Source: Alphaproteobacteria bacterium | Lineage (GTDB): Bacteria; Pseudomonadota; Alphaproteobacteria; Micavibrionales; Micavibrionaceae | Direction of reading: 5' to 3' | DNA: 64,000 nt | NCBI GenBank assembly: GCA_021776025.1 | Contig: JAJFGR010000011.1 | Location: 2,631-66,630, forward strand | In this document: positions 1-64,000 of the stretch, one piece after another | Layout: each line of letters starts with the position of its first letter | How positions within the stretch are numbered: the stretch's first letter is position 1 | Notes under the pieces: model-generated | The model's database searches: none | Told to the model about the DNA's origin: nothing | Seen by the model: the letters and a program-made list of their open reading frames with translations, nothing else | Made by a program: the position numbers and the translations under genes

Positions 1-505
1 GGGCGAGCACGCCTTCCAGTTCATCCTTGGTTAAAGAATTCATCAAACCGCGCGTGACGGTCACTGTGAAACTTTTCTGGTCAATGCCGCTGGCAAAGGC
101 GTTGCGGGCATGGGCCTCAATGATTTCCAAGTGCGGCATTGGGATGCCCGCGGTGATGGAGAGATTTTCGAGCAAGTTGTAAAATTCCGGCTCATCCTTA
201 CGCGTCACAGGGTGTGAATGCGCCAGTTTGCGAACTAGTTTTGTGTGGAAGAAAAACGCAACCATAAACCAGATGGCTACGCCAGCGAGAATGGCAGGCC
301 AATAGTTAAAAATGATGGCGTTGGCAAAATGAGTAGATTGCGCGGAAGCCGGGGCCATGACGCCGCTGTTTGACGCGCCGCCGACAATAAACGCGCAGAG
401 CCAGATAATGCCGATGATGAGCAACGGATAAAGTGCCAACATCGCCATAGATTTGACGTTGTTGTTCCAGATATGGGTTTGCAGTCCGACGACAGGGCTA
501 GCCAT
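1..505 (-). CDS. M48-family (HtpX-like) zinc metalloprotease, N-terminal part; the 3' end lies beyond the window start
   Basis: Absent from the ORF track because there is no stop codon in the window. Manual translation from the ATG at 505-503 gives MASPVVGLQTHIWNNNVKSMAMLALYPLLIIGIIWLCAF...TRGLMNSLTKDELEGVLA, open down to position 2. The sequence breaks off where an HExxH motif is expected. The start lies 4 nt downstream of the lemA stop, a common LemA/M48 pairing. Confidence 0.65.
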   Translation of the reverse strand, partial: MASPVVGLQTHIWNNNVKSMAMLALYPLLIIGIIWLCAFIVGGASNSGVMAPASAQSTHFANAIIFNYWPAILAGVAIWFMVAFFFHTKLVRKLAHSHPVTRKDEPEFYNLLENLSITAGIPMPHLEIIEAHARNAFASGIDQKSFTVTVTRGLMNSLTKDELEGVLA

Positions 506-508
506 TCG

Positions 509-1075
509 TTAGCCGAACTTTACGTCTGGGGCTTTTTCAAGAGTTTCGCGGTCGGCTTCATCAATTTCGAAAAACTCTTCTTTACCAAAACCGAGCGTCG
601 CGGCGAACAAAACGGCAGGGAATTGTTCGACAGAGGTATTGAGCTCCGCCGTTGCATTGTTGAAGAACCGGCGCGCTGCGGCGAGTTTGTTTTCGATATC
701 GGACAGCTCATCCATCAGCTTCTTAAACGTGCCGTCGGCTTTCAGATCCGGGTAGTTTTCCGCTACAGCATGGAGCGAAATCATGGCGCGGCTGAGCGCA
801 TTTTCCGCGGTAATTCGCTCTGACATGCCTTTTGCACCTGCCACACCAGCGCGGGCGTTGGTAACATTTTCCAGCACATCTTTTTCGTGGCTTGCATACC
901 CTTTAACGGTTTCAATCAAATTGGGGATGAGATCAAAGCGTTGTTTGAGCTGTACATCGATATCAGCAAATGATTGCTCGCGGTTCTGTCGCAAGGCCAC
1001 CAGCCGGTTGTAAATCATCACCAGCATGAAACCGACGACGACAATAAGACCTAAAATTACCCATAGTCCATCCAT
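509..1075 (-). CDS. lemA: LemA family membrane protein
   Basis: 188 aa with an N-terminal TM helix, followed by YNRLVALRQNREQSFADIDVQLKQRFDLIPNL, typical of LemA. Confidence 0.9.
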   Translation of the reverse strand: MDGLWVILGLIVVVGFMLVMIYNRLVALRQNREQSFADIDVQLKQRFDLIPNLIETVKGYASHEKDVLENVTNARAGVAGAKGMSERITAENALSRAMISLHAVAENYPDLKADGTFKKLMDELSDIENKLAAARRFFNNATAELNTSVEQFPAVLFAATLGFGKEEFFEIDEADRETLEKAPDVKFG

Positions 1076-1148
1076 AATTCTCTCCTTATAAAGGGCTTTA
1101 CCCTTTTTTTATTACGTATAGGGATTATACTAAATCATTATTTAGGGA

Positions 1149-2405
1149 ATGAGTCGAGAACAGCTGAGCATGTCACTTTTTACCACATCACAATTTGCAT
1201 CATCGGCGGCCGGCGGTTCAGACTGGCGGGAAGCGGCGAAAGCTGTACTTGAAGATTTGGGCGAAGCGGGCCCGTCAGAGAATTATTTTAATTTCGGGTT
1301 CCTTTATATTTCAGACCTGCTAGCGGAGGACGCCGAAAGCATTCTTAATCTGTTTAAATCTGTTTTGAATATTGAAAACTGGGTTGGCGGCATTGGCATT
1401 GGTGTATGCGCCAATGGAGAAGGGTTTATCGATAAACCGGCCATTTCTGCGATGATTGGGAAGTTCGATGAAGATGAATTCCAGATTTTCCCGCCGATTA
1501 ATTTAGAACCGGATGAAGCCGATGCTCTATTGAAACCTTGGCTGGATGAGCACGAGCCAATGCTGGTTTTTGTCAATGGAGATCCGATGACCGAAGAAGA
1601 CCCGGCGCTAATCCTGAAAAATTTGGACATACTATGCGGCGGGTTTATGGTTGGCGGGCTTACATCTTCGCGGCAAACGCATGCCCAGTTTGCCGGCGAA
1701 TTTTACGAGGGTGGACTTTGCGGCGCGGTATTTTCCAGCGCCATTCCTGTCGCCAGCACTTTATCGCAAGGGTGCACTATCATTAGTGAAATGCATACGA
1801 TTACGCGCTGTGATGGCCATGAGGTGATCGAGCTTGATGAACTGCCGGCTGCCGAAGTTTTCGAGCAAGATTTACGCTCGATGGTCATTAAAAAGATTGA
1901 TGTTGATCCTGATAGCGTTCTTGTTGATGAAAAGTCCTTAGAAGACCCGCAGGCGCTGCCGGAAGAGTTTCACTCTCTAGTTAAAGGTGAGGTTCATGCA
2001 GCCTTGCCGATCTCTGAATCCGATGGCAATGATTATCTTGTACGCAATATTATCGGCATGGACCCTGATGATGGGGCAATGACAATAGCGCAACATGTTT
2101 ACAATGGTGGCCGCTTGATGTTTGTCCACCGCGATCATGATAGTGTTTATAGTGATTTGAGCGCTAATTTGCTGGAACTGCGCAAGCGTGTAAAGAAGGA
2201 AACTGGCGGGTTTGAGCCAAAAGGTGCGCTTTATGTTTCGTGCGTTGCACGGGCCTTTAATGAATTTGATGGCGATCACAAGAATGAAATGGAGCTGATC
2301 CATGACATTATTGGCGATGTGCCTTTAACCGGGTTTTATGCCGGGGGGGAGATTAATAAAGGCCGTCTTTATGGCTATACTGGTATTTTAACACTGTTTT
2401 TGTAA
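1149..2405 (+). CDS. FIST-domain sensory/signalling protein
   Basis: 418 aa, cytoplasmic, with a FIST_C-like C-terminal ending (LTGFYAGGEI). The start may be a downstream Met. Confidence 0.6.
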   Translation: MSREQLSMSLFTTSQFASSAAGGSDWREAAKAVLEDLGEAGPSENYFNFGFLYISDLLAEDAESILNLFKSVLNIENWVGGIGIGVCANGEGFIDKPAISAMIGKFDEDEFQIFPPINLEPDEADALLKPWLDEHEPMLVFVNGDPMTEEDPALILKNLDILCGGFMVGGLTSSRQTHAQFAGEFYEGGLCGAVFSSAIPVASTLSQGCTIISEMHTITRCDGHEVIELDELPAAEVFEQDLRSMVIKKIDVDPDSVLVDEKSLEDPQALPEEFHSLVKGEVHAALPISESDGNDYLVRNIIGMDPDDGAMTIAQHVYNGGRLMFVHRDHDSVYSDLSANLLELRKRVKKETGGFEPKGALYVSCVARAFNEFDGDHKNEMELIHDIIGDVPLTGFYAGGEINKGRLYGYTGILTLFL

Positions 2406-2456
2406 GATAAATGCGCTAAAGTTATTTTATAACAGAACCAAAAGGATACGCTTAAT

Positions 2457-3302
2457 ATGAGCAAAATTTTTGCAGTTTTCACTCTTGTTTTATTCCTCGG
2501 CGCTATGCCCGCTTTTGCACAAAGCACCGATCCTTTGCCTGAACTCCCTGAGCCCATTCAAAATTTAGTGAGCGAAGGGGCGCAGATTCGTTATCTGGGC
2601 AAAGACAACAACATGGATGCGTGGCTGACCATCAAGAATGGCGTTGAACAATATTTCTACGTGCTTCCCGATCGCAGCGCCTTTGTAATGGGTGTAATGT
2701 TCGATAAGAGCGGAAAGCTGGTGACCGTTCAACAGGTTGACCGCCTGCGCTCACAGGGTGACACTTTACTCGATACGCTGGCCGAATTTCCTGAAGCTGA
2801 TAACGCAACAAAGAACAAGCCTTTTGAATTTCAAACCCCGGCTGAGCAGATGTTTTCAGACATTGAAAGCAGTAATTGGATTGCCTTGGGGCAACCTGGC
2901 GCGCCGGTGATGTATAGCTTCATCGACCCGCAATGCACGCATTGTCACGCTTTTATCCGTAGTCTTCAGGCCGAGAAATATTTTGAGAAGGCGCAAATTC
3001 AATTGCGGATGATTCCGGTTGGGTTTAAAGAGCAAACACGGGCACAAGCCGCGTTTTTGATCGCCTCGCCAAACCCACAAGACCGCTGGTTTAAGCATAT
3101 GGATGGTGATGAAAACGCCCTGCCCGCGAAAACAGAGATTAATCAGCAAGGCGTACAGCGCAATTTGGCGATTATGCAGTCATGGAAATTTAATGTTACG
3201 CCGATGATTATTTACCGTGGCCGCGATGGCAGCGTAAAGCTGGTCCGTGGAAAGCCTGAAGACTTGTCTGGTGTCATAGCGGATTTGGCCGCGCCGGGCT
3301 AA
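2457..3302 (+). CDS. periplasmic thiol:disulfide interchange protein, DsbC/DsbG-like
   Basis: Signal peptide MSKIFAVFTLVLFLGAMPAFAQ. Thioredoxin-type active site FIDPQCTHCH. Its 281 aa length fits an N-terminal dimerisation domain plus a Trx fold. Confidence 0.7.
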   Translation: MSKIFAVFTLVLFLGAMPAFAQSTDPLPELPEPIQNLVSEGAQIRYLGKDNNMDAWLTIKNGVEQYFYVLPDRSAFVMGVMFDKSGKLVTVQQVDRLRSQGDTLLDTLAEFPEADNATKNKPFEFQTPAEQMFSDIESSNWIALGQPGAPVMYSFIDPQCTHCHAFIRSLQAEKYFEKAQIQLRMIPVGFKEQTRAQAAFLIASPNPQDRWFKHMDGDENALPAKTEINQQGVQRNLAIMQSWKFNVTPMIIYRGRDGSVKLVRGKPEDLSGVIADLAAPG

Positions 3303-3449
3303 GGCTCGAATAAGGCTTGGGCTAAAAGTAGATTATCGACGAGAAGCCTTGTCCCCGCCCCTAAATCCAATTTATACTTAGAGTGTCAGGGGTTCTGGTT
3401 TTTCAAACTTTGCCCTTTAAGAAACACACGCATAAAGAACCTTTCGAGT

Positions 3450-4697
3450 ATGGATCAACGCGCGGCTTATCTTCTGCAGATTTTAGAGACTATCGGCTCT
3501 CCTTTGATGAGTGCGATTGTAAGCGCTGCGCCTGCTTCAGATGGGCCACCTGACGGGCAAAGTGACGCCCAAACGATGGCGGCATTGCTGGCGAAGACTG
3601 TTGAGGGGAGCATCGAGCTTGGCAATATCATGGACATTAACCCTGCTGAGGCACAAGACGATACGCTCCGTGTCGCATTGGCAGGACTCGCAGGACCGCT
3701 AATTGCCGGACAGTATGAAAAGCGTGGACAAATTCCCGAAAGCCCCAACATCAAAAATATTACAGGAGCGCTACAGGCTGCTCTAACATTTTCGGATAAT
3801 TTTGCGCCTACACCCGAGACGGTGGAGCGTCTTAAAAACCTTCAGGCCTCCGGGCAGGTTGCCGATACATATCAGACGCAGATTCAATATATGCAGGCTT
3901 TTATTCCTGTGATCGAGGCAATTGCGGCCTTTCCATTTGGGCAGGCCGAAGCAAAGCTGATTATGGATGTGAGCGAACGGCTGGTGAAAAGGTCGGTCGA
4001 GCTACGCGAAGCTTTACTGCCGAATATAGATGACGAGGCAGCGCAGAAGCGCATTGAGCTTGGTTTTCTTCGGGCGCTGGCGCAGCTTTATAGCGCGTGT
4101 CACAAAGGTGAGACTGAAAAAGTTTTGGGCATGGACGCGGAAGCCCGCACGGACACTCTCAGTATGGAGCCTGTATGGAATGCTTTTGATCTGCGCGCAG
4201 CGATGCTGGAAGCGCTGGCTGTGAAAATGGCACCCGAAGGACAGGGCAGCAGTTCGGGCGGCGGTCAAGCGCCCAACATCCCTGTCACAGCGCCACCTGT
4301 TGCGGTTGAGCCACCTCCGGCAGCGCCCATTAATACGCCGCCGGTACAGGCGGAAAGCGTGCCCCCGCCTCCACCACCACAAGAACCGCCGCCTGCTCAA
4401 GCCCAGCAGCAAGGCGCTAACCCCATGTCCATGTTTGCCAAACCTAAAGCAGAGGCAGATGAAACGCCCCCGGCTGCGCCCGCAGCAGCGCCGACAGAGT
4501 CTCCTGCGGCAACTCCGCCGCCGCAAGAACAACCGCCTGCCGAACCTGTGCAAGAATCTCCTCCTCCTCCGCCTGCGATCCCTCCGGAACAACCTCCAGC
4601 TGCTCCGCCAGTGGAGACAAATCAGCAAAACGGCGAACAGAGCGGTAGCAGCGGCAGTCCGATGAGCTTCTTCAAAAAAGATGAGGAGGAAGAGTAA
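3450..4697 (+). CDS. hypothetical protein: ~250-aa helical N-domain plus a ~160-aa Pro-rich tail with an acidic C-terminus
   Basis: Long ORF with sustained coding in one frame. The tail is P/A/Q/E-rich and contains PMSMFAKPK and a terminal PMSFFKKDEEEE. No signal peptide or TM helix is obvious. Confidence 0.6.
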   Translation: MDQRAAYLLQILETIGSPLMSAIVSAAPASDGPPDGQSDAQTMAALLAKTVEGSIELGNIMDINPAEAQDDTLRVALAGLAGPLIAGQYEKRGQIPESPNIKNITGALQAALTFSDNFAPTPETVERLKNLQASGQVADTYQTQIQYMQAFIPVIEAIAAFPFGQAEAKLIMDVSERLVKRSVELREALLPNIDDEAAQKRIELGFLRALAQLYSACHKGETEKVLGMDAEARTDTLSMEPVWNAFDLRAAMLEALAVKMAPEGQGSSSGGGQAPNIPVTAPPVAVEPPPAAPINTPPVQAESVPPPPPPQEPPPAQAQQQGANPMSMFAKPKAEADETPPAAPAAAPTESPAATPPPQEQPPAEPVQESPPPPPAIPPEQPPAAPPVETNQQNGEQSGSSGSPMSFFKKDEEEE

Positions 4698-4700
4698 AAT

Positions 4701-5117
4701 ATGGTTGCCAGTAAAATTCTTGCTGCGTGTTTAATGCTTGCTTCACAGACCTATTCGGTGCCGCCGGCTGTGCTTGTTGGCATATATAAAGCTGAAGGCG
4801 GACAGGTGGGCCAAGAAGTTCTCAACACAAACGGCACCTATGATTTGGGGCCGATGCAAATTAATACAATATGGATGCCGGACCTAGCCAAGCGCTGGGG
4901 CGTGAGTGAAGCCACTGCACAGAAATGGGTGCGCGACGATGCGTGTACCAATGTCGGCGTGGCCGCGTGGATTTTCAAAGGCCATTTAGATGAAACCGGC
5001 AGCCTTTCCAAAGCCATTGCTCATTATCACTCCCGCACGCCGCATTACGGCAAGCGTTATAAAAGCCGGGTGATTAATATTATGAAAGATAACGGCTTGA
5101 TCAAAACCAAGCAATAA
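4701..5117 (+). CDS. lytic transglycosylase (SLT domain, VirB1/IagB-like)
   Basis: 138 aa with a signal-like N-terminus. Motifs YKAEGG, YDLGPMQINTIW and AIAHYHS are typical of specialised secretion-system muramidases. Confidence 0.8.
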   Translation: MVASKILAACLMLASQTYSVPPAVLVGIYKAEGGQVGQEVLNTNGTYDLGPMQINTIWMPDLAKRWGVSEATAQKWVRDDACTNVGVAAWIFKGHLDETGSLSKAIAHYHSRTPHYGKRYKSRVINIMKDNGLIKTKQ

Positions 5118-5297
5118 ACCGCACTAGAATTTATTTTCAAAGGTTTTTTTTAATCAGGCCTGTGGGCAGTTTTAGCGGCCTGCTTGCGGAGAATAAACGA
5201 AGCCGTTAATCTTGATTTGATAGAATTCTTTTTAATGATTGCGATATGCTTTCGCTGGTCAGATCAACATTTCCGAGTAATAGGCTTTTTAAGTTCA

Positions 5298-5810
5298 ATG
5301 CGCAGAACATCTTTTCTTTCAACATTTTTGTTTATCGCTTTAGCTGCGGGTGGTTCTGCCTGTTCCAGTTTGGAAAAACACAGCAATGACGAACCGCAAA
5401 TTGTTGCCGCTCCTGATAATGTGAGCGCTATGCTGGCCAGCGCCGCGGACCGCGCGTCTACTGCGCTTCAGACTTTAGCCGCAATTGAATCCACACGCAC
5501 GCCCGCGACCAATATTGGCCCGGTCGGTAATGCGCCGAGCGAACTTCGCCGGGCGATTACAGTGAACTGGATTGGCCCGGCCGAACCGATTACAAACACA
5601 CTGGCAGAGCGCGCCGGGTACCAGTTTCTGACGATCGGTACACCGCCGCCTATTCCGACGGTTGTTTCCGTTGATGTTGAAAACCGTCCGGTGATTGATG
5701 TGCTGCGCAATATTGGACTGCAGCTTGGCGGGCGCGGTGATATAAAGGTTGATAGCCAGCAACGCATCATAGAAATTCACTACACGCCAAACACTGGTGT
5801 GGGCGGATAG
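5298..5810 (+). CDS. dotD: DotD-like outer-membrane lipoprotein (type IVB secretion)
   Basis: Start trimmed to the ATG at 5298 (MRRTSFLSTFLFIALAAGGSAC, lipobox-like). The 170-aa size matches DotD. The C-terminal secretin-N0-like segment reads ITVNWIGPAEPITNTLAERAGYQF...VIDVLRNIGLQLG. It sits directly upstream of dotC-dotB, as in Legionella dotDCB. Confidence 0.7.
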   Translation: MRRTSFLSTFLFIALAAGGSACSSLEKHSNDEPQIVAAPDNVSAMLASAADRASTALQTLAAIESTRTPATNIGPVGNAPSELRRAITVNWIGPAEPITNTLAERAGYQFLTIGTPPPIPTVVSVDVENRPVIDVLRNIGLQLGGRGDIKVDSQQRIIEIHYTPNTGVGG

Positions 5811-5827
5811 GATAAAGGTCTTTTCCA

Positions 5828-6676
5828 ATGCGCAAACTTTTAGTCCGATACTCTTTGTCGATTTGTGCGGCAGTTTTTCTGTCTCTGCCGTTGCAAAGCA
5901 TTGCTTATGCCACGAGCACTGACGATAAAATGCCGAGCGCGCCCCTGACGCTGAACCAACTTCAAACATTAGAAAAAGAAAACACACTGGGTGAAGATGA
6001 CGGGTTGCCGCTTGATATACGCCGCGATGCGATTAAGGAAGCTGCTATTTCCCTAGGTGCGCGAGGCGGTTTGGCGTGGCGTTCTTTTGCTATCCGCCAA
6101 GAATTGGAACAGCGTGCGCGTTATATGGATAAGGTTTTTGATTTTCGCCAGCTGTTGATTGCCGCGCCTTCGGGCCTGCTCATCGAACCGCCAATTATTA
6201 ATGAATCTATCAATAGTATGTTGATTGAAGGCGATGGTCAGCAAGCGGCAGTTTCCGACAGAATTTATAACATTACTAATAATGCGAAAATCGTCTCAAC
6301 ATCGCGGACATGGCGTAATTATTTAGAAAGAAATTGGGGGGTTGTTGAGTCTCCACCTGACATTTTGCGGCCAGAAGACGATGAGGAACGTGCAATCTGG
6401 GTTGAATTGGTTACTAAGGGCTGGGAAGAAGGCGTGAGGCAGGCAAATGACATTTTTGAAGACGATCTTAATATTCTGATTGCGGACTATGAAGGCATGG
6501 TGCGTTACCGTATGCTGCTAGCTCAAGGCATGGTTTCACAGCCCTATGCTCTTCAAGTTGATCGTGGGATTACCGGCGACGGCATGGAAATGCGCGTTGG
6601 AGACCGCGCAATACAAATCACAGGTGTCCCAGAGTTGATGACAGGATCGGATCAATGGAAGCCCGCAAGCCGATAA
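5828..6676 (+). CDS. dotC: DotC-like type IVB secretion protein
   Basis: 282 aa with a signal peptide. The blocks AISLGARGGLAWRSFAIRQELEQRARYMDKVFDFRQLLI and RYRMLLAQGMVSQPYALQVDRGITGDGMEMRVGDRAIQITGVPEL are collinear with DotC as I recall it. Flanked by dotD and dotB. Confidence 0.75.
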   Translation: MRKLLVRYSLSICAAVFLSLPLQSIAYATSTDDKMPSAPLTLNQLQTLEKENTLGEDDGLPLDIRRDAIKEAAISLGARGGLAWRSFAIRQELEQRARYMDKVFDFRQLLIAAPSGLLIEPPIINESINSMLIEGDGQQAAVSDRIYNITNNAKIVSTSRTWRNYLERNWGVVESPPDILRPEDDEERAIWVELVTKGWEEGVRQANDIFEDDLNILIADYEGMVRYRMLLAQGMVSQPYALQVDRGITGDGMEMRVGDRAIQITGVPELMTGSDQWKPASR

Positions 6677-7812
6677 GCCTCCTCAAACCTGAGGACAATT
6701 TTGCAGAGACATGGCCCGACGAACCCGACAGGTTTGCCGAGGAAATGGTTGACCCTTTGCTGATGTGGTGCGTGAAGCAAAATTCCTCTGACATTACAAT
6801 TCAATCAGACCGCCCGGTTTATAATGAAATTCACGGGTCTCTTTATCCGGGAACTTTTCGTGATATTGATGCGGCAGATATGGCGGTCTTCCTCACGAAA
6901 ATTTATGGCCCAGAGGCTTTGGCGCGCCTTGCTTCCGGACGAGATCTTGATGTTTCATATGAAATTCGGCCAGACCGTTATACCCGCGTTCGTTTTCGGG
7001 TGAACATTACGGCGATCCTTTCCAAGGGGCGCGATTCGGCACAAATTACTATGCGGGTATTGCCTAGCGAACCGCCGACTTTCAAAGATTTGGGGATCGA
7101 GCAGGAAATTATCGATGCTTGGGCCCCTCGGCAAGGGCTTGTGGTTATTACAGGGCCAACAGGTTCGGGGAAAACGACATTGTTGGCGGCCGGTAACCGT
7201 TTTCTGTTAGAGCGGCCTGAGGGCTGCGGTAAAATGCTGACTTATGAAGCACCCATCGAATATGTTTATGACGCGATTAAAAGCCCTCGTTCGCTGGTCT
7301 CCCAAAGTGAAATTCCGCGGCATTTGCCGGATTTTGCCCATGGTGTACGCAATGCGCTGCGCCGGAAGCCTGAGGTTATTCTTGTTGGCGAGTCGAGAGA
7401 CCGGGAAACAATTAACGCCTCTATTGAAGCCTCACAGACTGGACATGCGGTCTATACGACAACGCATACAACAGGCGTTGCAGCAACAATTTCACGGATG
7501 CTCTCTAGTTATGATATGAGCGAGCGCGAAGAACGTGCGATTGCGCTGATGGAAACATTACGCCTGGTTGTTACCCAAGCGCTTGTTCCGCGTCAAGGCG
7601 GGGGCAGATGCGGGGTTCGCGAGTGGATGAAGTTTCCCGATGAAGTTCGGGAAAAGCTGATGGATATGGATTTCACGGAATGGCCAAATGAAATTCAACG
7701 CATGATCAATCAATATGGGCAAACTATGCAAAGATCGGCTGAAATTGTGTTTGAAGCTGGCATTATTGATCGTCGGCATTATCTATTACTCTCCTCCAGC
7801 ACCGGCGCTTAA
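6655..7812 (+). CDS. dotB: DotB secretion ATPase (PilT/VirB11 superfamily)
   Basis: 385 aa. Walker A is GPTGSGKTT, and ILVGESRD and QTGHAVYTTTHT match the Asp and His boxes. Overlaps the dotC stop by 22 nt. Confidence 0.85.
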   Translation: MEARKPISLLKPEDNFAETWPDEPDRFAEEMVDPLLMWCVKQNSSDITIQSDRPVYNEIHGSLYPGTFRDIDAADMAVFLTKIYGPEALARLASGRDLDVSYEIRPDRYTRVRFRVNITAILSKGRDSAQITMRVLPSEPPTFKDLGIEQEIIDAWAPRQGLVVITGPTGSGKTTLLAAGNRFLLERPEGCGKMLTYEAPIEYVYDAIKSPRSLVSQSEIPRHLPDFAHGVRNALRRKPEVILVGESRDRETINASIEASQTGHAVYTTTHTTGVAATISRMLSSYDMSEREERAIALMETLRLVVTQALVPRQGGGRCGVREWMKFPDEVREKLMDMDFTEWPNEIQRMINQYGQTMQRSAEIVFEAGIIDRRHYLLLSSSTGA

Positions 7813-7901
7813 TTTATTCTTACCATCCTAACGCCGCGTTAACATTTACCGCGGTAAGATTTTCTTATATAGTAAAAGCTTAATAAGGAGTTTTTCCGGG
7901 T

Positions 7902-8207
7902 ATGGCCGCTGAACAAATTGAGAATCTTCAAGAAAAAATGAACTGGCACTGGCGCAATTCCATGCGCACGGTTCGATTTTTTGCTTTTGATGCGCGGGCG
8001 TCTTTTCCTGCTATTTTGTTACTGTTTCGCCTTGCGGACTGGCGGTTTTGGGCATTGTTTATCTTTAACCTGTTTTTGTTTCGTTTTCTGGAAAATAAAG
8101 GGCTGACCGTTCCTTCTGCACTTAGAAATTTCAGATCATGGATTGTCGGAGCCGAGAGACCGGGCTGGCTTTCTGTGCAGCGCCGTAAATTCATCGATTA
8201 CGGTTAA
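7902..8207 (+). CDS. icmT: IcmT/TraK-like small inner-membrane protein
   Basis: 101 aa. WHWRNSMRTVRFFAFDARASFPAILLLF followed by TM helices is the IcmT-type pattern. It follows dotB as traK follows traJ in IncI systems. An alternative start lies at Met13 (7938). Confidence 0.65.
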   Translation: MAAEQIENLQEKMNWHWRNSMRTVRFFAFDARASFPAILLLFRLADWRFWALFIFNLFLFRFLENKGLTVPSALRNFRSWIVGAERPGWLSVQRRKFIDYG

Positions 8208-8324
8208 TTTTCTTCTGGTCGATAATCTTAAGTTTTTTCGTAAGCCAACGCTTGTTTTTTAAAACGTGGCGTTTTATGGTCAAAGCTGTTTTCAATCATA
8301 TAAAAGCTTAAGGAACCATTCACG

Positions 8325-9626
8325 ATGGAGATGAACGTCTTTTCAAATTTTCGGGGTTCAAAGTTATGCTATGGCATTTTAGCGATCGCGGCTCTTTTTA
8401 TGACGGCAACAACGACACACGCAGGGTTTGAATGGGTTCCTGCGGACCCGAAAGCCTCCCCGCCCGTTCCTGTTGAAGCACTACCGACGACACCACCGGC
8501 TCAAGATTTGTTAATGCATGAACCACAGCCGCTTAGCCCTTTGCCACCGCTTGATATGGAAGAGCCTAAAAAAGCTGCTATGCCAAAAATTGAACGGCAG
8601 CCCCAGCCTGTGATAAAAATTAAAAAAATGACACCGCTGCCTGCACCGGAACAGAGCGAAGCTGAACACAAACCTGTTACGGCTGAAACACTTATGGACA
8701 CAGAAGCCTTAAAGCTTCCGCCTACTACGCATGTAATTATGCCGGAAGATGCGCCAAACTCAGCGCGCACGGTGCCAGAGGCCGAGATTTTAGAGATTAA
8801 CCCTAGTCCAAAACCTTTACCAGATGGCGGTGACAATACTTTACCTATTATGCCTCTGGCAGACGCCCTTGCACCTACAGAAAGCATTCAGGATGCCGTT
8901 GGTTTCGGCACGGATATACCACTAGCGCTGGCCTTGCAACAAATTGCGCCAGCAGGTTATGCTTTTTCATTCGGTAAAGATATTAACCCGGGGGCAAAGG
9001 TTTCGTGGACTGGCGGAAAAGCTTGGACGGAAGTGCTGCGTGATATGATTGCGCCGCTTGCGTTGCAGGCCAGTGTCCGCGGTAAAGCCATCTTGATTCA
9101 TCATGAGAAGCAATCCGCTGCTGTTTTACCCCCTGCTGATATGATCATAGTCGAGCCCAGCTCCGGCGATGAAACAGCCATCGAACCACCTATTGCTTTA
9201 GAACAAGAGAGCATGCCTAAAATTCGCAGAAATACTATTAAGGACCCAGGCGCGGCGGCGCAGGAGCAGCCTCAGGAAGCCTTAAGCACTATCGAAAGGC
9301 TTCCCCCTACTGAAACCGTAATGTTTGAACCCCGTTTAGCGGCGGCGCAAGCCAGTGTTTGGGAAGCGGAAAAAGGTGATAGTCTTAAACAAACGCTCAG
9401 CAAGTGGAGTAAAAAGGGGGGGTTTGAGATGGAATGGCGCGCGGTACACGACTACACACTAACCTCTGACATTCTGGTTGGCGGTAGCTTTGATAAAGCG
9501 CTAAAGACACTTCTCGTCAATGGCGTTGATGTGCAAAAAGGCCCGTCGCTTACCTATGTGAATGATTCAAAAAAGCCCAGCAGTGCAAAACTTATTATTG
9601 AAGACCGCAAGGATTCCGCATCTTAG
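8325..9626 (+). CDS. secreted Pro-rich protein with a C-terminal TcpQ/PilL-like domain
   Basis: 433 aa. A signal peptide (…ILAIAALFMTATTTHAG) is followed by a ~150-aa Pro-rich linker. A central beta-type module reads VGFGTDIPLALALQQIAPAGYAFSF. The C-terminus VWEAEKGDSLKQTLSKWSKKGGFEMEWRAVHDYTLTSDILVGGSFDKALKTLL matches the TcpQ-like pattern. Confidence 0.5.
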   Translation: MEMNVFSNFRGSKLCYGILAIAALFMTATTTHAGFEWVPADPKASPPVPVEALPTTPPAQDLLMHEPQPLSPLPPLDMEEPKKAAMPKIERQPQPVIKIKKMTPLPAPEQSEAEHKPVTAETLMDTEALKLPPTTHVIMPEDAPNSARTVPEAEILEINPSPKPLPDGGDNTLPIMPLADALAPTESIQDAVGFGTDIPLALALQQIAPAGYAFSFGKDINPGAKVSWTGGKAWTEVLRDMIAPLALQASVRGKAILIHHEKQSAAVLPPADMIIVEPSSGDETAIEPPIALEQESMPKIRRNTIKDPGAAAQEQPQEALSTIERLPPTETVMFEPRLAAAQASVWEAEKGDSLKQTLSKWSKKGGFEMEWRAVHDYTLTSDILVGGSFDKALKTLLVNGVDVQKGPSLTYVNDSKKPSSAKLIIEDRKDSAS

Positions 9627-9657
9627 AGCGACTTAATTAGGACCCGCGTGAGGCGAA

Positions 9658-10869
9658 TTAAAGAAAATTCACCAAGCTAAGCTGTGAGACACTTGCAGTT
9701 ACGCGGTATGAGGCCTCGAGCTGAACTTGCAGGGTATTAATCTTAATCGCAACATCATTAATATCCGCATTCTCAACTTCATCAATTGTGTTTAAAAGGA
9801 TGTTTTGATCTCTTTCATAAGAGATTTTTATTCCGTCAATGCGGGCCCGGGCATTTTCAAGACGGAAACGGACCGTATCAAGGCCATCAATTGCATTACT
9901 GACAGAGCTGCTCAGTTCATTAAAAACTTGGAAGAAGTTATCCTTCATTTCCTGTAGTGTCGCGCCAGGAGCACCGTCAGCCAATGTTGGATCGCCGGCT
10001 GTATACGGCTCTGCATAAACATCGGCGATAGGAATAAGATTCTCATTTGTGATAAAAGATGCGGCGACCAGAATATCGCGAAACGGCTCTTCATTTGCCT
10101 GCGCAGTGTAGTCGATCTCAACAGTATCATCCACGCGAATGAAGACATCGCCGACATTTCCTGCGCTCAAAGCTGCAGAATAACCAACGATGGTATCAGT
10201 AATAGCATTTGGGTCTTGCGCTATATCTCTGCTTGTTAGTGCGCTAACCAACTCCGCGCTTGTTAAATTGGTGGCGGCCGGAAGGGTTTCGTCTTTCCAG
10301 TTTGTAATAAGTGTGGAAAGCGCGGCATCCAAAGTGCCATTATCATCATATGGCTGAGTTAAGGTATCAGAACCGCCGAGAAGATATCTGTCACCTTCTT
10401 GAACATTCAACAAGTCACCCATAAATGTGAACAAATTGCCGGCTAAATCTCTCAAGGTTTGTAGATCAACGTCCGGATCTGCCGAGTTATGACCGATCTG
10501 AGTCGTTTCAATGGCCGGCGTGAGCGGATCATCATAGACAATTACATCGCCTTTCTGATGCACACTTTCTTGCGAGAACTGGACAAGCGCGTTGGAAAAA
10601 TTTTCCGCTTGCTGCTGAAATTCTTCAATCGCTGTAAGCATTTGTTTAATTCGTCGCTCTCCGTTCTTAATGTTATCAATATATTTATCAAGCGATTGAA
10701 AATCGGCGCGCGCGCGTTTTGAAGTGAGAATGTCATTATTCAAACCGGCGAAGCTTTGGGTTTTTTTTCCTGTCGCAAGTTGCGTAGTCAGCGAATTTAA
10801 AAGCTGGTTTTGATTGTTCAGCAAATTAATGCGCGATAACGCCTGACCCAATGATGAAATGCCTGTCAT
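9658..10869 (-). CDS. flgL: flagellar hook-associated protein 3 (FlgL)
   Basis: 403 aa. The flagellin-type N-terminus (LLNNQNQLLNSLTTQLATGKK) and C-terminus (LEASYRVTASVSQLSLVNFL) are present. It starts 33 nt downstream of flgK. Confidence 0.85.
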   Translation of the reverse strand: MTGISSLGQALSRINLLNNQNQLLNSLTTQLATGKKTQSFAGLNNDILTSKRARADFQSLDKYIDNIKNGERRIKQMLTAIEEFQQQAENFSNALVQFSQESVHQKGDVIVYDDPLTPAIETTQIGHNSADPDVDLQTLRDLAGNLFTFMGDLLNVQEGDRYLLGGSDTLTQPYDDNGTLDAALSTLITNWKDETLPAATNLTSAELVSALTSRDIAQDPNAITDTIVGYSAALSAGNVGDVFIRVDDTVEIDYTAQANEEPFRDILVAASFITNENLIPIADVYAEPYTAGDPTLADGAPGATLQEMKDNFFQVFNELSSSVSNAIDGLDTVRFRLENARARIDGIKISYERDQNILLNTIDEVENADINDVAIKINTLQVQLEASYRVTASVSQLSLVNFL

Positions 10870-10902
10870 GATCTTCTCCTATTCATAAAATTCTTACAGC
10901 CT

Positions 10903-13323
10903 CTAGCGCACAGCATTTAAAAGCTCCTGAAATAACTCATCAACGGCTGTTAAAACTCTTGCAGAGGCGCTATAGGCGGTCTGTACAATAATTAAATGGC
11001 CAAGTTCTTCATCGAGGTTAACGCCCGATTCATTAAGAATTTGTGTTTGCAGCGCCTCCTGTAATGAAAATTCGTCGATAGTCCGCGCTTCCATAAGAAT
11101 GGCTTCTTGAGAATGCTCGTTGATCATTTTTTGTGAGAAATCAAGGATTGTGAGTGAGCCTAATATCCGTGTCGATATATCCGCATTAGGGCCAAGGTTG
11201 TTTTCTCTGAATGAAAGTGTCGGGATTGGGGGCGCTAGTGATGCATCAGTTTCCGAGCCATAGTTAAAACTATTTATCGGCGAAGAATCAATGATTGCAG
11301 CGCCGGACACTGCGTAGGTTCCGAACATGGCCGAAACAATATTGGCGCCGTCATCAATTGCGGCTCTGGCCGTTAGCGCAGGTGGCGCGCCGTAGCCAGC
11401 TGCGCTGGTATCAAAAGGTCCACCTGTAAATTTTATGTCGCCACCAAAATCTGGGTTATCAAAATTTGTGCCCGGACGAATACGCAAAATTCCATCCAGA
11501 GCAAAATTCACCGTATCCACAGCCAAGCCCGGAACAGCCTGAAGCTTGGCGATAAGCTCAAGATCGGTATCGCCGGGCTCCAGCGTTATACGCACGGCTT
11601 CCGCGTTCCCAACCTGCACGTCGAAATATGGATCTGTTGGCGCGATGGGCGCGCCGGCGTTATCGCTTAAACCAAAAAAGACCAAGCCTGCATCACCAAT
11701 TGACGTTGGGCCCGCGTTGGCATCAATTTCATATGATCCGCGCGTGTTAATAACCAGCTCCCCATTTGTTCCAACACTGGCCACAGCGGCTAAACCAGCG
11801 GGAACACCGGCCAAAGCAATCTCGTTGTTAATATGCGCAACAAGCTGATCAGCGGCTGTTGCCCCTGCAAAACCGTTGGCAATACTCAAATCAACCGTAA
11901 CCGTTGTTGGACCCAGGCCGGTGCGGGGCTCTTCGAAGATGATATGAAAAATATCATTGGGATTGTCCAGAGCTCCATTCGCTGATGTTACTAGAGCCGC
12001 AACATTGGCAAATGGCGTAAGATCACGCCCGCCTGTCATTGTATTTGATGAAACCAGCCCCAGCCATTCCTGCAGGTCCAAACCGCCTGTGTTCAGCAAA
12101 TCGACCTGCGTTGTTATGTCTGTGTTTTCAGCCTGTTCGAAATCTACGGCCCCAAAACCAAACTCGAGGATGCGGCGAACAACTTCATTGGAGCCAGTCG
12201 CAAGCGATGCTCCATATGTCCCATCCTTAAGAAGGCTTGGGTCATTCACGATATTGTCATTGACCTGAATGACGGCTGAAAAACCAACATATGACACGGG
12301 CGTTTCTGGAACCGTTGTCGGGTCCGGCGCTGTGTCCAACGGAATGACGCCAAAGGCGTCTGTAAATAAACGCAGACCCTGCGTTTCCATACGCAGCGCC
12401 ATTTTGTGGGCCACCTCATCAAGTTGCGCCATTTGTTTTGGAAAAGTTTCATCGCGGAGCGTTATTAATCCGCCCAGCTTACCGCCAGGTGAAAGCGTTG
12501 TTATATCTGAGGAGAATGTGGTGGTGTCATTTGGATCGCCGACAAAGACACCATTGGCAGAATCAGGATAGAAACTGGTCGCGGCAAGGGGCGTAGGATT
12601 AAACGTAAATTGCTGCGCCTTATCCGATGCGATCTCAACGCCACGGTTGGTCTGCACAACCAAAACGCCATCACCACGCTGAAAAAAACTGACCTCAATT
12701 AAACCAGATAATTCTTGAATTGCGCTATCGCGTCCATCTTCATAAAAAGCCGTTGAACGGCCCAGATTTAGATTATTCTTAACCTCATTATTCAAATCTG
12801 CAATCTGTTCCAAAAGATCATTAATGCGCGTTACGGTAGTTTGCATCTCACTTTGTGCATCATTACGAAGCGCTGAGATCAGGTCAGAGAGATCATTAAT
12901 CTTATTAGCTGTATCAGCGGCTTGGTCAATTGTAAGCGCCTGAAGGAACGCGTCTTCCGGACTGTCGGCAAGCGCTGAAAAACTACCCTGCAAACGGGCA
13001 ATTTCTGCCGCTACAGATAGCTCCTGATCTGGTGGTCCATGGAATTGGATGATTCTGTTCAGGTACGTTTGCTGTACATCCAGCTCGCCAACTGCGCTCA
13101 CCTGTGTCCAGAGATCCCGCTCCAAGTTTAAATCAACATTGCGCAAAATTGTTTCAGCGCGAACCCCGGCCGTAACACCTTGAAGTGCTTGAGCACTTTG
13201 CGGCATAATTTTCCGGGAATATCCTGGCGTACCCACATTGGCTACGTTATTGGAAATCACATCAATTTGCTGCTGCGACACGCGCAAACCGGCTAGAGCT
13301 GAGTTTAGGCTGGCGATGCCCAT
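10903..13323 (-). CDS. flgK: flagellar hook-associated protein 1 (FlgK)
   Basis: 806 aa. The N-terminus MGIASLNSALAGLRVSQQQIDVISNNVANVGTPGYSRK and the C-terminus VNLDEELGHLIIVQTAYSASARVL are canonical FlgK. Confidence 0.9.
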   Translation of the reverse strand: MGIASLNSALAGLRVSQQQIDVISNNVANVGTPGYSRKIMPQSAQALQGVTAGVRAETILRNVDLNLERDLWTQVSAVGELDVQQTYLNRIIQFHGPPDQELSVAAEIARLQGSFSALADSPEDAFLQALTIDQAADTANKINDLSDLISALRNDAQSEMQTTVTRINDLLEQIADLNNEVKNNLNLGRSTAFYEDGRDSAIQELSGLIEVSFFQRGDGVLVVQTNRGVEIASDKAQQFTFNPTPLAATSFYPDSANGVFVGDPNDTTTFSSDITTLSPGGKLGGLITLRDETFPKQMAQLDEVAHKMALRMETQGLRLFTDAFGVIPLDTAPDPTTVPETPVSYVGFSAVIQVNDNIVNDPSLLKDGTYGASLATGSNEVVRRILEFGFGAVDFEQAENTDITTQVDLLNTGGLDLQEWLGLVSSNTMTGGRDLTPFANVAALVTSANGALDNPNDIFHIIFEEPRTGLGPTTVTVDLSIANGFAGATAADQLVAHINNEIALAGVPAGLAAVASVGTNGELVINTRGSYEIDANAGPTSIGDAGLVFFGLSDNAGAPIAPTDPYFDVQVGNAEAVRITLEPGDTDLELIAKLQAVPGLAVDTVNFALDGILRIRPGTNFDNPDFGGDIKFTGGPFDTSAAGYGAPPALTARAAIDDGANIVSAMFGTYAVSGAAIIDSSPINSFNYGSETDASLAPPIPTLSFRENNLGPNADISTRILGSLTILDFSQKMINEHSQEAILMEARTIDEFSLQEALQTQILNESGVNLDEELGHLIIVQTAYSASARVLTAVDELFQELLNAVR

Positions 13324-13406
13324 AGTTTATCCTTGCTTTTATCTCTATTCATCATGTGAGCAAATCATGACAAAGGCTGTCTTTTTGCTCATTCCAAAGA
13401 TAACTA

Positions 13407-13422
13407 TGCAAGGGAAATGCCA
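13407..13422 (-). promoter_or_regulatory. sigma-54 (-24/-12) promoter upstream of flgK
   Basis: The minus strand reads TGGCAT-TTCCC-TTGCA against the consensus TGGCAC-N5-TTGCW. It lies ~84 nt upstream of the flgK ATG, in the 128-nt gap after the preceding gene. Confidence 0.6.
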
Positions 13423-13451
13423 ATTTACGGCTCATCGATAATGGTAGAATA

Positions 13452-15314
13452 TTATTCTAATTCAAGGAGTTTACCCTGAAGTATCTCAGCATCGGTAATC
13501 AGTTCTTGTTCAACCATACCAGACATGAGCATTTCACGGCGCAGCGCGGCTTCATAATGGTCGCGCTGTTGCATCAATCCGATCGCTTCAAGTGAGGCAT
13601 TGATACGGTCGACATTAACCGGCTTGTCATAAAGATTGGTGTAGAAATTCGGGTTTTGATAGAGTTTTTTTGTCAGAATGTCCATCTGCGCATAATAGCT
13701 TGGATTTTCACCGACCATCTCTTCAATATTTTCATCAATTTCTGCGGCATTGGCCCCACCAACCAGTTCACGCAGCATCGTCTTCATATACGCCCAACCA
13801 GGCTCAACATCGGCAGGCGGAGCAGGAGCCTGCGCTTTCAGGGCAATCAGCTTTGTATAAGAGTTATGTGCGAGATTATTTAAAGCCATATGCTGGCGGC
13901 TTTGTTTAAAATATTTTGCGTTTTTCTTCAGCGCGTTTTCTGACGCAAACGAAAAAGCATCGGTCCAATAAAGGTTACGGGCAAGGGCAACAACGTCGGT
14001 TTCATCATCACTCAGCTCCGCATTTGTAAAATCAACATCCAGAGTCAGGGGCAGTTCAACTGTCCGCGCGTAATCAATGTCTTTGTTCACACGCAGTTGA
14101 TCAATAGCGCCGAATGGAGGGGTTACAGGGGGTACTAGAGGGGGTAGGCCATGATCACAGAGAAGTCCCAGACCGGCGTTATTATCATTTGGGTCACAGT
14201 ATATTGTTCTAAATTGTTGCAGGCGGTTTTTGAAATCGCTTTCAGGACCTAAGGCTGTGCCCATGTTAGAGCGGTTGGATTCACTCTCCATCAAAATATC
14301 ATTGAGGACCATCTGATCATGCGCGACTTTTTCTTCAACCGTGGCAAGAGAGCGTGCAAAAGATCCAATTCGGCACATTTGGTCGCTCGGATGGTAATCC
14401 TTCACTGCCTCAGCCTTCAGCTTTTGATGAAGACGCTGAACTTCCAGCTGATCTTTGGCATCGAAAAACATTCCAACCATTGCGACCTGCTGCATGGCGA
14501 TGCCAGAGAACTGCTCCGTCATAAGCTGGAGTCCCATAACATAATTATTTACGATATTATTATTTTGAGCATTAACAGCACCTGTATTGCAGGTGCTATG
14601 GGGATAAGGCGAACAGTTGCTTTCTGTGAAGGTGTTCAAATTTGTGCCGGGAAGATCACCCCCGCCTGGCGCGGATAGCACTTTAATAACTGCCGGGCTT
14701 TGATGGTTTCTGGCATCGCTGGCAATGTCGCGGCTGTAAAAAGCAACCTGCACGGCGTTTGATTTATCGCCTGAGGGCCGCAATCCCGTTTCTTCGAAAA
14801 GGCCGGCCCAGTCTGTGCGGGTTTCAATATTTTGCCCAGAAGCACGAATTTCAATATTCGCAAAAGGCTCAGAATCCTGGCCTTTCACAGAAACAGCGCC
14901 TGTGCGCGCATCAATTTTAAGCAAAAGTGAAAGCGTGCGCTTTTCTTCACTGATTGAGAAGTCATAGATCACGTTCGAAGCAATATTTTCGAAGTCTTTC
15001 GGTACAGGAATGTTGAGATAGCCATGCTGGTCGACTACGGATGTTATCTGCGACATATCTGCGCTATCAAAAAGAATGCTGTACACAACTATGGCGCCGG
15101 GTTCAAAGCCGGAGAGCGCGGCAAAATATTTTTCCGGCGCTGTCTTTTTTTCAAACAATGATGCGTTGGCCGAATATCCGCTGAGCCCTAAAAGAAGACA
15201 AGCGCAAAACAAGCATATTGAGCCCGCGGCTAAAAGCGCGCTTTTTCTACTGTGCTTATTTCGCTTTAGAATCATAAAATTGTTCCATTTATTACTGCTG
15301 TGAGCTGAGCTCAT
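13452..15314 (-). CDS. secreted protein, paralog 3 of a three-member family of unknown function; carries an extra ~230-aa N-terminal domain
   Basis: 620 aa with a signal/anchor sequence. It shares with the two upstream genes the blocks FFDAKDQLEVQR...KDYHPS..C.IGS, FRTIYCDPNDNNAGLGLLCDH, VNKDIDYARTVE and KKLYQNPNFYTNLYDKPVNVDR. The start may be 15314 or 15275. Confidence 0.6.
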   Translation of the reverse strand: MSSAHSSNKWNNFMILKRNKHSRKSALLAAGSICLFCACLLLGLSGYSANASLFEKKTAPEKYFAALSGFEPGAIVVYSILFDSADMSQITSVVDQHGYLNIPVPKDFENIASNVIYDFSISEEKRTLSLLLKIDARTGAVSVKGQDSEPFANIEIRASGQNIETRTDWAGLFEETGLRPSGDKSNAVQVAFYSRDIASDARNHQSPAVIKVLSAPGGGDLPGTNLNTFTESNCSPYPHSTCNTGAVNAQNNNIVNNYVMGLQLMTEQFSGIAMQQVAMVGMFFDAKDQLEVQRLHQKLKAEAVKDYHPSDQMCRIGSFARSLATVEEKVAHDQMVLNDILMESESNRSNMGTALGPESDFKNRLQQFRTIYCDPNDNNAGLGLLCDHGLPPLVPPVTPPFGAIDQLRVNKDIDYARTVELPLTLDVDFTNAELSDDETDVVALARNLYWTDAFSFASENALKKNAKYFKQSRQHMALNNLAHNSYTKLIALKAQAPAPPADVEPGWAYMKTMLRELVGGANAAEIDENIEEMVGENPSYYAQMDILTKKLYQNPNFYTNLYDKPVNVDRINASLEAIGLMQQRDHYEAALRREMLMSGMVEQELITDAEILQGKLLELE

Positions 15315-16683
15315 TCTCTAGTTTTTTCTGTAGGTCGACGAGAGTAAGCTCCAATAGAACAGACATATTGGCTTCAGTGCGCAGATAACTTTTAAACAGA
15401 TCAAATTTCTGCATCAAACCGATAGCCTGCAGCGCAACTTTTTTACGCTCTACGTTGGCTGGCTTATCATAGAGGTTGGTGTAGAAGTCCGGGTTTTGAT
15501 AGATTTTTTTCGTCAAAACTTCCATTTGTGCGTGATAGCTAGGCCCGATTTCATCATTCGCATCATTCATACCCAGCAAATGCAGAACATCATTTGGCGG
15601 GCCGTTTGTGTCACTCACACCCAGCTCTGTCAAAATTGCTTCGAGAAAATCTCTAGAACCAGCTGTCCCGGCCGATTTCATAGATGTAATCGCGTTAAAA
15701 GTGTTTTCTGCGACGCTTCGTTTTGCTAGAAGCGCTCGTGAATTCATGTATAGGTCACGCGTAGCACCAAGGGAGTCGCCTGTTTCCTGCTGTCTTAAGT
15801 TTGGGTTAAATTTTGTTGCTGGCGTAATGCGCTGGAAAACAAGATCACCGTACAAATTATTTGCCAGCGCCAAAACTTCTTCTTCGTTATGCGTTAATGT
15901 TGTATCGGTAAAATCAATATCTAAAGTCCAAGGATATTCAACCGTGCGGGCGTAATCGATATCTTTGTTCACGCGATGTTGATCAATAGCGCCGAATTCA
16001 TCGCCGGGGGCTTGGTCATGATCACAGACAAGACCCAAACCGGCGTTATTATCACTTGGGTCACAAAATTTCGTTCTGAATTGTTGCAAGCGGTTTTTAA
16101 AATCCGCGTCCGGACCGGAAGCCGACGATGTATTGGCATTTCCAAGACCTCGGTCCTGAGAACGTTGGCTCATAACATGCGCGTTCAGTTCCGCTTTACG
16201 TTCTGATGCGGCTAGGCTTCTAACGCTTGTGCCGAACTCACACATGCCTGTGCTGGGGTGATAGTCTTTGTGCGCGCGCGCGCGGATTGTTTGCAGAACG
16301 CGCTGGGTTTCCATCTGGTGCTTGGCATCAAAAAATGTGCCAATTATTTCAGTTTGCATCATGGCAACAGCAGAAAGCTGATCGGCCATAAGCATCATAG
16401 CCGGGAGAAGATTATCTTCCCAAAATATAGACACAATCCAAGTTCGGTGCGCTGTGAATTCGTAGGTTACAAACTCTTTGATCAGTGTTCTTGTTTGCGG
16501 CCAGTTAACTGTAACTGAAGTTGTTACACAGGCCACACATTGAGCATACACACCACAACAACATGACGCACTGGCTTGGCGCGTGGGCACCATAAGCACG
16601 AATAAAAGCGTCACAACCCAAAATAGGGTTTTAACTTTTTGTTTTATGTTTAGCGCTGTTAACATTTTTATATCAATCATCAT
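15292..16683 (-). CDS. secreted protein, paralog 2 of the same family
   Basis: 463 aa. Signal peptide followed by a Cys cluster (SCCCGVYAQCVACV). Carries the same conserved blocks (FFDAKHQMETQR, KFCDPSDNNAGLGLVCDH, KKIYQNPDFYTNLYDKPANVER). Confidence 0.6.
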   Translation of the reverse strand: MMIDIKMLTALNIKQKVKTLFWVVTLLFVLMVPTRQASASCCCGVYAQCVACVTTSVTVNWPQTRTLIKEFVTYEFTAHRTWIVSIFWEDNLLPAMMLMADQLSAVAMMQTEIIGTFFDAKHQMETQRVLQTIRARAHKDYHPSTGMCEFGTSVRSLAASERKAELNAHVMSQRSQDRGLGNANTSSASGPDADFKNRLQQFRTKFCDPSDNNAGLGLVCDHDQAPGDEFGAIDQHRVNKDIDYARTVEYPWTLDIDFTDTTLTHNEEEVLALANNLYGDLVFQRITPATKFNPNLRQQETGDSLGATRDLYMNSRALLAKRSVAENTFNAITSMKSAGTAGSRDFLEAILTELGVSDTNGPPNDVLHLLGMNDANDEIGPSYHAQMEVLTKKIYQNPDFYTNLYDKPANVERKKVALQAIGLMQKFDLFKSYLRTEANMSVLLELTLVDLQKKLENELSSQQ

Positions 16684-18056
16684 CTATTCAAATTTTTATC
16701 AATGTCTTTAAAGCTCATGCGCAAGCGTGAAGACAGCAATACTGACATCACCATTTCTTGGCGTAGCTGGCTTTCATAAATTGCCCGGTCCAGCATTAAA
16801 TCAATAGCTTTAAGGGCGGTACCTATCCGTTTTACATTGGCGGGCTTATCATAAAGATTCGCGTAAAAGTCAGGGTTTTGGTAAATTTTCTTGGCGAGAA
16901 TCTCGAGCTGTGAATAATAGCTGAAATCTATATATTGGGTTCCACCATCTAGTTCATAGCCATCTCTAAGCCCCATATATTGGTCTATTTCTTCTTCAGG
17001 AATGCCCAGCTCTGTCATCACGGCGCCTAAAAACATATACGTATTTGTTGTCGCCGGATTCTGCGGGTCCAATAAACCACCCACGCTCCCTAAGCTTTTT
17101 AAAGCCACAATACTGTTGAAAGAATTTTCAGCCACGGCGCGTTTTGCCGCAACGGAACGCAGCGTTAGATAAAGCCCAGGCTTACTATCATCAAGAAGAC
17201 TGGTACGGCTAATATCGCGGAAAAGAATGTTATGGCCATAAAGGTTGTTCCCTAAAGCTTGTATATCAATTTCATCTGGAGAGCCAACGTCGAGGGGTCT
17301 GGATATATCAAGGATCCGGCGGTTTTCGACAGCCCGTGTATAATCAATGTCGATATTAACGCGCTCTTTTGCCACGGCTAGGGAAGTGCCCGCTTTCGTA
17401 GCGGCATCTCGTTTAGGCAGACAGACCGTACTCAAACCTGTACCGGTACCGGCGCCCAGCCAATTGTTGTCTCTTTCATCACAATAAACTTCGGTAAATT
17501 GAGTCCAGCGCGCTATTTTATCCGATAATGCGCTTGGCGCGCCGGCCATATTACGGCGGCCAAGATGGCGGGCGAGTTGGCGCTGGCCCATGACTTGCGC
17601 ATTATAACGGGCAACGCTTTCGGAGTGGCCCAAAGACCGAACATTTGTTCCGAAAGCACAAAAGGTTGTGCTGGGTTGATAATCTTTATGTGCCTGAACC
17701 TGCAGTTCTTGAAAAAGCCGCTGGGTTTCGAGTTGGTGTTTTGCATCAAAAAACTTGCCGATAATCATTGTTTGCTGCATTGCCACGGCAGACATCTGTT
17801 CGGTGAAAAGCTGCAACGCCGGTAAAATTTGCTCTAAAAAGAACGTGTTTGTGAGCCAGTCACGATGCTGATTAAACTCTTGCGCTATATGGTTTGTAAT
17901 ATCTATTCTGCCTTGTTCGTGCGCAGCAGGTAACGGACAAGCAAAGGCATGGGCGGGTTTTACGGGAATTACAGAGACAGAGGCAAAGATGAAAAGTGCA
18001 CCTAAAACGGTGCAAAGTGTTTGTCCAAAAAACCGAATGGAAAAAACCTTTTTCAT
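16680..18056 (-). CDS. secreted protein, paralog 1 of the same family (possible IcmX/TraW-type component, unverified)
   Basis: 458 aa with a signal peptide ending VKPAHA. Carries the blocks FFDAKHQLETQRLFQELQVQAHKDYQPSTTFCAFGT, EVYCDERDNN and KKIYQNPDFYANLYDKPANVKR. It has a 4-nt ATGA overlap with paralog 2. Confidence 0.6.
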   Translation of the reverse strand: MKKVFSIRFFGQTLCTVLGALFIFASVSVIPVKPAHAFACPLPAAHEQGRIDITNHIAQEFNQHRDWLTNTFFLEQILPALQLFTEQMSAVAMQQTMIIGKFFDAKHQLETQRLFQELQVQAHKDYQPSTTFCAFGTNVRSLGHSESVARYNAQVMGQRQLARHLGRRNMAGAPSALSDKIARWTQFTEVYCDERDNNWLGAGTGTGLSTVCLPKRDAATKAGTSLAVAKERVNIDIDYTRAVENRRILDISRPLDVGSPDEIDIQALGNNLYGHNILFRDISRTSLLDDSKPGLYLTLRSVAAKRAVAENSFNSIVALKSLGSVGGLLDPQNPATTNTYMFLGAVMTELGIPEEEIDQYMGLRDGYELDGGTQYIDFSYYSQLEILAKKIYQNPDFYANLYDKPANVKRIGTALKAIDLMLDRAIYESQLRQEMVMSVLLSSRLRMSFKDIDKNLNR

Positions 18057-18287
18057 ACCTCTTTATATAGCCCCGTATTATTTTATAAATAACCGCCCTG
18101 ACTGCTCTTTTTTGAAAATACAGACAGAAAATTTGCTCACTTCTTTTTATTGTATCACAAGCTTTTACAAAAAGGCACGTTTCAAAATGTGAAAAATTTC
18201 AAACATCGCTGTTGCCGCGCTTGTGTCCAAGCCTATTTTACTACAGTATAGTACAGTTATTTTATCACATGTAGGCGTTAAATCAGC

Positions 18288-18989
18288 ATGGCTGCCAAAA
18301 AACAAAAAGCTCAAAAGACCGCTCAGCGGACTGCTAAAGATGAAAAAAGTGATGGTGCTGGTGAAGACAATACCGGTCTTGGCAAAGTTGTCATTCGTAA
18401 TGAATTTTACCGTGATGGCTATCGTAGTCTTTTGCGGCTATCCTTACTGCAAGGCCTTATTATACTTGCTCTTTTAGGAGCTATGTATTTCGTCATTCAG
18501 ACCCACCAGCCGGAAAATCGTTATTTTGCGACGACCGAGGATGGCCGCCTTGTGCCGATGGTTGCTTTAAATGAGCCAAATTTAAGTACGCCGGCGCTGA
18601 TGTCATGGGTCGCACAGGCCGCAACAGAAGTGATGACCTTCGGTTTTAATGACTATCGGCGGCGATTGCAGGAATCTTCCAGAACCTTTACCCGCCGCGG
18701 CTGGGAAAGCTTTACTGGCGCTTTGCAGCGTTCACGGATTATTGAAATGGTTGAAGCCAATCAACAGGTCGTCACGGCTGCCCCGCAAGGTGCACCAATT
18801 GTGATTTCAGAAGGGCTTGTTGCCGGGCGCTATCAATGGCAGGTGCAGCTGCCGCTTATTCTGACCTATCAATCCGGGGCGCGCACACGAACCGACAAAC
18901 TTCTGGTTACGATCGTTATTGTACGGGTTCCGAGACTAGAAAGCCCCAATGGCGTCGGTATCGAACAATGGGTTGCCGTACCCCGATAG
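18288..18989 (+). CDS. icmL: DotI/IcmL (TraM-like) type IVB inner-membrane protein
   Basis: 233 aa. A basic N-terminus and one TM helix precede a periplasmic domain (ALMSWVAQAATEVMTFGFNDYRRRLQESSRTFTRRGWESF...) typical of the IcmL family. It comes first in the icmL-K-E-G order. Confidence 0.8.
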   Translation: MAAKKQKAQKTAQRTAKDEKSDGAGEDNTGLGKVVIRNEFYRDGYRSLLRLSLLQGLIILALLGAMYFVIQTHQPENRYFATTEDGRLVPMVALNEPNLSTPALMSWVAQAATEVMTFGFNDYRRRLQESSRTFTRRGWESFTGALQRSRIIEMVEANQQVVTAAPQGAPIVISEGLVAGRYQWQVQLPLILTYQSGARTRTDKLLVTIVIVRVPRLESPNGVGIEQWVAVPR

Positions 18990-19156
18990 ATCTGGCTTAA
19001 AGAGTGCGAATTCCTGTTTATTATGCGCTATCATGGGTGAGCATTTAAAACCCGTAACCGTAAGACCTGTGTGTTTTTCCCTTTTTTACCTATTTGAATG
19101 GTGACAGTGATTTTTTATCTGTCTATCCTAAAATTTGGTACTAACAGTGCGATCGA

Positions 19157-20245
19157 ATGTTATTCTACATGCGTATCTTAAAACAAACGGCCAGAGACTG
19201 GCGTTCACTCTCTTTAAGCACCTGCTTTGCGGGGTTTTTGCTAATGTCTTTTGGTGCTTATGCGCAGCTTCCTTCTTTACCTGGCGAAGAATCACCGCCG
19301 GGCGCTAATGCGGATGCACTCCCATCCGGGCCAAGCAAAGCCTTTGATTTTGATAATAGCGATGATGCTTTGGGTTTTGAAGAATCAGCAGAAGAACGAA
19401 AAGAGCAGGCCCGTGATGAGGCTTTTGATGCCGCGATTCAGGGGCTTTTGCCTTTACGGCCAAAAGAGATACGCACTCTGCTTGAGCGTTTTGACCGAAC
19501 GCAAGAATCTGTTGAAACGCCTGTTTACCCAAATCCAAAGCCTGAAGTGGTTGTACAAAATATAAGCCTTGATCCCGGCGCGGAACCTGTTGTGGTCAAG
19601 TTGGCCTACGGACATGTGACAACCATTAATTTTCTAGATTCTTCCGGGGCTCCTTGGCCTGTCCAAGATATAAGCTGGGCCGGAAGTTTTGAGGTTATAG
19701 AGGTTGAACAAGGTGAGGATGGTGACGAAGATGGTAGCGTAAGCTTTACGCATATGTTCCGCATTTCACCACAGTCTGAATTTGCCTATGGAAACATGTC
19801 TATTACTATGACAGGGCTGATGACGCCTGTCATTATAACGCTTGAAACGAATAGGGAAATTGTGCATTACCGTTTTGATGCAGTTATTCCTGAATTTGGA
19901 CCGCTGGCCGAAGCGCCTATCATAGAATCGGGAATTTCTACAACCGCGGGAGATCAGGATCTGTCTTCTATTCTTGAGGGGATTATACCGGCCAATGCCG
20001 CGCGCCTAAACGTTTCAGGCGCAGACGGTCGAACCTCTGCTTATCGTTATAATGAATCCGTTTATGTCAGAACGCCCTTAACACTCTTATCGCCAGGTTG
20101 GAGTAGTTCGGCAGCTTCGGCAGATGGGACCCGCGTTTATCAAATAAGTGATGCGCCTGTTTTATTATTGTCTGACCGGGGCCGGATGGTGCGCGCGAAG
20201 CTCTCTGACCGTATTGATATATTAGAGGATATTGTGGATGAGTGA
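19157..20245 (+). CDS. icmK: DotH/IcmK (TraN-like) outer-membrane core protein
   Basis: 362 aa with a signal peptide. Carries LRPKEIRTLLERFDRTQESVETP and VVKLAYGHVTTINFLDSSGAPWPVQDISW. The start may be Met5 (19169). Confidence 0.8.
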   Translation: MLFYMRILKQTARDWRSLSLSTCFAGFLLMSFGAYAQLPSLPGEESPPGANADALPSGPSKAFDFDNSDDALGFEESAEERKEQARDEAFDAAIQGLLPLRPKEIRTLLERFDRTQESVETPVYPNPKPEVVVQNISLDPGAEPVVVKLAYGHVTTINFLDSSGAPWPVQDISWAGSFEVIEVEQGEDGDEDGSVSFTHMFRISPQSEFAYGNMSITMTGLMTPVIITLETNREIVHYRFDAVIPEFGPLAEAPIIESGISTTAGDQDLSSILEGIIPANAARLNVSGADGRTSAYRYNESVYVRTPLTLLSPGWSSSAASADGTRVYQISDAPVLLLSDRGRMVRAKLSDRIDILEDIVDE

Positions 20246-21497
20246 TGATCTCGATGATGATCTGAGTATGGATGATTCTTTCGATGATTTTGAGAAGAAA
20301 GAGGGTGGTACGCTTGGCGATCTCATGCGTGACAGTCCTCTTTTTAAAATCGGGGCTATTGTTGGCGCCGCAGTTCTGCTTTTCGTTTTAATCTCTGTAT
20401 TTAGTGGCGACAAAACACCGCTTCAAGAATCCTATGTTGGCGCTGCGCCTGATATAACGGCAACCCCCGGCACAGAAGAGGCATCCCCTGCCTATGTTCA
20501 AGCCATAGAGGAAGAAAATGAACGCTCTATTGAAGAGGCTTTTCAAACAGGGGACAGCTCATTGCCGGTTCCAATCTCTCCGCCTGTAGGCATTGTCAGC
20601 CTACCGGAAGACGAAGAAGAGGCAGAAGATCCACTGCAACGTTGGCGACGCCTGCAAGAGGAGCGTCTGGAGCGGGAAATTCAGGCACGAGAAAATTTGC
20701 CGGAGGACACTGGCGCCGGCGATGCGGCGCGTCAAGAAGCCATTCAGCGGCTTGCCGATGCTATGGGCCAGCAAATGTCTACCATCCTTGAGGTTAAGGG
20801 AGAGTCCAGCCTGTCCAGCTTAAAGATGACGGATCCTGATTTTCTTGCCCAGCTGGCAGAAGCAAGGGCAGAGGCAGAAGAATTCGCTGAATTTCTTGAA
20901 GACGGAGAGCTTTCTGAGGATGTTACAGGTGAGGTTCTTCTTCCTGCTGGTGAGATTCTATATGCACAACTTTTAACGGAAGCGAACACGGATGCGCCAG
21001 GGCCGATTTTGGCAGAAATCATGTCCGGGCCGCTTAAAGGCAGCCGAATTTTGGGGACATTTGAAGAGCAGAATGAGTTGCTAACCTTAAATTTTGACAC
21101 GATTGTCTATGAAGAGGAAAGCCTTAGCATTGATGCGGTTGCATTGGATCCGGGAACTACGCTTGCCGGTATGGCCACCGAGGTTGACCATCGTTATTTA
21201 AAGCGCGTGATCCTGCCGGCAGCGGCCAGCTTTATTGAAGGTTTTGCCGGTGCTATCGGTAAAACCGCGCAAGTTACCGTTGTTACAGACGGAGGGACTG
21301 TTGTTGATGGCGAAGAGGAGCCAGATAATACTGAAGAGGTCGCTATCGGTATACAAGAGATGGGAGAGGAATTGGGTGAAATTCTTGATGATCTGGCGGA
21401 AGAAACCGAAGTTCTGGTCCGCATAGCCGCAGGAACACCGATTGGTGTTTTGTTCCTCGAGCCCGTCACTAAGGATGAAGAAGCAGAAGAACTATAG
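20238..21497 (+). CDS. icmE: DotG/IcmE (TraO, VirB10/TrbI-like) core protein, short form
   Basis: Start trimmed to the ATG at 20238. An acidic N-terminus and one TM helix precede a C-terminal TrbI-like block (LLPAGEILYAQLLTEANTDAPGPILAEIMSGPLKGSRILG...). Overlaps the icmK stop by 8 nt. Confidence 0.75.
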   Translation: MSDDLDDDLSMDDSFDDFEKKEGGTLGDLMRDSPLFKIGAIVGAAVLLFVLISVFSGDKTPLQESYVGAAPDITATPGTEEASPAYVQAIEEENERSIEEAFQTGDSSLPVPISPPVGIVSLPEDEEEAEDPLQRWRRLQEERLEREIQARENLPEDTGAGDAARQEAIQRLADAMGQQMSTILEVKGESSLSSLKMTDPDFLAQLAEARAEAEEFAEFLEDGELSEDVTGEVLLPAGEILYAQLLTEANTDAPGPILAEIMSGPLKGSRILGTFEEQNELLTLNFDTIVYEEESLSIDAVALDPGTTLAGMATEVDHRYLKRVILPAAASFIEGFAGAIGKTAQVTVVTDGGTVVDGEEEPDNTEEVAIGIQEMGEELGEILDDLAEETEVLVRIAAGTPIGVLFLEPVTKDEEAEEL

Positions 21498-21555
21498 ACT
21501 GTTTCGTTTTCTCTTTGTAAGATCATAATAATTTCAAGATTACGAGGCACCCGGC

Positions 21556-22869
21556 ATGCAGGACGATAAGAACGCGGCAGAAAATGAAGATATTGATGAT
21601 CTGGATTTTGACGATCTGGATGCCGAGGAAGACTTTGGCGATGAGTCATGGGATGATTTTGATGATAGTGATCCTGAGATCGAGGACGTAGACAGCCCTG
21701 AAAGCGCGGCTCCTGCCAAAACCGGAAATGGCAATAAGACCTTTCTACAAAAGAATTTTAATCTCATTGTGATCGCAATCGCGACCGTTGGCGGCGGCGG
21801 ATTTATTTTATCACAATTTGGTGGTGCTCCATCCACAACGCAAACGGGCGGCGAACCAGTTTATCAGGCTTCGGCAGATATGGCAGACGCCGCAGATCAA
21901 GAGCTGCCGTCCTTGGCAGGGAATGATGGCTCAGCCGTTCAGCCGCTAGATATTCCCGACCTAGAGGGCGGCTTCCCGCCTATGCCCGCACCGATTGAAA
22001 GTGTTGGCGAGGATCAGGTTGCACTGACCTCCAATGAAATTCCAGATCTTGATGTACAAGAGGAAACAGAAACGCCAATCGCTGATGCGGGTGTTTTAAC
22101 ACCTTTGCCTGACCTGACTGACGCAAGTGAAGACACAACACTTGGGGATCTTGACCTTCCTCTTGAGGGTCTGAATTTTGAACTGGAAAGCTCTTTGCAA
22201 GAGCAAATCGTAGATGAAGATGTACAGCTTAGCGCTGCAGAGCCTGAGCCCGTTGCCCTTCAGCAAGAACAAGCTGCGGATACGCTTATAGACGCAGAAC
22301 CTATTGAAAGCCCAGTTATTGATGAAGTCCCGTCCATTGTAGAAGACGCCACAGCTAAAGCCCCTCCCGAGCAGGAAACGGCCGTTGATAGCGCCGCGCT
22401 AGAGAATCAAATTTTAGCATTACAATCAACACTTAGTGAGAATGAGGGTGCGCTACAAAAAGCCTCGGCAGCCGAGGAAAAACTTACCGCAGAGCTTGAG
22501 TTCGCCAATAATCAAATTGGGAGCCTCAAAAGCGAGCTTGAGGCTTTAAAAGCAAGCGTGAGCGCGAAAAAAGCTGACACCTCGTCGTCGCCAGCCCAAA
22601 AAACTCAGACATCAGAAGCACCCTCTAAGCCGGCAGTGCCCAAACCAGAGGTTAAAAAGACCCCTCCCAAAGCCGTAAAAGAAAAGACGGAACAATGGGT
22701 TATGCGCTCTGCACAGCCTGGAGCAGCCACGCTTTATTCTAAAGATAGCGGTGATTTACGGCGCGTTGAAATGGGAGACACCATAGGTGGATTGGGCAAA
22801 ATTCAATCGATTTCCATCGAGAATGGACGTTGGGTCGTGCGCGGCTCAAAAGGCTCTATATCACAATAA
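21556..22869 (+). CDS. icmG: DotF/IcmG (TraP-like) bitopic protein
   Basis: 437 aa. A very acidic N-terminus and one TM helix (FNLIVIAIATVGGGGFILSQF) are followed by a coiled-coil and a C-terminal beta domain (WVMRSAQPGAATLY...GDTIGGLGKIQSISIENGRWVVRG). The call is supported mainly by position. Confidence 0.55.
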   Translation: MQDDKNAAENEDIDDLDFDDLDAEEDFGDESWDDFDDSDPEIEDVDSPESAAPAKTGNGNKTFLQKNFNLIVIAIATVGGGGFILSQFGGAPSTTQTGGEPVYQASADMADAADQELPSLAGNDGSAVQPLDIPDLEGGFPPMPAPIESVGEDQVALTSNEIPDLDVQEETETPIADAGVLTPLPDLTDASEDTTLGDLDLPLEGLNFELESSLQEQIVDEDVQLSAAEPEPVALQQEQAADTLIDAEPIESPVIDEVPSIVEDATAKAPPEQETAVDSAALENQILALQSTLSENEGALQKASAAEEKLTAELEFANNQIGSLKSELEALKASVSAKKADTSSSPAQKTQTSEAPSKPAVPKPEVKKTPPKAVKEKTEQWVMRSAQPGAATLYSKDSGDLRRVEMGDTIGGLGKIQSISIENGRWVVRGSKGSISQ

Positions 22870-23014
22870 CCATCTGATAATAATAAACAAATTACGGTAA
22901 CCTTTTCTTTGCACTTTTTGTGTTATGATAACTAAAGGTAAGCGTATATGTGCATTTTTAGTAAAGTTTTATTGAAATTTGCGCAGTTAACAAAAAGTAT
23001 GATGTAATAGACAT

Positions 23015-24820
23015 ATGACGGTAATTTATAATAAGAAATATGGTAGGGGTAATGTGGCTGCGTTTTTCAAAAAACTGAGCGGCATTTCGCTTTTTTCTGT
23101 TTTAATTTCAGTGCTTTATAGTTCTTCCGCCTCTGCGCAGGATGTTAGTGACCTTGCAGAGAACATGGTGACCTCTGTAGAGCAGCTTCCCGCGCTTGTT
23201 GCGGCGATCGCTTATATTCTGGGTCTTATACTCGGCATTACCGGTATTCTTAAAATTAAAGAACATGTTGAGAACCCAACGCAGGTCCCTTTACGTACAG
23301 GGGTCATTCGCTTGTTTATTGGGGGCACTCTATTCGCCCTGCCTATCGTCTATGAAGCAGTTTTCCAAACAGTTGGCAACAACCCGCTGTCTTGGGATAA
23401 CGGTTCGATAGTAAACGATGTTTCGGGCTTTTTTGGAAATATCGGTGGAGGGCTTGGCATAGACCTTAATGGTATTCTGAACAGCATTTTGGCTTCCATT
23501 GAAGAGGTTCCGGCCCTTATTTCTGCCGTGGCCTATCTTCTCGGTCTTGTGATTGTTATTCAGGGACTTTTAAAAATCAAAGACCATGTTGAGATGCCAG
23601 ATGGTCAGGGCGCGACCCCTCTTAAAGAAGGCGTTGTGCGGCTTCTTGTTGGTGGCGCTTTGTTTGCTCTGCCGAGCATTTATAACGCGATGTTTGATGC
23701 TGTGGGCGGAAACGGTCTTGGGATTATTGGCAATATTACATCTATTCTGGGCAGTGCTGGTTTCCTTTATTCTTCATATGCACAAGGCTTGTGTAACCCG
23801 GTTGCATCTACTGTTGGTGGCGTAGGCGCTTTTTTTGGGCTGGGTGGCCCAAGCACCGGACAGCTTATGTGTGGCATTCTTTTACATGCCGGGGCCTTCC
23901 CTGCATTCTTGACAGCTTGTAGCTATGTTATTGGCCTTGTGCTTGGCCTCTGGGGTATTTTCAAACTTCGTGACCATGTTTTGAACCCGCAACAAACGCA
24001 AATCTGGGAAGGGGTTTCACGCCTACTAGCTGGCGGCTTTTTCTTTGCCTTGCCCGTTGTTGTCGAGGTTGCCAGAAGCACGCTGGGAGCACCAGCGATG
24101 ACCGTAGCTGCGGGCTCTCCCATCAGCCTTAGAGGCTATAATGATGGTAGCGGTGGCGGTATTGGTGGCTTTTTCGCTAATATATTAAGCAGCGGTGGCT
24201 GTGGTGGCGCAGGCGGTATTGGTGGCTTTTTCGGTCTTGGTGGCACCGGTGGCGGCAGTGGCTTAGGCCTGGACCAAATGCTTGTCTGTATGATGGGCGA
24301 TATTATGGGACCACTCCATGTCGTATTGAATTTCTTCGCTTTTGTTGCCGGAATGATTTTACTGATGATCGGTATATCACGGCTTATAAAAAGCGCACAG
24401 GACGGTGCGCGCGGACCGGGCGGTATTGGTACAGCTATGACGTTTGTAACCGGCGCGGCGCTTATTTCTTACAATGAACTGGTGCGGGCTTTTTCAACAA
24501 CATTGGTTGGCAGTCCCGTGACAGCGACCTTTGCAAAAATGCAGTATAATGTTTGTGCGGGTGGCGGCACGTGCGCTGAGTCTACGGCGGCTCATTCAAC
24601 CATTAGTGCAATTTTACAATTTGTAATCATCGTTGGCCTCATAAGCTTCGTTCGTGGTATATTTATTATCCGCGGCGTTGCAGAGGGCAACCAACAGTCT
24701 TCGATCATGGCGGGAGTCACCCATATTGTTGGGGGGGCGCTAGCCGTGAACTTAGGCCCGGTTATCAATGCGGTTCAGTCCACATTGGGAATTGGGCAAT
24801 TTGGTATTGCATTCTCGTAA
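23015..24820 (+). CDS. polytopic membrane protein made of five tandem DotE/DotP (IcmC/IcmD)-like two-helix modules
   Basis: 601 aa with a signal peptide (…SSSASAQ). The modules fall at aa 55-121, 162-231, 292-358, 431-497 and 529-592. Modules 1-3 keep the core L.KIK(E/D)HV.NP.Q.PL..G..RL..GG.LFALP. Gly-rich GGFF linkers join the modules. The gene occupies the icmC slot. Confidence 0.6.
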   Translation: MTVIYNKKYGRGNVAAFFKKLSGISLFSVLISVLYSSSASAQDVSDLAENMVTSVEQLPALVAAIAYILGLILGITGILKIKEHVENPTQVPLRTGVIRLFIGGTLFALPIVYEAVFQTVGNNPLSWDNGSIVNDVSGFFGNIGGGLGIDLNGILNSILASIEEVPALISAVAYLLGLVIVIQGLLKIKDHVEMPDGQGATPLKEGVVRLLVGGALFALPSIYNAMFDAVGGNGLGIIGNITSILGSAGFLYSSYAQGLCNPVASTVGGVGAFFGLGGPSTGQLMCGILLHAGAFPAFLTACSYVIGLVLGLWGIFKLRDHVLNPQQTQIWEGVSRLLAGGFFFALPVVVEVARSTLGAPAMTVAAGSPISLRGYNDGSGGGIGGFFANILSSGGCGGAGGIGGFFGLGGTGGGSGLGLDQMLVCMMGDIMGPLHVVLNFFAFVAGMILLMIGISRLIKSAQDGARGPGGIGTAMTFVTGAALISYNELVRAFSTTLVGSPVTATFAKMQYNVCAGGGTCAESTAAHSTISAILQFVIIVGLISFVRGIFIIRGVAEGNQQSSIMAGVTHIVGGALAVNLGPVINAVQSTLGIGQFGIAFS

Positions 24821-24886
24821 AAAGCGGGTGGTCCGTGAGAGTGTAAATTTTAGTGAGCAAACCTTTTGGTAGAGGAGAACTAACCT

Positions 24887-25273
24887 ATGACTATTTTTAA
24901 AAAAACTTACAGTAAAGCTGGTGCAATGATGGTTGCTGGTATGGTTGCTGGACAGGCTGGTACAGCCCATGCTGGTAACAACTTCAGTAACATTGCAGCA
25001 AATATTACGACATCGATTTCAGACCTGCCTGGTCTGTTGTCAGCTCTGTCATACCTCTTTGGTATTCTGATGGGTGTTCTTGGTGTGATGAAAATTAAAG
25101 ATCACGTTGAAAACCCAACACAGACACCGTTGAAAGATGGTGCGATTAGACTGGCTGCCGGTGGCGCATTATTTGCGCTCCCAATTATGTTCGAAGCAAT
25201 GTTCGAAACAGTTGGTACAGGTACTACTGTTGATGCAGCACAACTGAAAAAGGTTAACTTTGTAACAACCTAA
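24887..25273 (+). CDS. DotP/IcmD-like (pilin-like) small membrane protein, single module
   Basis: 128 aa. A signal peptide ending TAHA is followed by two hydrophobic helices flanking KIKDHVENPTQTPLKDGAIRL. By eye it is ~55-60% identical to module 1 of the upstream 601-aa protein. An RBS (GAGGAG) lies upstream. Confidence 0.6.
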   Translation: MTIFKKTYSKAGAMMVAGMVAGQAGTAHAGNNFSNIAANITTSISDLPGLLSALSYLFGILMGVLGVMKIKDHVENPTQTPLKDGAIRLAAGGALFALPIMFEAMFETVGTGTTVDAAQLKKVNFVTT

Positions 25274-25276
25274 TTC

Positions 25277-25996
25277 ATGGAAAGCTATCCCATTATATTG
25301 GGAATTTCCCGGCCAAATCCGGGAAGTTCAAAAAGTCAGAGTGGAGCCGGAAAATCCGGCTCCTCTTCTGCTATCAACAACAAAGTACCTAAAGATCTTA
25401 AGCAAAAGATTTTTGAACGCGATGATTTCACCTGCCAGTGCTGCGGGTTCCAATCTAAGAAATATCAGGAAATCCTGCATAAAAATCACAATCCAACGGA
25501 TATGTCGGAAAGCAACCTTTTAACTGTCTGCATTTTCTGTCAGCAATGTTTTTGCCTAGAAAGTGTAAGCGGGATGAAATCTGGCGTCCTAATCTGGATG
25601 CCCGAGATTGATCAGGCAACGCTGCATCATATAGCGCGTGCAATTTATGTCGCGCGAATTTCGCAGGGGCCGGTCGCAGAAGCGGCGAGAAAATCTCTGG
25701 ATATCATTATGGGGCGGCGCGATGAGGTTAAAAAAAGAATTCATACTGATGATCCTTATATCTTAGCGACTGTCTTAAAGGATTATTTAGGGCCAAAGCA
25801 TTACGCTGCGCGCGAAAATAAACTGGAAGGCTTGCGTTTATTCCCATTAGACCGGCGCATTATTAAAGAAGCCGATCTGGAATTTAATCAATTTCCACAA
25901 ATCTTGGCTTATTGGCGTTCAAAAGACGGTCCATTTGGCGGAAAAACGCCGCCGCAATGGATTTCGATTTATCAGGACTTGCTTCAAGCTGCCTGA
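25277..25996 (+). CDS. icmJ: DotN/IcmJ-like zinc-binding protein
   Basis: 239 aa. The Cys cluster is FTCQCCGF...LLTVCIFCQQCFCLES. It lies immediately upstream of icmB, as in Dot/Icm loci. Confidence 0.65.
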   Translation: MESYPIILGISRPNPGSSKSQSGAGKSGSSSAINNKVPKDLKQKIFERDDFTCQCCGFQSKKYQEILHKNHNPTDMSESNLLTVCIFCQQCFCLESVSGMKSGVLIWMPEIDQATLHHIARAIYVARISQGPVAEAARKSLDIIMGRRDEVKKRIHTDDPYILATVLKDYLGPKHYAARENKLEGLRLFPLDRRIIKEADLEFNQFPQILAYWRSKDGPFGGKTPPQWISIYQDLLQAA

Positions 25997-26114
25997 TTTC
26001 ACTTTATTCCGGCATAAAACACCCTCTTTGTCTTTAAAACTCTAGGACGTGACCATGATCTTGGTTATATTTATCTGTGGTGATCCCTAAGAGCAAAATG
26101 AACAAATATCTTTT

Positions 26115-29100
26115 ATGAATACTCTACAGAAAATATTAGCGCCGTTTCAGAAGGCCATGCGCCAGTCTATAACGTCTTTTATCAATCTGGAAACAGCCGA
26201 TAGCGAGACATCTCTCGTATCTACTGACGGATCGCTTATATCCTATGTTAAAATCGAGGGTAGCAAGCAGATCATCGGGGAAGAGGAATATAACAATATT
26301 GTTCAGGCCTCAACGATCAAAATTGGTTCGCGCTTTGACCGTCAGGGCCATGCTTTGCAGGCTTACTACGTTCGAGATCCCGGCCGGATTGAGCAAGTTT
26401 TAGAATCTCTGGTCAGACCTGTCCGCCAGTCTGCTGAGAATATTGGCATAGAGCTTGATGATTTGATTGGTGAACGCGTGCGACATTTGCAGCGCTTTTT
26501 GAGCCATGAAGAAGCGTATTTTGTACTTTGGACGCGGCCAAGCGTTCTGACTAAAAATGAAGCTGACCGAGCCGGTAAAGATGCCAAAGAAGATGCCAAA
26601 AACTGGGTTAATGCCCCGGGGTCCCAGTATCCGTTTGCAGCGCTAGAGCCCTTAAGAACACGGCATAAAAGTTTTGTCGCCGCCGTTGTGGGCGGTCTTG
26701 ATGAGATGGGTATTAGCGCCGATCTTATGGAGGTTCATGATGCTTTGAATGCCGTGCGCAGCAATCTTTTTCCTGATAGGGCTAATGAAAAGTGGCGGGC
26801 CAATTTGCCTGGCGATCCGATATCGCCGCGCGCGCCCTTGGGCAAAATTGATATGTCCGATATTCTTTGGCCCAATATTCCCAATCAGCTCGTTGCCGGA
26901 GATGCAAAAACTTTAGGGCGGTCCGTTTGCCGAATTGGAGACATGTTCTGGGCTGGCGGGGACATGACTTTGGGTCCGATGGATGCGACAGGTTTTCCGA
27001 GTTTATTGAACAGATTGGTAGAAGCCGATCTTCCGTTTCGAATTTCGTTTCTTATTGAAGGTGGTGGGATTTATGCCACACAAATGCGAACATTCCTTGC
27101 AACCATCATGGGGCCAACCAATGCCAGTAACAAGCAGGTTAAATATTCCTTAGAAGGCTTGCAGACCATGGCTAGGAGTGAGCCTGTTGTACGTTTGCGG
27201 ATATCTTTTGCTACATGGTGCGTTATCGAAGAAAAAGATGAGATTCTTGATCGTCTTTCTATTCTGCTGCAAGCCGTAGAGAGCTGGGGCTATGCGCAGG
27301 TCAGCGAATTTTCCGGTGACCCACTTGATTGCATTATGTCTTCAGCAATGGGGATCCATTGCGCCGGCACAGCGCCAACAGCCATTGCGCCGATGATTGA
27401 AGTTATGAAACTTTTACCATGGCAGCGCCCTTCCAGCCCTTTTACAGAAGGCGGTTCAATGCTTTTCCGCACACCCGACGGAAAAGTCTGGCCCTATCAA
27501 ACCGGAACGAATTTGACAACGACATGGTTTGATCTGATTTTTGCCCAGCCCGGGGCCGGTAAATCTGTTTTGCTCAATACTCTCAATCTCGGAACCTGCC
27601 TATCTCCGGGCCTCAATAAGTTACCGTTTGTGGCCGTTGTTGATATTGGTCCATCGTCTTCCGGGCTTATTTCCTTGGTTCGAGAAGCGCTTCCGCTTAA
27701 TCGTCAACATGAAGCGGCTTATTACCGCCTGCAGATGAGCCACCAGTTTGCGATTAATCCATTTGATACGCAGGTTGGTTGCCGAGCACCTCTACCTGAT
27801 GAGCGCAGTTATCTTTCAGAGCTTATAACCTTACTCTGTACACCGCCGGGCTATGACAAGCCTTATGACGGCATGCAGCAGCTGGCCGGGCTCGTTGTTG
27901 ATGAAATGTTCCGCTGGCGTAATGACAATGAAGCCAATGCGGAGCCGCGCCCTTATCTACCGCGCCTTGAGGCTGACGTTGATGAGGCCCTTCTTAAATT
28001 TAATGTTCATCTACCGACCGACCCCTATTGGTGGGACATTGTCGATAAGATGTTTGATCTTGGGCAATATCACATTGCCAATCTAGCCCAGCGCCATGCT
28101 GTTCCCACATTAAACGATTCGATTACCGCTTCACGCCGACCGCAAATTCGCTCTTTGCTTGAAGAAACATCTGTGGGCTTTAGCGCCGAAACGGTGATTG
28201 GCGCGTTTGAGCGGATGATAACGTCGGCTATCCGGGAGTTTCCAATTTTATCCTCTGTCACTCAGTTTGATATTGCCGATTCAAGAGTGGTCTCACTCGA
28301 TCTTATGGATGTTGCACCGCAGGGTGATGAAGCTGCTGACAGGCAAACATCGATCATGTACATGCTTGCGCGTCACGCGCTGGTGCGCAGTTGGTGGATG
28401 GGGCAAGAAGCTGTGCAGTTTGTGCCGCAAAAATATCAGGAATATCATGAGCTGCGCCTGCAAGAGCTGGGGGAATCTCCCAAACGTTTATGTTACGACG
28501 AATTCCATAGGACGAGTAAATCAGGCGCAGTGCGCAATCAGGTTATCCGCGATGTCCGTGAGGGGCGGAAGCGCGGCGTACAGATCGTGCTGACATCTCA
28601 ACTTATAGACGACTTCAGTCAGGATATGGTTGATCTGGCAACCGGTGTTTGGGTTTTGGGCACGGCCATTTCCGACAAAGCCGTTGATAATGTTGTTGAT
28701 CGCTTTGGTTTGAGTGATACCGCCAAAGCCATTATTCGGCATAAATTGACCGGGCCAAAATCTATTGGTGCACCAGTTTTGTTTGTTTTGGGCTCAACGG
28801 ACGGACGGTATGAACAGCATCTCTATAATACGCTGGGCCCGATCGAGCTTTGGGCTTTATCAACGTCTGCGGAAGATGTTGCGATCCGTAACAGACTTTA
28901 TAATAAAGTCGGCGCTGGGCGCGCACGGCTTATTCTGGCATCGAATTATCCGGGCGGGAGTGCGCGGAATGAAATTCGCCGCCGCGTTTTAGCAAACAGC
29001 GAAGAGGGAGAGGCCCGCGCTGCTATGATCAGCACAATAATTGAAGAAATTGTTGAGGAAATGGTTGAAGAAAGCAAGATTTCGCAAAAAGAAGAGACCG

Positions 29101-29123
29101 GCAAACGCGTGAAACTGGCCTAA
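26115..29123 (+). CDS. icmB: DotO/IcmB (TraU-like) secretion ATPase
   Basis: 1002 aa. Walker A is FAQPGAGKSVLLNTL. Size and position match IcmB. Confidence 0.85.
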   Translation: MNTLQKILAPFQKAMRQSITSFINLETADSETSLVSTDGSLISYVKIEGSKQIIGEEEYNNIVQASTIKIGSRFDRQGHALQAYYVRDPGRIEQVLESLVRPVRQSAENIGIELDDLIGERVRHLQRFLSHEEAYFVLWTRPSVLTKNEADRAGKDAKEDAKNWVNAPGSQYPFAALEPLRTRHKSFVAAVVGGLDEMGISADLMEVHDALNAVRSNLFPDRANEKWRANLPGDPISPRAPLGKIDMSDILWPNIPNQLVAGDAKTLGRSVCRIGDMFWAGGDMTLGPMDATGFPSLLNRLVEADLPFRISFLIEGGGIYATQMRTFLATIMGPTNASNKQVKYSLEGLQTMARSEPVVRLRISFATWCVIEEKDEILDRLSILLQAVESWGYAQVSEFSGDPLDCIMSSAMGIHCAGTAPTAIAPMIEVMKLLPWQRPSSPFTEGGSMLFRTPDGKVWPYQTGTNLTTTWFDLIFAQPGAGKSVLLNTLNLGTCLSPGLNKLPFVAVVDIGPSSSGLISLVREALPLNRQHEAAYYRLQMSHQFAINPFDTQVGCRAPLPDERSYLSELITLLCTPPGYDKPYDGMQQLAGLVVDEMFRWRNDNEANAEPRPYLPRLEADVDEALLKFNVHLPTDPYWWDIVDKMFDLGQYHIANLAQRHAVPTLNDSITASRRPQIRSLLEETSVGFSAETVIGAFERMITSAIREFPILSSVTQFDIADSRVVSLDLMDVAPQGDEAADRQTSIMYMLARHALVRSWWMGQEAVQFVPQKYQEYHELRLQELGESPKRLCYDEFHRTSKSGAVRNQVIRDVREGRKRGVQIVLTSQLIDDFSQDMVDLATGVWVLGTAISDKAVDNVVDRFGLSDTAKAIIRHKLTGPKSIGAPVLFVLGSTDGRYEQHLYNTLGPIELWALSTSAEDVAIRNRLYNKVGAGRARLILASNYPGGSARNEIRRRVLANSEEGEARAAMISTIIEEIVEEMVEESKISQKEETGKRVKLA

Positions 29124-29137
29124 CCAGAGAAAAAACC

Positions 29138-29797
29138 ATGAGTGATACACCCAAAGACGAAGATGATGGCATCACACTCAGCGTGGAGATTATGGACAGG
29201 GCTGAACGCAAGGCTTTGAAAGAAAAAGCCAAGGCAGAAGCCGCTGCGAAAAAAGTGGAACCCACACAAGATGAGATAGAAGCCGCCTTAGCAACCAGCA
29301 AATTGGCAAACGCCCAAAAAGTAAAACGCAAAAGAATATTCAAAGGCGGGGGGGCTCTGGTCGGCCTTGCGCTTTTTGGGTGGCTGGTGAATTACATGTT
29401 TACCCCTTACAGGGCCGGCATAACCTTTGGTATTTGTAAAACTTTCCTCGAGCTTAATCTGCAATTCCCGCAAGACATGCGGATCAGCACTGTTGATGAT
29501 TTTGGTGAATATGTGCGGATTTGGTATACGCAGCTTGATGCTTTTGGTGAATACCGGATGGAGAATATTCAATGTCACTTCCGTGCTGATGAGGTTACAG
29601 GGGCCGCCATCGATAAAATCACAATAAATCGCCGTGAAGTTGACCCGGAGCGCATTACAAAGTTTAACAAAATACTTCCGGTTATCTTAGCAAGCCCGCC
29701 GGATTTGACTATTCCTTATCCACTTCCAGATAGTTTAGAGAGTTTGCAGATCGATACGAATGCATTTCGTTTTCAGTTGAATTTGCGGAGGCGGTAA
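29138..29797 (+). CDS. hypothetical bitopic membrane protein (last gene of the T4BSS block)
   Basis: 219 aa. A Lys/Glu-rich N-terminus and one TM helix (GALVGLALFGWLVNYMF) precede a ~130-aa C-terminal domain. It starts 14 nt after icmB. Confidence 0.5.
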   Translation: MSDTPKDEDDGITLSVEIMDRAERKALKEKAKAEAAAKKVEPTQDEIEAALATSKLANAQKVKRKRIFKGGGALVGLALFGWLVNYMFTPYRAGITFGICKTFLELNLQFPQDMRISTVDDFGEYVRIWYTQLDAFGEYRMENIQCHFRADEVTGAAIDKITINRREVDPERITKFNKILPVILASPPDLTIPYPLPDSLESLQIDTNAFRFQLNLRRR

Positions 29798-29833
29798 ATA
29801 TTTAAGTTTGCCGCTTGGGAATAAGGAGATTTT

Positions 29834-30874
29834 ATGAAATACCGCAAATTGGGCCGCACAGGCCTTGATGTAAGCTTGATTGGCCTTGGCACCATGACAT
29901 GGGGCAACCAAAACACGCAAAGCGAAGGTCATGAGCAGATGGACTACGCGCTGGATCAGGGCATTAATTTTTTTGATACCGCGGAGATGTATGCTGTGCC
30001 TCCGTCTGCGGAAACATACGGTAAGACAGAAGAGATTATAGGCACGTGGTTTGCCGCAAACGGCGCGCGCGATAAGGTTATTCTCGCCAGTAAAATTGCA
30101 GGGCCGGCTCTGCCGTGGATCCGCGAGGGGAAGGCCCGTATTGACCGCAAGAATATCCTTGAGGCGGTGGAGGATTCTTTAAAACGCTTACAAACAGATT
30201 ATATAGACCTTTATCAGCTACATTGGCCCAATCGCGGGTCTTATCATTTTCAACAGCATTGGGGTTTTGATCCGAAATTTAATCCGAAGGAAGAAGAAGA
30301 TAACTTTATCGAGGTGCTGGAGACCTTTGAAAGCCTGATTAAGGATGGCAAAATTCGTCATGTGGGGTTATCGAACGAAACGGCGTGGGGATGCGCTAAG
30401 TGGTTGCGGTTGGCCGAAGACAAAGGTTTGCCGCGCATGGCCTCTATCCAGAATGAATACTCACTACTGTGCCGGCTGTTTGAACCTGACCTTGCGGAAA
30501 TGTCGTTGGCTGAGGATTGCGGTCTTTTGGCATGGTCGCCACTTTCACGCGGGATTTTGAGCGGGAAATACATTGATGGAGCGCGGCCTAAGCGCACACG
30601 CATTGAGATAGAAACGCGGCCGGAGCATCGCCTGACAGAACAATGTAATGCGGCGGTGAAAGCTTATCTGGCGGTTGCTGAAAAGCATGGGCTGGATGTG
30701 TGCCAAATGGCGCTAGCTTTTGTCAGCGCAAAGCCATTTGTGACCTCAAACCTGATTGGCGCAACGACAATGGAGCAGCTTAAAACCAATATTGCTTCGA
30801 TTGATGTGGAATTATCGGATGAAGTTTTGACGGATATTAAAACCGTACGCCGCGACTACCCTGTGCCTTATTAA
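29834..30874 (+). CDS. NADP(H)-dependent aldo-keto reductase (Tas-like)
   Basis: 346 aa. Carries MKYRKLGRTGLDVSLIGLGTMTWG, FFDTAEMY and LYQLHWP. Confidence 0.9.
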   Translation: MKYRKLGRTGLDVSLIGLGTMTWGNQNTQSEGHEQMDYALDQGINFFDTAEMYAVPPSAETYGKTEEIIGTWFAANGARDKVILASKIAGPALPWIREGKARIDRKNILEAVEDSLKRLQTDYIDLYQLHWPNRGSYHFQQHWGFDPKFNPKEEEDNFIEVLETFESLIKDGKIRHVGLSNETAWGCAKWLRLAEDKGLPRMASIQNEYSLLCRLFEPDLAEMSLAEDCGLLAWSPLSRGILSGKYIDGARPKRTRIEIETRPEHRLTEQCNAAVKAYLAVAEKHGLDVCQMALAFVSAKPFVTSNLIGATTMEQLKTNIASIDVELSDEVLTDIKTVRRDYPVPY

Positions 30875-32007
30875 TTTGGCAACAATGCCCAATACTGGCC
30901 TTTGGATTTCATAGGGCCAGCGAGGGTTTCGGCTCGTTCGCCGTAGCCCCAGAACACATCGCCGCGCACAGGCCCGCGGATGGCCCCGCCGGTATCCTGG
31001 GCGACCATCAAGCGCTGGATATGGCTGGCCCCCTCAATGGGTGCTTCAATATCGGCCCAGAGCGGCAATCCGTACGATAACAGGGAGCGGTCAACAGCCA
31101 GCGAACGCCCAGCGGTCAGTGCTACGCCCTCTCCGCCTTTTGGCCCTTCCCCGTACAATTCTTCAAAAAACACATAGGAAGCATTCGTGTTCATGATTTC
31201 ATCGGCTTGGTCGGGGTGCGCGGAGAGCCATTCACGGATGGCTTGCATGGATACATTTTCCTTGGTGAGCTCTTCGCGCTTAATCAGCTCGCGACCAATG
31301 GCATAATAAACATGGCCGTTCTGCCCGGCATAGCCGATGCGCATTGCACCGCCTTCTGCCAGCGCGACAACCCCGGAGCCTTGGATTTGAACGAAGAACG
31401 CTTCGACCGGATCGTCAACCCAGATGAGAACTTTATCATTATGCGGCCAATTGCCAGCGACAATTTCGCTGCGGTTTTCATAGGGGACAAGCTTGCCGTC
31501 TCTCACGCGCCCGGCAATACGCCGGCCTTTTAAATCTTCGCGAAACTCGCCCAGCTGAACCATCACAAGATCATCCGCGCGTGCGTAAAGCGGTGTTTGA
31601 TATGGGCCGCCTTGCACGCGGGAGCCTTTTAATGAAGCTTCGTAATAGCCGGTGAATAGGCCTTCTGGCTGATTATCGACCAAAACCTGATAAGGCGTGA
31701 AACGATTTTCAAAGAAGGCTTTGAGATTTTCAGGCGCGACATTTAAAAAGCTGCGGCACGCGGGTTGCCAATCGCCATAGGTGCCCGATTGTTCCAGCGC
31801 GCCAAATTTTTTATCAGGGGTACCTTTTAAAATACGTTCACAAGATTTCGAGAATGCTGGAATAAATGTTTTGAGATCATCAGCGCCCCAACCGGGCAAA
31901 TCGGAAAAGCGTGCCTCCCTAAGATTGAGCTCAGGGGTTTTGTCCTCTTGAGGAACGCCCGCGCACGCGGCAACAAGGCATAAAAGAATTAAGGATACAA
32001 TACGCAT
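30871..32007 (-). CDS. mltA: membrane-bound lytic murein transglycosylase A
   Basis: 378 aa, lipoprotein-like N-terminus (LVAAC). The MltA and 3D domain blocks are present (…GYAGQNGHVYYAIGR…, AQDTGGAIRGPVRGDVFWG). Confidence 0.85.
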   Translation of the reverse strand: MRIVSLILLCLVAACAGVPQEDKTPELNLREARFSDLPGWGADDLKTFIPAFSKSCERILKGTPDKKFGALEQSGTYGDWQPACRSFLNVAPENLKAFFENRFTPYQVLVDNQPEGLFTGYYEASLKGSRVQGGPYQTPLYARADDLVMVQLGEFREDLKGRRIAGRVRDGKLVPYENRSEIVAGNWPHNDKVLIWVDDPVEAFFVQIQGSGVVALAEGGAMRIGYAGQNGHVYYAIGRELIKREELTKENVSMQAIREWLSAHPDQADEIMNTNASYVFFEELYGEGPKGGEGVALTAGRSLAVDRSLLSYGLPLWADIEAPIEGASHIQRLMVAQDTGGAIRGPVRGDVFWGYGERAETLAGPMKSKGQYWALLPN

Positions 32008-32048
32008 AGGCCCTGTTTAGCACAGGGCGCGGCGCGAAAAAAGCATGA

Positions 32049-32768
32049 TTAATGGGTATCGGGAATGCGCTCGTTATCGCCGTCGAAATCACCGCGCGTT
32101 TCATAAAGAAGCCAGCTTGGATCTTTAGATTTAATATCGCGGCCAAAGGTCCAGATATCTTGCATTTCAACGATTTTATCTGGATTGCCGGTAATAATTT
32201 CACCATTTTCATCGCGGGTGACTGTGGTTTCCTCAGCAGTGAAATGCACAGTGATATAGGCCATCTTTCCCTCAAGCCGGGCCGCTGTGACCATAGCTTT
32301 ACGGATAGCATGAATATCGGTGACTTCGGTTTCTTTGCGCTTTTGGCGCTCTAAAACCGCTGCTTCAAAAGCGCTATAAACGCCCGGGTTTAAAAGATTT
32401 TTCAATGTATCGAGATCAGGTTGGGCGAAAGATTCCACAATCATGGCGAAGGCGTCTTGGGAACCCTCCATGAAGAAATCGATATCAAATGTTTTATCTG
32501 CTTTGGCAATGTCAATCAGACCGTTCTCAGCGGTTTTATTATCAACGCCATAATTACGACGAGATTTCTGTGCGAGGGCGATAATTTGCTCTTCGGGCCC
32601 GGCTGGATACTCGGATTCAACGGGCGCTTCAGCGCTATGATCTTGTTGCTCCGAGCCTAGGAATGGGTTTCGCTCAGGTTCTTCACCATGGCGTGTCCCC
32701 AAAACGCTGCGCAACCAAACAACAAGCCCGGCGGCGACAAGCGCATAAACAATCAAATCAGCTGGCAC
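32049..32768 (-). CDS. Tim44-like domain protein
   Basis: 239 aa with an N-terminal TM helix. A C-terminal Tim44-like fold is suggested by WTFGRDIKSKDPSWLLYETR. Conserved next to mltA and secB in alphaproteobacteria. Confidence 0.75.
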   Translation of the reverse strand: MPADLIVYALVAAGLVVWLRSVLGTRHGEEPERNPFLGSEQQDHSAEAPVESEYPAGPEEQIIALAQKSRRNYGVDNKTAENGLIDIAKADKTFDIDFFMEGSQDAFAMIVESFAQPDLDTLKNLLNPGVYSAFEAAVLERQKRKETEVTDIHAIRKAMVTAARLEGKMAYITVHFTAEETTVTRDENGEIITGNPDKIVEMQDIWTFGRDIKSKDPSWLLYETRGDFDGDNERIPDTH

Positions 32769-32921
32769 GAAAAAGCCCCCTACCGTTAAAACCTAATACT
32801 CAAGTGCAATATGTTCGTTTTAACACACAAAGTCCAATAAAAGCGCTAAAAAGCTATGGATTGTCTTTTTGGCGGCTGTGCCCTAGATTGTGCTGTAAGT
32901 GCTATAAAACAAAGGAAAAAA

Positions 32922-33395
32922 ATGCCCTTTATCGTGATTTTTATTCTCGTGCCCTTTATTGAGCTGGCGACATTTGCCAGTGTTAGCGAGCATATCGGAA
33001 TCTGGACAACATTAACGCTTGCGTTTGTGACGGCCATTATCGGCGGGCTATTGGTAAAATATCAGGGCATACAGACGATTTTAAGCATGCGCGGGGCAAT
33101 GGATCAGGGGCAAATGCCCTTAACCGAGATTTTTGACGGATTTTGCCTGGTGGCTGCGGGCGCTTTATTGATTACGCCCGGGTTTGTGACAGATACAATT
33201 GGCTTTGCGCTGCTGATCCCGCCGGTGCGCAGCGCTTTACGCCATTTTATTAGTAAACATACAGACTGGGCCGTTGCGGGTAGCTCATCGGGTTCGTATC
33301 AAAGAAGGCAGCCGCAAGATCCCAGCATTCTCGAAGGAGAATATGAGCATGTTCAGGACCTTAAAAAAGAATTGCGGGATGATACGGACGCTTAA
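32922..33395 (+). CDS. fxsA: FxsA family membrane protein
   Basis: Start trimmed to the ATG at 32922 (MPFIVIFILVPFIELATF…). Carries LLITPGFVTDTIGFALLIPPVR. Confidence 0.8.
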   Translation: MPFIVIFILVPFIELATFASVSEHIGIWTTLTLAFVTAIIGGLLVKYQGIQTILSMRGAMDQGQMPLTEIFDGFCLVAAGALLITPGFVTDTIGFALLIPPVRSALRHFISKHTDWAVAGSSSGSYQRRQPQDPSILEGEYEHVQDLKKELRDDTDA

Positions 33396-33462
33396 GCAAC
33401 CGCTAATTGAAGCGCGGCTTTAAACATGGTAATCAAAATATAAATAGGAATTGGAGATTTTT

Positions 33463-34020
33463 ATGAGTGATCAAAATGCGGATACTGACAGCATAACCGC
33501 CCCGGCGATGCCGATTAATATTTTGGCCCAATATGTGCGCGATGTATCTTTTGAGAACCCGATGGCACCGGATTCTTTGCGCGCCGGACTGGCTAATCCC
33601 GAGATGGATATTAATATTGGGATGGATGCGCGCAAAATTCCCGATGAGGAGATTGAAAATCTTTATGAAGTTGTGGTGAATTTACGCGCAGCGGCTACGC
33701 GCGGTGATGAACCGGTTTTTATTTTAGAACTGCAATATGGCTTGACCGTGGTACTTAATGAAATTCCGGAAGATAATCATCACCCTGTTTTGCTCATCGA
33801 AATTCCACGTCTGGCTTTCCCTTTTATGCGCCAGATCGTCAGTGACCTCACATCACAAGGCGGCTACCCACCATTGATTCTGAATCCTGTTGATTTTCAG
33901 GCCTTGTATATGGAACGCTTTAAAGACGAGATTGCACAGGCACAGACTGAACTCAAAAAAGATGCGCCAAAAGCTACTAATAAAACTGATAAGAAACCCG
34001 CTAAAACTAAGAAAAAGTAA
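33463..34020 (+). CDS. secB: protein-export chaperone SecB
   Basis: Start at the ATG at 33463, after a GGAG. Carries NILAQYVRDVSFENP and IEIPRLAFPFMRQIVSDLT. Confidence 0.9.
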   Translation: MSDQNADTDSITAPAMPINILAQYVRDVSFENPMAPDSLRAGLANPEMDINIGMDARKIPDEEIENLYEVVVNLRAAATRGDEPVFILELQYGLTVVLNEIPEDNHHPVLLIEIPRLAFPFMRQIVSDLTSQGGYPPLILNPVDFQALYMERFKDEIAQAQTELKKDAPKATNKTDKKPAKTKKK

Positions 34021-34033
34021 GGAGACTTTAAAA

Positions 34034-34156
34034 ATGAGAACGCTGCTTTTAATATCTGCATTAATTGTTTTTTCTATCCCGCTCAGCGCCTGTAATACCG
34101 TAGAAGGTATGGGGCAAGATATAGAACGGGCTGGGGAATCAATTCAGAATCTTTAA
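34034..34156 (+). CDS. entericidin A/B family small lipoprotein
   Basis: 40 aa: MRTLLLISALIVFSIPLSACNTVEGMGQDIERAGESIQNL. A lipobox is present and GGAG lies 9 nt upstream. Confidence 0.8.
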   Translation: MRTLLLISALIVFSIPLSACNTVEGMGQDIERAGESIQNL

Positions 34157-34846
34157 TTAGTCTGTCTTTTTCCAAAGCGGGTCTTTGATTTTGCCAAGCA
34201 GCCCTTCGTGTGCGGCCAACTCTTCCGCAGACGCTTTATGCGCTCTGGGCTGTTTTAATTTTCGTTTGGCGTTCACAGAATTTTTCTCTGCCTGTTCAGC
34301 TTTAGCGGTCTCTGCAGCAAGGCCTAAGCCGTGTTGACGCCCCCCCAATAGCTCAAGATACACTTCGGCTAATAATTCAGAATCCAAAAGTGCGCCGTGA
34401 TATGTCCGCTCGGTATTATCAATGCTAAAACGGCGGCATAAAGCATCAAGATTTGCAGGAGACCCGGGGAATTTTTTCCGCGCCATGCCCAGCGTATCAA
34501 TCACGTTGCCCCAGCCGATCGCCGGATGACCGACCTGCCCCAGCTCCCAGTTGATGAATTTCATATCGAATTCAGCATTGTGAATGATAAGTTTGCTGCC
34601 TTCGATAAACTCCATGAACTCGCTGTAAATCTGTGAAAAAATGGGCTTATCAGCAACGAATTCATTGGTTATACCATGTATGGCTATGGCCTCGGCGGGA
34701 ATTGCCCGCTCCGGGTTGATATAAATCTGCAATGTTTTGCCGGTGGGGATATGGTTTAAAAGCTCAACGCAACCGATCTCGACAATCCGATCACCATTAT
34801 GCGGATCCATGCCTGTGGTTTCCGTGTCGAGCACTATTTCTTTCAT
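34157..34846 (-). CDS. dnaQ: DNA polymerase III epsilon subunit (3'-5' exonuclease)
   Basis: 229 aa. Exo motifs are VLDTETTG, HNAEFD and YHGALLDSELLAEVY. Confidence 0.9.
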   Translation of the reverse strand: MKEIVLDTETTGMDPHNGDRIVEIGCVELLNHIPTGKTLQIYINPERAIPAEAIAIHGITNEFVADKPIFSQIYSEFMEFIEGSKLIIHNAEFDMKFINWELGQVGHPAIGWGNVIDTLGMARKKFPGSPANLDALCRRFSIDNTERTYHGALLDSELLAEVYLELLGGRQHGLGLAAETAKAEQAEKNSVNAKRKLKQPRAHKASAEELAAHEGLLGKIKDPLWKKTD

Positions 34847-34874
34847 GTTTTACAATCTCCGCTTTGTTTGTCGC

Positions 34875-35555
34875 TCATGCGATATTTTCCTCTTGTCGCA
34901 TTTCTTCCTGCGGGTTTTCTTCGTCTCTGATTTTAGCCACAGCCGCCTTTAATTCCTTCATCATAACGCTTCGCCCTAACCCACTATGCACAACAAAATC
35001 AGCGCGCGCGCATTTTTCACCATCAGGCATTTGCCGTTTTAGAATGCCAGAGAGTTTTTTTTGTGTCATTCCCACGCGGGCCAAAACCCGAGCTTTTTGT
35101 ATAAAAACTGGGGCGGAAATATTAATCGTATAATCTACGCGCTGGTCAGCCCCGGTTTCAAAGAGCAAAGAAATATCCAGCGCGACGATATCGCGCCCTA
35201 ATCGTTCTTGCGCTTTTATAAATTCATTTTGTGATTTTTGAACAAGCGGATGTAGAATTGCTTCCAGCTTTTCACGCTCATGATCTTTTTCAAAAACGAG
35301 TTTACCCAGCGCATCGCGCCTCAAATAACGCTGCGTATCCTTAAGCGGGTTCCAAAAATGTTTGCGGCCATAAATTTGGGGGTAGGAAAAGTACGGAAAG
35401 GCCGCAGTAACCGCATACCACGCCTGGCTACCATAGCGCAGGAGTTCATGCACAGAAGCATCGGAATCGTGAACCGCCACGCCGATATACTCTAACATAG
35501 AGCCAGCGGTCGTTTTACCCATACCGATCGAGCCCGTGAGGCCGAGTACAATCAT
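34875..35555 (-). CDS. coaE: dephospho-CoA kinase
   Basis: The N-terminus MIVLGLTGSIGMGKTT is a P-loop. The protein is 226 aa with a short acidic C-terminal extension. Confidence 0.9.
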   Translation of the reverse strand: MIVLGLTGSIGMGKTTAGSMLEYIGVAVHDSDASVHELLRYGSQAWYAVTAAFPYFSYPQIYGRKHFWNPLKDTQRYLRRDALGKLVFEKDHEREKLEAILHPLVQKSQNEFIKAQERLGRDIVALDISLLFETGADQRVDYTINISAPVFIQKARVLARVGMTQKKLSGILKRQMPDGEKCARADFVVHSGLGRSVMMKELKAAVAKIRDEENPQEEMRQEENIA

Positions 35556-36385
35556 TTTAAAACCAAGCTTCTCAATTCATCTGTTACATCAGGAAGCAAC
35601 CCAAACCATTCTTTAAAAGCGGGCCGCGCCTGATGGATTAGCATGCCAATCCCGGTTATCGCAACATTGCCGTTTTCTTGTGCGGCTTTCAAAAGGTCGG
35701 TTTGCAGCGGCGCATAAACAATGTCATTAACCAGCGCTTTTTTTGGCAGGGCGCCAAAATCAATATCGAGCGCTGGCTGCCCTTCCATCCCTAAAGATGT
35801 TGTATTGATCAAAAGGTCCGCACCCTCAAGGATTTGATGCCGCAGCTCCCAAGTGCCTACGATGATTAAATCGCTTGAAAACCCCATTTCATCTTTAATT
35901 TTTTCGGCTTTTTCACGTGTGCGGTTGATAAGGATAATCTGGCCGATCTCCTCGCCAATAAGGCCGCTGATAATTGCGCGCGCTGCACCGCCAGCTCCAA
36001 GTACAACAGCGCGCTTCTTTTCAAATTCAAAATCGGGCGCTGTATCCCATATATTGTTTAAAAAGCCAAAACCATCGGTATTAAGGCCATGCAACTTGCC
36101 GTCTTCAATCACAACGGTATTCACGGCGCTAATGGCCTGAGCGTTGTGTTCAACTTTATCACATAAAGAAAGGGCCGTTTCCTTGTGTGGCACGGTGACA
36201 TTAAACCCTGTGTAACCCTCGTCAATTAGGCGTTTAACGCCGCCCTCCAAATCATCTGGCGGAATATCAATGGCCTCGTATGAGCCTTGCAGACCATAGG
36301 CCTTGATCCAGTAATTATGGATCAATGGTGATTTTGAATGGGTGATTGGGTGGCCGATAACGCCTGCTTTGATAAATTCACTCAT
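35552..36385 (-). CDS. aroE: shikimate dehydrogenase
   Basis: 277 aa. Carries GVIGHPITHSKSPLIHN, NVTVPHK and VLGAGGAARA. Confidence 0.9.
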   Translation of the reverse strand: MSEFIKAGVIGHPITHSKSPLIHNYWIKAYGLQGSYEAIDIPPDDLEGGVKRLIDEGYTGFNVTVPHKETALSLCDKVEHNAQAISAVNTVVIEDGKLHGLNTDGFGFLNNIWDTAPDFEFEKKRAVVLGAGGAARAIISGLIGEEIGQIILINRTREKAEKIKDEMGFSSDLIIVGTWELRHQILEGADLLINTTSLGMEGQPALDIDFGALPKKALVNDIVYAPLQTDLLKAAQENGNVAITGIGMLIHQARPAFKEWFGLLPDVTDELRSLVLK

Positions 36386-36975
36386 AACCCGATACCCTGC
36401 TCTTGGCGCAAATATGTCAGAAGCGGTAAAAGCGGCATACCTAAAATTGTGAAATAGTCACCCTCAATACTCTCGAATAATTGCGCGCCTATAGATTCAA
36501 GTTCATATGCGCCGACGGAGCGTGTCAAAGCCTCTCCCGCTTCTTCTATATAGGCTTCCAAAAATTGATCGTTAAAATCATGCATCGTCAAAAATGCGGA
36601 TTGCACATCTTGCCAGAGAATCTCATCGTTTTTTACAACCGTCACGGCAGAAATAAGATTATGCGTTTTACCGCGTAGAATTGTTAGTTTTTCACGAGCT
36701 TCTTCTATATTTGCTGCCTTATCCATTATTTTATCTTCGTATTGCAAAATTTGATCAGACCCAATCACTAGCGCATCTGGAAATTTATTTGCAATAAGCA
36801 AAGCTTTTTCACACGCCAGTATGCGAGCAATATCCTGTGGTGATGCCTCAGTCTTCAGTTGCTCTTTTTTTATAGAATCTTCATCTAAATCTGCTGGAAA
36901 TGCTTCAAAATCAAGGCCTGTAGCACGGAGCATGTTTTGCCGCGTTACGCTTTTTGATGCGAGAATGAGTTTCAT
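36382..36975 (-). CDS. maf: Maf-like nucleoside triphosphate pyrophosphatase
   Basis: 197 aa. Carries MKLILASKSVTR and GAYELESIGAQLFESIEGDYFTILGMPL. Confidence 0.85.
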   Translation of the reverse strand: MKLILASKSVTRQNMLRATGLDFEAFPADLDEDSIKKEQLKTEASPQDIARILACEKALLIANKFPDALVIGSDQILQYEDKIMDKAANIEEAREKLTILRGKTHNLISAVTVVKNDEILWQDVQSAFLTMHDFNDQFLEAYIEEAGEALTRSVGAYELESIGAQLFESIEGDYFTILGMPLLPLLTYLRQEQGIGL

Positions 36976-37886
36976 TCTTTTGCCTCTTTGGCCCCAGACT
37001 CTTTTTCCGCAATTTTATCTAGGCGGCTTTGTAACAGTGCCATAATTTCCGCAGCTGTTTCTTCGATAGAGCGCTTGGTCACATCAATGACCGACCAGTC
37101 TTTTTTAGTGAACATGCGCCGGGCTGTGCGGACCTCTTCTTCGATTTCCTCTTCATCGAGATACATATTATCTTCGATATAATCGGGCACGGACTCTCCA
37201 TTGGAGTTAAGCCGTGTCCGGCGCAAATGCATCAAACGTTGCGGAGAAGCTGTCAGGCCAACATACATAGGCCTCTCAAGCGAGAGTTTTTCATCGGGCA
37301 CTTCAACGCCAGGCACGAGCGGAATGTTGGCAACCTTAATACCGCGCCGCGCGAGGAAAACAGAGGTTGGTGTTTTTGATGTGCGCGAAACGCCAACCAG
37401 AATAACATCAGCATGTTTTAGGCCTTTAAGCGTTTTTCCATCATCATGGCGCATAGCGTAATCTATAGCTTCCACGCGTTTAAAATAAGCATCATCCATG
37501 GCGTGCTGAAGGCCGGGAACACCCATGGCGTGCTCCCCAAGATATGAAGACAGGCTACGAATAATCGGATCAAGCACGGCGACGCAGGGAATGCCCAGCT
37601 CATCGCAAAAATCCTGCAAGCGGTGGCGCATTTTTCGATCAACGAGGGTAAAAATCACCGGCCCCGGTGTTTCCTGAATGCGCGCGATTATACGCTCTAA
37701 TTGCCGCTCAGAACGTACAAGGGGCCAGAATTTCTGCACAGGCTCAATATGCTCAAACTGCGCCAAACACGCGCGTGCGAGGCCTAATAAGGTTGTGCCG
37801 GTGGCATCAGAGACCAAATGCAGGTGAAATTGTTTGGAAGCGCCCTCTTGCTGGGCTTTATGCTCATCGTCTGTGTTTTCTGTCAT
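36972..37886 (-). CDS. pyruvate, phosphate dikinase regulatory protein (PDRP/DUF299 kinase-phosphotransferase)
   Basis: 304 aa. Carries HLHLVSDATGTTL and ILVGVSRTSKTPTS. Confidence 0.85.
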   Translation of the reverse strand: MTENTDDEHKAQQEGASKQFHLHLVSDATGTTLLGLARACLAQFEHIEPVQKFWPLVRSERQLERIIARIQETPGPVIFTLVDRKMRHRLQDFCDELGIPCVAVLDPIIRSLSSYLGEHAMGVPGLQHAMDDAYFKRVEAIDYAMRHDDGKTLKGLKHADVILVGVSRTSKTPTSVFLARRGIKVANIPLVPGVEVPDEKLSLERPMYVGLTASPQRLMHLRRTRLNSNGESVPDYIEDNMYLDEEEIEEEVRTARRMFTKKDWSVIDVTKRSIEETAAEIMALLQSRLDKIAEKESGAKEAKE

Positions 37887-37940
37887 GGGCCCTATCCTAA
37901 CAGGATGGGACGGCCTGAAAAGCGTTTTTTAAAATGGGCC

Positions 37941-39017
37941 TTAGTGGATTGTGTCTTTATCTTCGGCGGTAAATTCACCATTTGGAAAGATCATTTCAGC
38001 CAGCCTTGCATCCCGGAAGGGAACGCTTTGAACACGCACAACTTTCAAGTCATAGAGAATTTGCATGAAATGAGCCTGATTGATGGGATCGGTTAACCCA
38101 GCATAGAGCGGATCGCTTAAAACTTCCGGTCCCTGCCCTTGCAGATACGCGGTTCTGTCAGGCAAGCATGAAAGCATCTCTATGCCTATTGGTGTTAGTT
38201 TTTTCCGACCAAAACCTTCGCATTCTTCGTAATCTTGCACAACGCCGTCAAGATAATTCAAAACTTCGTGATCGCAGCTGTTAACGCGGCGTTCATCGCG
38301 AAACCATTGTGAAAAGGCAGCGGCTAACGCTTTGCCGTTAAATAGTGACGCAGGATCGCGCTCCAGATAACCAGAAAAATGCATGGCGATATCGCCATCT
38401 TCAGAGCCAATAAGGTGACGCCACAGACTTCCTTCGCCTTCACCGCGCAATTCCCATGCAACCAAAACGGCCAATGTATCGAGATCTGCGGCGCGGGTGC
38501 GCTCCAACATCATCACCGCTTCGGGGCCATATTCCGTATCAAAGGCGCCGTGACGTTTTTCCTGCCATACATCGCGCAAGGCACGGATCATGGAAACTAG
38601 GACGGCATTTTTGAAATATTCGGAAGCGCTCAATGCGCTGGTGACCAGATCCTGATCATCTAAAACGATAAGCTTTTCAGGGACGTCTAGGTGAAAGTCC
38701 GGACCGCCCAGTGCCTCCAGCGCTAAAGACCAACCATTCTTTTCGGCTTCCTTGAGCATTGCGCGCGCGCTAGGGCTGGTAGAAAGCTGTGCAATTGCCC
38801 ACGACAGAACCGCATGTTTGTCGTCTTGAGGAATCGCTACATTATTTTCAGAAGATAAATCCGTAAAGGCCCATGAATCACATGAAGATTCACAAAATGC
38901 CTTTATAGTGGGCAAGATAGACGGTTGTTTTTGAAAACTTACAGGCTCAAACTCTGCTTCGGCACGGACATCCGCAGCACTCATATCTTTGTTGTTTCGT
39001 GAATCATGATCGCTCAT
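37941..39017 (-). CDS. hypothetical protein; paralog of the upstream gene
   Basis: The ORF-track entry (to 39497) overlaps the upstream gene, so it was trimmed to the ATG at 39017 (MSDHDSRNNKD…). It shares MIRALRDVWQEKRHGAF, VLVAWELRGEG and AAAFSQWFRDERRVNSCDHEVLNYLD with the neighbour. Confidence 0.6.
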   Translation of the reverse strand: MSDHDSRNNKDMSAADVRAEAEFEPVSFQKQPSILPTIKAFCESSCDSWAFTDLSSENNVAIPQDDKHAVLSWAIAQLSTSPSARAMLKEAEKNGWSLALEALGGPDFHLDVPEKLIVLDDQDLVTSALSASEYFKNAVLVSMIRALRDVWQEKRHGAFDTEYGPEAVMMLERTRAADLDTLAVLVAWELRGEGEGSLWRHLIGSEDGDIAMHFSGYLERDPASLFNGKALAAAFSQWFRDERRVNSCDHEVLNYLDGVVQDYEECEGFGRKKLTPIGIEMLSCLPDRTAYLQGQGPEVLSDPLYAGLTDPINQAHFMQILYDLKVVRVQSVPFRDARLAEMIFPNGEFTAEDKDTIH

Positions 39018-39072
39018 GTCACACTCCCTGTTACGCAGATCAAAAAGCTGCTTTTGAAACTGTTGCGTTCCC

Positions 39073-40434
39073 TTATTCGGCTGGAGAACGGCGGATGTAG
39101 ACAACATTTGAGGTGTCGTTCTTATTGTGTATTCGCCCCGAATGCGATTTTGGTGCCAAACGCCCGGTGTTTTTCTTAGACTTATCCCCTGTTTCGCCCG
39201 TTTCGATGCTTTGCTGCTCGAAAAGTGAGATAATTTCGGCTGATTGCTGCCCTGTGAATGCATGATCCTGAACCCCTTGTTGATTTGGTGCAGAAGAACG
39301 GAAGCCTTCTGCGGCTGGTGGGGATGAGGTTTGCAACTCTTGTTCCGATTCGCGGAAAGAGCGCTCAAACTTGATAAACCATAGGAAATTGGCGTTAGAG
39401 CGGTCGCGCACATCGGTAAATATCGCATCTTCCATGATGGTGATGGCATGTTCTGCCAGGTAATTTTTGCCGAAGGGCATTTCGCCCAGCGCCGCAATCA
39501 ATGTTGGCGTGATGTTTTGCTCTGCTTCTTCCAGATCAAAAACATAACCTTTATAATCGGCGAGCATTTGATTAATAAGAATTTTATCCTGCGCGCGGCA
39601 TCTTTCGGTTAAAAACCATGCCTCAAAGACAGCAGCAGCGGCCTGTCCGTTATTAATTGTACGGAAATCAAGGAAGGCTTCGCGAGCGAAGGCACGGCCC
39701 AAATCTGCCATTGATGAGTTTTCAATGCGCTCCCATGCGTCTTTATTGCCAGACAGCTGAAGTTCCCAAGATACGCGGATCATAGAAACTACCAGATCAG
39801 CGACCTGAGCGCGATTTACAAGAACAGCGTTATCCGGGTGAAACATAAGTGGATGGATCAATGCGCCTTGGCGATGTTGCCAGTGACGACGCAATTCCTG
39901 TACAGCCAAAAGCTGCTGATCAACAAGATCTAGATTCGGATTGATGAAGATAAGCCCTGCCTCACGATCATATTGTGCGGTTTCAATCTGCGCTGAGTAC
40001 TTCAAAGAAACATTATATTCTTCAGCACATGCTAAATAAGCAGTGGCTAAGCGGCTTTCGCGTAAAATCTCGCTTAAATCTTGAATTGAGGGCTGAGCAG
40101 TTTCCTTTGATGGCTGCGTAATAAACGAAGAATCAGCTAAAAATTCATCAACTTTTTCACTGCTATCGCGGGCAAACCCTTCGGACAATTTTTCTATGGC
40201 TTCTAATTCACTTTTTAGAGAATGAATTTCACTTTCAAGAATACCAAGATCGGCCGCATCAAAACCTAGATCTTCCTCATCCTCATAACCGCAATCAAAA
40301 TCCATATAAAATAATGGCTGATCGCCAATGATGGTGCTGACAACTGACTGGGCGCCGTTAATTGTATAAGCAACCCTGCAAACAGGTTTCGTGGTTTGAT
40401 TTTGTCCCGTGATGTCCCCAAATAAATCGCTCAT
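39073..40434 (-). CDS. hypothetical protein; paralog of the downstream gene
   Basis: 453 aa. Carries VQELRRHWQHRQGALIHP, MIRVSWELQLSGN and AAAVFEAWFLTERCRAQDKILINQMLADY. No TM helix or signal peptide. Confidence 0.6.
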   Translation of the reverse strand: MSDLFGDITGQNQTTKPVCRVAYTINGAQSVVSTIIGDQPLFYMDFDCGYEDEEDLGFDAADLGILESEIHSLKSELEAIEKLSEGFARDSSEKVDEFLADSSFITQPSKETAQPSIQDLSEILRESRLATAYLACAEEYNVSLKYSAQIETAQYDREAGLIFINPNLDLVDQQLLAVQELRRHWQHRQGALIHPLMFHPDNAVLVNRAQVADLVVSMIRVSWELQLSGNKDAWERIENSSMADLGRAFAREAFLDFRTINNGQAAAAVFEAWFLTERCRAQDKILINQMLADYKGYVFDLEEAEQNITPTLIAALGEMPFGKNYLAEHAITIMEDAIFTDVRDRSNANFLWFIKFERSFRESEQELQTSSPPAAEGFRSSAPNQQGVQDHAFTGQQSAEIISLFEQQSIETGETGDKSKKNTGRLAPKSHSGRIHNKNDTSNVVYIRRSPAE

Positions 40435-40705
40435 AATGAACCCAACTTTTGATGTTTTTTAAAAATGAACCCCTGCCACGTTTTTGTGGCTTATGATTCT
40501 ATTATGGCGCTCAATTCCTTAACGGAACCTTTCTAAAAACAAGAAAAATCAAAGAAATAGCGTGTGTTATCGCAAATAACGACCAAAATTTAACTTGGCG
40601 TTAATATTCAATTTACATAACATTATTCTTTGTTGAAAGATGATTAATTTTTGTGCTGTCTCGAGGTTTAATATTTTGTTCAAAAGCTTATGTGATTCGG
40701 TTTTA

Positions 40706-41320
40706 TTACTGCCCGAATGTATCGTCCAGAACGGGAATATCTTCGACCAGTAATTCTTCATCATTTAGAGAAACAAAACCGTTTGGTTCAACTTTGATGT
40801 TGCTTTTAAACAGGCTGTCTTTGAAAATCATACAGGCTTTAAGATGATAATTTCCTTCTCCATCGGTATTCTCAAGCGTTATAGGTATCAGTATTTTACC
40901 AATCGCTTTGCGCGCAGAAGGCGGCGGGTCTTCCTTCCAGTTTATATCATCAACGCTTTCGGTTATGATGAAACGACCATGACGCCCTCTGACATAGGTG
41001 AAGAAAAACCGAACATAATCGGAAATATTATCTTCACTGAGTTTTATGGGGAGTTTTTGATTGAGTTCATAGATCGGCTCGTTCGAAAAATTGAGAATAA
41101 TGAACATATCCTCGCTATATAGAACAAAGCGGCGCATCGCCGGCACAGAGGCATAATCAGCAATATCAAGCAGGCGGTAGCCGGAATAAAAAGTAACGTC
41201 CTGAGCAAGTACAGTTGTTTCAACAGGATCAAAGACACTGCCATCAAATTCAGGATTGAGTTTGTCCAGAATTGTGGCGATTTCATCCAGTTCCAGTTTT
41301 GTGAAAGCCTCTTGATACAT
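40706..41320 (-). CDS. hypothetical protein, divergent from hemE across the candidate origin
   Basis: 204 aa, soluble, with no motif I recognise. It occupies the position of the conserved hypothetical gene that flanks Cori opposite hemE in Caulobacter and Rickettsia. This is a positional argument only. Confidence 0.5.
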   Translation of the reverse strand: MYQEAFTKLELDEIATILDKLNPEFDGSVFDPVETTVLAQDVTFYSGYRLLDIADYASVPAMRRFVLYSEDMFIILNFSNEPIYELNQKLPIKLSEDNISDYVRFFFTYVRGRHGRFIITESVDDINWKEDPPPSARKAIGKILIPITLENTDGEGNYHLKACMIFKDSLFKSNIKVEPNGFVSLNDEELLVEDIPVLDDTFGQ

Positions 41321-41710
41321 AAAGAATCCGCTGCGTTACGATATACTCACTTTTAATGATTAACACAGAATCGATTCTGCGCATAGATTTGTGCGTAACT
41401 AACCAAAGAATCACAGGATAAATCGGGGAAGAAGTTATGCCCATTTCATCAGAATTTTTAAATGGGAGTCATCCCCATGGGGAAAACAAGGAATCGCTTG
41501 ATTCAACTTATCTGGGGGAATCATAGCGAATCCAAATGAAAGAGCCCTTGTTAGAGATGTCATTATTGGGGGTAAAAACGGGGGCGAAATCTATGCCCGT
41601 TACTCACAGGACCTACTACTATAAAAACCCTTTTTAAATATAAAGATATAATTAGTATAGCGAGCTTAGATAGGGAATAGTGATCGAAATGATGGAATTG
41701 GTTTGAATGA
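41321..41710. other. candidate chromosomal replication origin (oriC) and hemE promoter region
   Basis: A 390-bp divergent intergenic region upstream of hemE. It has 9 GANTC (CcrM-type) sites between 41324 and 41532. It also has the palindromes AGAATCGATTCT (41367-41378) and TCCCCATGGGGA (41472-41483), five G4-5 runs, and an AT-rich stretch at 41621-41660. No perfect TTATCCACA box is present. Confidence 0.5.
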
Positions 41711-42757
41711 ATGTTTGCAGTTGAAAATTTAAAAAGTGATAAGCCGTTTCTCGATGCGTTAAGCGGGGTGAAGGCTGAGAGGCCGCCATTTTGGTTTATG
41801 CGACAAGCGGGGCGATATCTGCCGGAATATCGAGAACTTCGGGCTGAAAAAGGTGGGTTTTTGGCGATGGCTATGGATCTGCAAACAGCGTGTGAGATTA
41901 CGATGCAACCCATTCGGCGTTTTGGGATGGATGCGGCAATTATTTTTTCTGATATTCTCACCGTGCCGATGGCGTTGGGGCAGCATTTGGAATTTGTTGA
42001 AGGGGAAGGGCCGAAGCTGGGAGAGTTGAATGTTGGGGCTTTGAATTATTCTAATTTTTCAAAGCTTGATCCGGTTTATGAAGTTTTGGAGAATGTGAAA
42101 ACTGCGTTGCAGGTGGAGGGGTTTAATCATACATCATTGATTGGTTTTTCCGGGGCGCCCTGGACGGTGGCAACTTACATGGTTGAGGGTGGATCATCGC
42201 GTGATTTTCTCAAGACGAAATTGATGGCGTATCAGGATCCGCAAGGGTTTGGGGCGTTGATTAATATGCTGGTTGAGGCGACAGCAACATATTTGATTAA
42301 TCAGATTAATGCGGGCGCTGAGGTTGTACAGATTTTTGATAGTTGGGCGGGAGCGCTCGATGCGGATGGATTTAAACGCTGGTGCGTTCAGCCCACACGT
42401 CAGATTGTGGAGATGGTTCGAGCGGCGCATCCACATGTGCCGATCATCGGATTTCCAAAAGGCGCGGGGTATAATTATTTGGCTTATGCGCAAAATACAG
42501 GGGTTACAGCATTGGGGCTTGATCAGCATGTACCGACAGATTGGGCGGCGCGGGCGTTGCAATCGCTCATGCCGGTGCAGGGTAATCTTGATCCTCTTGC
42601 ACTTATGGCAGGCGGGGATGTTATGGCGTTAGCTGTGGAGAAAATAAAAGGTGATTTGTCTGTAGGGGCTTTCGTATTTAATTTGGGTCACGGAATTCAC
42701 AAAGACACGCCGGTGGAGCATGTTGAAGCCTTAGTGAAAATGATCAAAGGTGAATGA
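41711..42757 (+). CDS. hemE: uroporphyrinogen decarboxylase
   Basis: 348 aa. Carries PPFWFMRQAGRYLPEYR and IIFSDIL. Confidence 0.9.
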   Translation: MFAVENLKSDKPFLDALSGVKAERPPFWFMRQAGRYLPEYRELRAEKGGFLAMAMDLQTACEITMQPIRRFGMDAAIIFSDILTVPMALGQHLEFVEGEGPKLGELNVGALNYSNFSKLDPVYEVLENVKTALQVEGFNHTSLIGFSGAPWTVATYMVEGGSSRDFLKTKLMAYQDPQGFGALINMLVEATATYLINQINAGAEVVQIFDSWAGALDADGFKRWCVQPTRQIVEMVRAAHPHVPIIGFPKGAGYNYLAYAQNTGVTALGLDQHVPTDWAARALQSLMPVQGNLDPLALMAGGDVMALAVEKIKGDLSVGAFVFNLGHGIHKDTPVEHVEALVKMIKGE

Positions 42758-42761
42758 GGCG

Positions 42762-43829
42762 ATGGACGAAAAAGTTGCCGTGGTATTATTTAATCTTGGT
42801 GGCCCGGATTCAAAGGCGACGATCCAGCCGTTTCTATTTAATTTCTTCATGGATAAAAACATTATTTCTTTGCCTGCGCCGTTGCGGTTTTTACTTGCTA
42901 AGATGATTAGTAAAAAACGCTCGAAACGTGAAGCCGGAGAGAGTTACGGTGAGCTTGGTGATAAATCGCCGCTTTTGGAAAATACTAATAAACAAGCCAA
43001 GGCGCTGGAAAATGTGCTAGACGGCGATGAGCAAGAATTTAAAACGTTTGTGTGCATGCGCTATTGGCATCCGATGGCGCCGCAAATTGTGCGTGAAGTT
43101 CAGAATTGGGGGGCCGATAAAATTGTGCTCTTGCCGCTTTATCCGCAATTCTCAACGACCACGACGAAATCTTCGCTGGAGGTTTGGAATAAGGCTTTGC
43201 ATCAAGTTGGTCTTGATATTCCAACTTCAATGGTCTGTTGTTATCATGGGAATGATGGGTTTGTGAAAGCGTCAGCTGCAAATATTCGCGTGAAATATAC
43301 GCAAGCGATTAAGGACGGACATGAAAGTCCGCGTGTGCTTTTTTCTGCGCACGGTCTGCCGGAAAAAATCATCAAGAACGGTGATCCTTATCAATGGCAG
43401 TGTGAGCAAACGGCGGTAGCGATTGCGGAAGAATTGGCTATAGAAAATATCGATTGGCAGATCTGTTATCAATCGCGCGTTGGGCCAATGAAATGGATTG
43501 GCCCTTCTGTTGATGAAGCTTTAGCAAAAGCGGTGCAGGATAAAAAGGCTGTGGTGATTTATCCGCACGCCTTTACACAAGAACATGTTGAAACCCTTGT
43601 TGAGCTTGATATTGAGTATAAAGAAGAAGCCGAAAAAATGGGACAAAAAGGATATTATCGTGCGCAGACGGTGGGAACGCATAGTGATTTTATTGACGGG
43701 TTGGCAGGATTGGTGAAAGAGCATTTGGACAAAGAAGGTATTATGGACGAAGGATTTGAATCGCCTTGTCCATCCGAGTTCCGGCAATGCTGTATGCGCG
43801 GTTTTGAAGTACAAAGAAGGGCGGCTTAG
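42762..43829 (+). CDS. hemH: ferrochelatase
   Basis: MDEKVAVVLFNLGGPD… An alternative GTG start lies at 42750. Carries LLPLYPQFSTTT and FSAHGLP. Confidence 0.9.
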   Translation: MDEKVAVVLFNLGGPDSKATIQPFLFNFFMDKNIISLPAPLRFLLAKMISKKRSKREAGESYGELGDKSPLLENTNKQAKALENVLDGDEQEFKTFVCMRYWHPMAPQIVREVQNWGADKIVLLPLYPQFSTTTTKSSLEVWNKALHQVGLDIPTSMVCCYHGNDGFVKASAANIRVKYTQAIKDGHESPRVLFSAHGLPEKIIKNGDPYQWQCEQTAVAIAEELAIENIDWQICYQSRVGPMKWIGPSVDEALAKAVQDKKAVVIYPHAFTQEHVETLVELDIEYKEEAEKMGQKGYYRAQTVGTHSDFIDGLAGLVKEHLDKEGIMDEGFESPCPSEFRQCCMRGFEVQRRAA

Positions 43830-44276
43830 ATGCAAGAAATTTTTTCTCAAAATTATGAATGGTTACGGGCGCTCCATATTATCAGTGTGATTTCATGGAT
43901 GGCGGGGATGCTCTATCTGCCGCGGTTGTTTGTTTACCATGCCGATAGTGAGGTTGGATCGGATAAATCCGAGACATTTAAAATCATGGAATATCGCCTG
44001 TTAAAATTTATTATCAATCCGGCGATGATGGCGGCCTGGATTTTGGGGCTATCTATGCTGTATGCCAATCCGGCGATGATGGAGGATGGATGGATTCACG
44101 TGAAACTTTTATTGGTGCTGATTATGTCCGGCGTTCATGGGATGCTGGCGAAGCAGGTTAAAGTTTTCGCGAGAGATGAGAATGAAAAAAGCGCTAAATA
44201 TTTCCGCATTCTCAATGAAGTGCCTACTGTTTTGATGATTGCGATCGTTATTTTAGCGGTTGTGCAGCCTTTTTAA
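43830..44276 (+). CDS. hemJ: protoporphyrinogen IX oxidase HemJ-type membrane protein
   Basis: 148 aa with 4 TM helices. Carries LRALHIISVISWMAGMLYLPRLFVYH. It starts on the base after the hemH stop. Confidence 0.8.
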   Translation: MQEIFSQNYEWLRALHIISVISWMAGMLYLPRLFVYHADSEVGSDKSETFKIMEYRLLKFIINPAMMAAWILGLSMLYANPAMMEDGWIHVKLLLVLIMSGVHGMLAKQVKVFARDENEKSAKYFRILNEVPTVLMIAIVILAVVQPF

Positions 44277-44564
44277 GATTTTCGAAACCATAATCATTTA
44301 GATTGAGATAAGTGCTTGACAGCATTTCACCCTTATGGTTAAAGGGAAGTGTCTTTAAGGATAAATCCACAAAATTTTGGGACGTTTTGATTTGAGCCGC
44401 GCAGAGCACGGCCGCGTATTTGAGAAAATAAACGCCTTTAGAGCAGTTATTTAAGGTAAGCCCACTAGAACGTATATATATAGCGCGATAGAGCACTTTC
44501 CCGAAAAGTTTAAGAGTAAACCCCAGAAATACCATAATTATAACACTAACAGGACGAAAGTCTT

Positions 44565-45821
44565 ATGAACTTACAAGAATTAAAAACCCGCTCCCCGGCA
44601 GAATTGTTGGCTTTTGCGGAAGAATTGGAAATCGAAAACTGCAATACCATGCGCAAGCAGGATATGATGTTTGCGATTTTGAAGCAGCTCGCAAATCAGG
44701 GAACGCCGATATCGGGCGCTGGTGTATTGGAAGTGCTGCAAGATGGTTTTGGCTTCCTGCGCTCCCCGGAGGAAAATTACCTTCCTGGACCAGATGATAT
44801 TTACGTTTCCCCTTCACAAATACGTCGTTTTGGTTTGAGAACAGGCGATACGCTTGAGGGTGAAATTCGCGCGCCGAAGGATTCAGAGCGTTATTTTGCG
44901 CTGCTTAAGGTTGGGTCTATTAATAATGAAACGCCCGATAAGCTTCGCCATAGGATTAATTTCGACAATTTGACGCCGCTCTATCCAGACCGTAAAATTA
45001 CGCTCGAGCTTGAAGACCCAACGAAGAAAGATAATGTCCAGCGCGTTATTGAGTTGACCTCACCAATTGGTTTTGGCCAGCGTGCGTTGATTGTAGCGCC
45101 GCCGCGTACAGGTAAAACTGTGATGCTCCAGAATATTGCAACTTCGATTGCTGAAAATCACCCGGATGCGTATTTGATCGTACTTTTGATTGATGAGCGC
45201 CCGGAAGAGGTGACCGACATGGCGCGCTCTGTGCGCGGCGAGGTTGTTTCTTCTACATTTGATGAGCCGGCCTCACGGCACGTACAGGTCGCGGAAATGG
45301 TGATGGAAAAGGCTAAACGTTTAACAGAGCATAAGCGCGATGTGGTGATTTTGCTCGATTCTATTACGCGTCTTGCTCGTGCGTACAACACAGTTGTGCC
45401 ATCTTCTGGTAAGGTTTTAACAGGCGGTGTGGATGCGAACGCTCTGCAACGCCCTAAGCGTTTCTTTGGTGCGGCTCGTAATATTGAACAAGGCGGATCG
45501 CTGACGATTATCGCGACAGCGCTGATTGATACTGGTTCACGGATGGATGAAGTGATCTTTGAGGAATTCAAAGGTACTGGTAACTCTGAGATTGTTCTGG
45601 ATCGTAAAATCTCTGATAAGCGCGTCTTCCCATCGATTGATATTCAGAAATCCGGTACACGGAAAGAAGAATTGCTCGTTGATAAAGATACCTTGCAGAA
45701 AATGTGGGTCTTGCGCCGCATTCTTAATCCAATGGGGACCGTCGACGCCGTTGAATTCCTGCTTGGCAAGATGAAGCAAACGAAGAACAATGATGAGTTC
45801 TTCAATTCAATGAATCAGTAG
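44565..45821 (+). CDS. rho: transcription termination factor Rho
   Basis: 418 aa. Carries [21 protein letters not shown], Walker A PPRTGKT and LIDERPEEV. Confidence 0.95.
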
Positions 45822-45845
45822 AAATTCACGGGTAAGCTGGTGGCT

Positions 45846-46262
45846 CTATTTCTTTTTTTCTGAATCTTCTTTTAGCGTGCGCACGGTATAGGCGACAAAA
45901 TCACGCTGAGAAAGCATGCCGATAAGGTTTCCATCATGGTCGACGACAGGTATATGGCGAAAACGGCCATGATCCATGCGGCCCATACAAAGAATCGCTG
46001 AATCATGCTCGGTCGCTGTTTCTATGTTTTGGGACATAACTTCGGAAATTGGAGTGCTTTCAACATCACGCCCCTGTCCGACAACGCGCGCTAGCAAGTC
46101 ACGTTCTGTAAAAATTCCGACTAATTTATCTTTTTCAGTCACAGCAATTGCGCCGCATTGCCTGTATGTCATGGAGACGACGGCATCATAAATGGTGTCG
46201 GATGGCGCGCATGTTAAAACTTTTGTTCTATTTTTGAATTCTGGTATATCGGCAATTTTCAT
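45846..46262 (-). CDS. CBS domain pair protein
   Basis: 138 aa. Two CBS repeats are present (VTEKDKLVGIFTERDL; VVDHDGNLIGMLSQRDF). Confidence 0.8.
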   Translation of the reverse strand: MKIADIPEFKNRTKVLTCAPSDTIYDAVVSMTYRQCGAIAVTEKDKLVGIFTERDLLARVVGQGRDVESTPISEVMSQNIETATEHDSAILCMGRMDHGRFRHIPVVDHDGNLIGMLSQRDFVAYTVRTLKEDSEKKK

Positions 46263-46597
46263 GGTTTTCGTTCCTTTTGGGGCATGGCATTGTTGTGTGT
46301 AGATAAGCCTATAATTTCATATAGCTTTATATACAGCATAATGATTATTTCATGAAAAACAGGTAAGCATACAAACGTATTTAAAGGAAAAGCATCTAAA
46401 ATTTCATCTAAATACTTTCCTTAATCTATTGAAATACAAACCAAAATCGAAACGAAAGTATTTGCCATAATGTAGTTTTTGTGGTGAGATGAAATTATAA
46501 GCAATGGCCTATCTCAAAGGTTATAAAAAATAAAAACGGGTTCGCATCTAAGCTATATAAAAAAATAAAACAGTGCGTAAGACTTAGGTGGGTAACA

Positions 46598-47095
46598 ATG
46601 AAAACTTTTAAGTATTCCAATAAATGGAAGACCAATCCGCGGGTTGCTTATCTGCCCGGCGTTGTATTGGTCTCTTTTGTTTTTATACTTTGCGTTGTGG
46701 CTCACCCGGCTTGGTCGTTTGAGAGCGTTGATCATAGCGCTCAGCCATACGCAGAGAAACAAGCTTTAACTTCTACACATCCCTCTTCCCCGACCGTGGT
46801 GGATCCATGCCTTCCCCTGCTCAAATCCATCCATCATGCCTCCTCAACATCCTCCATGGATCGGAACCAGCGCTCGGCTGGAAAAGCAGCAGCAATTGGC
46901 TTGGTACTTGGTGTGCGTTTCGCCCTCTCGCCACCAAAGAAAACCAAGTCATATGCTGATAGACCGCGCCTAGACCTCTGGCAACCTGCTGGTGTAATTG
47001 GCGGTGACCGCTCTGCTCTCGCGGTTAGCGCCTATCGCCAATGCCAGAAAGAACAGGCGCTTAAGGCTATCAGCGATTTTCGTTGGGCTCGTTAA
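46598..47095 (+). CDS. hypothetical secreted or membrane-anchored protein
   Basis: 165 aa with an N-terminal hydrophobic segment (VVLVSFVFILCVVAHPAWS). No recognisable domain. Confidence 0.4.
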   Translation: MKTFKYSNKWKTNPRVAYLPGVVLVSFVFILCVVAHPAWSFESVDHSAQPYAEKQALTSTHPSSPTVVDPCLPLLKSIHHASSTSSMDRNQRSAGKAAAIGLVLGVRFALSPPKKTKSYADRPRLDLWQPAGVIGGDRSALAVSAYRQCQKEQALKAISDFRWAR

Positions 47096-47237
47096 TGCCT
47101 CTCTTTCCAGCGGTTCACGCCCTGGAAGGCCTAGCGAAATATAAGTTTGCTGTAAATTAAGACTGTCCCTCGCGTCGCTGGTCGTCTCTAAAAACCCCCA
47201 CACGGTTTTTGAGACGGCCGCTTCTCGTTTTGGGTCT

Positions 47238-48782
47238 TTATTTTTTAGTAAACAGGGTTTCCAGAGATTTTTGCATCGCGCTTTTAATATAGATTTTGGC
47301 AACGATATATCCTATTCCCAGCGCTGCTAGGACAGACAGCGCATCGACTCTGAGTGCAATATTTGCATTGGGTAACCCAGGCGCTATTAGGGCCTTCCCG
47401 GCGAGGAAATAGCCTGCGGCGATGAGTCCAGAGATCAGCAGTCCTATGGCAATTCCTATTTGCCGCGGCTTTTTGCCAATCAGGCTCAGCGCTTTTCCAG
47501 CCATGATGACCAGCTTTTTAGCGCTGTCTTCTGATAAACCGATCGGGTTTTTTTCTATGACAGCGTTTAAGGCTTTTTTCGGGCCAAGCTTAGAGGTTGC
47601 GAGGATTAGATGACGCAGCGTTCTGTAGCGCCCAGCTGTTTGGATGAGCGTAGCGATGTCTCCTTGGCCCAGTGCGGCGCGTTTTAAAGCCTTAATGCCG
47701 GGGCTCATAATTTTCTCTAGGAATGAGGGCATATCATAAAGTTGCCCCTGTGTACCGAAGAGGAAAGCTGGAACGGCCAGTTTTTCTTTCAGCATAAACT
47801 CGACCTGCGCCATGGGGACTTTGATATGATAAGGAATGGAAATATCGTCGCGTTCTTCTTCCAGTTCTTTATGCCGGTGAATCACTTGTATATCGCTGTG
47901 GTGCTGGATATCTGAGCCTAGGAGATCCAGCTTATCTAAGGGTTGCTGTGGAATGTTGCCACGATCAAAACTATAATTGGCGATCGGGTTTATTTCCGCC
48001 ATACCGATTACTGAATTCCAAGCATGACCGTTACATTGTTTGCACATCACTGTCCCTGCAGCTTTGCAGATAGAGCAGTGAATTTCTCTTTTTTCATGAC
48101 ATTGGGTGCACCCTACCCGGCCAGAGCCATTACAACGCTGGCATTGCTGGTTCTGATTATTTGGCCCTTGAATGTATTGCCGCCCGCTACAGGTTGGGCA
48201 GACTTCAGTGCCACGGGCTTGACAGCGTGGGCATGGTTCTTCGCCTTTGCCATGACAACGTGCACAATTGATCTTTCCTTTAGCCGCGCAAGGTTTACAG
48301 GGCTCATGGGCAACGAAATCTTTATGCAGGAATGGAAGTTTGATCAGGATGTTTTGCAGGCATAGGCCTTTATCAGGGCGCTCTAAAACAGCTTTGCACA
48401 TGCGCTCAACGACGTCGAGGCTATGCGCGATTTTGTGGGCTTCCTTATTGACAGCTTCTTGAAACATGCCGGAATTTTGCAGCAGTATTGGTCCGGTAAT
48501 CTTGCCGGCCTGATGTTTAATGGCGAGTTTTGTATCGAGGGTTAGTTCGGTGAGGGCGAGGAATTCAAGCGTTTCGCCTTCAAATTTTGTGATGTTTACA
48601 TCTTCAGCTTTGATGCCATTGCCTTTTACGGCTTCGACCATTTGTTTAAGGGCGATGGGTTTAAGCTCAGGATCTATCTCAGAATGGTAGACCTGCGGGC
48701 CTGTGTTGCCAGAGGCGCCTTGTGCATCGGGCGCTTCTGTCTCGGGTGGTTGATCAGGATATGGTGGTGGCTCTTCGCTCAA
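47238..48782 (-). CDS. membrane-anchored protein with a DnaJ-like multi-CxxC zinc-finger array
   Basis: 514 aa. The central CKPCAAKGKINCARCHGKGEEPCPRCQARGTEVCPTCSGR…CQRCNGSGRVGCTQCHEKREIHCSICKAAGTVMCKQCNGH contains ten CxxC pairs. Two TM helices lie at the C-terminus. Confidence 0.6.
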   Translation of the reverse strand: MSEEPPPYPDQPPETEAPDAQGASGNTGPQVYHSEIDPELKPIALKQMVEAVKGNGIKAEDVNITKFEGETLEFLALTELTLDTKLAIKHQAGKITGPILLQNSGMFQEAVNKEAHKIAHSLDVVERMCKAVLERPDKGLCLQNILIKLPFLHKDFVAHEPCKPCAAKGKINCARCHGKGEEPCPRCQARGTEVCPTCSGRQYIQGPNNQNQQCQRCNGSGRVGCTQCHEKREIHCSICKAAGTVMCKQCNGHAWNSVIGMAEINPIANYSFDRGNIPQQPLDKLDLLGSDIQHHSDIQVIHRHKELEEERDDISIPYHIKVPMAQVEFMLKEKLAVPAFLFGTQGQLYDMPSFLEKIMSPGIKALKRAALGQGDIATLIQTAGRYRTLRHLILATSKLGPKKALNAVIEKNPIGLSEDSAKKLVIMAGKALSLIGKKPRQIGIAIGLLISGLIAAGYFLAGKALIAPGLPNANIALRVDALSVLAALGIGYIVAKIYIKSAMQKSLETLFTKK

Positions 48783-48871
48783 AATAAATGTCCTTTATGT
48801 AGCCTTTATGCTAGAAACTGCGGTTATTACAGCACGAAAGACAGCGTAAGATCAATGAAAGCGCAAGCAAT

Positions 48872-50209
48872 ATGAGTGATACGATTTATGCATTGGCGAG
48901 TGGAATGGGTCGCGCGGGGGTTGCCGTGGTGCGGGTTTCTGGGCCGGGAAGCTGGGAGAGCTTGGAAGCGTTAACCAGTAAAAAAGGCTTTGAACCACGT
49001 TTGGCGCAGCTGGTGACGCTTTCGCATCCTGATTCACGTGAAACGCTTGATCAAACTCTGGTGCTGCCGTTTAAAGGGCCTGCCAGTTACACCGGTGAAG
49101 ATGTGGTGGAATATCATCTGCATGGCGGGCGGGCGGTGATAGATGCTGTCATAGGCGCGCTGTCTGCGCAAAAAAATCACCGTATGGCGGAGCCGGGAGA
49201 GTTTACCCGCCGGGCTTTTGAAAACGGCAAGATGGATTTGACCGCCGCAGAAGCTGTAGCGGATTTAATTGATGCGGAAACGCAGGCGCAGAAAATTCAA
49301 GCGCTCTCGCAAATGGATGGAGCGCTTTCAAATCTTTATGAAGGATGGGTCGATAGTCTGACCAACAGCCTCGCGCATCTGGAAGCGGATATTGAATTTC
49401 CTGATGAAGATTTGCCTGAAGGGATTGCGCCGGAGGTGACTGATACAATTCAAAAGCTGATAGTTGAAATTGATGAGCATCTCAATGATAACCGTCGCGG
49501 AGAGCGGCTGCGCGACGGGATTCAGGTTGTGGTTATTGGCGCCCCAAACGCCGGAAAATCTAGTCTTGTCAATGCGTTAGCTCAGCGTGACGTGGCGATT
49601 ATTTCTGATATGGCCGGAACAACGCGCGATGTGATTGAAGTGCATCTGGATCTTGGTGGGTACCCGGTTGTGTTGGCGGATACGGCCGGCCTCCGCCCTG
49701 ACCAGATTGGAGGCGAAGGGCAAGAGCAAATAGAATCCGAAGGAATTCGCCGCGCGCTGCAAAGAGGAGAAGAGGCTGATATTGCTTTGCTCGTTTTTGA
49801 TGCGAGCGAAGAAGTTCCCGATCCGCATACACTCAATCTGATTGATGAGCGCTCTATTTTGGTTGCTAATAAAATGGATGATTTGTTTTCGGATAATATC
49901 ATGGCGGGCGCGATAGGAATTTCCGTGACGAAGAATATTGGCTTGCCGGACTTGCTCAAAGTTCTAGAAGACAAAATTAAAGTTCTGATGGATAGTGCAC
50001 GTGAGGTTCCATCGCTTACACGTCAGCGACACCGGAGCCATGTTGAAGAAGGGTTGGAAGCTTTAGCCCGTTCACAAAAAGCGGACTTGCCTGAGCTGAT
50101 GGCTGAGGATTTACGGCTGAGCATCCGCGCTTTGGGCCGCATAACAGGCCGCATTGATGTTGAGGATCTCCTCGATGTGATTTTCAAAGATTTTTGTATC
50201 GGGAAATAG
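48872..50209 (+). CDS. mnmE: tRNA modification GTPase MnmE
   Basis: 445 aa. Carries IYALASGMGRAGVAVVRVSG, GAPNAGKSSL, DTAG and the C-terminal FCIGK. Confidence 0.95.
   Translation: MSDTIYALASGMGRAGVAVVRVSGPGSWESLEALTSKKGFEPRLAQLVTLSHPDSRETLDQTLVLPFKGPASYTGEDVVEYHLHGGRAVIDAVIGALSAQKNHRMAEPGEFTRRAFENGKMDLTAAEAVADLIDAETQAQKIQALSQMDGALSNLYEGWVDSLTNSLAHLEADIEFPDEDLPEGIAPEVTDTIQKLIVEIDEHLNDNRRGERLRDGIQVVVIGAPNAGKSSLVNALAQRDVAIISDMAGTTRDVIEVHLDLGGYPVVLADTAGLRPDQIGGEGQEQIESEGIRRALQRGEEADIALLVFDASEEVPDPHTLNLIDERSILVANKMDDLFSDNIMAGAIGISVTKNIGLPDLLKVLEDKIKVLMDSAREVPSLTRQRHRSHVEEGLEALARSQKADLPELMAEDLRLSIRALGRITGRIDVEDLLDVIFKDFCIGK
49030..49045. other. parS-like site (14/16 match to TGTTTCACGTGAAACA)
   Basis: TGATTCACGTGAAACG, inside mnmE. 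It encodes D-S-R-E in frame. Confidence 0.5.
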
Positions 50210-50211
50210 TG

Positions 50212-50634
50212 CTATTCAGCAGCCATCGCCGGAGTCTCAAATCCCTCATCTTTTAGCCGCTGCGTTACGGTTTTTTTAATAGCTTCAAAATCAGGCTCGA
50301 GCGGCTTGTCCCCTTCTGTGCGGGGCTTGGTCGCTAATTCTTTAAAAAGTTTCCATGATTCAGCGACGTAGCTTCTGTCTCCCACAACAAGTGGCAATGC
50401 TCTGCTGAGAAAATACAACATCAGAGGTTGGTGCGCTTTTAAATGGAATGTCTCCGAGAGGTGCTCTTGTTGAGATAGGCCATCTCCCTCATAAGGGTTT
50501 CCACCATATATTTGATCAAAGGTGTTTTTTTTAGGTTGAGCATTGAGTTGTTGAGCATCGAATTCATTTTTAAGCGCCTCAGCAACGTCTGCAACGTTTT
50601 CCGCTTTTATTTTATCAGGGTATTTAAATGACAT
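50212..50634 (-). CDS. hypothetical protein
   Basis: 140 aa, soluble, wedged between mnmE and mnmG on the opposite strand. No recognisable motif. Confidence 0.45.
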   Translation of the reverse strand: MSFKYPDKIKAENVADVAEALKNEFDAQQLNAQPKKNTFDQIYGGNPYEGDGLSQQEHLSETFHLKAHQPLMLYFLSRALPLVVGDRSYVAESWKLFKELATKPRTEGDKPLEPDFEAIKKTVTQRLKDEGFETPAMAAE

Positions 50635-50765
50635 TTTTGTGGGGCCTCTACGACCAATAAAAGCTTAATGTTTATTAAAAGTCGTTTTTCAAATTAAGTG
50701 CAAGTAGTATTTACAGAAAAATTTAAAACTGTATTTTTTGGAATAAAAAATGTATAAACGCCGCC

Positions 50766-52694
50766 ATGGAACAAGAATTTGACGTCATTGTTGTTGGTGG
50801 GGGACACGCTGGTTGTGAAGCGGCGGCGGCGTCTGCGCGCATGGGTGCGAATACAGCGCTGCTAACGCATAAGCTTGATACCATTGGCGTGATGTCGTGT
50901 AACCCGGCGATTGGCGGTTTGGGCAAGGGGCATCTGGTGCGCGAGATTGATGCGCTGGATGGGTTGATGGGCCGGATTATTGATCAGGCCGGGATTCAGT
51001 TTCGGATGCTTAATGCATCAAAAGGCCCTGCAGTGCGTGGGCCGCGTGCGCAGGCGGATCGGAAGCTTTACCGAGAATCCATGCAGGTCGAGCTTAAGGA
51101 TTATCCAAATCTGACACTCGTTGAAGGCGCGGCGGATGATCTCATTTTTAATGATGATGAGGTGGCCGGCCTTAAAACGTTCGACGGGCGGGAGCTGAAA
51201 TGTAGATGCGTTGTGCTTACTGCCGGGACATTTCTGCGTGGGATGATTCACCGGGGTGAAGAACAAATTCCGGCGGGGCGTGTTAAAGAAACCGGCGGGG
51301 TTGAGGCTCCGTCAATTGGTTTGGCCGAAACGCTGGAGCGTTTGGGCTTTCCACTAGCGCGCTTGAAAACCGGCACCCCTGCTCGGCTTGATGGGCGCAC
51401 AATTGATTGGGAAGCGACCGAAGAGCAGGCCGGTGATGCTGTGCCAATCCCATTTTCATATTTAAATCAAAAGGTTAGCGTTCCGCAGATTAATTGCCAC
51501 ATTACTTATACGAACGAAAAGACGCATAAAATTATTGCCGATAACATTCATAGGAGCGCGATGTATTCCGGGAATATCTCTGGCGTGGGGCCGCGCTATT
51601 GCCCGTCTATTGAAGATAAAATAAGCCGCTTTGCTGATAAGCCGCGCCACCAGATTTTTCTGGAGCCGGAGGGGCTCGATGATCACACCGTTTATCCGAA
51701 CGGTATTTCGACGTCTCTGCCGATTGAAATTCAAGATCAATATATCCGCACTATTGCGGGTCTTGAAAACGTGAAGGTGCTCGAATGGGGCTATGCGATT
51801 GAATATGATTATTGCGATCCGAGAGATCTTAAATATACGTTGGAAAGCAAGCGCGCGCCGGGGTTGTTTTTGGCTGGGCAGATTAACGGGACAACCGGAT
51901 ATGAAGAAGCGGGTGCCCAAGGATTAATGGCAGGGGTGAATGCGGCGCTACAGGCGCGAGAAAATGTTTCACGTGAAAACGCGGAGGTTTTTACGCTGGA
52001 TCGCGCGGATGCCTATATAGGGGTTTTGATTGATGATTTGATTACGCGCGGTGCGCCGGAGCCGTATCGGATGTTTACCAGCCGCGCGGAATATCGTCTC
52101 CGTTTGCGCGCCGATAATGCCGATCAGCGATTGACGGATAAGGGGATCGAGATTGGTTGCGTTGATGTTTCACGTGAAAACGCTTGGAAGGTAAAATCTG
52201 AAAAATTAGTGGCTGCGCGTGAAATGACTCAGTCTTTAAGTATGACGCCGAATGAATTGGAAGCGCATGGCATTGGCATTAATAAGGACGGCCAACGGCG
52301 CAATGTTTCTGACCTGCTGGCCTATCCTGATATTGATTGGGAGCAGGTACAAAATGTGTGGCTAGAGCTTGGGATAATTGAAGGGGCCGTTCGTGAACAA
52401 ATCGAATGTGATGCGCTTTATGCGAATTATATGGAGCGGCATGAGGCCGACATTGCGGCGTTCCGTAAAGATGAGGCTTTGGTGTTACCTGCGGCGCTTA
52501 ACTATGCTGATGTGGGGAGCCTGTCGAATGAAGTGCGGGCAAAATTTGAGTTAGTACGACCTACAACGCTAGGTGCGGCATCTCGTATTCCTGGCATAAC
52601 CCCGGCGGCCGTTGTTGCTTTGCTCCGGCATGTGAAGCGCAAAAATTCATCACAAAAATCTGGCCAGAAATCAAAAAAACGTCATGTGGCCTAA
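50766..52694 (+). CDS. mnmG: tRNA uridine 5-carboxymethylaminomethyl modification enzyme MnmG (GidA)
   Basis: 642 aa. Carries [15 protein letters not shown] and [11 protein letters not shown]. Confidence 0.95.
51965..51980. other. parS-like site (14/16)
   Basis: TGTTTCACGTGAAAAC, inside mnmG. It encodes V-S-R-E. Confidence 0.55.
52166..52181. other. parS-like site (14/16)
   Basis: TGTTTCACGTGAAAAC, inside mnmG. It encodes V-S-R-E. Confidence 0.55.
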
Positions 52695-53316
52695 AGATCT
52701 TAACATTGACGTTTCACGTGAAACGCATGAGAAGTTAGAGCTCTATCACGCGCTTTTATTAAAGTGGCAAAAGGCGATTAATCTGGTTAGTTCCAAAACA
52801 ATCGATGAGGCTTGGGTGCGGCATTTTGCGGACTCGGTGCAGATTGACCGGCATATGCCATTCGATGTTTCACGTGAATCACGAATTGTTTTTGATTTAG
52901 GTAGCGGCGCTGGGTTTCCCGGATTGGTGCTGGCGATATTGCGACCGGACTTAAAAGTTCGCTTGATTGAATCGGATGAACGCAAGTGTCAGTTTTTGAA
53001 AACGGTTTCACGTGAAACAAATGTGGATGTAACGGTGCATAATTCGCGTATAGAAGATGTACAAAATGACATCTGTCCGGACCTCATCACAGCCCGGGCG
53101 CTGGCTGATTTAAAAACCTTATTAGAGTATATCGAGCCTTGGGCTTTGGCCTCCCCAAACTTACAATGTTTGTTCCTAAAGGGCGCTAAAGTAGAAGAGG
53201 AGCTTGAGGGCGCACGCAAATATTTCTTGTTTGATTGCGAGCAGTTTCCAAGCGTGACAGACCGTCAGGCACGCATTCTTCATTTGAGAAATATTACCCG
53301 CAAAAACGGTGCATAA
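52684..53316 (+). CDS. rsmG: 16S rRNA (guanine527-N7)-methyltransferase RsmG (GidB)
   Basis: 210 aa. Carries [15 protein letters not shown] and ITARALA. Overlaps mnmG by 11 nt. Confidence 0.9.
52710..52725. other. parS-like site (perfect 16-bp palindrome, 14/16 to consensus)
   Basis: CGTTTCACGTGAAACG, inside rsmG. It encodes V-S-R-E. Confidence 0.6.
52866..52881. other. parS-like site (15/16)
   Basis: TGTTTCACGTGAATCA, inside rsmG. It encodes V-S-R-E. Confidence 0.7.
53004..53019. other. parS-like site (15/16)
   Basis: GGTTTCACGTGAAACA, inside rsmG. It encodes V-S-R-E. Confidence 0.7.
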
Positions 53317-53413
53317 AAGCTTCTCAAAGCCTTGCTATAGTTGAATCCAGCAGGGAATCGGGGCAATATGGTTTTATTCCAGTTCGCTCCATTCTTTCAG
53401 AGGGTTTATCGCC

Positions 53414-54253
53414 ATGAAAAGACTTCCTGCTGCTTCCGTGTCTCCGTCTTTCAAGACTCATGATTATCCGCGTTTGTTGGCTGTTGCCAATCAAAAGGGG
53501 GGTGTAGGTAAAACGACGACAGCGATCAATCTGGCCACAGCTCTTTCTGCGGTTGGGAAAAAGGTTTTGATTGTTGATCTGGATCCGCAAGGGAATGCTT
53601 CCACAGGTTTGGGAATTCGTCGCTCTGTTATTAAGACGAGTTCCTATGATGTGCTCTTTGGCGATGCGTCGGTAGAAGAGGCGGCGGTGAAAACGAAGGT
53701 GCCGCGTCTTTTTGTGGTGCCTTCTTCCATTCATTTGTCAGGTGCGGAGATTGAGCTGGTTACGGCGCATAATCGTGAATACCGCCTGAAGGAGGCTTTG
53801 TTTCGCCCCCTGCCCTATGACTATGTGATTTTGGATTGCCCGCCGTCTCTGAACCTGCTGACATTGAATGCGCTTGTGGCGGTTGATTCAGTGATTGTTC
53901 CGTTGCAGTGTGAGTTTTATGCACTGGAAGGTCTCAGCCATCTGACTAAAACGGTTGAGCGGGTACGCAAGCAGTTTAATCCTCGCTTGAACATTCAAGG
54001 CGTTGTGCTCACCATGTATGATCAGCGCAATAATCTGACGGCTATGGTGGAGCGTGATGTGCGGGCGTTTTTTGGCGACAAGGTTTATAAAACCGTTATT
54101 CCGCGCAACGTGCGTTTGTCTGAGGCGCCGTCTTATGGCTTGCCAGCGATTGTCTATGATATGAAATGCGCAGGTGCGCAGGCCTATATCCATCTGGCTA
54201 GCGAAGTGATAAAGCGTGAGCGCAAGATCAAAAAACAATTGCTTGCGGCGTAA
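53414..54253 (+). CDS. parA: chromosome partitioning ATPase ParA
   Basis: 279 aa. Carries the deviant Walker A ANQKGGVGKTTT and DLDPQGN. Confidence 0.95.
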   Translation: MKRLPAASVSPSFKTHDYPRLLAVANQKGGVGKTTTAINLATALSAVGKKVLIVDLDPQGNASTGLGIRRSVIKTSSYDVLFGDASVEEAAVKTKVPRLFVVPSSIHLSGAEIELVTAHNREYRLKEALFRPLPYDYVILDCPPSLNLLTLNALVAVDSVIVPLQCEFYALEGLSHLTKTVERVRKQFNPRLNIQGVVLTMYDQRNNLTAMVERDVRAFFGDKVYKTVIPRNVRLSEAPSYGLPAIVYDMKCAGAQAYIHLASEVIKRERKIKKQLLAA

Positions 54254-54264
54254 CCACCTTCTAT

Positions 54265-54280
54265 GGTTTCACGTGAAACA
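54265..54280. other. parS-like site (15/16) in the parA-parB intergenic spacer
   Basis: GGTTTCACGTGAAACA. It lies 11 nt after the parA stop and 26 nt before the parB ATG. Confidence 0.75.
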
Positions 54281-54306
54281 AGAAATTTGTAATAAGGAGC
54301 TTGATT

Positions 54307-55230
54307 ATGGAACCTCAAAAACGAGGATTGGGCCGCGGTTTAAACGCGCTATTTGAAGACGAAGAGGCTGACTTTTCGCAAGGCAACGTCGAATTGCCGG
54401 CGGAGGGGCGCAGGCGCGATTCGCTTGGTCTTGATCAATTAATTCCCGGACCGGGACAGCCACGGCGGATTTTCCACGATGCTGCACTAAGCGAGCTTGC
54501 CGATTCAATTAAGCAGCATGGGGTTTTGCAGCCACTTTTGGTGCGACAAGCCACTGATAATAAAGAAAAATATGAAATTATTGCCGGTGAGCGTCGTTGG
54601 CGGGCTGCACAAAAGGCGCAATTACATGAAGTACCTGTTATTGTTCTTGATATTACGGATGCACAGGCTTTTGAGATTGCGCTGATTGAAAACCTTCAGC
54701 GCGAAGATTTGGACCCAATTGATGAGGCTAATGGCTATCAACGGCTAATTGATGACCATGCGTATACGCAGGAAAAGCTTGCAGAGGGTTTGGGTAAAAG
54801 CCGTTCGCATATTGCGAATATGACGCGACTTTTGCACCTGCCGGACGCTGTGCAGGCTTTTTTAAGTGAAGGTAAGATTTCAATTGGACATGCGCGGGCA
54901 CTAATCACCGCTAATAACGCTGATGAGCTTGTTAAAGAGGTGATTTCTCAAAATCTCAGTGTGCGTGAAACAGAAAAATTAGTGGCTGATATGCAAGGAC
55001 GGCCGCAAAAAACGACTAAACGAGCGGCGAAAAGTGAGCCGAAAAAGGATGTTGATACTTTAGCCTTGGAAAAAGATCTTTCCGATAAAATTGGCATGCG
55101 GGTAAGCATTGATAGCCATGATGGAAAGAGTGGAAAATTGAGTGTGTCGTTTAAGTCACTTGATCAGCTCGATAGTTTGCTGCAAAAACTGGCGGCTGAT
55201 GATTCTCCTGCAGGGCGGCTGTCAGCCTAG
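54307..55230 (+). CDS. parB: chromosome partitioning protein ParB
   Basis: Start at the ATG at 54307, after AAGGAG (MEPQKRGLGRGLNAL). Carries GERRWRAA and an HTH region. Confidence 0.95.
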   Translation: MEPQKRGLGRGLNALFEDEEADFSQGNVELPAEGRRRDSLGLDQLIPGPGQPRRIFHDAALSELADSIKQHGVLQPLLVRQATDNKEKYEIIAGERRWRAAQKAQLHEVPVIVLDITDAQAFEIALIENLQREDLDPIDEANGYQRLIDDHAYTQEKLAEGLGKSRSHIANMTRLLHLPDAVQAFLSEGKISIGHARALITANNADELVKEVISQNLSVRETEKLVADMQGRPQKTTKRAAKSEPKKDVDTLALEKDLSDKIGMRVSIDSHDGKSGKLSVSFKSLDQLDSLLQKLAADDSPAGRLSA

Positions 55231-55243
55231 CTTATGCCTCGTT

Positions 55244-56260
55244 TTATCGGGATTTGCTGATACCAAGCACCGCTTGTGAGCAGAGCGTTTCTACAGGGGC
55301 GCCGGTTTGTTTGCATTGTGCTTCCAGAGCCATAAGTTTTTGTAATACCTTGGAAATTCCGTTTTCTGACCAGCGATTAACCTGTGCTTTAAAGGCATTT
55401 TGCTGTTTAAAGAAGATTGGAGGGCTCAAGGTTTTCATGGCACTTTCTATCGATTCGCCCTTCTCAGCCTTGGTTTTGGTGAGGTGCAGTTTACGGAAAT
55501 GTGTTTGCAAAGAGCGCAGGATGACAACGAATGAAACTCCCTCTTCCATAAGCTGGTTAAAAGTTCTGAGCGCGCCGAGTGTGTTGTGTCCTGCGGTTGC
55601 ATAAACCAAATCATCAAGGGCTAAGGCGCCTGCCTCACCGCAGCAGGCCTGAACGTCGTGGATGCTTACGGGTGTTTTGTCATGTCCTTTATAAGTTATG
55701 AGTTTTTCGAGCTCATTTCTGGCTTTCTGGCGATCCCCGGATATATTGGCAGCCAGCCAGGTGACTGCATCCTGGTCTATACCAACACCTTCAGCTTGGA
55801 ATGTTTCACGGATCAGGCGGCCTAAATCGCGCTCATCTTCAACGTAACAGGGCACAGCAGCGGCGTTTTTGGCTGATTCGCAGAGTTTACGCAGGGAACT
55901 GCGCGGGCTGAGTTCACCAGCTTCGAGAATAATAAGGGCCGATTCGGATGGATTTTCGAGGTATGTTTTAACGAGAGGCGTGACTTTATCGCCTGCGTCT
56001 TCAATGCGAATGAGCCGATCTCCACCCATCATCGAGATGGCGCCGGCCTCGTCAGTAAGCCTTGCCGGATCATCGCTGAGGACATCTGTAGACAAGGTGA
56101 TGGCGTTAAAGGGGTCGCTTAGGTCTTCAACGACAGTTTTGCCCATAATACTAGCGCGTTCTTTCATCAGCCCGTTATCTGGGCCGTAGGCTAGTATAAC
56201 TCGTGCTGCCGGGTTAGGGGCTTTTACGAATGGCTCGATGTCACGATATGCTAATTTCAT
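55244..56260 (-). CDS. holA: DNA polymerase III delta subunit
   Basis: 338 aa. Carries VILAYGPDNGL… and has the size and position (next to lptE/leuS) typical of holA. Confidence 0.8.
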   Translation of the reverse strand: MKLAYRDIEPFVKAPNPAARVILAYGPDNGLMKERASIMGKTVVEDLSDPFNAITLSTDVLSDDPARLTDEAGAISMMGGDRLIRIEDAGDKVTPLVKTYLENPSESALIILEAGELSPRSSLRKLCESAKNAAAVPCYVEDERDLGRLIRETFQAEGVGIDQDAVTWLAANISGDRQKARNELEKLITYKGHDKTPVSIHDVQACCGEAGALALDDLVYATAGHNTLGALRTFNQLMEEGVSFVVILRSLQTHFRKLHLTKTKAEKGESIESAMKTLSPPIFFKQQNAFKAQVNRWSENGISKVLQKLMALEAQCKQTGAPVETLCSQAVLGISKSR

Positions 56261-56368
56261 AGATTAAAGCTTAAACAGATTCTCGTAGGTGGCCAATATT
56301 AACCTCGCAGAACACAAAAAGTTATAAACATACCGACTGGTCGGTCTTTATGTATTTTTGTAATGGCA

Positions 56369-57817
56369 TCAGACTGTTGAGCAAGTTTCTGCGCGCTGCG
56401 GGTGAGTGGAAATTTGTTTTTTGAACAGGGTGCGGGCGCAAAGACCGGGGTTTTCAAAGATTTTTTGGTCGTAAGAGCGTTGAAAATCCTTGGCTTTGTC
56501 CAGCGTATCAAAAAGCAGGGCGTTTACCTTGGAATCGGTACAGCCAGTGCGGCAGATGGTGAGCAGGGGGCTGAGCTCATCTTCGTAATCACCCATCAAG
56601 CTGGCGTTTTGAATTAGATCAGCAAAATTCTTAGCAAAATCTGCCATTGTTCCTTGCCCATAGGGGATATCGAGGAATTTTTCGTTATGTTGGCGCGCTG
56701 CCTTATAAGCGGTTTCCAATGGCGTTTTCAGGGATTCGGGGTTTGATAAATCGAAGCCATAACGGCCCAAAATCTCATCAACTTTCTGCGCAAATACACT
56801 GTCAAAAGCCAACGCCGCCATAATTAGCAAAGCGGTTTGATGTTGATGCACGCCAACGCCGAACATTCGCGCTTCATAGCGATGATTGACGATTTCATTC
56901 TGTTTGTTTCTTAGTGCTGCAATTTTTATATCTGGCCAGAGGATGCTTTGGGAGAAAAAATAATTTGTGGCCGTATTCAAGCCTTGATCGCGCAGTTCAT
57001 TAAAACTGGTGAAAGTGCCCGAGGGCAAACGGATCATCTCGCCCTTTTCATCGTAATAAACGAAAAGCGGATTGTTCATGACGTTATCAATGTGGCTGTG
57101 AATATATTCTTCGCCCGTTTTTGCGGTGTAAAGATAAGAGGGTACGCTGCCGCGGCTGCCTAATGCGGCGCGGTGATGCATACCGGCATTGCCTGTGAAT
57201 GGCTGGCCTTCATTAAAGGCGGCTGCATTATCGGTGATCATGAACAGGAAAGGACTTAGGGCATAGAGCCGCCGGACATTGTCCAGCATATGATTATGGT
57301 CACGATAGCTCACTGAAACTTGGTTAGACTTACAAACCGAAAAATAGGCGGCCACCGCTTGCATGTCCTCTCGCGGCGGGCCGAAAAAGGCCTGATAGCG
57401 ATCAACATCCATAAGATTGTCCAGAAGCTCAGCGGCTGTTTTATCCGGCAGATGCTGGAAATATGAACGTTTAAGACCGATATCGCTGGCCTTTTGCGTG
57501 AGGCATTCGATTTTGTGCTGCGCATCCTTCATAATAGCTTTGAGTTCACTAGGGCCACCGGGGATTGAGCCGATTTCTAGCATTTCTGATGTTGGTTCGT
57601 TGCGGGCAAAGTCGCTGCCGCAGGCGTCGTTTACCGCATTTTTAACAACCTTGTTCTGGCAAACACTCATGATCGCAAGATCCAGGCTTTTCGGGTCGAA
57701 AAAGCCAAGCTCAACTTCGACGCCAATCATAGAATCGTTACCGGCACCTTTATAAAGATGAATAACATCATCCGGGGATTCGATAAGTCGCAGATCGCTG
57801 GCGTTGACTTCAGACAT
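56369..57817 (-). CDS. glutamate-cysteine ligase-like carboxylate-amine ligase (GCS2-type), putative
   Basis: Trimmed to the ATG at 57817 (MSEVNASDLRLIE…), giving 482 aa. An IGVEVELGFF-type metal/substrate strand is present near the N-terminus. Assignment to a specific family was not verified. Confidence 0.45.
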   Translation of the reverse strand: MSEVNASDLRLIESPDDVIHLYKGAGNDSMIGVEVELGFFDPKSLDLAIMSVCQNKVVKNAVNDACGSDFARNEPTSEMLEIGSIPGGPSELKAIMKDAQHKIECLTQKASDIGLKRSYFQHLPDKTAAELLDNLMDVDRYQAFFGPPREDMQAVAAYFSVCKSNQVSVSYRDHNHMLDNVRRLYALSPFLFMITDNAAAFNEGQPFTGNAGMHHRAALGSRGSVPSYLYTAKTGEEYIHSHIDNVMNNPLFVYYDEKGEMIRLPSGTFTSFNELRDQGLNTATNYFFSQSILWPDIKIAALRNKQNEIVNHRYEARMFGVGVHQHQTALLIMAALAFDSVFAQKVDEILGRYGFDLSNPESLKTPLETAYKAARQHNEKFLDIPYGQGTMADFAKNFADLIQNASLMGDYEDELSPLLTICRTGCTDSKVNALLFDTLDKAKDFQRSYDQKIFENPGLCARTLFKKQISTHPQRAETCSTV

Positions 57818-57902
57818 AATGGGCCTTCTCTCATTTGTTTCGTATAATATGGGGCAAGTGAGAAAAATAGCAAATAGCATGTTTCTATAACGGGCGACCT
57901 TA

Positions 57903-58592
57903 TTAGTCAGGCATTCTTCCAACCATGATGTTGTTTGTCACGGGAACTCCGGTTATGAAATTTTTGAAGATACTCGGTTGTTCTTCTATTGTTATAATTT
58001 CTGCACCGTTTCTCTCGAACTGTCCTCGTAATGTTGGTGTGTGGTGTTTTATACTTTTAACACCTGGAAATTCAGTTCCTTGGGGTTCATAGCAAAAACC
58101 GAATAACCCTCCAGGCTTTAGAACACGAGTGACTTCTTTTGCAAAGTTTTGGGTATTTTCAATAAAATCAAGAACGCCGACACAGGTTACGATGTGGAAT
58201 TCATTACTTGGACTCCAGGGCAAGTCTTCGGCGCCGCTATGTATTGCTCTATCAATATGTTTTCCTTCTGTTGCCCTTTTCAGCATTTCTTGAGAAAGAT
58301 CAACACCGGTTACGTGGACAGTTCCGTTATGCTTTTGTTTAAAGTGCTCGCCTAGTTCACCGTGTCCGGTACCCAGATCTAAAATAAATAAGTCGTTGTT
58401 ATTAAGTGACCGTTTATTAATTTCCGCTTGTAATGCTTCGAAAACGACAATTGGGCCGATCCATTCTACTTTTTTACTGCCAATTTTGTATTTTTCGGCC
58501 ATTTTATCGAAATGCGCTCCAATAATTCTATGGTCGCCGTTTCCGTAGGTTGTTCCTTGTGCCGGTACGTCTTCATGTGGCTGAAGTGTCAT
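57903..58592 (-). CDS. class I SAM-dependent methyltransferase
   Basis: Start at the ATG at 58592, after GGAG. Motif I is ILDLGTGHGELG, and VGVLDFI and LKPGGLF are also present. Confidence 0.75.
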   Translation of the reverse strand: MTLQPHEDVPAQGTTYGNGDHRIIGAHFDKMAEKYKIGSKKVEWIGPIVVFEALQAEINKRSLNNNDLFILDLGTGHGELGEHFKQKHNGTVHVTGVDLSQEMLKRATEGKHIDRAIHSGAEDLPWSPSNEFHIVTCVGVLDFIENTQNFAKEVTRVLKPGGLFGFCYEPQGTEFPGVKSIKHHTPTLRGQFERNGAEIITIEEQPSIFKNFITGVPVTNNIMVGRMPD

Positions 58593-58602
58593 GTTTATCT
58601 CC

Positions 58603-58625
58603 AAAAAACTTGCCCGAAAATCGGG
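58603..58625 (-). terminator. weak intrinsic terminator/attenuator hairpin directly upstream of the methyltransferase RBS
   Basis: The minus strand reads CCCGA-UUU-UCGGG, then CAAG, then U6, then GGAGATAAAC-ATG. The stem is short, so confidence is modest. Confidence 0.4.
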
Positions 58626-58744
58626 TTAAAAATATTTCTAAGTCTGTTGGGGAGAATTAAGGATTAAGCCTTAAAGCATACCCCGCCAGGTTTCCAAAAT
58701 GTGGAGACCACGGGCGGGAGCGAGGCTCTTTACCGTGGCGCTTT

Positions 58745-58787
58745 AGCTTTTTTAACGCGGTGCAAGCTGAGTCCATCAAATGCCGCG
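58745..58787 (-). ncRNA. H-type pseudoknot candidate (SAM-II-like topology) within the leader
   Basis: The minus strand reads CGCGG-CAUUUGAUGGACUC-AGCUU-GCA-CCGCG-UUAAAA-AAGCU-AAAG. Stem 1 is CGCGG/CCGCG and stem 2 is AGCUU/AAGCU. The U-containing loop 1 and the 3' AAAGCU recall the SAM-II consensus as I remember it. Confidence 0.3.
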
Positions 58788-58791
58788 ATTT

Positions 58792-58890
58792 CGCCAAACA
58801 ATTTTGATTTTTTGCTTTGATTTGTTTCGCTCAAGTATTGAAATACTCTTCGCTTTTCAAATCTTTGCCAAAAACCAAAATTGTTTGGCG
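58792..58890. repeat. 99-bp imperfect palindrome (long hairpin)
   Basis: The outer arms CGCCAAACAATTTTG (58792-58806) and CAAAATTGTTTGGCG (58876-58890) are perfect complements. The inner arms are partly complementary and the centre is AGTATT-GA-AATACT. Confidence 0.75.
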
Positions 58891-58901
58891 ATAATGTTTT
58901 C

Positions 58902-58931
58902 CTTATAGCGCGGTTATTGTAAAACCGTCAA
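58902..58931 (-). promoter_or_regulatory. sigma-70-like promoter for the leader and methyltransferase operon
   Basis: The minus strand reads TTGACG, an 18-nt spacer, then TATAAG. The -10 element ends ~11 nt before the long palindrome. Confidence 0.4.
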
Positions 58932-58972
58932 TATATTTTTTAGGTAATTTTATTACTTTTTTATAGCATAAA

Positions 58973-59482
58973 TTAAGATTGGCGTTTGAAGTGCAGTGCG
59001 AGTTGTTCTTCGATCTGGCGAGCGAGGTCGCTCAGTGCATTTTCGCGGGTGTTTTGTTCGGATACGCGGTTGGCAAATTCGCTGTCGATGATGTTATAGC
59101 TGGCGATGGAGCGCAGGTTGCGTTTTAAAAGTGTTTCGCCTGTTTTTTTGTCGTTCAGTATCATCGTAATTCTTAAGGTTAGCTGACCGCGCGTTGTATC
59201 CGAATCAATGGTGATATCCAGATCGCGGAGGCTTTCGGATACAGGGCTCATAGATAATTTATATTTTGGGTTTGCCGGGCGGCCATCGCGATAGAAACGT
59301 TCGATGAGGGCGTTGCGCAGAAATTGTCCTTCACGATCAGGGATGCCGCTGATTTCTATTTGAGATAGATGCTCCTCAACACCGATAGCGGTGTATTTAT
59401 TGACGCCATAAACTGGGTGAAAACCGCATGCGGCGATGATGCCTAAAGACATCAAAAGCAGGTATGTGGAAATTCTGTTCAT
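58973..59482 (-). CDS. lptE: LPS-assembly lipoprotein LptE
   Basis: 169 aa. Lipobox LGIIAACGFHPVYG. Located downstream of leuS, as is usual. Confidence 0.8.
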   Translation of the reverse strand: MNRISTYLLLMSLGIIAACGFHPVYGVNKYTAIGVEEHLSQIEISGIPDREGQFLRNALIERFYRDGRPANPKYKLSMSPVSESLRDLDITIDSDTTRGQLTLRITMILNDKKTGETLLKRNLRSIASYNIIDSEFANRVSEQNTRENALSDLARQIEEQLALHFKRQS

Positions 59483-60162
59483 GATTTTTTGTACCCTAAT
59501 ATACGCGTTTGTAAAATGATCATATAGAGCAAGACGAAAAAGAACAAATAGAGTTCTTCGACTTCGCTGGCGCGCTGGAATATGCGAGCATCGAAATTCA
59601 TTTTGCAGATTTTTTGGCCGAATTTGGCAAAGATATAAATGAGCGACGTCACGGCCAGAATTGTTGGCGGATAAATAATATTGAATTTTTTAGGCAGCCA
59701 ATCGGCTTTGAATCTGCGCAGCAGCGGGATGATCGTGCCTCCGGCAATGACGCCGATTTCAAGGAGGAGGCGTGGTTTTTGGTTGAGCCATTTCGAAGTG
59801 TTATGCAGGTTAGTTTCGTTTTGGTAATTGCGCGCCTGCCAATCTTCGGGTGTTGTCCATTGGAAGATCCATTGGCCCCAGCTGATTTCTTCGGCGGCGA
59901 CATAAAAACTTCCCAGCGCAGCCACGATAATCCAGAGCGTAAGCCAGATATTGGCCTTTCGGTCCATCTGCAGAAAAATTTTACAGGCCAAACCAAATAC
60001 GCCGACCAGCATGGCAAATTGCAGCCATTCATGCAGACCGTTTTCACGGTGGAAATTTAAAAGAGTTTCATTAGGGATGAGCGCTTCGGCGGCCAGTTGG
60101 CCGATCATCCAGATAATGGGAATCCATAGCCAGAAAATCGGTTTTATGGCTTGTCCGTCCAT
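59479..60162 (-). CDS. hypothetical polytopic membrane protein
   Basis: The ORF-track entry overlaps leuS, so it was trimmed to the ATG at 60162 (MDGQAIKPIFWLWIPIIWMIG…), giving 227 aa with about 6 TM helices. The start is 1 nt after the leuS stop, and it has an ATGA overlap with lptE. Confidence 0.55.
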   Translation of the reverse strand: MDGQAIKPIFWLWIPIIWMIGQLAAEALIPNETLLNFHRENGLHEWLQFAMLVGVFGLACKIFLQMDRKANIWLTLWIIVAALGSFYVAAEEISWGQWIFQWTTPEDWQARNYQNETNLHNTSKWLNQKPRLLLEIGVIAGGTIIPLLRRFKADWLPKKFNIIYPPTILAVTSLIYIFAKFGQKICKMNFDARIFQRASEVEELYLFFFVLLYMIILQTRILGYKKS

Positions 60163-60163
60163 T

Positions 60164-62722
60164 TTATCCTGCCACCAAATTAACGATTTTACCCGGGACA
60201 TAAATGAATTTACGGATCTCTTTGCCGTCCATCGCTTTTTTGACATTGTCTTGGGCCAGAGCAGCTTCGCGCGCGGTGTCTTCCGCGGCATCGGGCGCGA
60301 GGGTGATTTGCGCGCGGACCTTGCCGTTAACCTGCACGCCGATGGTGACTGTGTCATCGCTGAGCAAGCTCTCATCGACTTCCGGCCATGGTGATTCGGC
60401 GAGGAGTGTTTTATGTCCCAACTCGGCCCATAGCTCTTCTGCCAAATGCGGCATCATTGGGCCGAACAGTTTGATAAGCGCTTCGAACGCTTCGCGCTGG
60501 GCCCAGCGGTCGGCGTCATCGACAGGCTTGAAGCTTTGGATGGCGTTGGATAACTCACGAATTTGCGCGACGGCTTTATTCATGGCGAAATCTTCGATAC
60601 TTTTGGCAACGCCATGAACAGTTTTATGGGTGGCGCTGCGAAGATCGTTCGCGGCTTCACTGAAATCTTTAGGAGAGGGGGAGTTAGCGGCAGGTAAATC
60701 ATCTTTCTGTTCGATGATCATACGGTGCAATTTGTTGATATATTTCCATGCGCCTTCAATGCCGCTTTCTGTCCATTGTAGATCACGCTCTGGCGGTGAA
60801 TCGGATAGGATAAACAGCCGCGCAGCGTCCGCGCCGTATGTTCCCAAAATATCTTCGGGGTCGATAACATTCATTTTGGATTTTGACATTTTAATGGATG
60901 GGCCAACTTTGATCGCGGATTTGTCTTTCTCATTCAGTGCATCATAATCGGCGGGCGTTACCCATTTTCCATCAGCATCTGTATATGTTTCGTGCGTGAC
61001 CATGCCTTGGGTGAATAGTCCTGAGAATGGTTCTTTCACATCCAGCCAGCCGCAATCGGCTAGCGCACGGGTGCAAAATCTTGCGTAAAGTAGGTGCAGA
61101 ACGGCGTGCTCAATGCCGCCGATATATTGATCGACGGGCATCCAATAGGCGGCTTTATCTTTATCAAAACCGGCTTTCGTATTTTGCGGATCGAGATAGC
61201 GCAGAAAATACCAGTTGGATTCAAAAAACGTGTCGCAGGTATCTGTCTCGCGCTGGGCAGTTTCGCCGCATTTTGGACATTTTGTGTCTTTCCATGTTGG
61301 GTGACGGGCCAATGGGTTGCCCGGCTCATCATAATCAATATCCATCGGCAGTTCGATGGGCAGCTGATCTTCCGGCACAGGGACAACGCCGCAAGTTTCA
61401 CAATGCACCATCGGAATAGGGCAGCCCCAATAACGCTGGCGAGAGATACCCCAATCGCGCAGGCGGTATTGCGTTGTTACTTCGCCAATGCCGAGTTTAT
61501 CGATTTTTGCTTCCATGGCTTTTTTGGCATCTTCAACGCTCATGTCATCTAGGAAACGGGAATTGAACAATTTTCCAGGCCCAGAATATGCTTCTGTTTG
61601 GTTTTCAAAGAAATCGTTATTTTCCCCTTCTGGAAGAATGACGGGTGGAATTTCTAAGCCGTATTTATTTGCAAATTCAAAGTCACGTTGATCGTGTGCA
61701 GGCACGCCCATGACCGCGCCCGTTCCGTAATCCATTAAGACGTAATTAGCGATGAGGATTGGCACCTCAATATCAGGTGCGAATGGGTTAATGCCGACAT
61801 ATTCGGTGTCGAAGCCAATTTTTTCAGCTTGGGCGATGGCTTCTTCTGATGTTCCGGTGGCCTGACATTTCTGAACGAATTCGTTAAAACCGTCTTTTCC
61901 TTCTGCTAATTTTTTTGATAATGGGTGGTCGACAGCCAGAACAATAAAGCTCACCCCGAAAATTGTGTCATGACGGGTTGTGTACACGTCTATTTTTTCT
62001 TCAGTGTCTTTGACATCGAATGCAAAGCGCACACCTTGTGATTTACCAATCCAGTTTTCCTGCATGATGCGGACTTTATCAGGCCAGCGGGGGAGCTCTT
62101 TCAAGGCTTCAAGTAAATCATCGGCATAATGGGTGATTTTCAAAAACCATTGCGACAGTGTGCGGCGCTCAACGGGCGCGCCTGTGCGCCAGCCTTTACC
62201 ATCAACAACCTGTTCATTGGCCAGAACGGTATTATCAACTGGGTCCCAGTTCACAACCGATTCCTTACGATAGGCGAGGCCTTTTTCGTAGAAATCGAGG
62301 AACATTTTTTGTTCGTGTTTATAATAGCCCACATCGCAAGAGGTGACTTCACGGCTCCAATCAATCGCCAGTCCCATTGCCTTGAGTTGGCGTTTCATTT
62401 CATCAATGTTGCTGTAAGTCCAGTCTGCTGGATGTGTTCCGCGCTCCATAGCTGCGTTTTCCGCAGGCAGGCCGAGAGCATCCCAACCCATTGGATTGAG
62501 CACATTAAAGCCTTGGGCTTTTTTATAGCGCGCGACAACATCAGACAGTGTGTAGTTGCGGACATGGCCGACATGGATGCGCCCGGATGGATAGGGCAGC
62601 ATGGCTAGCACGTAGTATTTTTCCTTGTTCGGGTCTTCGGTGACCTCAAAACATTTATCGGCTTCCCAGCGGGCGCGCCATTTCTCTTCGGATTCTTTGA
62701 TGTTGTATTTTTCTTGTGTCAT
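60164..62722 (-). CDS. leuS: leucyl-tRNA synthetase
   Basis: Trimmed to the ATG at 62722 ([19 protein letters not shown]). Carries the HIGH-type motif [11 protein letters not shown] and the KMSKS motif. Confidence 0.95.
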
Positions 62723-62732
62723 AGAGTGACGA

Positions 62733-63521
62733 TTAGCTGAATTTCTTACGTGTTGCAAGGTCTCGCGGTGCATTGCCCCAATAGACCCAGGCTTTGCCGA
62801 GAGCTTCGCTTAATTTAAAAAGCAGGCGGGTGATTTTGAATTTGAGTTTGGCGAGGCCGCTAAGAGCAATGGTCTTGTCATGGCGTTCTTCACCGATAGC
62901 GGATTCAAAAGAAAGATCCTGCACGGCAAGTCCGGGCTGGACGGAATAAGCCCTAATGCCGGTTTCCCAGCCGCGCCCCAAAACCGTATCAATGGGAAAA
63001 GCGAAGGTTTTGGTGGCTTTCATAAGTTTTTCCGCGCCTTTGCGGCTTATCAGAGTAGCATGGGCACCGCCGGGGGCTGTGCGCAGGCGGACCAGCCAGA
63101 AATTTTTGATCAGCGGGACAATCTTGCGATGCTTGCCCTTGGCGACTTTCGGGCTGCCGAGCAGGCGGACGATATCGAAATTAGCATGTTTGCTGATAAG
63201 GGTTTCCAAAGCCGTTTTGGTGTTTTCATCAAAACGCGCGTCATCTTCAACAACCAGAGCATAATCGAGATTTTGCCTCAATATTTCTTCATAAATTCCG
63301 CGGTGAGAGAGAAAACAGCCTAGTTCGCCGGGTTTAAGATCACGACCATGCGCGGCACGGCGGCGGCGGGCATTATAATCGGGATGTTCCAGCACATTCA
63401 TCTGCCGTCCATCCACTGCATCAAAAAACTGAAAATCAAAGCCGCGCTCCTTGAGATGTACAGCTATCGCATCCCTGCGAGCTGTTTCATCCTTAAGGGA
63501 GATCACAAAAATGGGAATCAT
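62733..63521 (-). CDS. glycosyltransferase family 25 (LPS/LOS beta-glycosyltransferase-like)
   Basis: 262 aa. Carries [17 protein letters not shown]…, GELGCFLSH and VVEDDA. Confidence 0.75.
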
Positions 63522-63533
63522 GAGAAAACGGCT

Positions 63534-64000
63534 TTATTCGTCGAGTTGAGCGACGCGAAGCTGGCGGGCACGGGTCAGGATTGTGTCTTCAAGTTGGCGC
63601 GCTGTTTCGGCGGATGGCTTGATATCACGCCAGGCGCCTTTGCTGCGAACTTGTTTAAAGACTCGGACCTGTACACCATCGGAGCGTAGGGCGCGGCTTA
63701 AGATAAAGACATTGAGCTTAAAGCGTTCATCGGCGTTTTCTGCCGGGGTATACCAATCGGTGAGAATCACGCCGCCAAACGGATCGGCGCTGGCGAGCGG
63801 CATAAAGGAGACCGTATCGAGCGATGCGCGCCATAAGAAGCTGTTTACAGAAATACCTGAAGAGCCGTCTTCGTTGTCTTCACCGCGTTTTCCGCCAAAA
63901 GAAATGCCGTCAGCGCCAAATATACTGGTAGGCTTAGCGTAGATATCGCCGCCTTGTTGACCGTCACGGTCTGCGCCTGTCGGGTATTTGGCTTCGGTCT
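63534..64000 (-). CDS. DUF3576-like protein, C-terminal part; the 5' end lies beyond the window end
   Basis: The frame stays open upstream of the tracked Met to position 64000. Manual translation gives …FLWRASLDTVSFMPLASADPFGGVILTDWY…. Confidence 0.65.
   Translation of the reverse strand, partial: TEAKYPTGADRDGQQGGDIYAKPTSIFGADGISFGGKRGEDNEDGSSGISVNSFLWRASLDTVSFMPLASADPFGGVILTDWYTPAENADERFKLNVFILSRALRSDGVQVRVFKQVRSKGAWRDIKPSAETARQLEDTILTRARQLRVAQLDE

Follow-up and report, generated by a model that had tools for sequence, protein, structure and literature searches.

The 64,000-nucleotide stretch of alphaproteobacterial DNA analysed here (the window) carries a locus for a secretion system of type IVB (T4BSS) between positions 2457 and 29797 (Table 1). 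Profile searches (Pfam and NCBIfam) identified a DsbG/TrbB-like protein, a TrbN-like transglycosylase, DotD, DotC, DotB and IcmT, together with IcmL, IcmK, a short DotG, DotF, IcmC/IcmD-like proteins, IcmJ and, via its homologs, IcmB. The initial annotation had described a compact, chromosomal Dot/Icm-like system with IncI-type gene order, and the profile matches bear this out: all of the hallmark genes that it named were found where it had placed them and match their Dot/Icm or MPF-I profiles far above chance, and the VirB1-like muramidase and DsbC-like oxidoreductase are indeed alongside them.

Table 1. Features of the secretion locus and of the flagellar unit nested in it, in window coordinates.
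Feature	Position	Strand	Evidence or remarks
DsbG/DsbC-like disulfide isomerase, periplasmic, signal peptide	2457..3302	+	NCBIfam DsbG 5.4e-34
u415, 415 aa	3450..4697	+	helical N-terminal half; proline-rich tail ending KKDEEEE
TrbN/VirB1-like lytic transglycosylase	4701..5117	+	NCBIfam TrbN 4.3e-27; Pfam SLT 8.6e-6
DotD lipoprotein	5298..5810	+	Pfam DotD 1.9e-35; NCBIfam 8.9e-30
DotC/TraI outer-membrane core protein	5828..6676	+	Pfam T4SS_TraI 1.9e-80
DotB/TraJ ATPase	6655..7812	+	TIGR02524 2.2e-118
IcmT/TraK small membrane protein	7902..8207	+	NCBIfam NF038220, 65 bits (cut-off 40)
TcpQ-like periplasmic protein, 433 aa	8325..9626	+	Pfam TcpQ 1.8e-11
FlgL-like hook-filament junction protein	9658..10869	-	flagellin N and C domains; FlgL/flagellin models weak
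FlgK hook-associated protein 1	10903..13323	-	TIGR02492, 257 bits (cut-off 171)
Predicted sigma-54-type promoter	13408..13422	-	TGGCATTTCCCTTGC then A; ~80 nt upstream of flgK
IcmX-like paralog 3, 620 aa, last of array	13452..15314	-	~200-aa extra domain after signal peptide (alignment)
IcmX-like paralog 2, 463 aa, modelled	15292..16683	-	AlphaFold2 pLDDT 81
IcmX-like paralog 1, 458 aa, first of array	16680..18056	-	43% identity to paralog 2
Divergent promoter region, IcmX-like array/icmL	18057..18287	.	conserved GGCACGTTTCA (18174-18184) and ATTGTATCACAAG
IcmL/DotI	18288..18989	+	Pfam 4.2e-67; NCBIfam 204 bits (cut-off 175)
IcmK/DotH	19157..20245	+	Pfam 4e-76
DotG/IcmE, short form, 421 aa, VirB10-like	20232..21497	+	NCBIfam DotG 1.7e-48; TraO 3.6e-29
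DotF/IcmG-like	21556..22869	+	NCBIfam IcmG 4.7e-6, TraP HMM 3.2e-5; both weak
IcmC-like polytopic membrane protein, 601 aa	23015..24820	+	DUF6750 2.5e-10; TraQ 6.3e-15; TraR 5e-4
IcmD/DotP/TraR-like small membrane protein	24887..25273	+	DUF6750 5e-3; TraR 2.6e-3; between icmC and icmJ
IcmJ/DotN	25277..25996	+	NCBIfam 1.4e-28, 99.8 bits (cut-off 100)
IcmB/DotO/TraU, VirB4-family ATPase	26115..29123	+	homologs named IcmB
u219, 219 aa	29138..29797	+	always follows icmB

The outer-membrane/periplasmic core (DotC, DotD, DotH, DotG, DotF) is present, intact and strongly conserved, and the same holds for all inner-membrane parts (DotI, IcmT, IcmC/D-like) and the two ATPases (DotB, DotO). Many junctions are overlapping or tight, as had been noticed: DotC/DotB and IcmK/DotG overlap by 22 and 14 nt, the IcmX-like paralogs by 4 and 23 nt, and several intergenic gaps measure 3-66 nt (ORF table). 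Three probable transcription blocks surround a nested flagellar unit, namely dsbG-u415-trbN-dotD-dotC-dotB-icmT-tcpQ-like, the three IcmX-like genes arrayed on the other strand, and icmL-icmK-dotG-dotF-icmC/D-icmJ-icmB-u219.

The dotD-side operon begins with the DsbG-like gene, which is also found at the operon end in relatives L052 and L066. Orthologs of u415 (25-29% identity) occupy the equivalent position in the same two relatives; the protein has no signal peptide in its sequence and no family match in Pfam, NCBIfam, PDB or plasmid searches, and might serve as adaptor or substrate. The mechanical ORF of DotD spans 5184-5810, but its true start is probably 5298, given that the gene call on an identical Logan contig is 170 aa long. 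The Walker A motif of DotB reads GPTGSGKT. The TcpQ-like protein has a signal peptide and linkers rich in proline, ends in a TcpQ/BfpG-like domain and matches PDB 9u5s_R ('Lipoprotein'; 1.9e-4), an entry cited in a paper on the BFP type IVb secretin (PMC12531336). It is conserved at 25-50% identity in 40 loci, where FlgL and IcmT flank its gene, and it is an accessory component with no counterpart known in Dot/Icm or IncI1.

On the icmL side, DotG had been described as ~420 aa long without repeat expansion. This is correct, because the 421-aa protein matches the NCBIfam DotG model only over its C-terminal part (739-1007), whereas IncI1 TraO is matched over its full length and is of similar length; the repeat region is missing. 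The DotF-like protein is acidic at its N-terminus, has a single membrane segment and a coiled coil, and ends in a beta domain. The 601-aa protein, with about eight hydrophobic segments, joins an IcmD/TraR-like (DUF6750) N-terminus via extra membrane segments to an IcmC/DotE/TraQ-like C-terminus (TraQ match over residues 421-593). Pfam and PDB searches returned no match for IcmB, and family and PDB searches none for u219. The gene at the u219 position in relatives L083-L085 encodes 219 or 202 aa, and by eye u219 has one apparent membrane segment around residues 70-90, where an automated hydrophobicity scan found none.

The spacer between the IcmX-like array and icmL contains ATTGTATCACAAG, which in the direction of the paralogs reads TGnTACAAT and resembles an extended -10 element. 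The conserved spacer motif, of which the window has just one exact copy, recurs in 23 of 66 orthologous spacers, in 22 of these at 69-122 nt from icmL.

The presence of flagellar genes inside the locus raises the question of whether FlgK and FlgL were recruited into the secretion machine as a flagellar/T4BSS hybrid. They lie within the locus in most of 79 genomes, right after the IcmX-like array and on the same strand, and flgL follows flgK in 58 loci. However, 60 of 62 FlgK orthologs have the motif TGGCAY-N5-TTGCA in the 200 nt upstream of them; upstream of the tested T4BSS genes it is rare or lacking, at 0-2% (IcmX-like genes, 0/89, 3/135 and 0/72; IcmL, 0/69; IcmT, 0/53). FlgK clears the curated cut-off for FlgK, and M. 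aeruginosavorus ARL-13 lists a single FlgK (GMV2433), distant from the main flagellar clusters and close in gene number to genes annotated near 2.43 Mb. Furthermore, flgKL is missing at the locus in L015, L052 and L066, and L005 has flgKL without the icmL operon. A hybrid is thus extremely improbable, and flgK-flgL is a genuine flagellar passenger unit with its own predicted sigma-54 promoter, outside the secretion system.

The IcmX-like arrays hold 2-5 copies and are ordered into positional subfamilies. Paralogs 1 and 2 have the same invariant motifs and cysteines. Paralog 3 represents a distinct, ancient subfamily, which takes the last array position in 54 of 57 complete loci. The family is large and unannotated (1260 representatives at 50% identity), many members have N-terminal extensions of 200-650 aa, and one carries an N-terminal GDSL lipase domain.

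Legionella IcmX is VirB5-like and caps the DotA-IcmX channel. Profile searches of PDB sequences gave no match for the paralogs. The best Foldseek match of the paralog 2 model is 9ngy_AP1 (E 3.2e-3, probability 1.00; TM-score 0.25-0.27, rmsd 10 A, identity 10%), followed by a match at E 0.75. We infer by elimination that chain AP1 is IcmX, because chain FP1 of the same entry is DotA. Legionella IcmX, at 466 aa, has a signal peptide and helices at both termini, with a middle part rich in loops (PMC12501162), in agreement with the size and layout of the paralogs. By fold match only, then, all three are most likely IcmX homologs, members of a previously unrecognised channel-tip family, which makes the machine less reduced than first appeared. 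The initial annotation was right that the block contains non-canonical genes, but three of these are most likely IcmX homologs and flgKL are passengers. The IcmX-like proteins would be exported by Sec, with the DsbG-like isomerase helping in their disulfide bonding, and on the machine's central axis would form a VirB5-like cap or a conduit that can extend. The 2-5 ordered paralogs, of which some carry N-terminal domains that are large and variable, could provide alternative or mixed tips touching the target cell.

The Bordetella Ptl system exports pertussis toxin from the periplasm, and the locus could similarly export Sec-delivered cargo, with the paralogs being secreted toxins or adhesins and not a cap. 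Their signal-like N-termini and invariant cysteines, in a locus that also has a DsbG-like isomerase, would fit, as would the GDSL lipase domain and the window's lack of a coupling protein; Legionella IcmX and DotA are themselves found in culture supernatants. We nevertheless consider cargo export unlikely, given that the best structural match, IcmX, is a machine part and that ordered positional subfamilies suit a structural set more than a set of toxins. IcmJ/DotN, a coupling-complex subunit in Legionella, is also retained, which implies a DotL-type receptor elsewhere in the genome.

Profile searches found no DotA/TraY, DotL/TrbC, DotM/TrbA or IcmS/W in the window, as the initial annotation had reported for DotA, DotL and DotM. 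The machine that we favour would need a DotA-like base, and its DotN a DotL/DotM coupling complex; the genes for these would have to lie in other parts of the genome. The same searches found no relaxase, integrase or coupling protein, and the window contains no tRNA, consistent with the borders described earlier.

The locus is widespread: 79 species-level genomes of Micavibrionales have it intact, syntenic and in the same layout. The IcmB relatives carry the names Micavibrio sp. or Alphaproteobacteria, and some are on contigs of up to 2.3 Mb. It is also carried by the complete chromosome of cultured M. aeruginosavorus HCB189 (DotB, DotD, IcmT, IcmL, DotG and IcmJ confirmed by curated models), a bacterial predator earlier reported to be without any type IV system. 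Identity across relatives is 74-92% for DotB, 67-91% for IcmB, 51-88% for IcmL and 56-85% for IcmJ, and envelope-exposed parts are far more variable (IcmX-like, 30-76%; TcpQ-like, 25-50%; DotF, 26-42%). The flanks are housekeeping genes, and the G+C content of the locus (0.46-0.53) is the same as theirs. The locus lies at an equivalent chromosomal position in three distant relatives (L083-L085), where the right border reads IcmB, u219, MltA, Tim44, FxsA, SecB, dnaQ, coaE, aroE, maf. The initial annotation also predicted an origin ~11.5 kb away. Upstream of a hemE gene at 41711 is a 390-bp spacer; it belongs to a stretch of low G+C with several GANTC sites by eye. No enrichment of E. coli-type DnaA boxes was seen.

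Of the three options first proposed, the effector-translocating system is preferred; a conjugation remnant or a reduced machine is disfavoured because all 79 genomes keep the locus intact and in synteny, three relatives have it at the same chromosomal position, and DotB and IcmB are conserved. The locus is most likely an ancestral chromosomal machine, and an island is disfavoured as well. We consider it fairly probable that this intact Legionella-type (type IVB) secretion machine is ancestral and vertically inherited in Micavibrio-like alphaproteobacteria, with prey-directed protein delivery as its likely function. The only Micavibrio-like members in culture live as obligate epibiotic predators on Gram-negative bacteria, and predation is documented for only a few cultured members of the order. 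Given this lifestyle and a locus without DNA-transfer genes, the machine most likely serves to deliver proteins, on contact, into or onto prey bacteria.

Eukaryotic hosts could instead be the targets, as in Legionellales, with many Micavibrio-like lineages being protist-associated. All characterised Dot/Icm systems target eukaryotic cells, the carriers are mostly uncultured MAGs, and one paper placed marine Micavibrionales with a T4BSS under 'related to described pathogens'. We find this quite unlikely, since M. aeruginosavorus, the carrier in culture, preys obligately on bacteria and the Legionella-type adaptors IcmS, W, Q and R were not seen in the window.

IncI1 has the gene order of the locus (traH-K and traM-U). 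HMMs of the window orthologs match IncI1 TraI (DotC, 1.2e-39), TraN (IcmK, 7e-31), TraT (IcmJ, 6e-8) and, weakly, TrbB (the counterpart of the DsbG-like protein, 3.5e-3), and TraU is 27% identical to IcmB over 91% of its length (E 1e-86; phmmer 1.7e-97). The locus might be a domesticated or decaying IncI/MPF-I conjugation system, a remnant of an ICE or plasmid that transfers DNA via a relaxase encoded elsewhere or is defunct. The TraO-like length of DotG and the lack of a coupling protein and DotA in cis would agree with this. So would the closest plasmid IcmB (44% identity): a Bosea megaplasmid carries it 13 kb away from an IcmO-type coupling protein, two inspected relatives of which lie among mobile-element genes (AbiEii, Prim-Pol, ParA-like). 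Against the favoured reading, none of 120 IcmO-type coupling proteins retrieved with the Bosea query was on a contig matching a recorded Micavibrionales contig in length. A conjugation system or remnant of this kind is improbable, given the window's lack of a relaxase, integrase, tRNA or G+C shift, the identical position in three distant relatives, and genes that are all intact and syntenic in 79 species-level genomes, unlike those of a remnant. The curated models also place the window proteins nearer to Dot/Icm than to IncI1, with DotB scoring 395 bits against the Dot/Icm model and 248 bits against TraJ, and DotG scoring 165 bits against the DotG model and 102 bits against TraO.

The hallmark genes named by the initial annotation are present in the ORF map and profile scans of the window, with the overlapping or tight junctions it had described, in two plus-strand blocks separated by minus-strand genes (see table). 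The outer-membrane core is represented by matches to the Pfam models DotD (1.9e-35), TraI (1.9e-80) and DotH (4e-76) and to NCBIfam DotG (1.7e-48, C-terminal VirB10-like domain), together with a weak match to DotF (4.7e-6). Among the inner-membrane components, IcmL and IcmT exceed the curated cut-offs, DotE/IcmC is represented by the C-terminus of the 601-aa polytopic protein, which is TraQ/IcmC-like, and DotP/IcmD by the 128-aa DUF6750 protein, which is TraR/IcmD-like; behind these two assignments are matches to TraQ (6e-15), DUF6750 and TraR (5e-4). DotN (IcmJ) is present as well (1.4e-28). The PilT-like ATPase of the DotB/TraJ type matches TIGR02524 at 2.2e-118 and 395 bits, under the equivalog cut-off of 463 yet top among all models. 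The VirB4-family ATPase (IcmB/DotO/TraU type) has no match in Pfam or PDB sequences; its relatives carry the name IcmB, and it aligns with IncI1 TraU (phmmer, 1.7e-97) at 27% identity across 91% of its length. The locus contains an intact T4BSS core with two ATPases, with a periplasmic disulfide isomerase and a peptidoglycan hydrolase within the operon, and the genes found in the window include all that a TXSScan-type rule asks for (VirB4 and at least six accessory genes, no relaxase).

Coordinates of the features discussed, as positions in the window unless a related locus is named
Feature	Position	Strand	Content or remark
Dot/Icm-like type IVB locus	2457-29797		
First plus-strand block	2457-9626	+	DsbG-like isomerase, 415-aa protein, TrbN-like lytic transglycosylase, DotD, DotC, DotB, IcmT, 433-aa protein with TcpQ-type C-terminal domain
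415-aa protein (u415)	3450-4697	+	
TcpQ-like protein	8325-9626	+	433 aa
Sigma-54-type motif TGGCAT-N5-TTGCA	13408-13422	-	inside the 128-nt gap upstream of flgK
IcmX-like paralog	13452-15314	-	620 aa
IcmX-like paralog	15292-16683	-	463 aa, modelled
IcmX-like paralog	16680-18056	-	
Spacer between icmL and the IcmX-like array	18057-18287		
Spacer motif GGCACGTTTCA	18174-18184		ATTGTATCACAAG about 12 nt upstream
Second plus-strand block	18288-29797	+	IcmL, IcmK, 421-aa DotG, weak DotF, 601-aa polytopic protein, 128-aa DUF6750 protein, IcmJ, 1002-aa ATPase (IcmB), 219-aa protein
219-aa protein (u219)	29138-29797	+	behind icmB
DUF6782 paralogs (two, adjacent)	37941-40434	-	beside the putative origin
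Spacer upstream of hemE	41321-41710		390 bp
Second IcmL/DotI copy in related locus L041	13195-15145 (in L041)	-	
Full locus of M. aeruginosavorus HCB189 (L065)	2008080-2029249 (in NZ_CP195303)		

When all IncI1 transfer proteins were compared with every window ORF by phmmer, matches were obtained to TraI, J, M, N, O, T and U only. An annotated IncI1 plasmid gave a one-to-one correspondence between HMMs built from the orthologs in related loci and its TraH, I, J, K, M, N, O, P, R, T, U and TrbB, and the gene order in the locus is the order on that plasmid. Among TraE, F, L, S, W, X, Y and TrbA, the ortholog HMMs gave no counterpart for u415, the TcpQ-like protein, u219 or the minus-strand paralogs. 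In u415, a low-complexity, proline-rich region spans about 150 residues, and the protein terminates in KKDEEEE. Dot/Icm substrates carry glutamate-rich C-terminal signals, of which this terminus is reminiscent.

The best relatives of IcmB, at 76-91% identity, are encoded in MAGs that carry the label Micavibrio sp. or Alphaproteobacteria, in some cases on long contigs (up to 2.3 Mb). One genome for each species was scanned with the paralog family as query, and 79 loci were recovered: one lies on the complete chromosome of cultured M. aeruginosavorus strain HCB189, and all others come from MAGs with these labels (a few under other names). The HCB189 locus is full, with only two IcmX-like genes, and its DotB, DotD, IcmT, IcmL, DotG and IcmJ are confirmed by curated models. 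Mapping of all window proteins by tblastn gives nearly everywhere the same layout: icmJ ... dotG-icmK-icmL, then divergently two to five paralogs, flgK and flgL, then convergently tcpQ-like-icmT-dotB-dotC-dotD-trbN. In three further Micavibrionales relatives (L083-L085) the right flank reads icmB, a small gene, MltA, Tim44, FxsA, SecB, dnaQ, coaE, aroE and maf, as in the window; in the one on a 2.33-Mb chromosome, the aldo-keto reductase lies in between. G+C is even over the locus, no tRNA was found in the window, and the flanks are housekeeping genes. The locus is an old, vertically inherited chromosomal trait and not an island. By identity among related loci, the cytoplasmic and membrane parts are strongly conserved and the periplasmic and exposed parts evolve fast.

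Given its conservation and chromosomal position, we disfavour the idea that the locus is a conjugation remnant, even with its IncI1 gene order. Profile searches found no relaxase in the window or at the borders, which agrees with the initial annotation, and what IncI-type conjugation would entail, a NikB MOBP relaxase with oriT, TraY, TraW and TrbA-C, is absent from the window around this chromosomal locus with its conserved housekeeping flanks.

The initial annotation had also seen no DotA/TraY, DotL or DotM, and phmmer and profile searches of the 64-kb window bear this out: its ORFs include no TraY/DotA (the VirB6-like channel base), TraW, TrbA/DotM or coupling protein, and no further Walker A protein. 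Downstream of icmB in L083-L085, DotA, DotL and DotM were likewise not found. That DotL was not found in the window speaks for another possible, though less likely, reading, in which a Ptl-like machine exports cargo delivered by Sec. In Legionella the coupling complex includes IcmJ/DotN as a subunit, and the retention of this protein at 56-85% identity in related loci argues that a DotL-type partner is encoded elsewhere in the genome.

A search seeded with the IcmO-type coupling protein of Bosea yielded only plasmid or ICE-like surroundings in Alphaproteobacteria and reached no identifiable Micavibrionales contig. The Bosea sp. RAC05 megaplasmid pBSY19_1 (L081) carries the closest plasmid IcmB (44% identity), with no other T4BSS gene within 20 kb and the IcmO/DotL-type coupling protein 13 kb away. 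Relatives of this coupling protein are widespread in Alphaproteobacteria, and the two inspected (L086, L087) adjoin AbiEii, Prim-Pol and ParA-like genes on 1.5-1.6-Mb contigs. Bosea-type loci may be an uncharacterised mobile-element family with T4BSS-type ATPases. Separately, a diverged second IcmL/DotI copy (51% identity) lies directly behind the IcmX-like array in L041 and adjoins the gene for a calcium-binding RTX-type protein that bears a type I secretion signal. What follows this copy is the RTX protein and housekeeping genes, not dotL/dotM.

The three minus-strand paralogs have common invariant motifs and cysteines and signal-peptide-like N-termini. Their family carries no annotation, although it comprises 2039 clusters at 90% identity and 1260 representatives at 50% identity; searches with single sequences and profiles found nothing in Pfam, NCBIfam, PDB sequences or plasmids. 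An AlphaFold model from a 15-sequence alignment was unusable (pLDDT 51), and one from 122 sequences was usable (pLDDT 81), with long N-terminal helices (46-140, 145-180), a loop-rich middle (181-300) and C-terminal helices ending in 408-461. A Foldseek search of the PDB returned one clear match, 9NGY chain AP1 (E 3.2e-3, probability 1.00; second-best E 0.75), with a low TM-score of 0.25-0.27 and no signal at the sequence level. 9NGY is the in-situ DotA-IcmX protochannel of Legionella, and since its chain FP1 is DotA, we take AP1 (417 modelled residues) as IcmX. In a recent review, IcmX is treated as the equivalent of VirB5 and DotA as that of VirB6. Because of the low TM-score, we regard the paralogs as likely rather than proven IcmX homologs. 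The missing sequence signal says little here, given that TraW of IncI1, which occupies the corresponding place behind traU, likewise has no IcmX match by sequence.

Complete loci carry two (1 locus), three (22), four (11) or five (23) copies of the IcmX-like gene, in a conserved positional order of subfamilies, and in 54 of 57 loci the 620-aa type comes last. Many family members have N-terminal extensions of 200-650 aa without a known domain. In one representative of 920 aa (P0409), residues 29-173 form a GDSL lipase/acylhydrolase domain that precedes the IcmX-like core; this would put a lipid-attacking enzyme at the presumed distal end of the cap. The spacer between the array and icmL holds a motif that occurs as a single exact copy within the window. 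Together with ATTGTATCACAAG, this motif is conserved in 23 of 66 such spacers, 69-122 nt from icmL in 22 of these 23, and is probably a regulator site or unusual promoter common to the two divergent T4BSS operons.

Nested with the array on the minus strand are two flagellar genes. The 806-aa protein is FlgK, a hook-filament junction protein, by TIGR02492 (257 against a cut-off of 171), and the 403-aa protein is FlgL-like, with matches only below cut-offs. TGGCAY-N5-TTGCA occurs within 200 nt upstream of 60 of the 62 FlgK orthologs (loci L002-L080) and is absent or rare upstream of the paralog subfamilies (0/89, 3/135 and 0/72), IcmL (0/69) and IcmT (0/53). On this distribution we reject FlgK and FlgL as parts of the secretion machine, and with them a flagellar hybrid. 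By tblastn mapping, flgKL is missing from this site in three loci that do have the array (L015, L052, L066), and L005 has the array and flgKL with the icmL operon missing. We conclude that flgK and flgL are true flagellar genes that sit within the locus and have regulation of their own. Late flagellar genes are under sigma-54 control in Caulobacter, and the conserved motif at flgK implies that the same would hold in this order. The genome paper on M. aeruginosavorus strain ARL-13 (2011) names only one FlgK (GMV2433), well away from the main flagellar clusters, and no flagellar regulators.

The remainder of the window holds housekeeping genes near the putative origin, among them hemE, rho, mnmE, mnmG, parAB and leuS. 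The spacer upstream of hemE lies in a low-G+C stretch and has, by eye, about eight GANTC (CcrM-type) sites, which fits a putative alphaproteobacterial origin of replication. DnaA boxes of the E. coli consensus show no enrichment, with counts near shuffle expectation, and a generic promoter and terminator scan also gave counts near shuffle expectation, promoter-like sites being slightly above it. The two DUF6782 paralogs beside this spacer are annotated as putative metallopeptidases, have no obvious signal peptide and are conserved at the same place in L083-L085; they may be substrates of the T4BSS or predation factors that are secreted.

Reviews regard T4BSS as characteristic of Legionellales-like (intracellular) bacteria and of IncI plasmids, and the 2011 M. 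aeruginosavorus genome paper stated that neither a type III nor a type IV system was in evidence. The HCB189 locus contradicts the latter statement as regards type IV. The sole prior mention in the literature searched is one sentence on this system type in seven marine Micavibrionales MAGs (Needham 2022), called by a rule of VirB4 plus six accessory genes under which a coupling protein is not required. In that literature we found no account of order-wide conservation, a fixed chromosomal site, the IcmX-like paralog array, the TcpQ-domain accessory protein or the nested sigma-54 flgKL unit. The type IVB machine described here is a chromosomal trait, passed on vertically across a whole alphaproteobacterial order, and the cultured members of this lineage are predators of bacteria.

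Given that the cultured carriers are obligate epibiotic predators and that the locus is without DNA-transfer genes, we consider it most likely that the system delivers proteins to prey bacteria on contact. The IcmX-like proteins would form the axial cap or conduit of the machine, and the paralog set would diversify its target-contact end. We propose, tentatively and as one possibility, that this Dot/Icm-type machine is the long-sought feeding or killing device of epibiotic Micavibrio predators and the first type IVB system aimed at bacterial prey, in which a multi-paralog IcmX-like tip array, some members having variable or enzymatic N-terminal domains, sets which prey are engaged and breached. 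A eukaryote-directed system, as its kinship with Dot/Icm might suggest, seems improbable to us in a lineage with such cultured members. The locus is a concrete, genetically testable candidate for how epibiotic predators breach and drain prey, and the IcmX-like family supplies naturally occurring variation in the component of the Dot/Icm channel that is understood least.

From the perspective of known systems, the closest likeness is to Dot/Icm of Legionella and Coxiella, with which the locus has in common DotC, DotD, DotH, DotG, DotF, DotI, IcmT, DotE/DotP-like proteins, DotN, DotO and DotB, the order icmL-K-E-G-C-D-J-B, a probable IcmX-like protein (at the fold level) and the lack of a relaxase (in the window). 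Curated Dot/Icm models also score above IncI1 models on the window proteins. However, the host is an alphaproteobacterium from a bacteria-preying lineage and not an intracellular gammaproteobacterium, DotG has 421 aa as against 1048 aa in Legionella, and there are two to five IcmX-like paralogs where one IcmX is described for Legionella. Additional here are the TcpQ/BfpG-domain protein, the DsbG-like and TrbN-like genes in the operon and the nested flgKL, whereas DotA, DotL, DotM, DotK, DotU/IcmF and IcmS/W/Q/R are not in the locus.

The locus is also collinear with traH-I-J-K and traM-N-O-P-Q-R-T-U of IncI1 (R64-type, MPF-I) plasmids, and shares with them a DotG of TraO length, a thioredoxin-fold protein weakly related to TrbB, and a foreign block that splits the cluster between traK/icmT and traM/icmL. 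Unlike IncI1, it is chromosomal and vertically inherited, protein identities are low (TraU 27%), and the window has no NikB relaxase, TraY, TraW, TraX, TrbA or TrbC.

Two type IVA systems offer functional parallels. The X-T4SS of Xanthomonadales is a bacteria-killing VirB/D4 system with known toxin-immunity pairs; the analogy we propose is that of a contact-dependent type IV system used against other bacteria, although it belongs to a different T4SS class and no toxin-immunity equivalent was identified at the locus. In the Trw system of Bartonella, which functions in erythrocyte binding and is not known to translocate effectors, the genes for surface-exposed VirB5/VirB2-type parts are tandemly amplified. 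This amplification presumably diversifies target binding and provides an analogy for the IcmX-like array.

Follow-up and report, generated by a model that had tools for sequence, protein, structure and literature searches.

Why should two flagellar hook-associated genes lie in the middle of a Dot/Icm-type T4BSS locus? The question is raised by a window of 64 kb (the whole stretch of DNA that was analysed) from a Micavibrio-like predatory bacterium. The flgK and flgL genes found there are ordinary in themselves, and it is their context that is of interest. The features concerned are displayed below.

5184-9626, plus strand: dotD, dotC, dotB, icmT, and a TcpQ-domain gene, converging on flgL across a 31-nt gap
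9658-10869, minus strand: flgL, hook-associated protein 3 (HAP3), 403 aa, assigned by flagellin-type ends and position
10903-13323, minus strand: flgK, hook-associated protein 1 (HAP1), 806 aa, assigned by TIGR02492 and domain matches
13324-13451, minus strand: 128-nt gap that separates flgK from the last paralog and contains the predicted sigma-54 element
13407-13422, minus strand: predicted sigma-54 (-24/-12) promoter TGGCATTTCCCTTGCA, of the form TGGCAT-N5-TTGCA, 83 nt upstream of the flgK ATG, called by conservation
13452-15314, 15292-16683, and 16680-18056, minus strand: three tandem secreted paralogs of 620, 463, and 458 aa, upstream of flgK and co-oriented with it
18149-18195, minus strand: 47-nt block within the divergent region that separates the first paralog from icmL, recognisably conserved across 9 related loci from the same family, a candidate promoter or operator
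18288-18989, plus strand: icmL/dotI, first gene of the icmL-dotH-dotG...icmB operon and, in the proposed ancestral divergent arrangement, the neighbour of flgK

Identity and copy number of flgK and flgL

An earlier sequence-only reading had placed an 806-aa FlgK and a 403-aa FlgL between the icmT/TcpQ-like genes and the icmL operon, and the open reading frames and domain scans agree with it. The FlgK equivalog model TIGR02492 was passed with 257.5 bits (cut-off 170.75), and the protein carries the domains PF00460 Flg_bb_rod (residues 6-35), PF22638 FlgK_D1 (100-315), and PF06429 Flg_bbr_C (761-803). All curated cut-offs were missed by the 403-aa FlgL, both in NCBIfam (TIGR02550, 23.2 bits against 127.2; PRK06008, 65.7 against 230) and in Pfam (Flagellin_N at residues 4-106, 22.8 bits against 26.6; Flagellin_C at residues 323-403, 22.1 against 23). 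In our reading, these scores reflect a poor fit of the models to a divergent lineage. Because of them, the identity of FlgL rests on its flagellin-type ends and its conserved position after flgK: flgL starts 33 nt past the end of flgK, and follows it in nearly all related loci that extend that far.

The genome is 99.98% complete and contains a single FlgK and a single FlgL. A genome-wide rod-domain search returned 7 matches, only one of them a FlgK-type frame, and a genome-wide Flagellin_C search returned just two frames, flgL and a flagellin on contig C4. On contig C3, flgK and flgL were the only matches in both searches. Neither search revealed a second flgK or flgL elsewhere, which would make the pair in the window a co-opted paralog. 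The other flagellar genes that were found sit on a different contig, C4, which carries fliF, fliG, motA, flgI, flgD, flgE, two flagellins, flbT, flaF, and a FlbD-type activator. No flgK-flgL pair is present there near flgE and flbT, their usual alphaproteobacterial place. In the 64-kb window itself, Pfam scans of the major ORFs gave only T4BSS parts and housekeeping genes besides flgK and flgL, just as the earlier reading had stated. That reading also described the pair as an orphan; this is true of its position, but not of its copy number, as the pair is the only flgK-flgL of a flagellated organism. Judged by sequence, the two genes are the ordinary and sole hook-filament junction genes of that organism, with a predicted flagellar role.

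The secretion locus and the three paralogs

The signature set of a Dot/Icm-type system is present around the pair: DotD, DotC, DotB, IcmT, IcmL/DotI, DotH/IcmK, and DotG. The arm that converges on flgL was recognised by PF16816 (DotD), PF16932 (DotC-type), TIGR02524 (DotB), NF038220 (IcmT), and PF10671 (TcpQ). On the other side, IcmL scored 225 bits with PF11393 and 204 bits with NF038072 (cut-off 175), and is followed by DotH and a TrbI-type DotG. The models above cut-off in the locus are PF16816, PF16932, NF038220, NF038072, PF12293, and PF03743; DotB, with 395 bits, fell under its cut-off of 463.

In the IncI1 plasmid R64, the tra/trb T4BSS genes are ordered traH-I-J-K ... traM-N-O. The window appears similar in gene order, with dotD-dotC-dotB-icmT, an interruption, and then icmL-dotH-dotG. 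An insertion of flgKL breaking an IncI-like order had been proposed. The interruption is there, but it is not formed by flgKL alone; it is an 8.4-kb opposite-strand unit of the three probably IcmX-like paralogs and flgKL. Unlike R64, the locus belongs to the chromosome, is passed on vertically, and is present in nearly all genomes of the order Micavibrionales.

The co-orientation of flgKL with three upstream paralogs was borne out, since all five genes lie on the same strand and the paralogs are pairwise 31-44% identical. Pfam and NCBIfam scans of the three paralogs gave no match, and sequence searches for a link to IcmX, with a single sequence or a 23-sequence profile, gave no PDB match. An AlphaFold model of the 458-aa paralog, based on a 74-sequence alignment, reached a pLDDT of 80.3; an earlier paralog model from a 14-sequence alignment was unusable (pLDDT 48.7). 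When the 458-aa model was searched with Foldseek, the sole probable match was 9ngy, a DotA-IcmX protochannel (E 2.7e-3, probability 1.00, TM just 0.26-0.29). This structural match suggests that the three paralogs are probably IcmX-like T4BSS components. Families f1, f5, and f8 have arrays of the paralog family together with flgKL, as do two families outside the order; the matches in f2 and f4 are weaker. Between flgK and icmL, the array varies from 0 to 6 genes depending on the locus.

The predicted sigma-54 promoter of flgK

A near-consensus -24/-12 element had been reported in the 128-nt gap before flgK, and it was located there with the right spacing: GG and GC are exactly 10 nt apart, in agreement with TGGCAC-N5-TTGCW. 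The looser pattern TGGCAY-N5-TTGCW has a single match in the window, where 0.34 are expected and 31 of 100 shuffles have at least one, and this match taken alone is not significant. The motif is significant because it is conserved upstream of flgK across loci. It was found there in the window and 11 further loci, in 17 of 17 non-f3 loci, and in 15 of 15 loci of families f7 and f8. It is kept in each of the 41 distinct order-level loci inspected that have the long, non-f3 type of FlgK, and the flanking sequence diverges. The motif also precedes flgK in G313, a genome outside the order. By our own arithmetic, the 10 strict matches in the whole genome compare with about 1.1 expected; eight are followed within 112 nt by a plausible ORF start, one is intragenic, and one is without a downstream ORF. 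The phylogenetic footprint thus argues that TGGCAT-N5-TTGCA is a real sigma-54 promoter. The gene content of the genome agrees with this call: rpoN is present (TIGR02395, 434.7 bits), and among three sigma-54 activators the one adjoining fliF, fliG, and motA scored 713 bits with the FlbD model NF050807 (cut-off 750).

Middle and late flagellar genes are described as being under FlbD/sigma-54 control (PMC3930126). In Caulobacter crescentus, the late (class III) genes controlled in this way through ftr elements include the flaN (flgK) unit. The present organism resembles Caulobacter in its alphaproteobacterial polar flagellum, in the -24/-12 promoter before a hook-associated gene, in the FlbD-type activator beside fliF, fliG, and motA, in the presence of flbT and flaF, and in a divergent arrangement with a neighbouring operon. 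Unlike in Caulobacter, flgKL lie outside the flagellar cluster, and their divergent and flanking partners are T4BSS operons, not the hook operon. A further difference concerns the ftr-like site, as k-mer enrichment for an upstream activator (ftr-like/FlbD) motif over 29 upstream regions gave coding-sequence conservation only. By analogy with the Caulobacter class III genes, the flgK promoter probably depends on FlbD.

No sigma-54 motif was found before icmL or the paralogs in the window, and no CtrA boxes (TTAA-N7-TTAA) were found in the icmL/paralog intergenic regions. As no terminator-like site was detected between the last paralog and flgK, transcripts of the T4BSS paralog operon may read through into flgK.

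Conservation of the arrangement among relatives

FlgK is found in all 151 genomes of the order, its orthologs being 33-78% identical, and IcmL is found in 147. A Dot/Icm-like T4BSS is near-universal here, with 147 of the 151 genomes, and rare in the other Alphaproteobacteria, with 24 of 299. The gene order is identical in 10 of 12 related MAG loci. Both flgK and icmL lie on one contig in 84 genomes of the order; they are within 13 kb of each other in 69 of these and at least 92 kb apart in 15. The sequence-only reading had called for such a comparison in relatives, and it extends beyond the order, as flgK stands beside the icmL operon in six families within it and in four outside (f60, f79, f171, and f96). 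In f7 and f8, flgK and icmL are directly divergent, with 90-220 nt from the -24 element to the icmL ATG. Only in f1, the family of the window, does the dotDCB-icmT-TcpQ arm adjoin flgL.

The adjacency is kept at FlgK identities of 30-40%, and the linkage survives a local inversion in genome G148. In genera g35, g47, and g32, flgKL are separated from icmL and still lie beside paralog arrays. In the FlgK tree, the order and the four outside families form one clade (SH-aLRT 97), with which the DotH tree is broadly congruent. A different, second juxtaposition, in which flgE-flgK-flgL adjoin icmB, is seen in a distant FlgK clade. In family f3, flgK-flgL are kept beside flbT or other flagellar genes, and in genome G238 flbT-flgK-flgL are followed by the icmL operon. 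These two arrangements suggest how the juxtaposition arose.

Origin of the linkage

The frequency of the synteny, its presence in outside families, and the congruent FlgK and DotH trees point to one ancient juxtaposition, with the T4BSS locus assembled later around flgKL. In an ancestor older than the order, flgK-flgL would have come to adjoin the icmL operon, and flgKL and the T4BSS would have been inherited vertically together from that time. The IcmX-like paralogs would then have multiplied in the interval between flgK and icmL, and in the family of the window the dotDCB-icmT arm would have joined at the flgL side. The pair itself would be a two-gene late operon with a sigma-54 promoter of its own, and the main flagellar cluster would encode the probable activator of that promoter, the FlbD-type enhancer-binding protein. 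The linkage would need no function of its own. As a whole, this explanation, in which an ordinary late flagellar operon occupies an unusual but conserved site, is considered likely. Counted against it were the sub-cut-off FlgL, the lack of a terminator before flgK, the linkage surviving rearrangements, and the second juxtaposition. Two origins had been offered for the arrangement, a rearrangement that dropped hook-junction genes into the secretion locus and a locus assembled around them. The latter fits best, as the flgK-icmL adjacency is old and the dotDCB-icmT arm joined only in f1.

That the locus was misassembled, or that flgKL were recently inserted into it by horizontal transfer, has a negligible probability. 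The odd placement is the sole point in favour. Independent assemblies show the same order, and several of these are single-contig genomes, so that the arrangement is not confined to one assembly and an artefact or recent event is ruled out; GC content over the region is flat (0.46-0.47), and the FlgK tree follows taxonomy. It is also very improbable that FlgK and FlgL work in the T4BSS, whether as components or as substrates (for instance alongside IcmX-like tip proteins), instead of or besides the flagellum. For such a role speaks the fact that flgKL stay beside the IcmX-like arrays even at a distance of about 100 kb from icmL. However, these are the one flgK and one flgL of the genome, whose flagellar gene set otherwise looks complete; the two proteins retain intact terminal domains of the rod and flagellin type, used in flagellar export and assembly; and the promoter of flgK is of the flagellar class III type. 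Moreover, all 151 genomes of the order have FlgK and other rod/hook-type (axial-protein) matches, and no lineage of the order with flgKL but without a flagellum was found. For annotators, the locus is an example of a lone flagellar pair in a secretion locus that is not misassembled and does not belong to the secretion machine.

The persistence of the linkage through rearrangements exceeds what simple inertia easily gives, so that a selected regulatory link must stay in view. The conserved placement is a hint that swimming and secretion may be linked in their regulation. The linkage could be kept by selection for a shared control region, where FlbD at the flgK promoter also represses or activates the icmL or paralog promoter, although we regard this as doubtful. 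Equally tentative is a version in which arming of the T4BSS depends on a completed flagellar basal body, and hence on the motile attack phase; FlbD would report that completion and act from a control region common to the icmL and IcmX-like operons, a selected linkage that we hold to be possible but rather unlikely. Such coupling is compatible with the identities of flgK and flgL. The 90-220-nt spacing in f7 and f8 leaves no room for an upstream activator site outside the icmL promoter region, where genus g49 has conserved blocks. Caulobacter FlbD is an activator of late genes and, via ftr sites, a repressor of fliF (PMC3930126). A reported precedent for divergent units with common ftr elements is Caulobacter flaN-flbG. 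The adjacency at low FlgK identity, its survival of rearrangements, and the second kind of flgKL-T4BSS adjacency in the distant clade favour coupling as well, and the flagellar genes of M. aeruginosavorus are attack-phase genes (PMC3189940). Against it stand the k-mer result on the FlbD site, the icmL and paralog genes of the window without a preceding sigma-54 motif, and the 15 genomes with flgK far from icmL. In the window, paralog genes spanning 4.6 kb stand between the flgK promoter and icmL, and the compact divergent arrangement is thereby lost. Much of the pattern is explained by congruent vertical inheritance alone, as in the preferred account of one ancient juxtaposition.

Relation to other systems and significance

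In Legionella pneumophila, the Dot/Icm T4BSS and the flagellar regulon are expressed in the same transmissive stage, under RpoN/FleQ/FliA. The present organism is similar in combining a Dot/Icm-type T4BSS with a sigma-54-dependent flagellar hierarchy, and both machines plausibly serve a motile, host- or prey-seeking stage. The flagellar and dot/icm genes of Legionella are not known to be physically interleaved, unlike the linkage described here, which is physical and conserved across the order. A literature search for a flgK-icmL or Micavibrio T4BSS link gave just a passing mention of pT4SSi in seven Micavibrionales MAGs, and no type IV secretion system was reported in the first Micavibrio genome paper.

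The sole flgK-flgL operon has travelled with a T4BSS since before the order diversified, and the secretion machine probably acts on prey. If the coupling were true, these predators would arm or disarm a Dot/Icm-like machine by the state of flagellar assembly, as a hard-wired motility-to-attack switch. Such a switch would be ancient, and Micavibrionales would share it with at least four further families of Alphaproteobacteria. The question raised is whether the FlbD/RpoN flagellar checkpoint also controls the secretion machine in M. aeruginosavorus. In this culturable predator, flgK is GMV2433.

Features of the flgKL locus

The flgK-flgL pair of the window is the flagellum's own pair and is present as a single copy in the genome. 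The window (C3:2631-66630, where C3 is a contig) comes from a 2.3-Mb genome that is 99.98% complete, and its relatives are MAGs that carry the labels Micavibrio, Pseudobdellovibrionaceae or Rhodospirillales. The features of the locus are listed below.

Features of the flgKL locus (window coordinates)
9658-10869, - strand: flgL, 403 aa; begins 33 nt 3' of flgK; flagellin-type N and C termini
10903-13323, - strand: flgK, 806 aa; 257.5 bits on the FlgK equivalog model against a cut-off of 170.75
13407-13422, - strand: sigma-54 promoter TGGCATTTCCCTTGCA, in the 128-nt gap 5' of flgK, 83 nt before the ATG
13452-18056, - strand: three tandem paralogs of 620, 463 and 458 aa, secreted, 5' of flgK and co-oriented with it; no family match
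18149-18195, - strand: conserved 47-nt block TTTTCACATTTTGAAACGTGCCTTTTTGTAAAAGCTTGTGATACAAT, located where the first paralog and icmL diverge, recognisable in 9 related loci of the window's own family (f1)

The 806-aa FlgK has a rod domain at its N terminus, a D1 domain and an axial domain at its C terminus. Matches of the 403-aa protein to FlgL/HAP3 models are weak, every one falling under the curated cut-off, and the protein is named FlgL because of its flagellin-type ends and its unvarying place after flgK in relatives. On one flank, dotD, dotC, dotB, icmT and a TcpQ-domain gene converge on flgL across a gap of 31 nt; on the other, icmL, dotH and dotG, through to a 1002-aa icmB-like gene, are divergent from the paralogs. 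Pfam scans of the remaining major ORFs of the 64 kb returned aroE, maf, hemE, hemH, rho, mnmE, gidA, gidB, parA, parB, leuS and other housekeeping genes and no flagellar gene besides flgK and flgL, in agreement with the sequence-only reading.

A genome-wide search for the rod-domain family gave 7 frames, of which only the one in the window is of FlgK type; contigs C4 and C5 hold the others: FlgE, FlgF/G, FlgB/C and a further one. Flagellin_C matched only FlgL and one flagellin on C4. Of the remaining flagellar genes, whose place the sequence-only reading had left to be located, C4 carries fliF, fliG, motA, flgI, flgD, flgE, two flagellins, flbT and flaF. The alphaproteobacterial flgK-flgL pair is usually flanked by flgE on one side and by flbT/flaF on the other; thus, the usual neighbours are present on C4 and the pair is missing from between them. 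In Micavibrio aeruginosavorus ARL-13, FlgK (GMV2433) is likewise distant from the other flagellar genes (GMV07xx, GMV17xx) (PMC3189940).

Two minor observations concern this region. The genes hemE, hemH, rho, mnmE, gidA, gidB, parA and parB occupy window positions 41711-55230, 23-37 kb from flgKL, which places the T4BSS/flgKL locus near an origin-proximal gene set; this placement agrees with the position of GMV2433 near the end of the ARL-13 gene numbering. Additionally, the FlgL ORF of one relative (L004:12443-14044) has 533 aa and carries an insert resembling residues 428-552 of FlgK; this suggests that the two junction proteins have exchanged domains.

The sigma-54 promoter of flgK

TGGCATTTCCCTTGCA shows the GG-N10-GC spacing of sigma-54 promoters. 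A single match in 64 kb is not significant alone, as 0.34 are expected and at least one was seen in 31 of 100 shuffles. Genome-wide, the strict pattern occurs 10 times, compared with about 1.1 expected by our own arithmetic under equal base frequencies; 8 of these matches lie within 112 nt 5' of a plausible ORF start, one is intragenic and one has no downstream ORF. The form TGGCAY-N5-TTGCW is kept 31-144 nt 5' of flgK, within intergenic sequence that diverges freely. Besides the window, it is present in each of 11 related loci drawn from public genomes, in 17/17 additional loci of the order that encode the long type of FlgK, and in 15/15 loci of families f7 and f8 (3 of which duplicate loci counted earlier). 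The promoter call of the sequence-only reading, which hinged on rpoN, is borne out by this conservation and by the presence of rpoN in the genome.

Three sigma-54 activators are encoded in the genome. One of them, encoded next to fliF, fliG and motA, reaches 713 bits against the equivalog model of Caulobacter FlbD, slightly short of the cut-off of 750. A weaker sigma-54-like site, TGGCAC-N5-TCGCA, lies 5' of flgI in the main flagellar cluster. The flgK promoter, rpoN and the FlbD-type activator match the established Caulobacter scheme, in which FlbD and sigma-54 activate middle and late flagellar genes (PMC3930126). No terminator-like site was found between the last paralog and flgK, so that read-through from the paralogs into flgK is possible.

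Ranked genome-wide against the flgK promoter matrix, AAACTGGCACAGCTTTCGCATAGA at C4:139689-139712 (L034:689-712), outside the window, comes second; it lies about 50 nt 5' of flgI, which heads a run of flgI, three unassigned ORFs, flgD and flgE. Two more sigma-54-type motifs lie 3-4.5 kb to the right of the window, at C3:69760-69775 and 71103-71118 (L036). They stand ahead of ORFs without an NCBIfam match (257 and 199 aa) and may mark further RpoN regulon members near the T4BSS/flgKL region.

Distribution of the linkage within the order

The sampled genomes of the order Micavibrionales number 151, from eight families; all of them have FlgK. IcmL is present in 147, and the four genomes that lack it are 66-90% complete. 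No description of the flgKL-T4BSS linkage was found in a literature search. The gene order of the window is kept in 10/12 related loci (FlgK 47-78% identical): icmL; on the other strand, three to four paralogs followed by flgK and flgL; and TcpQ-like, icmT, dotB and dotC genes converging on flgL. The listed coordinates place flgK and the top IcmL match on one contig in 84 genomes, and in 69 of them flgK lies no more than 13 kb from icmL. The embedding seen in the window is therefore widespread in relatives. Misassembly, which the sequence-only reading had allowed for, is excluded.

Genomes with flgK within 13 kb of icmL, by family of the order
f1: 49/50
f2: 1/1
f4: 3/3
f5: 1/3
f7: 2/3
f8: 13/24

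The variants of the arrangement were read from 20 retrieved flgK neighbourhoods. Family f7 and some members of f8 have flgK and icmL in direct divergence, with 90-220 nt from the -24 element to the icmL start codon. One or two ORFs with weak paralog-family matches (E 1e-4 to 4e-8) stand between the two genes in f2 and f4, one clear paralog-family member in genus g45 of f5, and two to six paralogs in f1. The dotDCB-icmT-TcpQ arm is on the flgL side in f1 only, and in one f1 genus (G148) flgKL is inverted in place. In genera g35, g47 and g32, flgK is 90-180 kb from icmL, yet adjoins paralog-family members or lies a few kb from them. The exception is f3: its FlgK is short (495 aa), the gene adjoins flbT or other flagellar genes, and no sigma-54 motif lies within 600 nt of it.

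Besides the short FlgK of its flagellar cluster, one f3 genome (G009) encodes an additional, long FlgK (757 aa; L018:8017-10290) that has a separate sigma-54 motif. The middle part of this protein shares 48% identity with the variable region of a flagellin from the genome of the window, and by the tree the copy is a duplication internal to f3. In f8 genera g47 and g35 (L014 ~11260-11330, L015 ~9450-9560, L031), where flgK is not beside icmL, the flgK promoter stands back to back with an opposite-strand sigma-54 motif that would drive an unassigned gene of about 400 aa, then YkuD, GapR and Sel1-repeat genes. In f8 and in two families outside the order (f126 and f179), flgL is followed in the same orientation by an ORF of 470-520 aa (L023:5742-7148, L014:6267-7787, L048:5479-6921, L045:6146-7705). 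These ORFs match neither Pfam nor the paralog family; identity is about 29-30% within the f8 pair and likewise within the f126/f179 pair, and the two pairs are unrelated.

The Dot/Icm-like T4BSS, as marked by IcmL, is thus present in 147/151 genomes of the order (L028 = G110), compared with just 24/299 other sampled alphaproteobacterial genomes. The ARL-13 genome paper reported seeing no sign of a type IV secretion system (PMC3189940). Seven marine MAGs of the Micavibrionales were noted to carry pT4SSi in a study from 2022.

Linkage outside the order and its history

Among the 24 genomes with IcmL outside the order, 20 encode FlgK. In five of them, from four families as assigned from family/genus codes and gene trees, flgK is no more than 5 kb from icmL.

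Genomes outside the order with flgK near icmL
G202 and G374 (f60): within 5 kb
G221 (f79): within 5 kb, one paralog between
G313 (f171): within 5 kb, two paralogs, TGGCAT-N5-TTGCA site
G238 (f96): flbT-flgK-flgL, then the icmL operon

In the FlgK tree, the order together with f60, f79, f171 and f96 forms one clade (SH-aLRT 97), inside the order the tree tracks the family classification, and a DotH tree of the same loci is broadly congruent with it. The adjacency outside the order, the FlgK clade and the broadly congruent DotH tree point to one ancient juxtaposition. In this simplest history, the flgK-flgL end of an ancestral flagellar cluster would have come beside the icmL operon, with vertical co-inheritance since; later, flgKL would have been separated from the remaining flagellar genes, the paralogs would have multiplied and the second T4BSS arm would have reached f1. 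The arrangement in G238 looks like an intermediate state. The suggestion of the sequence-only reading that the locus assembled around flgKL agrees with the history drawn from synteny and both trees. In two families (G268, G321) of a distant FlgK clade, flgE-flgK-flgL lies 3-4 kb from icmB, either as a second independent juxtaposition or as a far older one.

It is likely that flgKL is an ordinary single-copy late flagellar operon of the sigma-54/FlbD type, its position being an ancient, vertically inherited accident. The linkage has persisted through several rearrangements, which speaks against pure inertia, as do the very compact divergent flgK-icmL control region in f7 and f8 and the possible second juxtaposition in G268/G321. 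Since FlbD both represses and activates from ftr sites (PMC3930126), and flagellar genes are attack-phase genes in M. aeruginosavorus (PMC3189940), it is a reasonable hypothesis that T4BSS expression is coupled to flagellar assembly through a control region common to both. We nevertheless consider it rather improbable: a search of flgK upstream regions found no activator-site motif, and in the window the paralog genes put 4.6 kb between the flgK promoter and icmL. It is very unlikely that the T4BSS has co-opted FlgK and FlgL: the genome has no second copy of either, the termini used for export and assembly are intact in both, and flgKL is kept by none of the lineages without a flagellum.

Probable IcmX-like paralogs and candidate control regions

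Sequence and profile searches of the paralogs against the PDB gave no match. A structure model built from a 74-sequence alignment (pLDDT 80.3) had one probable Foldseek match, the Legionella DotA-IcmX protochannel 9ngy (E 2.7e-3, prob 1.00, 317 columns), with a low TM-score of 0.26-0.29. The match lends weak support to an IcmX-like nature of the paralogs, which is probable. The sequence-only reading held that flgKL interrupts an IncI-like gene order. If the paralogs are IcmX-like, the interruption would not be due to flgKL alone, and the order would be broken by an operon of the T4BSS with flgKL at its tail.

The 47-nt block TTTTCACATTTTGAAACGTGCCTTTTTGTAAAAGCTTGTGATACAAT may serve the IcmX-like operon as a promoter or an operator, and it resembles neither sigma-54 nor CtrA sites. 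In the flgK-icmL intergenic regions of genus g49 (L056-L070), the stretch from the -24 element to the start of icmL holds two conserved blocks, AACGTCTAGTnnTAACTGnTTA, which contains the near-palindrome TTAACTGnTTAA, and ATTACATA(T)AAA; both are candidate shared regulatory sites.

Follow-up and report, generated by a model that had tools for sequence, protein, structure and literature searches.

What are the three tandem genes for secreted proteins that lie beside icmL inside a type IVB secretion system (T4BSS) locus of a Micavibrio-like alphaproteobacterium, and which part of the secretion machine, if any, do they encode? We addressed this question in a window of 64,000 nucleotides, the whole stretch of DNA analysed, and in the corresponding loci of related genomes. 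The genes, which we refer to as A, B and C in the order of their transcription, are as follows.

16680..18056, minus strand: gene A, an open reading frame of 458 aa preceded by the Shine-Dalgarno sequence AAGAGG.
15292..16683, minus strand: gene B, an open reading frame of 463 aa, present as 462 aa in database entry P0001.
13452..15314, minus strand: gene C, an open reading frame of 620 aa, probably translated as 607 aa from M14 (nt 15275).
13458..14585, minus strand: the conserved helical, Cys-bearing, TraW/IcmX-like core of gene C (residues ~244-619).

The coordinates of these open reading frames bear out the initial annotation, which had described three minus-strand genes of 458, 463 and 620 aa; of the two overlaps it had reported between them, one stands and the other probably does not. 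Genes A and B share a 4-nt ATGA overlap, which shrinks to 1 nt when the second ATG of gene B is taken as its start, the choice made in P0001 (identical from M2 of gene B); the 23-nt overlap of genes B and C probably arose only from the choice of the longest open reading frame. Because the closest homologs of gene C are 603-608 aa long and a start at M14 gives a product of 607 aa with a normal signal peptide, the real B/C junction is more probably a gap of ~16 nt. By orthogroup assignment, gene A is the first, A-type member of the array, equidistant to orthogroups p1 and p2, and comprises a signal peptide (cleavage at ~AHA37), a 74-residue N-terminal helix, a Cys-bearing middle domain and long C-terminal helices. 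Gene B is B-type (p3/p4), with a predicted mature N-terminus that opens with SCCCGVYAQCVAC; gene C is the terminal C-type (p5), in which a signal peptide and two Ig-like domains precede the family core.

Pairwise BLASTP comparisons (38-43% identity over ~380 aa, E 5e-64 to 1e-99) show at the sequence level that A, B and C are true, ancient paralogs, with similarity far above chance. All four blocks of collinear sequence that had been quoted as common to them are present in the A/B/C alignment, and the three cysteines noted as conserved (133/192/212 in A, 148/207/220 in B, 314/373/386 in C) prove to be invariant in a 90-sequence family alignment, where they account for three of the eight invariant columns; the most conserved region of the family is formed by the C-terminal helices (0.66). 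Heuristic prediction agrees with the initial annotation in giving each protein a signal peptide, consisting of a single hydrophobic stretch at the N-terminus with an AxA site behind it (AHA37, ASA39 and ANA51, respectively), and a heuristic scan found no later TM-like segment in A, B or C. The CCC/CxxC cluster pointed out at the N-terminus of gene B is real and belongs to a family-wide feature: of 239 short paralogs, 147 have at least two Cys no more than 15 residues from the predicted cleavage site, and 64 of 68 C-types have no Cys near that site. We dropped a lipoprotein identity because the Cys residues that follow the signal peptide lie outside a lipobox context in most members. The family comprises at least 1,281 clusters at 50% identity and carries no existing annotation. 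Scans of A, B and C against Pfam (in a model set without PF28212), NCBIfam (E<=1) and PHROGs gave no match, and gene A gave none by tblastn against 72,556 plasmids. Searches of PDB sequences with 3-sequence and 90-sequence profiles returned no match to the core, only the Ig-like N-domain being matched, by adhesin repeats.

The array is embedded among T4BSS genes, those in the window encoding DotD, DotC, DotB, IcmL, IcmK, DotG, DotF, DotN and DotO, of which the nearest are transcribed away from it.

18288..21497, plus strand: icmL/dotI (PF11393, E 4e-67), icmK/dotH (PF12293, E 4e-76) and a dotG/icmE-like gene (TrbI, E 8e-9).

The divergence from icmL described for this locus holds in the window and, across 78 species-level loci of uncultured Micavibrio-like Alphaproteobacteria, recurs in 71; the others are truncated by contig ends, except for one (L015), which has the array and flgKL with no T4BSS gene within ~10 kb and is the one exception to location within a T4BSS cluster. 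That the array keeps so strictly to its place beside icmL speaks for a core structural role. The order of the array is conserved as well, running A, A', B, B', C, that is, one or more A-types, then one or more B-types, then one C-type. Complete arrays number 58, with five copies in 27, three in 20, four in 10 and six in one. A TraW or IcmX protein is expected to occur once per system, and here there are 3-6 tandem paralogs per locus; the initial annotation was right to call a set of three paralogs unusual for IcmX, and 3-5 ordered copies are conserved across a large group. Elsewhere in the window, the TraW slot, which would follow DotO and a 219-aa ORF, is empty. Neither the window nor the fetched flanks yielded a DotA/TraY, even when two DotA proteins served as tblastn queries against the window and every locus, and DotL and DotM are likewise absent from the window and fetched flanks; a second T4BSS locus must therefore exist, and DotA, the partner proposed below, is for this reason unseen. 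When DotA was sought past the window, the FIST protein had no database record and the LemA-like protein lay on short contigs only.

Sequence profiles point to TraW. The family HMM matches, in two collinear segments (E 2.6e-5), a Martelella protein that occupies the TraW slot, its gene lying two upstream of DotA/TraY on a plasmid; relatives of this protein bear PF28212, as does IncI1 TraW. Aligned by hhalign with the alphaproteobacterial PF28212 TraW group (A5), the family core gave a score of 43.1 over 308 collinear columns (E 1.9e-4, probability 24-47%), compared with 19.1 for a reversed profile and 16-22.9 for 14 block-shuffles as negative controls, and with 44.2 for two PF28212 groups aligned against each other as a positive control. 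This profile-profile comparison supports remote homology of the family to TraW. The same procedure gave no significant result against the enterobacterial TraW alignment (E 0.48) or a single TraW (E 0.24), and the N-terminal half taken by itself (E 0.054) aligned just the ETQR...C motif, which IncI1 TraW and the array family have in common. In a pattern noticed post hoc, the three cysteines are spaced (59,13) in 77/90 family members and (59,14) in 33/36 enteric TraW proteins, and alphaproteobacterial TraW (C25/C27) resembles the array family in having a Cys motif directly after the signal peptide. In precomputed Pfam annotation PF28212 is on none of 111 family members, though it is present on the TraW matches, and the curated PF28212 and NCBIfam TraW/IcmX models do not recognise the family (NCBIfam gave no match at E<=1). 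The family HMM gave no significant match to any ORF in the T4BSS loci of Bosea, Piscirickettsia, IncI1 and Acidovorax; the Acidovorax gene in the TraW position was set aside, as it has no signal peptide and no similarity to the family.

Predicted structures point to IcmX, the counterpart of TraW in Legionella. In AF2 models of genes A and C (pLDDT 80.8 and 83.9), a signal peptide is followed by an N-terminal helix of 64-74 residues, a loop-rich middle domain and long C-terminal helices; the same layout of N-terminal helix, extended middle and C-terminal helices has been described for IcmX (10.1101/2025.06.23.660953). Among 350,542 PDB chains searched with Foldseek, the IcmX chain 9ngy_AP1, which is distinct from DotA (chain FP1, 1048 aa), ranks first for gene A (E 0.019, probability 1.00; next match E 0.48) and is the only non-Ig match near the top for gene C (E 2.1e-3, probability 1.00), in alignments of 266 columns whose E-values are weak in absolute terms and whose TM-scores reach only 0.24-0.34. 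With this caveat as to TM-score, the models indicate that the array proteins would adopt an IcmX-like fold. Legionella IcmX was not recovered by the family profile or by PDB sequence search.

Taken together, the fold, the full-length profile similarity, the three-Cys spacing, the adjacency to icmL and the empty TraW slot support the IcmX/TraW-type component that the initial annotation had entertained, and we put at roughly 70% the probability that A, B and C are Sec-exported, very divergent TraW/IcmX (VirB5-class, 'B5') proteins of type IVB systems. VirB5, TraW and IcmX are equated in the literature as one pentameric component (PMC12624023, PMC12857230), of which we read the array as a new multi-paralog version; its assembly on DotA and its stoichiometry are inferred. 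It is rather unlikely, in our judgement, that the array is instead a T4BSS-linked, lineage-specific periplasmic or surface module (extra adhesins, scaffold layers) and that the true single-copy IcmX/TraW is encoded with DotA at the second locus. The absence of DotA, DotL and DotM, which requires such a locus, the adjacency of IcmX/TraW to DotA in Legionella and on the Martelella plasmid, and the missing PF28212 annotation of family members would all fit this arrangement. Against it, the TraW homology runs collinearly over the full length and takes in the Cys signature, so that the proteins would still be B5-class paralogs even then; moreover, both models find their best structural match in IcmX, and the strict icmL-side position favours a core component.

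One member of the array carries additional domains.

14679..15128, minus strand: the tandem Ig-like beta-sandwich region of gene C (residues ~63-212, delimited by DSSP strands in the AF2 model).

The N-terminal extension that the initial annotation had seen in gene C is thus real, with a predicted fold of two tandem Ig-like beta-sandwiches, and is missing from A and B. Foldseek matched the gene C model to Ig/adhesin structures (8bl6, E 3.2e-4; Lap adhesin repeats 6xi3, E 4.2e-4), and the N-domain also matches 6xi3 by sequence profile (E 1.7e-4). Adhesin-type domains in the C-type, predicted signal peptides and a predatory Micavibrio lifestyle that involves many secreted proteins (PMC3189940) would suit Sec-secreted toxins or free adhesins for predation that are merely co-located with the secretion machine. 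We consider this very improbable: Pfam, NCBIfam and PHROGs revealed no catalytic or toxin domain in A, B or C, the homology to TraW speaks against it, and a long-conserved orthogroup order with greatest conservation in the C-terminal helices is typical of a structural assembly subunit and not of a fast-turnover effector.

The remaining reading concerns flgK and flgL, which lie directly behind the array, and turns on promoters.

18057..18287, unstranded: the divergent intergenic region between gene A and icmL, presumed to hold the array promoter; no sigma-54 motif.
18171-18183, array orientation: the recurrent motif GAAACGTGCCTTT, a candidate element 115 nt upstream of the gene A start codon.
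13407..13422, minus strand: a sigma-54 type -24/-12 promoter motif, TGGCATTTCCCTTGCA, 83 nt upstream of flgK.

Allowing two mismatches, the first motif occurs in 25 of 71 icmL-array intergenic regions, compared with 63 matches in 2.96 Mb of total locus sequence. The sigma-54 type motif has its single occurrence in the window upstream of flgK, and across relatives it lies upstream of flgK in 55/56 loci and in none of 75 icmL-array intergenic regions. Since flgK and flgL have a sigma-54 promoter of their own in 55/56 loci, we regard them as a separate flagellar unit, and the predicted promoter marks the downstream boundary of the array transcription unit. A role for A, B and C as accessory proteins of the flagellum, acting in the periplasm with FlgK and FlgL, is in line with an early suggestion that the array belongs with flgKL; it draws on the 56 loci in which both genes come after the array in the same orientation and on the co-occurrence of array and flgKL away from T4BSS genes in L015, but is scarcely credible and already largely refuted, given this separate conserved promoter, at least five arrays retained inside a T4BSS without flgKL (L025, L059, L078, L081 and L084), the lack of flagellar family similarity of A, B and C in Pfam or NCBIfam, and a fold and profile that favour TraW/IcmX.

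Returning to A, B and C as divergent TraW/IcmX proteins, we propose how they might work. A further gene of the T4BSS locus in the window may be relevant here.

2457..3302, plus strand: a DsbG/TrbB-like periplasmic thiol:disulfide interchange protein (NF008657 DsbG, 117.5 bits, E 5e-34; thioredoxin-like Pfam matches).

The array proteins would be exported to the periplasm, where their invariant cysteines would be oxidised, possibly with the help of this DsbG/TrbB-like protein, a possible folding partner to which we infer the link. Oligomerisation through the long N- and C-terminal helices would then take place atop the DotA/TraY pentamer on the central axis of the machine, as for Legionella IcmX, so that the array proteins would make up the distal, closed portion of the translocation channel, which would extend upon target contact. 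The paralogs are presumably non-redundant, because position-specific orthogroups are maintained, and would most likely co-assemble, in a mixed cap or in stacked layers, with the C-type setting its two Ig-like domains outside for contact with a target (prey or host) cell. A more specific version, which we think quite unlikely, is a hetero-oligomeric, symmetry-broken cap: a single pentamer of 2 A : 2 B : 1 C in three-gene genomes like the present one, and, after subfunctionalisation, of A, A', B, B' and C once each in five-gene genomes, in which the lone C would project the Ig-like adhesin domains and the N-terminal Cys cluster would sit at the apex, making a prey- or host-piercing tip that has no counterpart in Legionella or in conjugative T4BSS. 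Stacked homopentamers, built in gene order as a long extracellular conduit, are an alternative.

[quoted passage not shown] T4BSS bearing these arrays are a conserved trait of Micavibrio-like Alphaproteobacteria, and the cultured relatives of these bacteria are predators of other bacteria. Our finding supplies the annotation that a core component of such systems had lacked, with a shared Cys signature that would tie together alphaproteobacterial TraW-slot proteins, IncI1 TraW and IcmX. It suggests a channel tip that can be made up of different subunits and adapted to its target; were the tip heteromeric, it would offer a practical way into target recognition by type IVB systems and into any role that such a system may have in bacterial predation.

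Among known systems, the Dot/Icm IcmX of Legionella pneumophila (466 aa; VirB5-class 'B5', PDB 9ngy) is similar in size to the array proteins (~460 aa), shares with them a predicted Sec signal peptide and likewise comes from a Dot/Icm-type locus. It differs in being single-copy and beside dotA, whereas the array consists of 3-5 tandem paralogs beside icmL, one of which (the C-type) has two extra Ig-like domains; between IcmX, which is fast-evolving (PMC11338181), and the array family there is no detectable sequence similarity. The other close relatives are TraW of IncI1 plasmids (R64 type) and the alphaproteobacterial TraW-slot proteins. TraW is also single-copy and follows traU-traV, whereas the array is multi-copy and flanks icmL on the opposite side; TraW serves conjugative systems, whereas the array sits in a chromosomal locus; and TraW is called a lipoprotein in one UniRef entry, whereas the array proteins have AxA sites of the signal-peptidase-I type. 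VirB5/TrwJ of type IVA systems, a pentameric stalk or pilus-tip protein, belongs to the same functional class as IcmX/TraW and forms a pentamer on VirB6/DotA (PMC12624023, PMC12857230), but is much smaller and lacks the extended domain, and direct comparisons of the array family with VirB5 gave nothing significant. A parallel for the expansion may be found in the Rickettsiales, where Ehrlichia has four VirB6 paralogs (cited in PMC12857230). By analogy, in both cases a cell-associated bacterium would have kept tandem duplicates of a T4SS component that belongs to the central channel or the surface, the expanded component being VirB6 of a type IVA system in the Rickettsiales and, on our reading, a B5-class protein of a type IVB system in the array.

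Three tandem minus-strand genes, A, B and C (the array), are present exactly at the positions and lengths given by the initial annotation, and are shown here with two associated motifs.

Array genes and associated motifs
13452-15314, minus strand: gene C, ORF of 620 aa
15292-16683, minus strand: gene B, ORF of 463 aa
16560-16575 region: mature N-terminus of B, SCCCGVYAQCVAC, a Cys-rich motif after the predicted cleavage site
16680-18056, minus strand: gene A, ORF of 458 aa
18171-18183, array orientation: motif GAAACGTGCCTTT, 115 nt upstream of gene A

All of the motif blocks quoted as shared by the three proteins were recovered in alignment, and BLASTP gives pairwise identities of 38-43% across ~380 residues (E = 5e-64 to 1e-99). 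The three cysteines noted as common to them (133, 192 and 212 in A) are invariant across a 90-sequence family alignment, as is a D-Y-x-P motif. In keeping with the claimed signal peptides, each protein shows a single hydrophobic stretch at its N-terminus, then an AxA site, and no TM-like segment beyond it. A good Shine-Dalgarno sequence precedes gene A, whose 4-nt overlap with B is confirmed as ATGA. The proposed 23-nt overlap between B and C is probably spurious, since C read from M14 (607 aa, leaving a gap of ~16 nt) matches the length of its closest homologs (603-608 aa). A, B and C have zero matches in Pfam, NCBIfam, PHROGs or PDB sequences.

In the AF2 model of A (mean pLDDT 80.8, pTM 0.67), the signal peptide precedes a helix of 74 residues (51-124) and a second helix; a middle domain, mixed and rich in loops, and a C-terminal helix of 53 residues follow. 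This is the layout described for IcmX, a VirB5-like protein of 466 aa with a signal peptide, an N-terminal helix, an extended domain and C-terminal helices, which forms a pentamer on DotA (10.1101/2025.06.23.660953). The best PDB match of the A model in Foldseek is 9ngy_AP1 from the DotA-IcmX protochannel (E = 0.019, prob 1.00; runner-up E = 0.48), a chain that is IcmX because DotA is chain FP1 (1048 aa) in that entry. An independent model of C (pLDDT 83.9) contains two Ig-like beta-sandwiches at residues ~63-212 and, beyond them, the core seen in A, and matches Ig and adhesin folds as well as 9ngy_AP1 (E = 2.1e-3, prob 1.00). TM-scores to 9ngy_AP1 are low (0.24-0.34), as expected when monomer models are compared with an in-situ pentamer, which restricts the weight of the fold evidence.

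VirB5, TrwJ, R64 TraW and IcmX have been equated in the literature (PMC12624023, PMC12857230). Enterobacterial TraW alone gave no significant profile match to the family, the non-significant alignment picking out an ETQR...C motif common to both. The alphaproteobacterial Martelella plasmid pMM259 encodes a 369-aa protein in the TraW slot, two genes upstream of DotA/TraY, which matches the family core HMM in two collinear segments (E = 2.6e-5), has a Cys motif right after its signal peptide (AEA/ACSCGG, slash marking cleavage) and has relatives carrying PF28212, the Pfam family of IncI1 TraW. In hhalign, the whole family aligns to this pMM259 TraW group over 308 columns with E = 8.5e-4, and the family core scores 43.1 (E = 1.9e-4), against 19.1 for a reversed control, 16-22.9 for 14 block-shuffled controls and 44.2 for two recognised PF28212 subgroups compared with each other. 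Independently of these scores, cysteine spacing is (59,13) in 77/90 members of the family; among enteric TraW proteins, 33 of 36 have (59,14). We conclude from these comparisons, whose fold and profile statistics are moderate, that the family, which current curated models do not capture, belongs to the TraW/IcmX class as a very divergent branch. Two tandem ~400-aa hypothetical genes on a T4BSS plasmid, Acidovorax carolinensis pACP3.1 (locus L088, 3665-6098), align weakly and non-significantly with the family HMM over its N-helix and its Cys-bearing region (E = 0.6 and 2), and might be another divergent TraW/IcmX-like pair.

A second cysteine feature distinguishes the A/B-type members, or short paralogs, from the longer C-type, which is without it: a Cys-rich motif directly after the predicted signal-peptide cleavage site (loci L009-L086; e.g. 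AYA/ICCAECPDSDC and AEA/ICCSGCNC). At least two cysteines lie no more than 15 residues from the predicted mature N-terminus in 147/239 short paralogs, and alphaproteobacterial TraW shares the motif (C25/C27). A lipobox reading was rejected for most members, and the motif might instead serve as a disulfide ring or a metal site. We speculate that in an IcmX-like pentamer these cysteines would gather at the N-terminal helix bundle.

The window is part of the chromosome and lies close to the replication origin, carrying rho, mnmE, gidA/B, parA/B, hemE/H and leuS, and its Dot/Icm-like locus spans ~2.4-29.8 kb. The gene order is a DsbG/TrbB-like oxidoreductase, DotD, DotC, DotB, a TcpQ-domain protein, flgL-like and flgK, then array genes C, B and A, followed divergently by IcmL, IcmK, DotG, DotF, a DUF6750+TraQ-like fusion, DotN, DotO and a 219-aa ORF.

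Further features of the T4BSS locus
2457-3302, plus strand: DsbG-like thiol:disulfide interchange protein, at the edge of the locus
23015-24820, plus strand: 601-aa protein, N-terminal DUF6750 domain and C-terminal TraQ (IcmC/DotE)-like region
29138-29797, plus strand: 219-aa ORF and beyond, end of the IncI-type order traU(DotO)-traV-traW-traX-traY

On IncI1 plasmids traW comes after traU-traV; the corresponding slot in the window is empty, because housekeeping genes come after DotO and the 219-aa ORF, with an aldo-keto reductase and MltA occupying the slots of TraW, TraX and DotA. No DotA, DotL or DotM is encoded in the 64 kb, and these must lie at another locus. No DotA was seen with the array, and a canonical IcmX might be encoded elsewhere in array-bearing genomes; the IcmX/TraW-type idea of the initial annotation is supported by the fold match to 9ngy_AP1, the hhalign score of 43.1 and the cysteine spacing. 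IncI1 TrbB plays a comparable part, and the DsbG-like protein could plausibly assist the folding of the Cys-containing paralogs. The 601-aa protein looks like two small inner-membrane T4BSS components joined in one chain, and is kept as an ORF of ~550-700 aa in related loci. Outside the locus, two DUF6782 putative metallopeptidase ORFs (37941-39497 and 39073-40434, minus strand) overlap by ~425 nt as called, and are probably adjacent paralogous genes, the downstream one with an over-extended start.

Profile search recovered 111 unnamed proteins of two length classes from uncultured Alphaproteobacteria, and an exhaustive representative search gave 1,281 family clusters at 50% identity, 809 with E<=1e-30. 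Complete Micavibrionales-type chromosomes carrying the locus include OZ246000.1, OZ253663.1 and JACKIU010000001.1. Among GTDB species representatives, a scan turned up 291 relatives and yielded 78 loci, every one from a MAG labelled Micavibrio, Alphaproteobacteria or Rhodospirillales; a few MAGs carry the label 'Pseudobdellovibrionaceae' because NCBI taxonomy files Micavibrio under Bdellovibrionota. By ORF/BLAST survey, icmL is divergent from the array in 71/78 loci. The remaining seven are L014, where icmL is adjacent and the family ORF is cut by the contig end, five whose upstream side is truncated by contig ends, and L015 (JADLAT010000021.1, 9845-18311), the only locus surveyed where the array and flgK-flgL lie among housekeeping genes (SecB, a response regulator and an M16 peptidase) with no T4BSS gene within ~10 kb. 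The upstream motif GAAACGTGCCTTT recurs with up to 2 mismatches in 25/71 icmL-array intergenic regions, and may bind a regulator or form part of a promoter of the array and/or icmL. Complete arrays number 58, of which 27 consist of five genes, 20 of three, ten of four and one of six; at each position of the five-gene arrays, the gene corresponds to the reference paralog of that position (p1 to p5) in 25-26/27. Paralog relationships are ((p1,p2),(p3,p4),p5), with A of the window equidistant to p1 and p2, B equidistant to p3 and p4, and C matching p5. That array position tracks orthology in this way indicates, on sequence comparison, that the duplications are ancient, ordered and maintained.

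The initial annotation had also considered that the array might belong with the flagellar genes beside it.

Flagellar-type features
9658-13323, minus strand: flgK and flgL-like gene, directly downstream of the array and nested in the chromosomal T4BSS locus
13407-13422, upstream of flgK: sigma-54 -24/-12 motif, sole copy in the whole window

FlgK is genuine (TIGR02492, 257 bits, cutoff 171). The strict sigma-54 motif (TGGCA[CT]-N5-TTGCA) occurs upstream of flgK in 55/56 loci, against a background expectation of ~0.007 per window, and in 0/75 icmL-array intergenic regions; at least five T4BSS loci (L025, L059, L078, L081, L084) have the array without flgKL. This disfavours the association, and flgKL thus forms a flagellar-type transcription unit of its own within the T4BSS locus. 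This hook-junction operon is kept at the array-adjacent position across many species.

For the array proteins, the results show paralogy, an export signal, the class of fold, distant homology, and a position and order that are fixed. Beyond this, we infer that A, B and C would be exported to the periplasm, where their invariant cysteines would form disulfides, plausibly aided by the locus-encoded DsbG/TrbB-like protein, and would assemble via their conserved terminal helices on a DotA pentamer. Conservation is highest in the C-terminal helices, at 0.66, and is 0.43 in the middle domain. That the orthogroups have been maintained speaks for subunits that co-assemble and are not redundant, and the modelled Ig-like domains in the terminal paralog point to a contact role facing outward. 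T4BSS have been noted before in Micavibrionales, in seven marine MAGs (PMC9418006), and the paper describing the genome of M. aeruginosavorus ARL-13 (PMC3189940) reports no T4SS; our literature search found no description of the family or of IcmX/TraW paralog arrays. We regard the array as a known T4BSS component in variant form, multiplied into several paralogs and with Ig-like domains fused to one of them.

Follow-up and report, generated by a model that had tools for sequence, protein, structure and literature searches.

The window, a 64,000-nucleotide stretch of DNA (C3:2631-66630) from a genome of 24 contigs, 2.3 Mb and 47% G+C (G000), contains a 390-bp intergenic spacer at 41321-41710 that raises the question of whether chromosome replication begins here or whether two divergent genes simply share a promoter. 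In the list of open reading frames, the whole spacer lies between a conserved 204-aa gene (40706-41320, minus strand), divergent from hemE, and hemE itself (41711-42757, plus strand), an assignment made in an earlier note on this DNA and borne out by a match to TIGR01464 (373 bits). The closest hemE genes are those of uncultured Alphaproteobacteria and Micavibrio MAGs. The earlier note took the spacer to be the origin of the chromosome or, failing that, a control region beside hemE marked by CcrM, and this proposal is supported by Caulobacter-like synteny and by the presence of ccrM, ctrA, gcrA and dnaA in the genome. We conclude that the spacer is very probably the chromosomal oriC of a Micavibrio-like alphaproteobacterium and represents the hemE-adjacent kind of origin originally described from Caulobacter.

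To the left of the spacer, all genes are on the minus strand: dnaQ, coaE, aroE, maf and ppsR (duf299), which form the conserved left-hand origin cluster (34157-37886), then two DUF6782 genes and the 204-aa gene. To the right, mostly on the plus strand, are hemE, hemH, hemJ and rho, followed by mnmE, mnmG, rsmG, parA and parB, and genes therefore diverge from the spacer on both sides. Around mnmE-mnmG-rsmG-parA-parB, 3-13 kb to the right of the spacer, we found a cluster of eight parS-like sites (44092, 49030, 51965, 52166, 52710, 52866, 53004 and 54265; 44092-54280). The window held 17 strand-matches to parS versus 1.7 expected, with one outside the cluster, at 8675. Read from these motifs, the cluster at 44092-54280 is the origin-proximal partition region, and the expectation in the earlier note that parAB/parS, mnmG and rsmG should lie near the origin holds, since all are within 13 kb of the spacer. 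This flanking order, a conserved origin cluster with parS alongside, speaks against an alternative reading in which the spacer is only the divergent promoter of hemE and the 204-aa gene, controlled by CcrM methylation, GcrA and DnaA in a transcriptional role, and the origin is at some other place, such as the region upstream of dnaA or a different skew feature.

The regulators that such an origin or promoter would employ are encoded on other contigs. The dnaA gene lies at C15:32866-34191, gcrA at C10:19464-19871 and ctrA at C4:171947-172618, the last being 74% identical to a Caulobacter CtrA query sequence. The earlier note had named a lack of ccrM in the genome as grounds for refuting its reading; a CcrM-like gene is present at C21:510329-511510, where it was recognised by eye from a DPPY motif, the adjacent rnhB and the GANTC-rich promoter in front of it.

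The two kinds of gene that separate duf299 from the spacer deserve a separate description. The 204-aa protein has 772 homologs of fixed length; the best 120 of these 772 are at least 60% identical, and all the named ones are called 'hypothetical protein'. It had no Pfam or NCBIfam match, and a fold search with a confident AlphaFold model (pLDDT 87.6) returned no PDB match (best E-value 0.07). The 204-aa protein is best described as a lineage-specific conserved origin neighbour. The two adjacent DUF6782 (putative metallopeptidase) ORFs, at 37941-40434 on the minus strand between duf299 and the origin, have frames that overlap at 39073-39497, and thus the downstream ORF probably begins after its listed start.

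A dense cluster of CcrM methylation sites is the most obvious feature of the spacer. The nine GANTC sites in 209 bp described in the earlier note are all present, at 41324, 41368, 41373, 41408, 41466, 41491, 41500, 41518 and 41528. GANTC is otherwise depleted, both in the window (141 sites versus 225 +/- 15 in shuffles) and in the genome (1.69 per kb versus 3.88 predicted from base composition), and at the genome rate of 1.69 per kb only ∼0.35 sites are predicted in 209 bp. A density of nine GANTC per 210 bp was reached at only two loci in the 2.3-Mb genome, the spacer and the ccrM promoter (C21:510244-510425). That dense GANTC also occurs at cell-cycle promoters (nine sites at ccrM and seven upstream of rsmH/dcw) is a point in favor of the reading that the spacer is a promoter only. 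Direct reading of the sequence also bore out the two 12-bp palindromes, AGAATCGATTCT at 41366-41377 and TCCCCATGGGGA at 41471-41482, and the five runs of four or five G followed by A-rich sequence, at about 41424, 41478, 41513, 41567 and 41579.

Comparison with related genomes revealed which of these features are maintained. Spacer DNA was present in 19 of 20 same-genus genomes and partly in two other genera of the family. All 20 related genomes examined have a spacer of 307-426 bp with the 204-aa gene on one side and hemE on the other, and each of these 20 spacers contains 4-9 GANTC. Four GANTC columns are kept. The first (GAATC, 41408-41412) is retained in 15 of 20 genomes and adjoins the conserved block CACAGGATAAAT; the second (GAGTC, 41466-41470) is retained in 18 of 20 and overlaps the start of the DnaA-box-like TCATCCCCA; and the third and fourth form the pair GAATCATAGCGAATC (sites 41518 and 41528; 41518-41532), each kept in 19 of 20 genomes within a near-invariant alignment block. 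Preceding this pair is TGGGGG, whose reverse complement is W-box-like (TCCCCCA). The five other sites (41324, 41368, 41373, 41491 and 41500; 41324-41504) are lineage-specific or partly kept, in 1-8 of 20 genomes. Enrichment of GANTC upstream of hemE was observed in 20 of 20 genomes of the genus and family and in 27 of 27 Micavibrio-like loci (3-12 per 510 bp versus ∼1 in the flanks), and also in some Sphingomonadales.

The spacer contains no perfect DnaA box TTATCCACA, as the earlier note had said; its top 9-mers are six in number and each has exactly two mismatches, so that the best match to TTATCCACA is 7/9. All six lie inside conserved blocks of the 20-genome alignment, and relatives are nearer to the TTATCCACA consensus at the same columns. 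The leftmost, TGTGCGTAA (41390-41398, minus strand), matches TGTGGATAA at 7/9 positions, and is followed by TTATGCCCA (41435-41443, plus strand; 7/9), which reads TTATCCGCA, TTACCCCCA or TTATCCCAA in relatives. Two abutting inverted sites, TCATCCCCA on the plus strand and TGGGGAAAA on the minus strand, occupy 41469-41486 (relatives TCATGCACA or TCATACACA); with starts at 41469 and 41478, they are the palindrome TCCCCATGGGGA. Each contains an exact TCCCCA, the core of the Caulobacter W-box, and the statement in the earlier note that weak Caulobacter DnaA sites carry such cores agrees with the published W-box consensus (PMC4285127). The fifth site, TGGGGGTAA (41567-41575, minus strand; 7/9), is GTGGATAA (8/9) in L098 and L100, TGTGCATAA in L097 and TGTGGGTAA in L084. 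The sixth, TTACTCACA (41600-41608, plus strand; 7/9), was found where the earlier note had placed its best match; it is the box nearest the unwinding region and reads TTATTCACA, TTATGCACA or TTACCCACA (8/9) in relatives.

We also considered the number of DnaA boxes as a criterion for the origin and rejected it. When two mismatches were allowed, 56 loci in the genome had at least six boxes per 390 bp, and when one was allowed, no cluster anywhere in the genome exceeded four per 400 bp. The count of degenerate boxes is non-distinctive, which again leaves room for a promoter bound by DnaA. Because counting does not discriminate, the case for an origin rests instead on conservation, context, a unique module and skew.

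That module begins at the 41600 box. In the basal unwinding layout described for other bacteria, a proximal DnaA box is followed by a GC-rich spacer of 4-5 bp, DnaA-trios and AT-rich DNA (PMC8235120, PMC6669920), and we used the definition of a box, a spacer, at least three 3'-GAT-5' trinucleotides and an AT-rich element (PMC8235120). The sequence here reads TTACTCACA, the GC-rich spacer GGAC, CTA CTA CTA (41609-41621 for spacer and trios, plus strand; 3'-GAT-5' three times on the lower strand) and an AT-rich stretch, in agreement with this definition. The highly conserved AT-rich stretch (41620-41660), a putative DNA unwinding element that the earlier note had also pointed out near the hemE start, begins 12 bp past the box and is 87.5% A+T at 41620-41659. 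A box with at most two mismatches, a gap of 3-6 nt and CTACTA occurred at two places genome-wide, and only the one at 41600 has a GC-rich spacer and an AT-rich tail. The uniqueness of this module to the spacer speaks against a promoter alone, and the 1 kb upstream of dnaA, examined as a candidate origin in its own right, was rejected since it had neither a GANTC cluster nor a box-trio module. The module is kept in relatives, out to one whose hemE is only 65% identical; in G041, a more distant relative, it reads TTATTCACA-CCCC-CTA CTT CTT.

The AT-rich stretch also includes TATAAT at 41647-41652, possibly the -10 element of hemE; a scan for sigma-70 consensus promoters found no -35 partner for it. 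A search of 41000-42000 against Rfam matched no RNA family.

The arrangement of these elements suggests how initiation could proceed. DnaA-ATP would fill the array of about six weak degenerate boxes (41390-41608), and a DnaA filament would then grow from the 41600 box over GGAC onto the three CTA (3'-GAT-5') trios. The adjoining 87% AT stretch (41620-41660) would melt, the helicase would load there and forks would exit both ways. The four conserved GANTC sites, three of which touch DnaA-box-like or W-box-like G-runs, would be methylated by CcrM; passage of a fork would leave them hemimethylated and so provide a cell-cycle mark, the reader of which could be DnaA, GcrA or a promoter. New origins would be segregated by the parS/ParAB cluster 3-13 kb to the right.

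The Caulobacter crescentus origin, Cori, offers the closest comparison. Cori lies between hemE and duf299 and contains two G-boxes, five W-boxes, five CtrA sites, an IHF site, five GANTC and an AT-rich region (PMC6393856). Both origins have hemE on one side and duf299-maf-aroE-coaE-dnaQ on the other, with rho, mnmE, mnmG, rsmG and parAB/parS on the hemE side; in both, an AT-rich region adjoins the hemE start, and there are several GANTC, one of which overlaps a DnaA site. They also share weak degenerate DnaA boxes, including TCCCCA W-box cores (PMC6393856, PMC4285127). Unlike Cori, however, the spacer has nine GANTC rather than five and no G-box (TGATCCACA), and three extra genes (two DUF6782 genes and the 204-aa gene) are inserted between duf299 and the spacer, so that the origin here does not overlap duf299. 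A consensus IHF site was not found in the spacer. The spacer also differs from Cori in having no CtrA site (TTAA-N7-TTAA): none was found at one mismatch or fewer, no perfect site was found in 20 relatives, and the spacer has one CtrA half-site-like sequence, TTAATCAT. CtrA sites of the form TTAA-N7-TTAA in the origin are a feature of Caulobacter and possibly of Rickettsia. Most alphaproteobacterial origins have no CtrA sites (PMC4468827). Judged from its sequence, the spacer very probably belongs to the already known hemE-adjacent origin type, here with many CcrM sites, weak DnaA boxes and a trio module, and without CtrA sites.

The unwinding region, in turn, resembles the basal unwinding system of Bacillus subtilis and Helicobacter pylori in having a box, a 4-bp GC-rich spacer, three CTA (3'-GAT-5') and an AT-rich element in the same order, and in an orientation of the box relative to the trios that we take to be the same. 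The GC-rich spacer is GGAC here and GGCC in some relatives, as in B. subtilis. The differences are that only two or three trios are perfect here and that the origin is not beside dnaA, which is ∼340 kb from the spacer in G009, a same-genus genome that is complete in one contig.

GC skew was the check proposed in the earlier note, which expected the cumulative minimum at the origin. Raw skew shows no such turning point: raw GC skew keeps the same sign across the spacer in the window and in contig C3, an absence of sign change that taken by itself favors a promoter without origin function, and the raw cumulative curve rises monotonically all the way round both the pseudo-chromosome of this genome and G009. 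In G009, of which 89% of the sequence was analyzed and in which the homologous spacer lies at 1,686 kb, the cumulative skew climbs to about +84,000 without a turn, and gene orientation failed to account for this. On the other hand, a minimum did appear in the spacer once the curve was detrended. We ordered nine large contigs by synteny with G009 into a pseudo-chromosome and subtracted the genome-wide mean skew; the detrended cumulative minimum was at C3:44,045, which is window position 41,415 and inside the spacer, and the maximum was at C21:472,827, giving about equal arms of 1.07 and 1.01 Mb. The minimum is shallow on its left side because the skew stays close to the genome mean in contig C10, the 170 kb to the left of C3, and so over roughly the first 200 kb leftward from the spacer, and the detrended curve of G009 flattens from about 1,650 kb without a sharp minimum. 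Thus, the raw GC-skew criterion is misleading in this genus if applied naively.

Skew at third codon positions (GC3), split by gene strand to give a strand component, provided a second view. In the window, the 7 kb left of the spacer have a GC3 skew of +3.4% and the 13.5 kb right of it one of +36%, and the same rise from left to right flank was seen in 22 of 23 related genomes (p = 2.9e-6), a step that speaks against a promoter at which no replication starts. Orientation of core genes in G009 agrees with this placement. Left of the spacer, the minus strand carries the rpoBC/S12/EF-G/EF-Tu/L2 block, ftsZ, gyrA and rpoD, and right of it the plus strand carries gyrB, 16S rRNA, atpD and lon; together these genes bracket the origin at 1,528-2,043 kb (spacer at 1,686 kb) and the terminus at 716-862 kb.

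Several other indicators were tried and set aside. Cumulative coding-strand bias in G009 was noisy and dominated by a few large genes, and hinted that the switch lies around 2,000 kb, not far from dnaA. Polarity of 8-mers in G009 mirrored base skew only and carried no independent information on direction. On C4 the raw skew changes sign at about 100 kb, and this position was dismissed as an origin: the first 77 kb of the contig have little counterpart in G009 and resemble variable or island DNA. A search with an E. coli-like dif consensus gave no convincing site in this genome or in G009.

A relative with normal skew made the position of the switch explicit. G041 (OZ253663.1) is the complete 2.41-Mb chromosome of the more distant relative and has a classic two-arm skew, with a GC3 strand component that is symmetric at +/-15%. 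Its skew switches from minus to plus in the 450-460 kb bin, and within the contiguous 240-640 kb analyzed the cumulative minimum is at 454,188, which places the switch or minimum at 452-454 kb. Since hemE is at 451,121-452,143, the skew minimum is ∼2 kb from the hemE start, whereas dnaA, at 352-354 kb, is 100 kb away from it. A skew switch at hemE, 100 kb from dnaA, argues against the reading that the spacer is a promoter only and replication starts upstream of dnaA. Taking this together with the conserved gene order, the genome-unique module and the GC3 step, we consider it very unlikely that the spacer is a promoter alone, and an origin of replication remains our preferred assignment.

Both arms of G009 are syntenic with those of G041, except for an inversion around the terminus, and because of this synteny the unusual skew of the genus does not stem from rearrangement or misassembly. 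In both this genome and G009, the same strand is rich in G and T along each of the two replication arms. For G009 we obtained a GC3 strand component of +42% in the distal part of the right arm (100-600 kb) and of +18 to +34% closer to the origin (1,700-2,100 kb); over the entire left arm it is +6 to +15% and not negative. The AT3 offset in G009 has the same sign as the GC3 offset, and the contigs of this genome, which are collinear with G009, gave the same picture once oriented. The skew of the genus behaves like a normal two-arm signal (+/-15%) to which a constant one-strand excess of G over C and T over A has been added, with an offset of about +25% at third codon positions.

Chromosomes of this kind have been recorded before. 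SkewDB documents 'asymmetric skew' in ∼250 of 30,000 chromosomes (PMC8941118), and the genus resembles these in having one arm strongly skewed and the other nearly unskewed. It differs from them in that its asymmetry was resolved, at third codon positions, into a normal +/- part and a genome-wide one-strand offset, and in that its arms are syntenic with those of a normal-skew relative, which argues that rearrangement is not the cause of the asymmetric skew here.

One explanation for the offset is that the ancestral origin still fires but that an extra polar process makes one strand leading-like around the whole chromosome. Candidates for this process are a leftward fork that frequently fails or is delayed, unidirectional or rolling-circle rounds, or a second initiation site. 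The positive left arm and strongly positive distal right arm of G009, the matching sign of AT3, the recurrence of the pattern in the oriented contigs of this genome, the exclusion of inversion and misassembly by synteny and the symmetric skew of G041 would all fit such a process. However, the highly expressed core genes of the left arm still point the way that fits a leftward fork, none of the asymmetric chromosomes in SkewDB has so far needed an exotic mode of replication (PMC8941118), and local offsets of either sign occur among relatives, which hints at a mutational or compositional cause over a fixed change in mechanism. We therefore think it improbable that the offset reflects a polar process, and give similarly little credence to the fuller proposal that the origin is normal, that a second polar process runs round the whole circle and that a sizeable share of rounds from this origin could be effectively unidirectional. 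If it were true, either the leftward fork would fail or replication would be rolling-circle-like during the growth phase of the predator.

Assignment of the origin to the spacer anchors a replication map (origin, terminus, arms and parS) for uncultured Micavibrio-like predators that have no experimental genetics. It would extend the Caulobacter-type hemE origin, dense in CcrM sites but without CtrA sites, to this order, and a DnaA-trio unwinding module of the Bacillus type is readable in an origin of the hemE type. Because the skew is one-sided, origin finders that rely on skew will misplace the origin of this genus or overlook it; subtraction of the genome mean, or the use of third-codon-position skew, recovers it.

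The level of GC3 skew around the origin varied by lineage among the hemE loci of related MAGs (L001-L029). Both flanks were negative in L004, L017 and L020, symmetric in L010-L013 and L016, and both positive in L001, L006, L008, L015 and L023; despite these differences in level, the step across the spacer nearly always had the same sign. Local rearrangements were also apparent within the genus. A 40-kb segment at 1,780-1,820 kb of G009 is inverted relative to C15:196-217 kb of this genome and has a skew of -11 to -15% inside the positive arm, a negative patch that implies a recent inversion. Over the 170 kb leftward of the origin, C10 differs from 1,469-1,635 kb of the other species, G009, by at least six local inversions.

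Other GANTC clusters in the genome lie in varied contexts. The ccrM promoter, downstream of rnhB, combines its nine GANTC with a perfect TTATCCACA, which suggests that ccrM may be controlled by its own methylation and by DnaA. A region 77 kb to the right of hemE (C3:120809-121005) has seven GANTC with AATCCACA and a perfect TTATCCACA, and lies upstream of a gene for a 742-aa repeat-rich secreted protein that is adhesin-like in appearance. Two further clusters of seven GANTC were found at C4:295625-295802 and C21:631947-632155, of which one adjoins rsmH at the head of the dcw cluster and the other is inside prmC.
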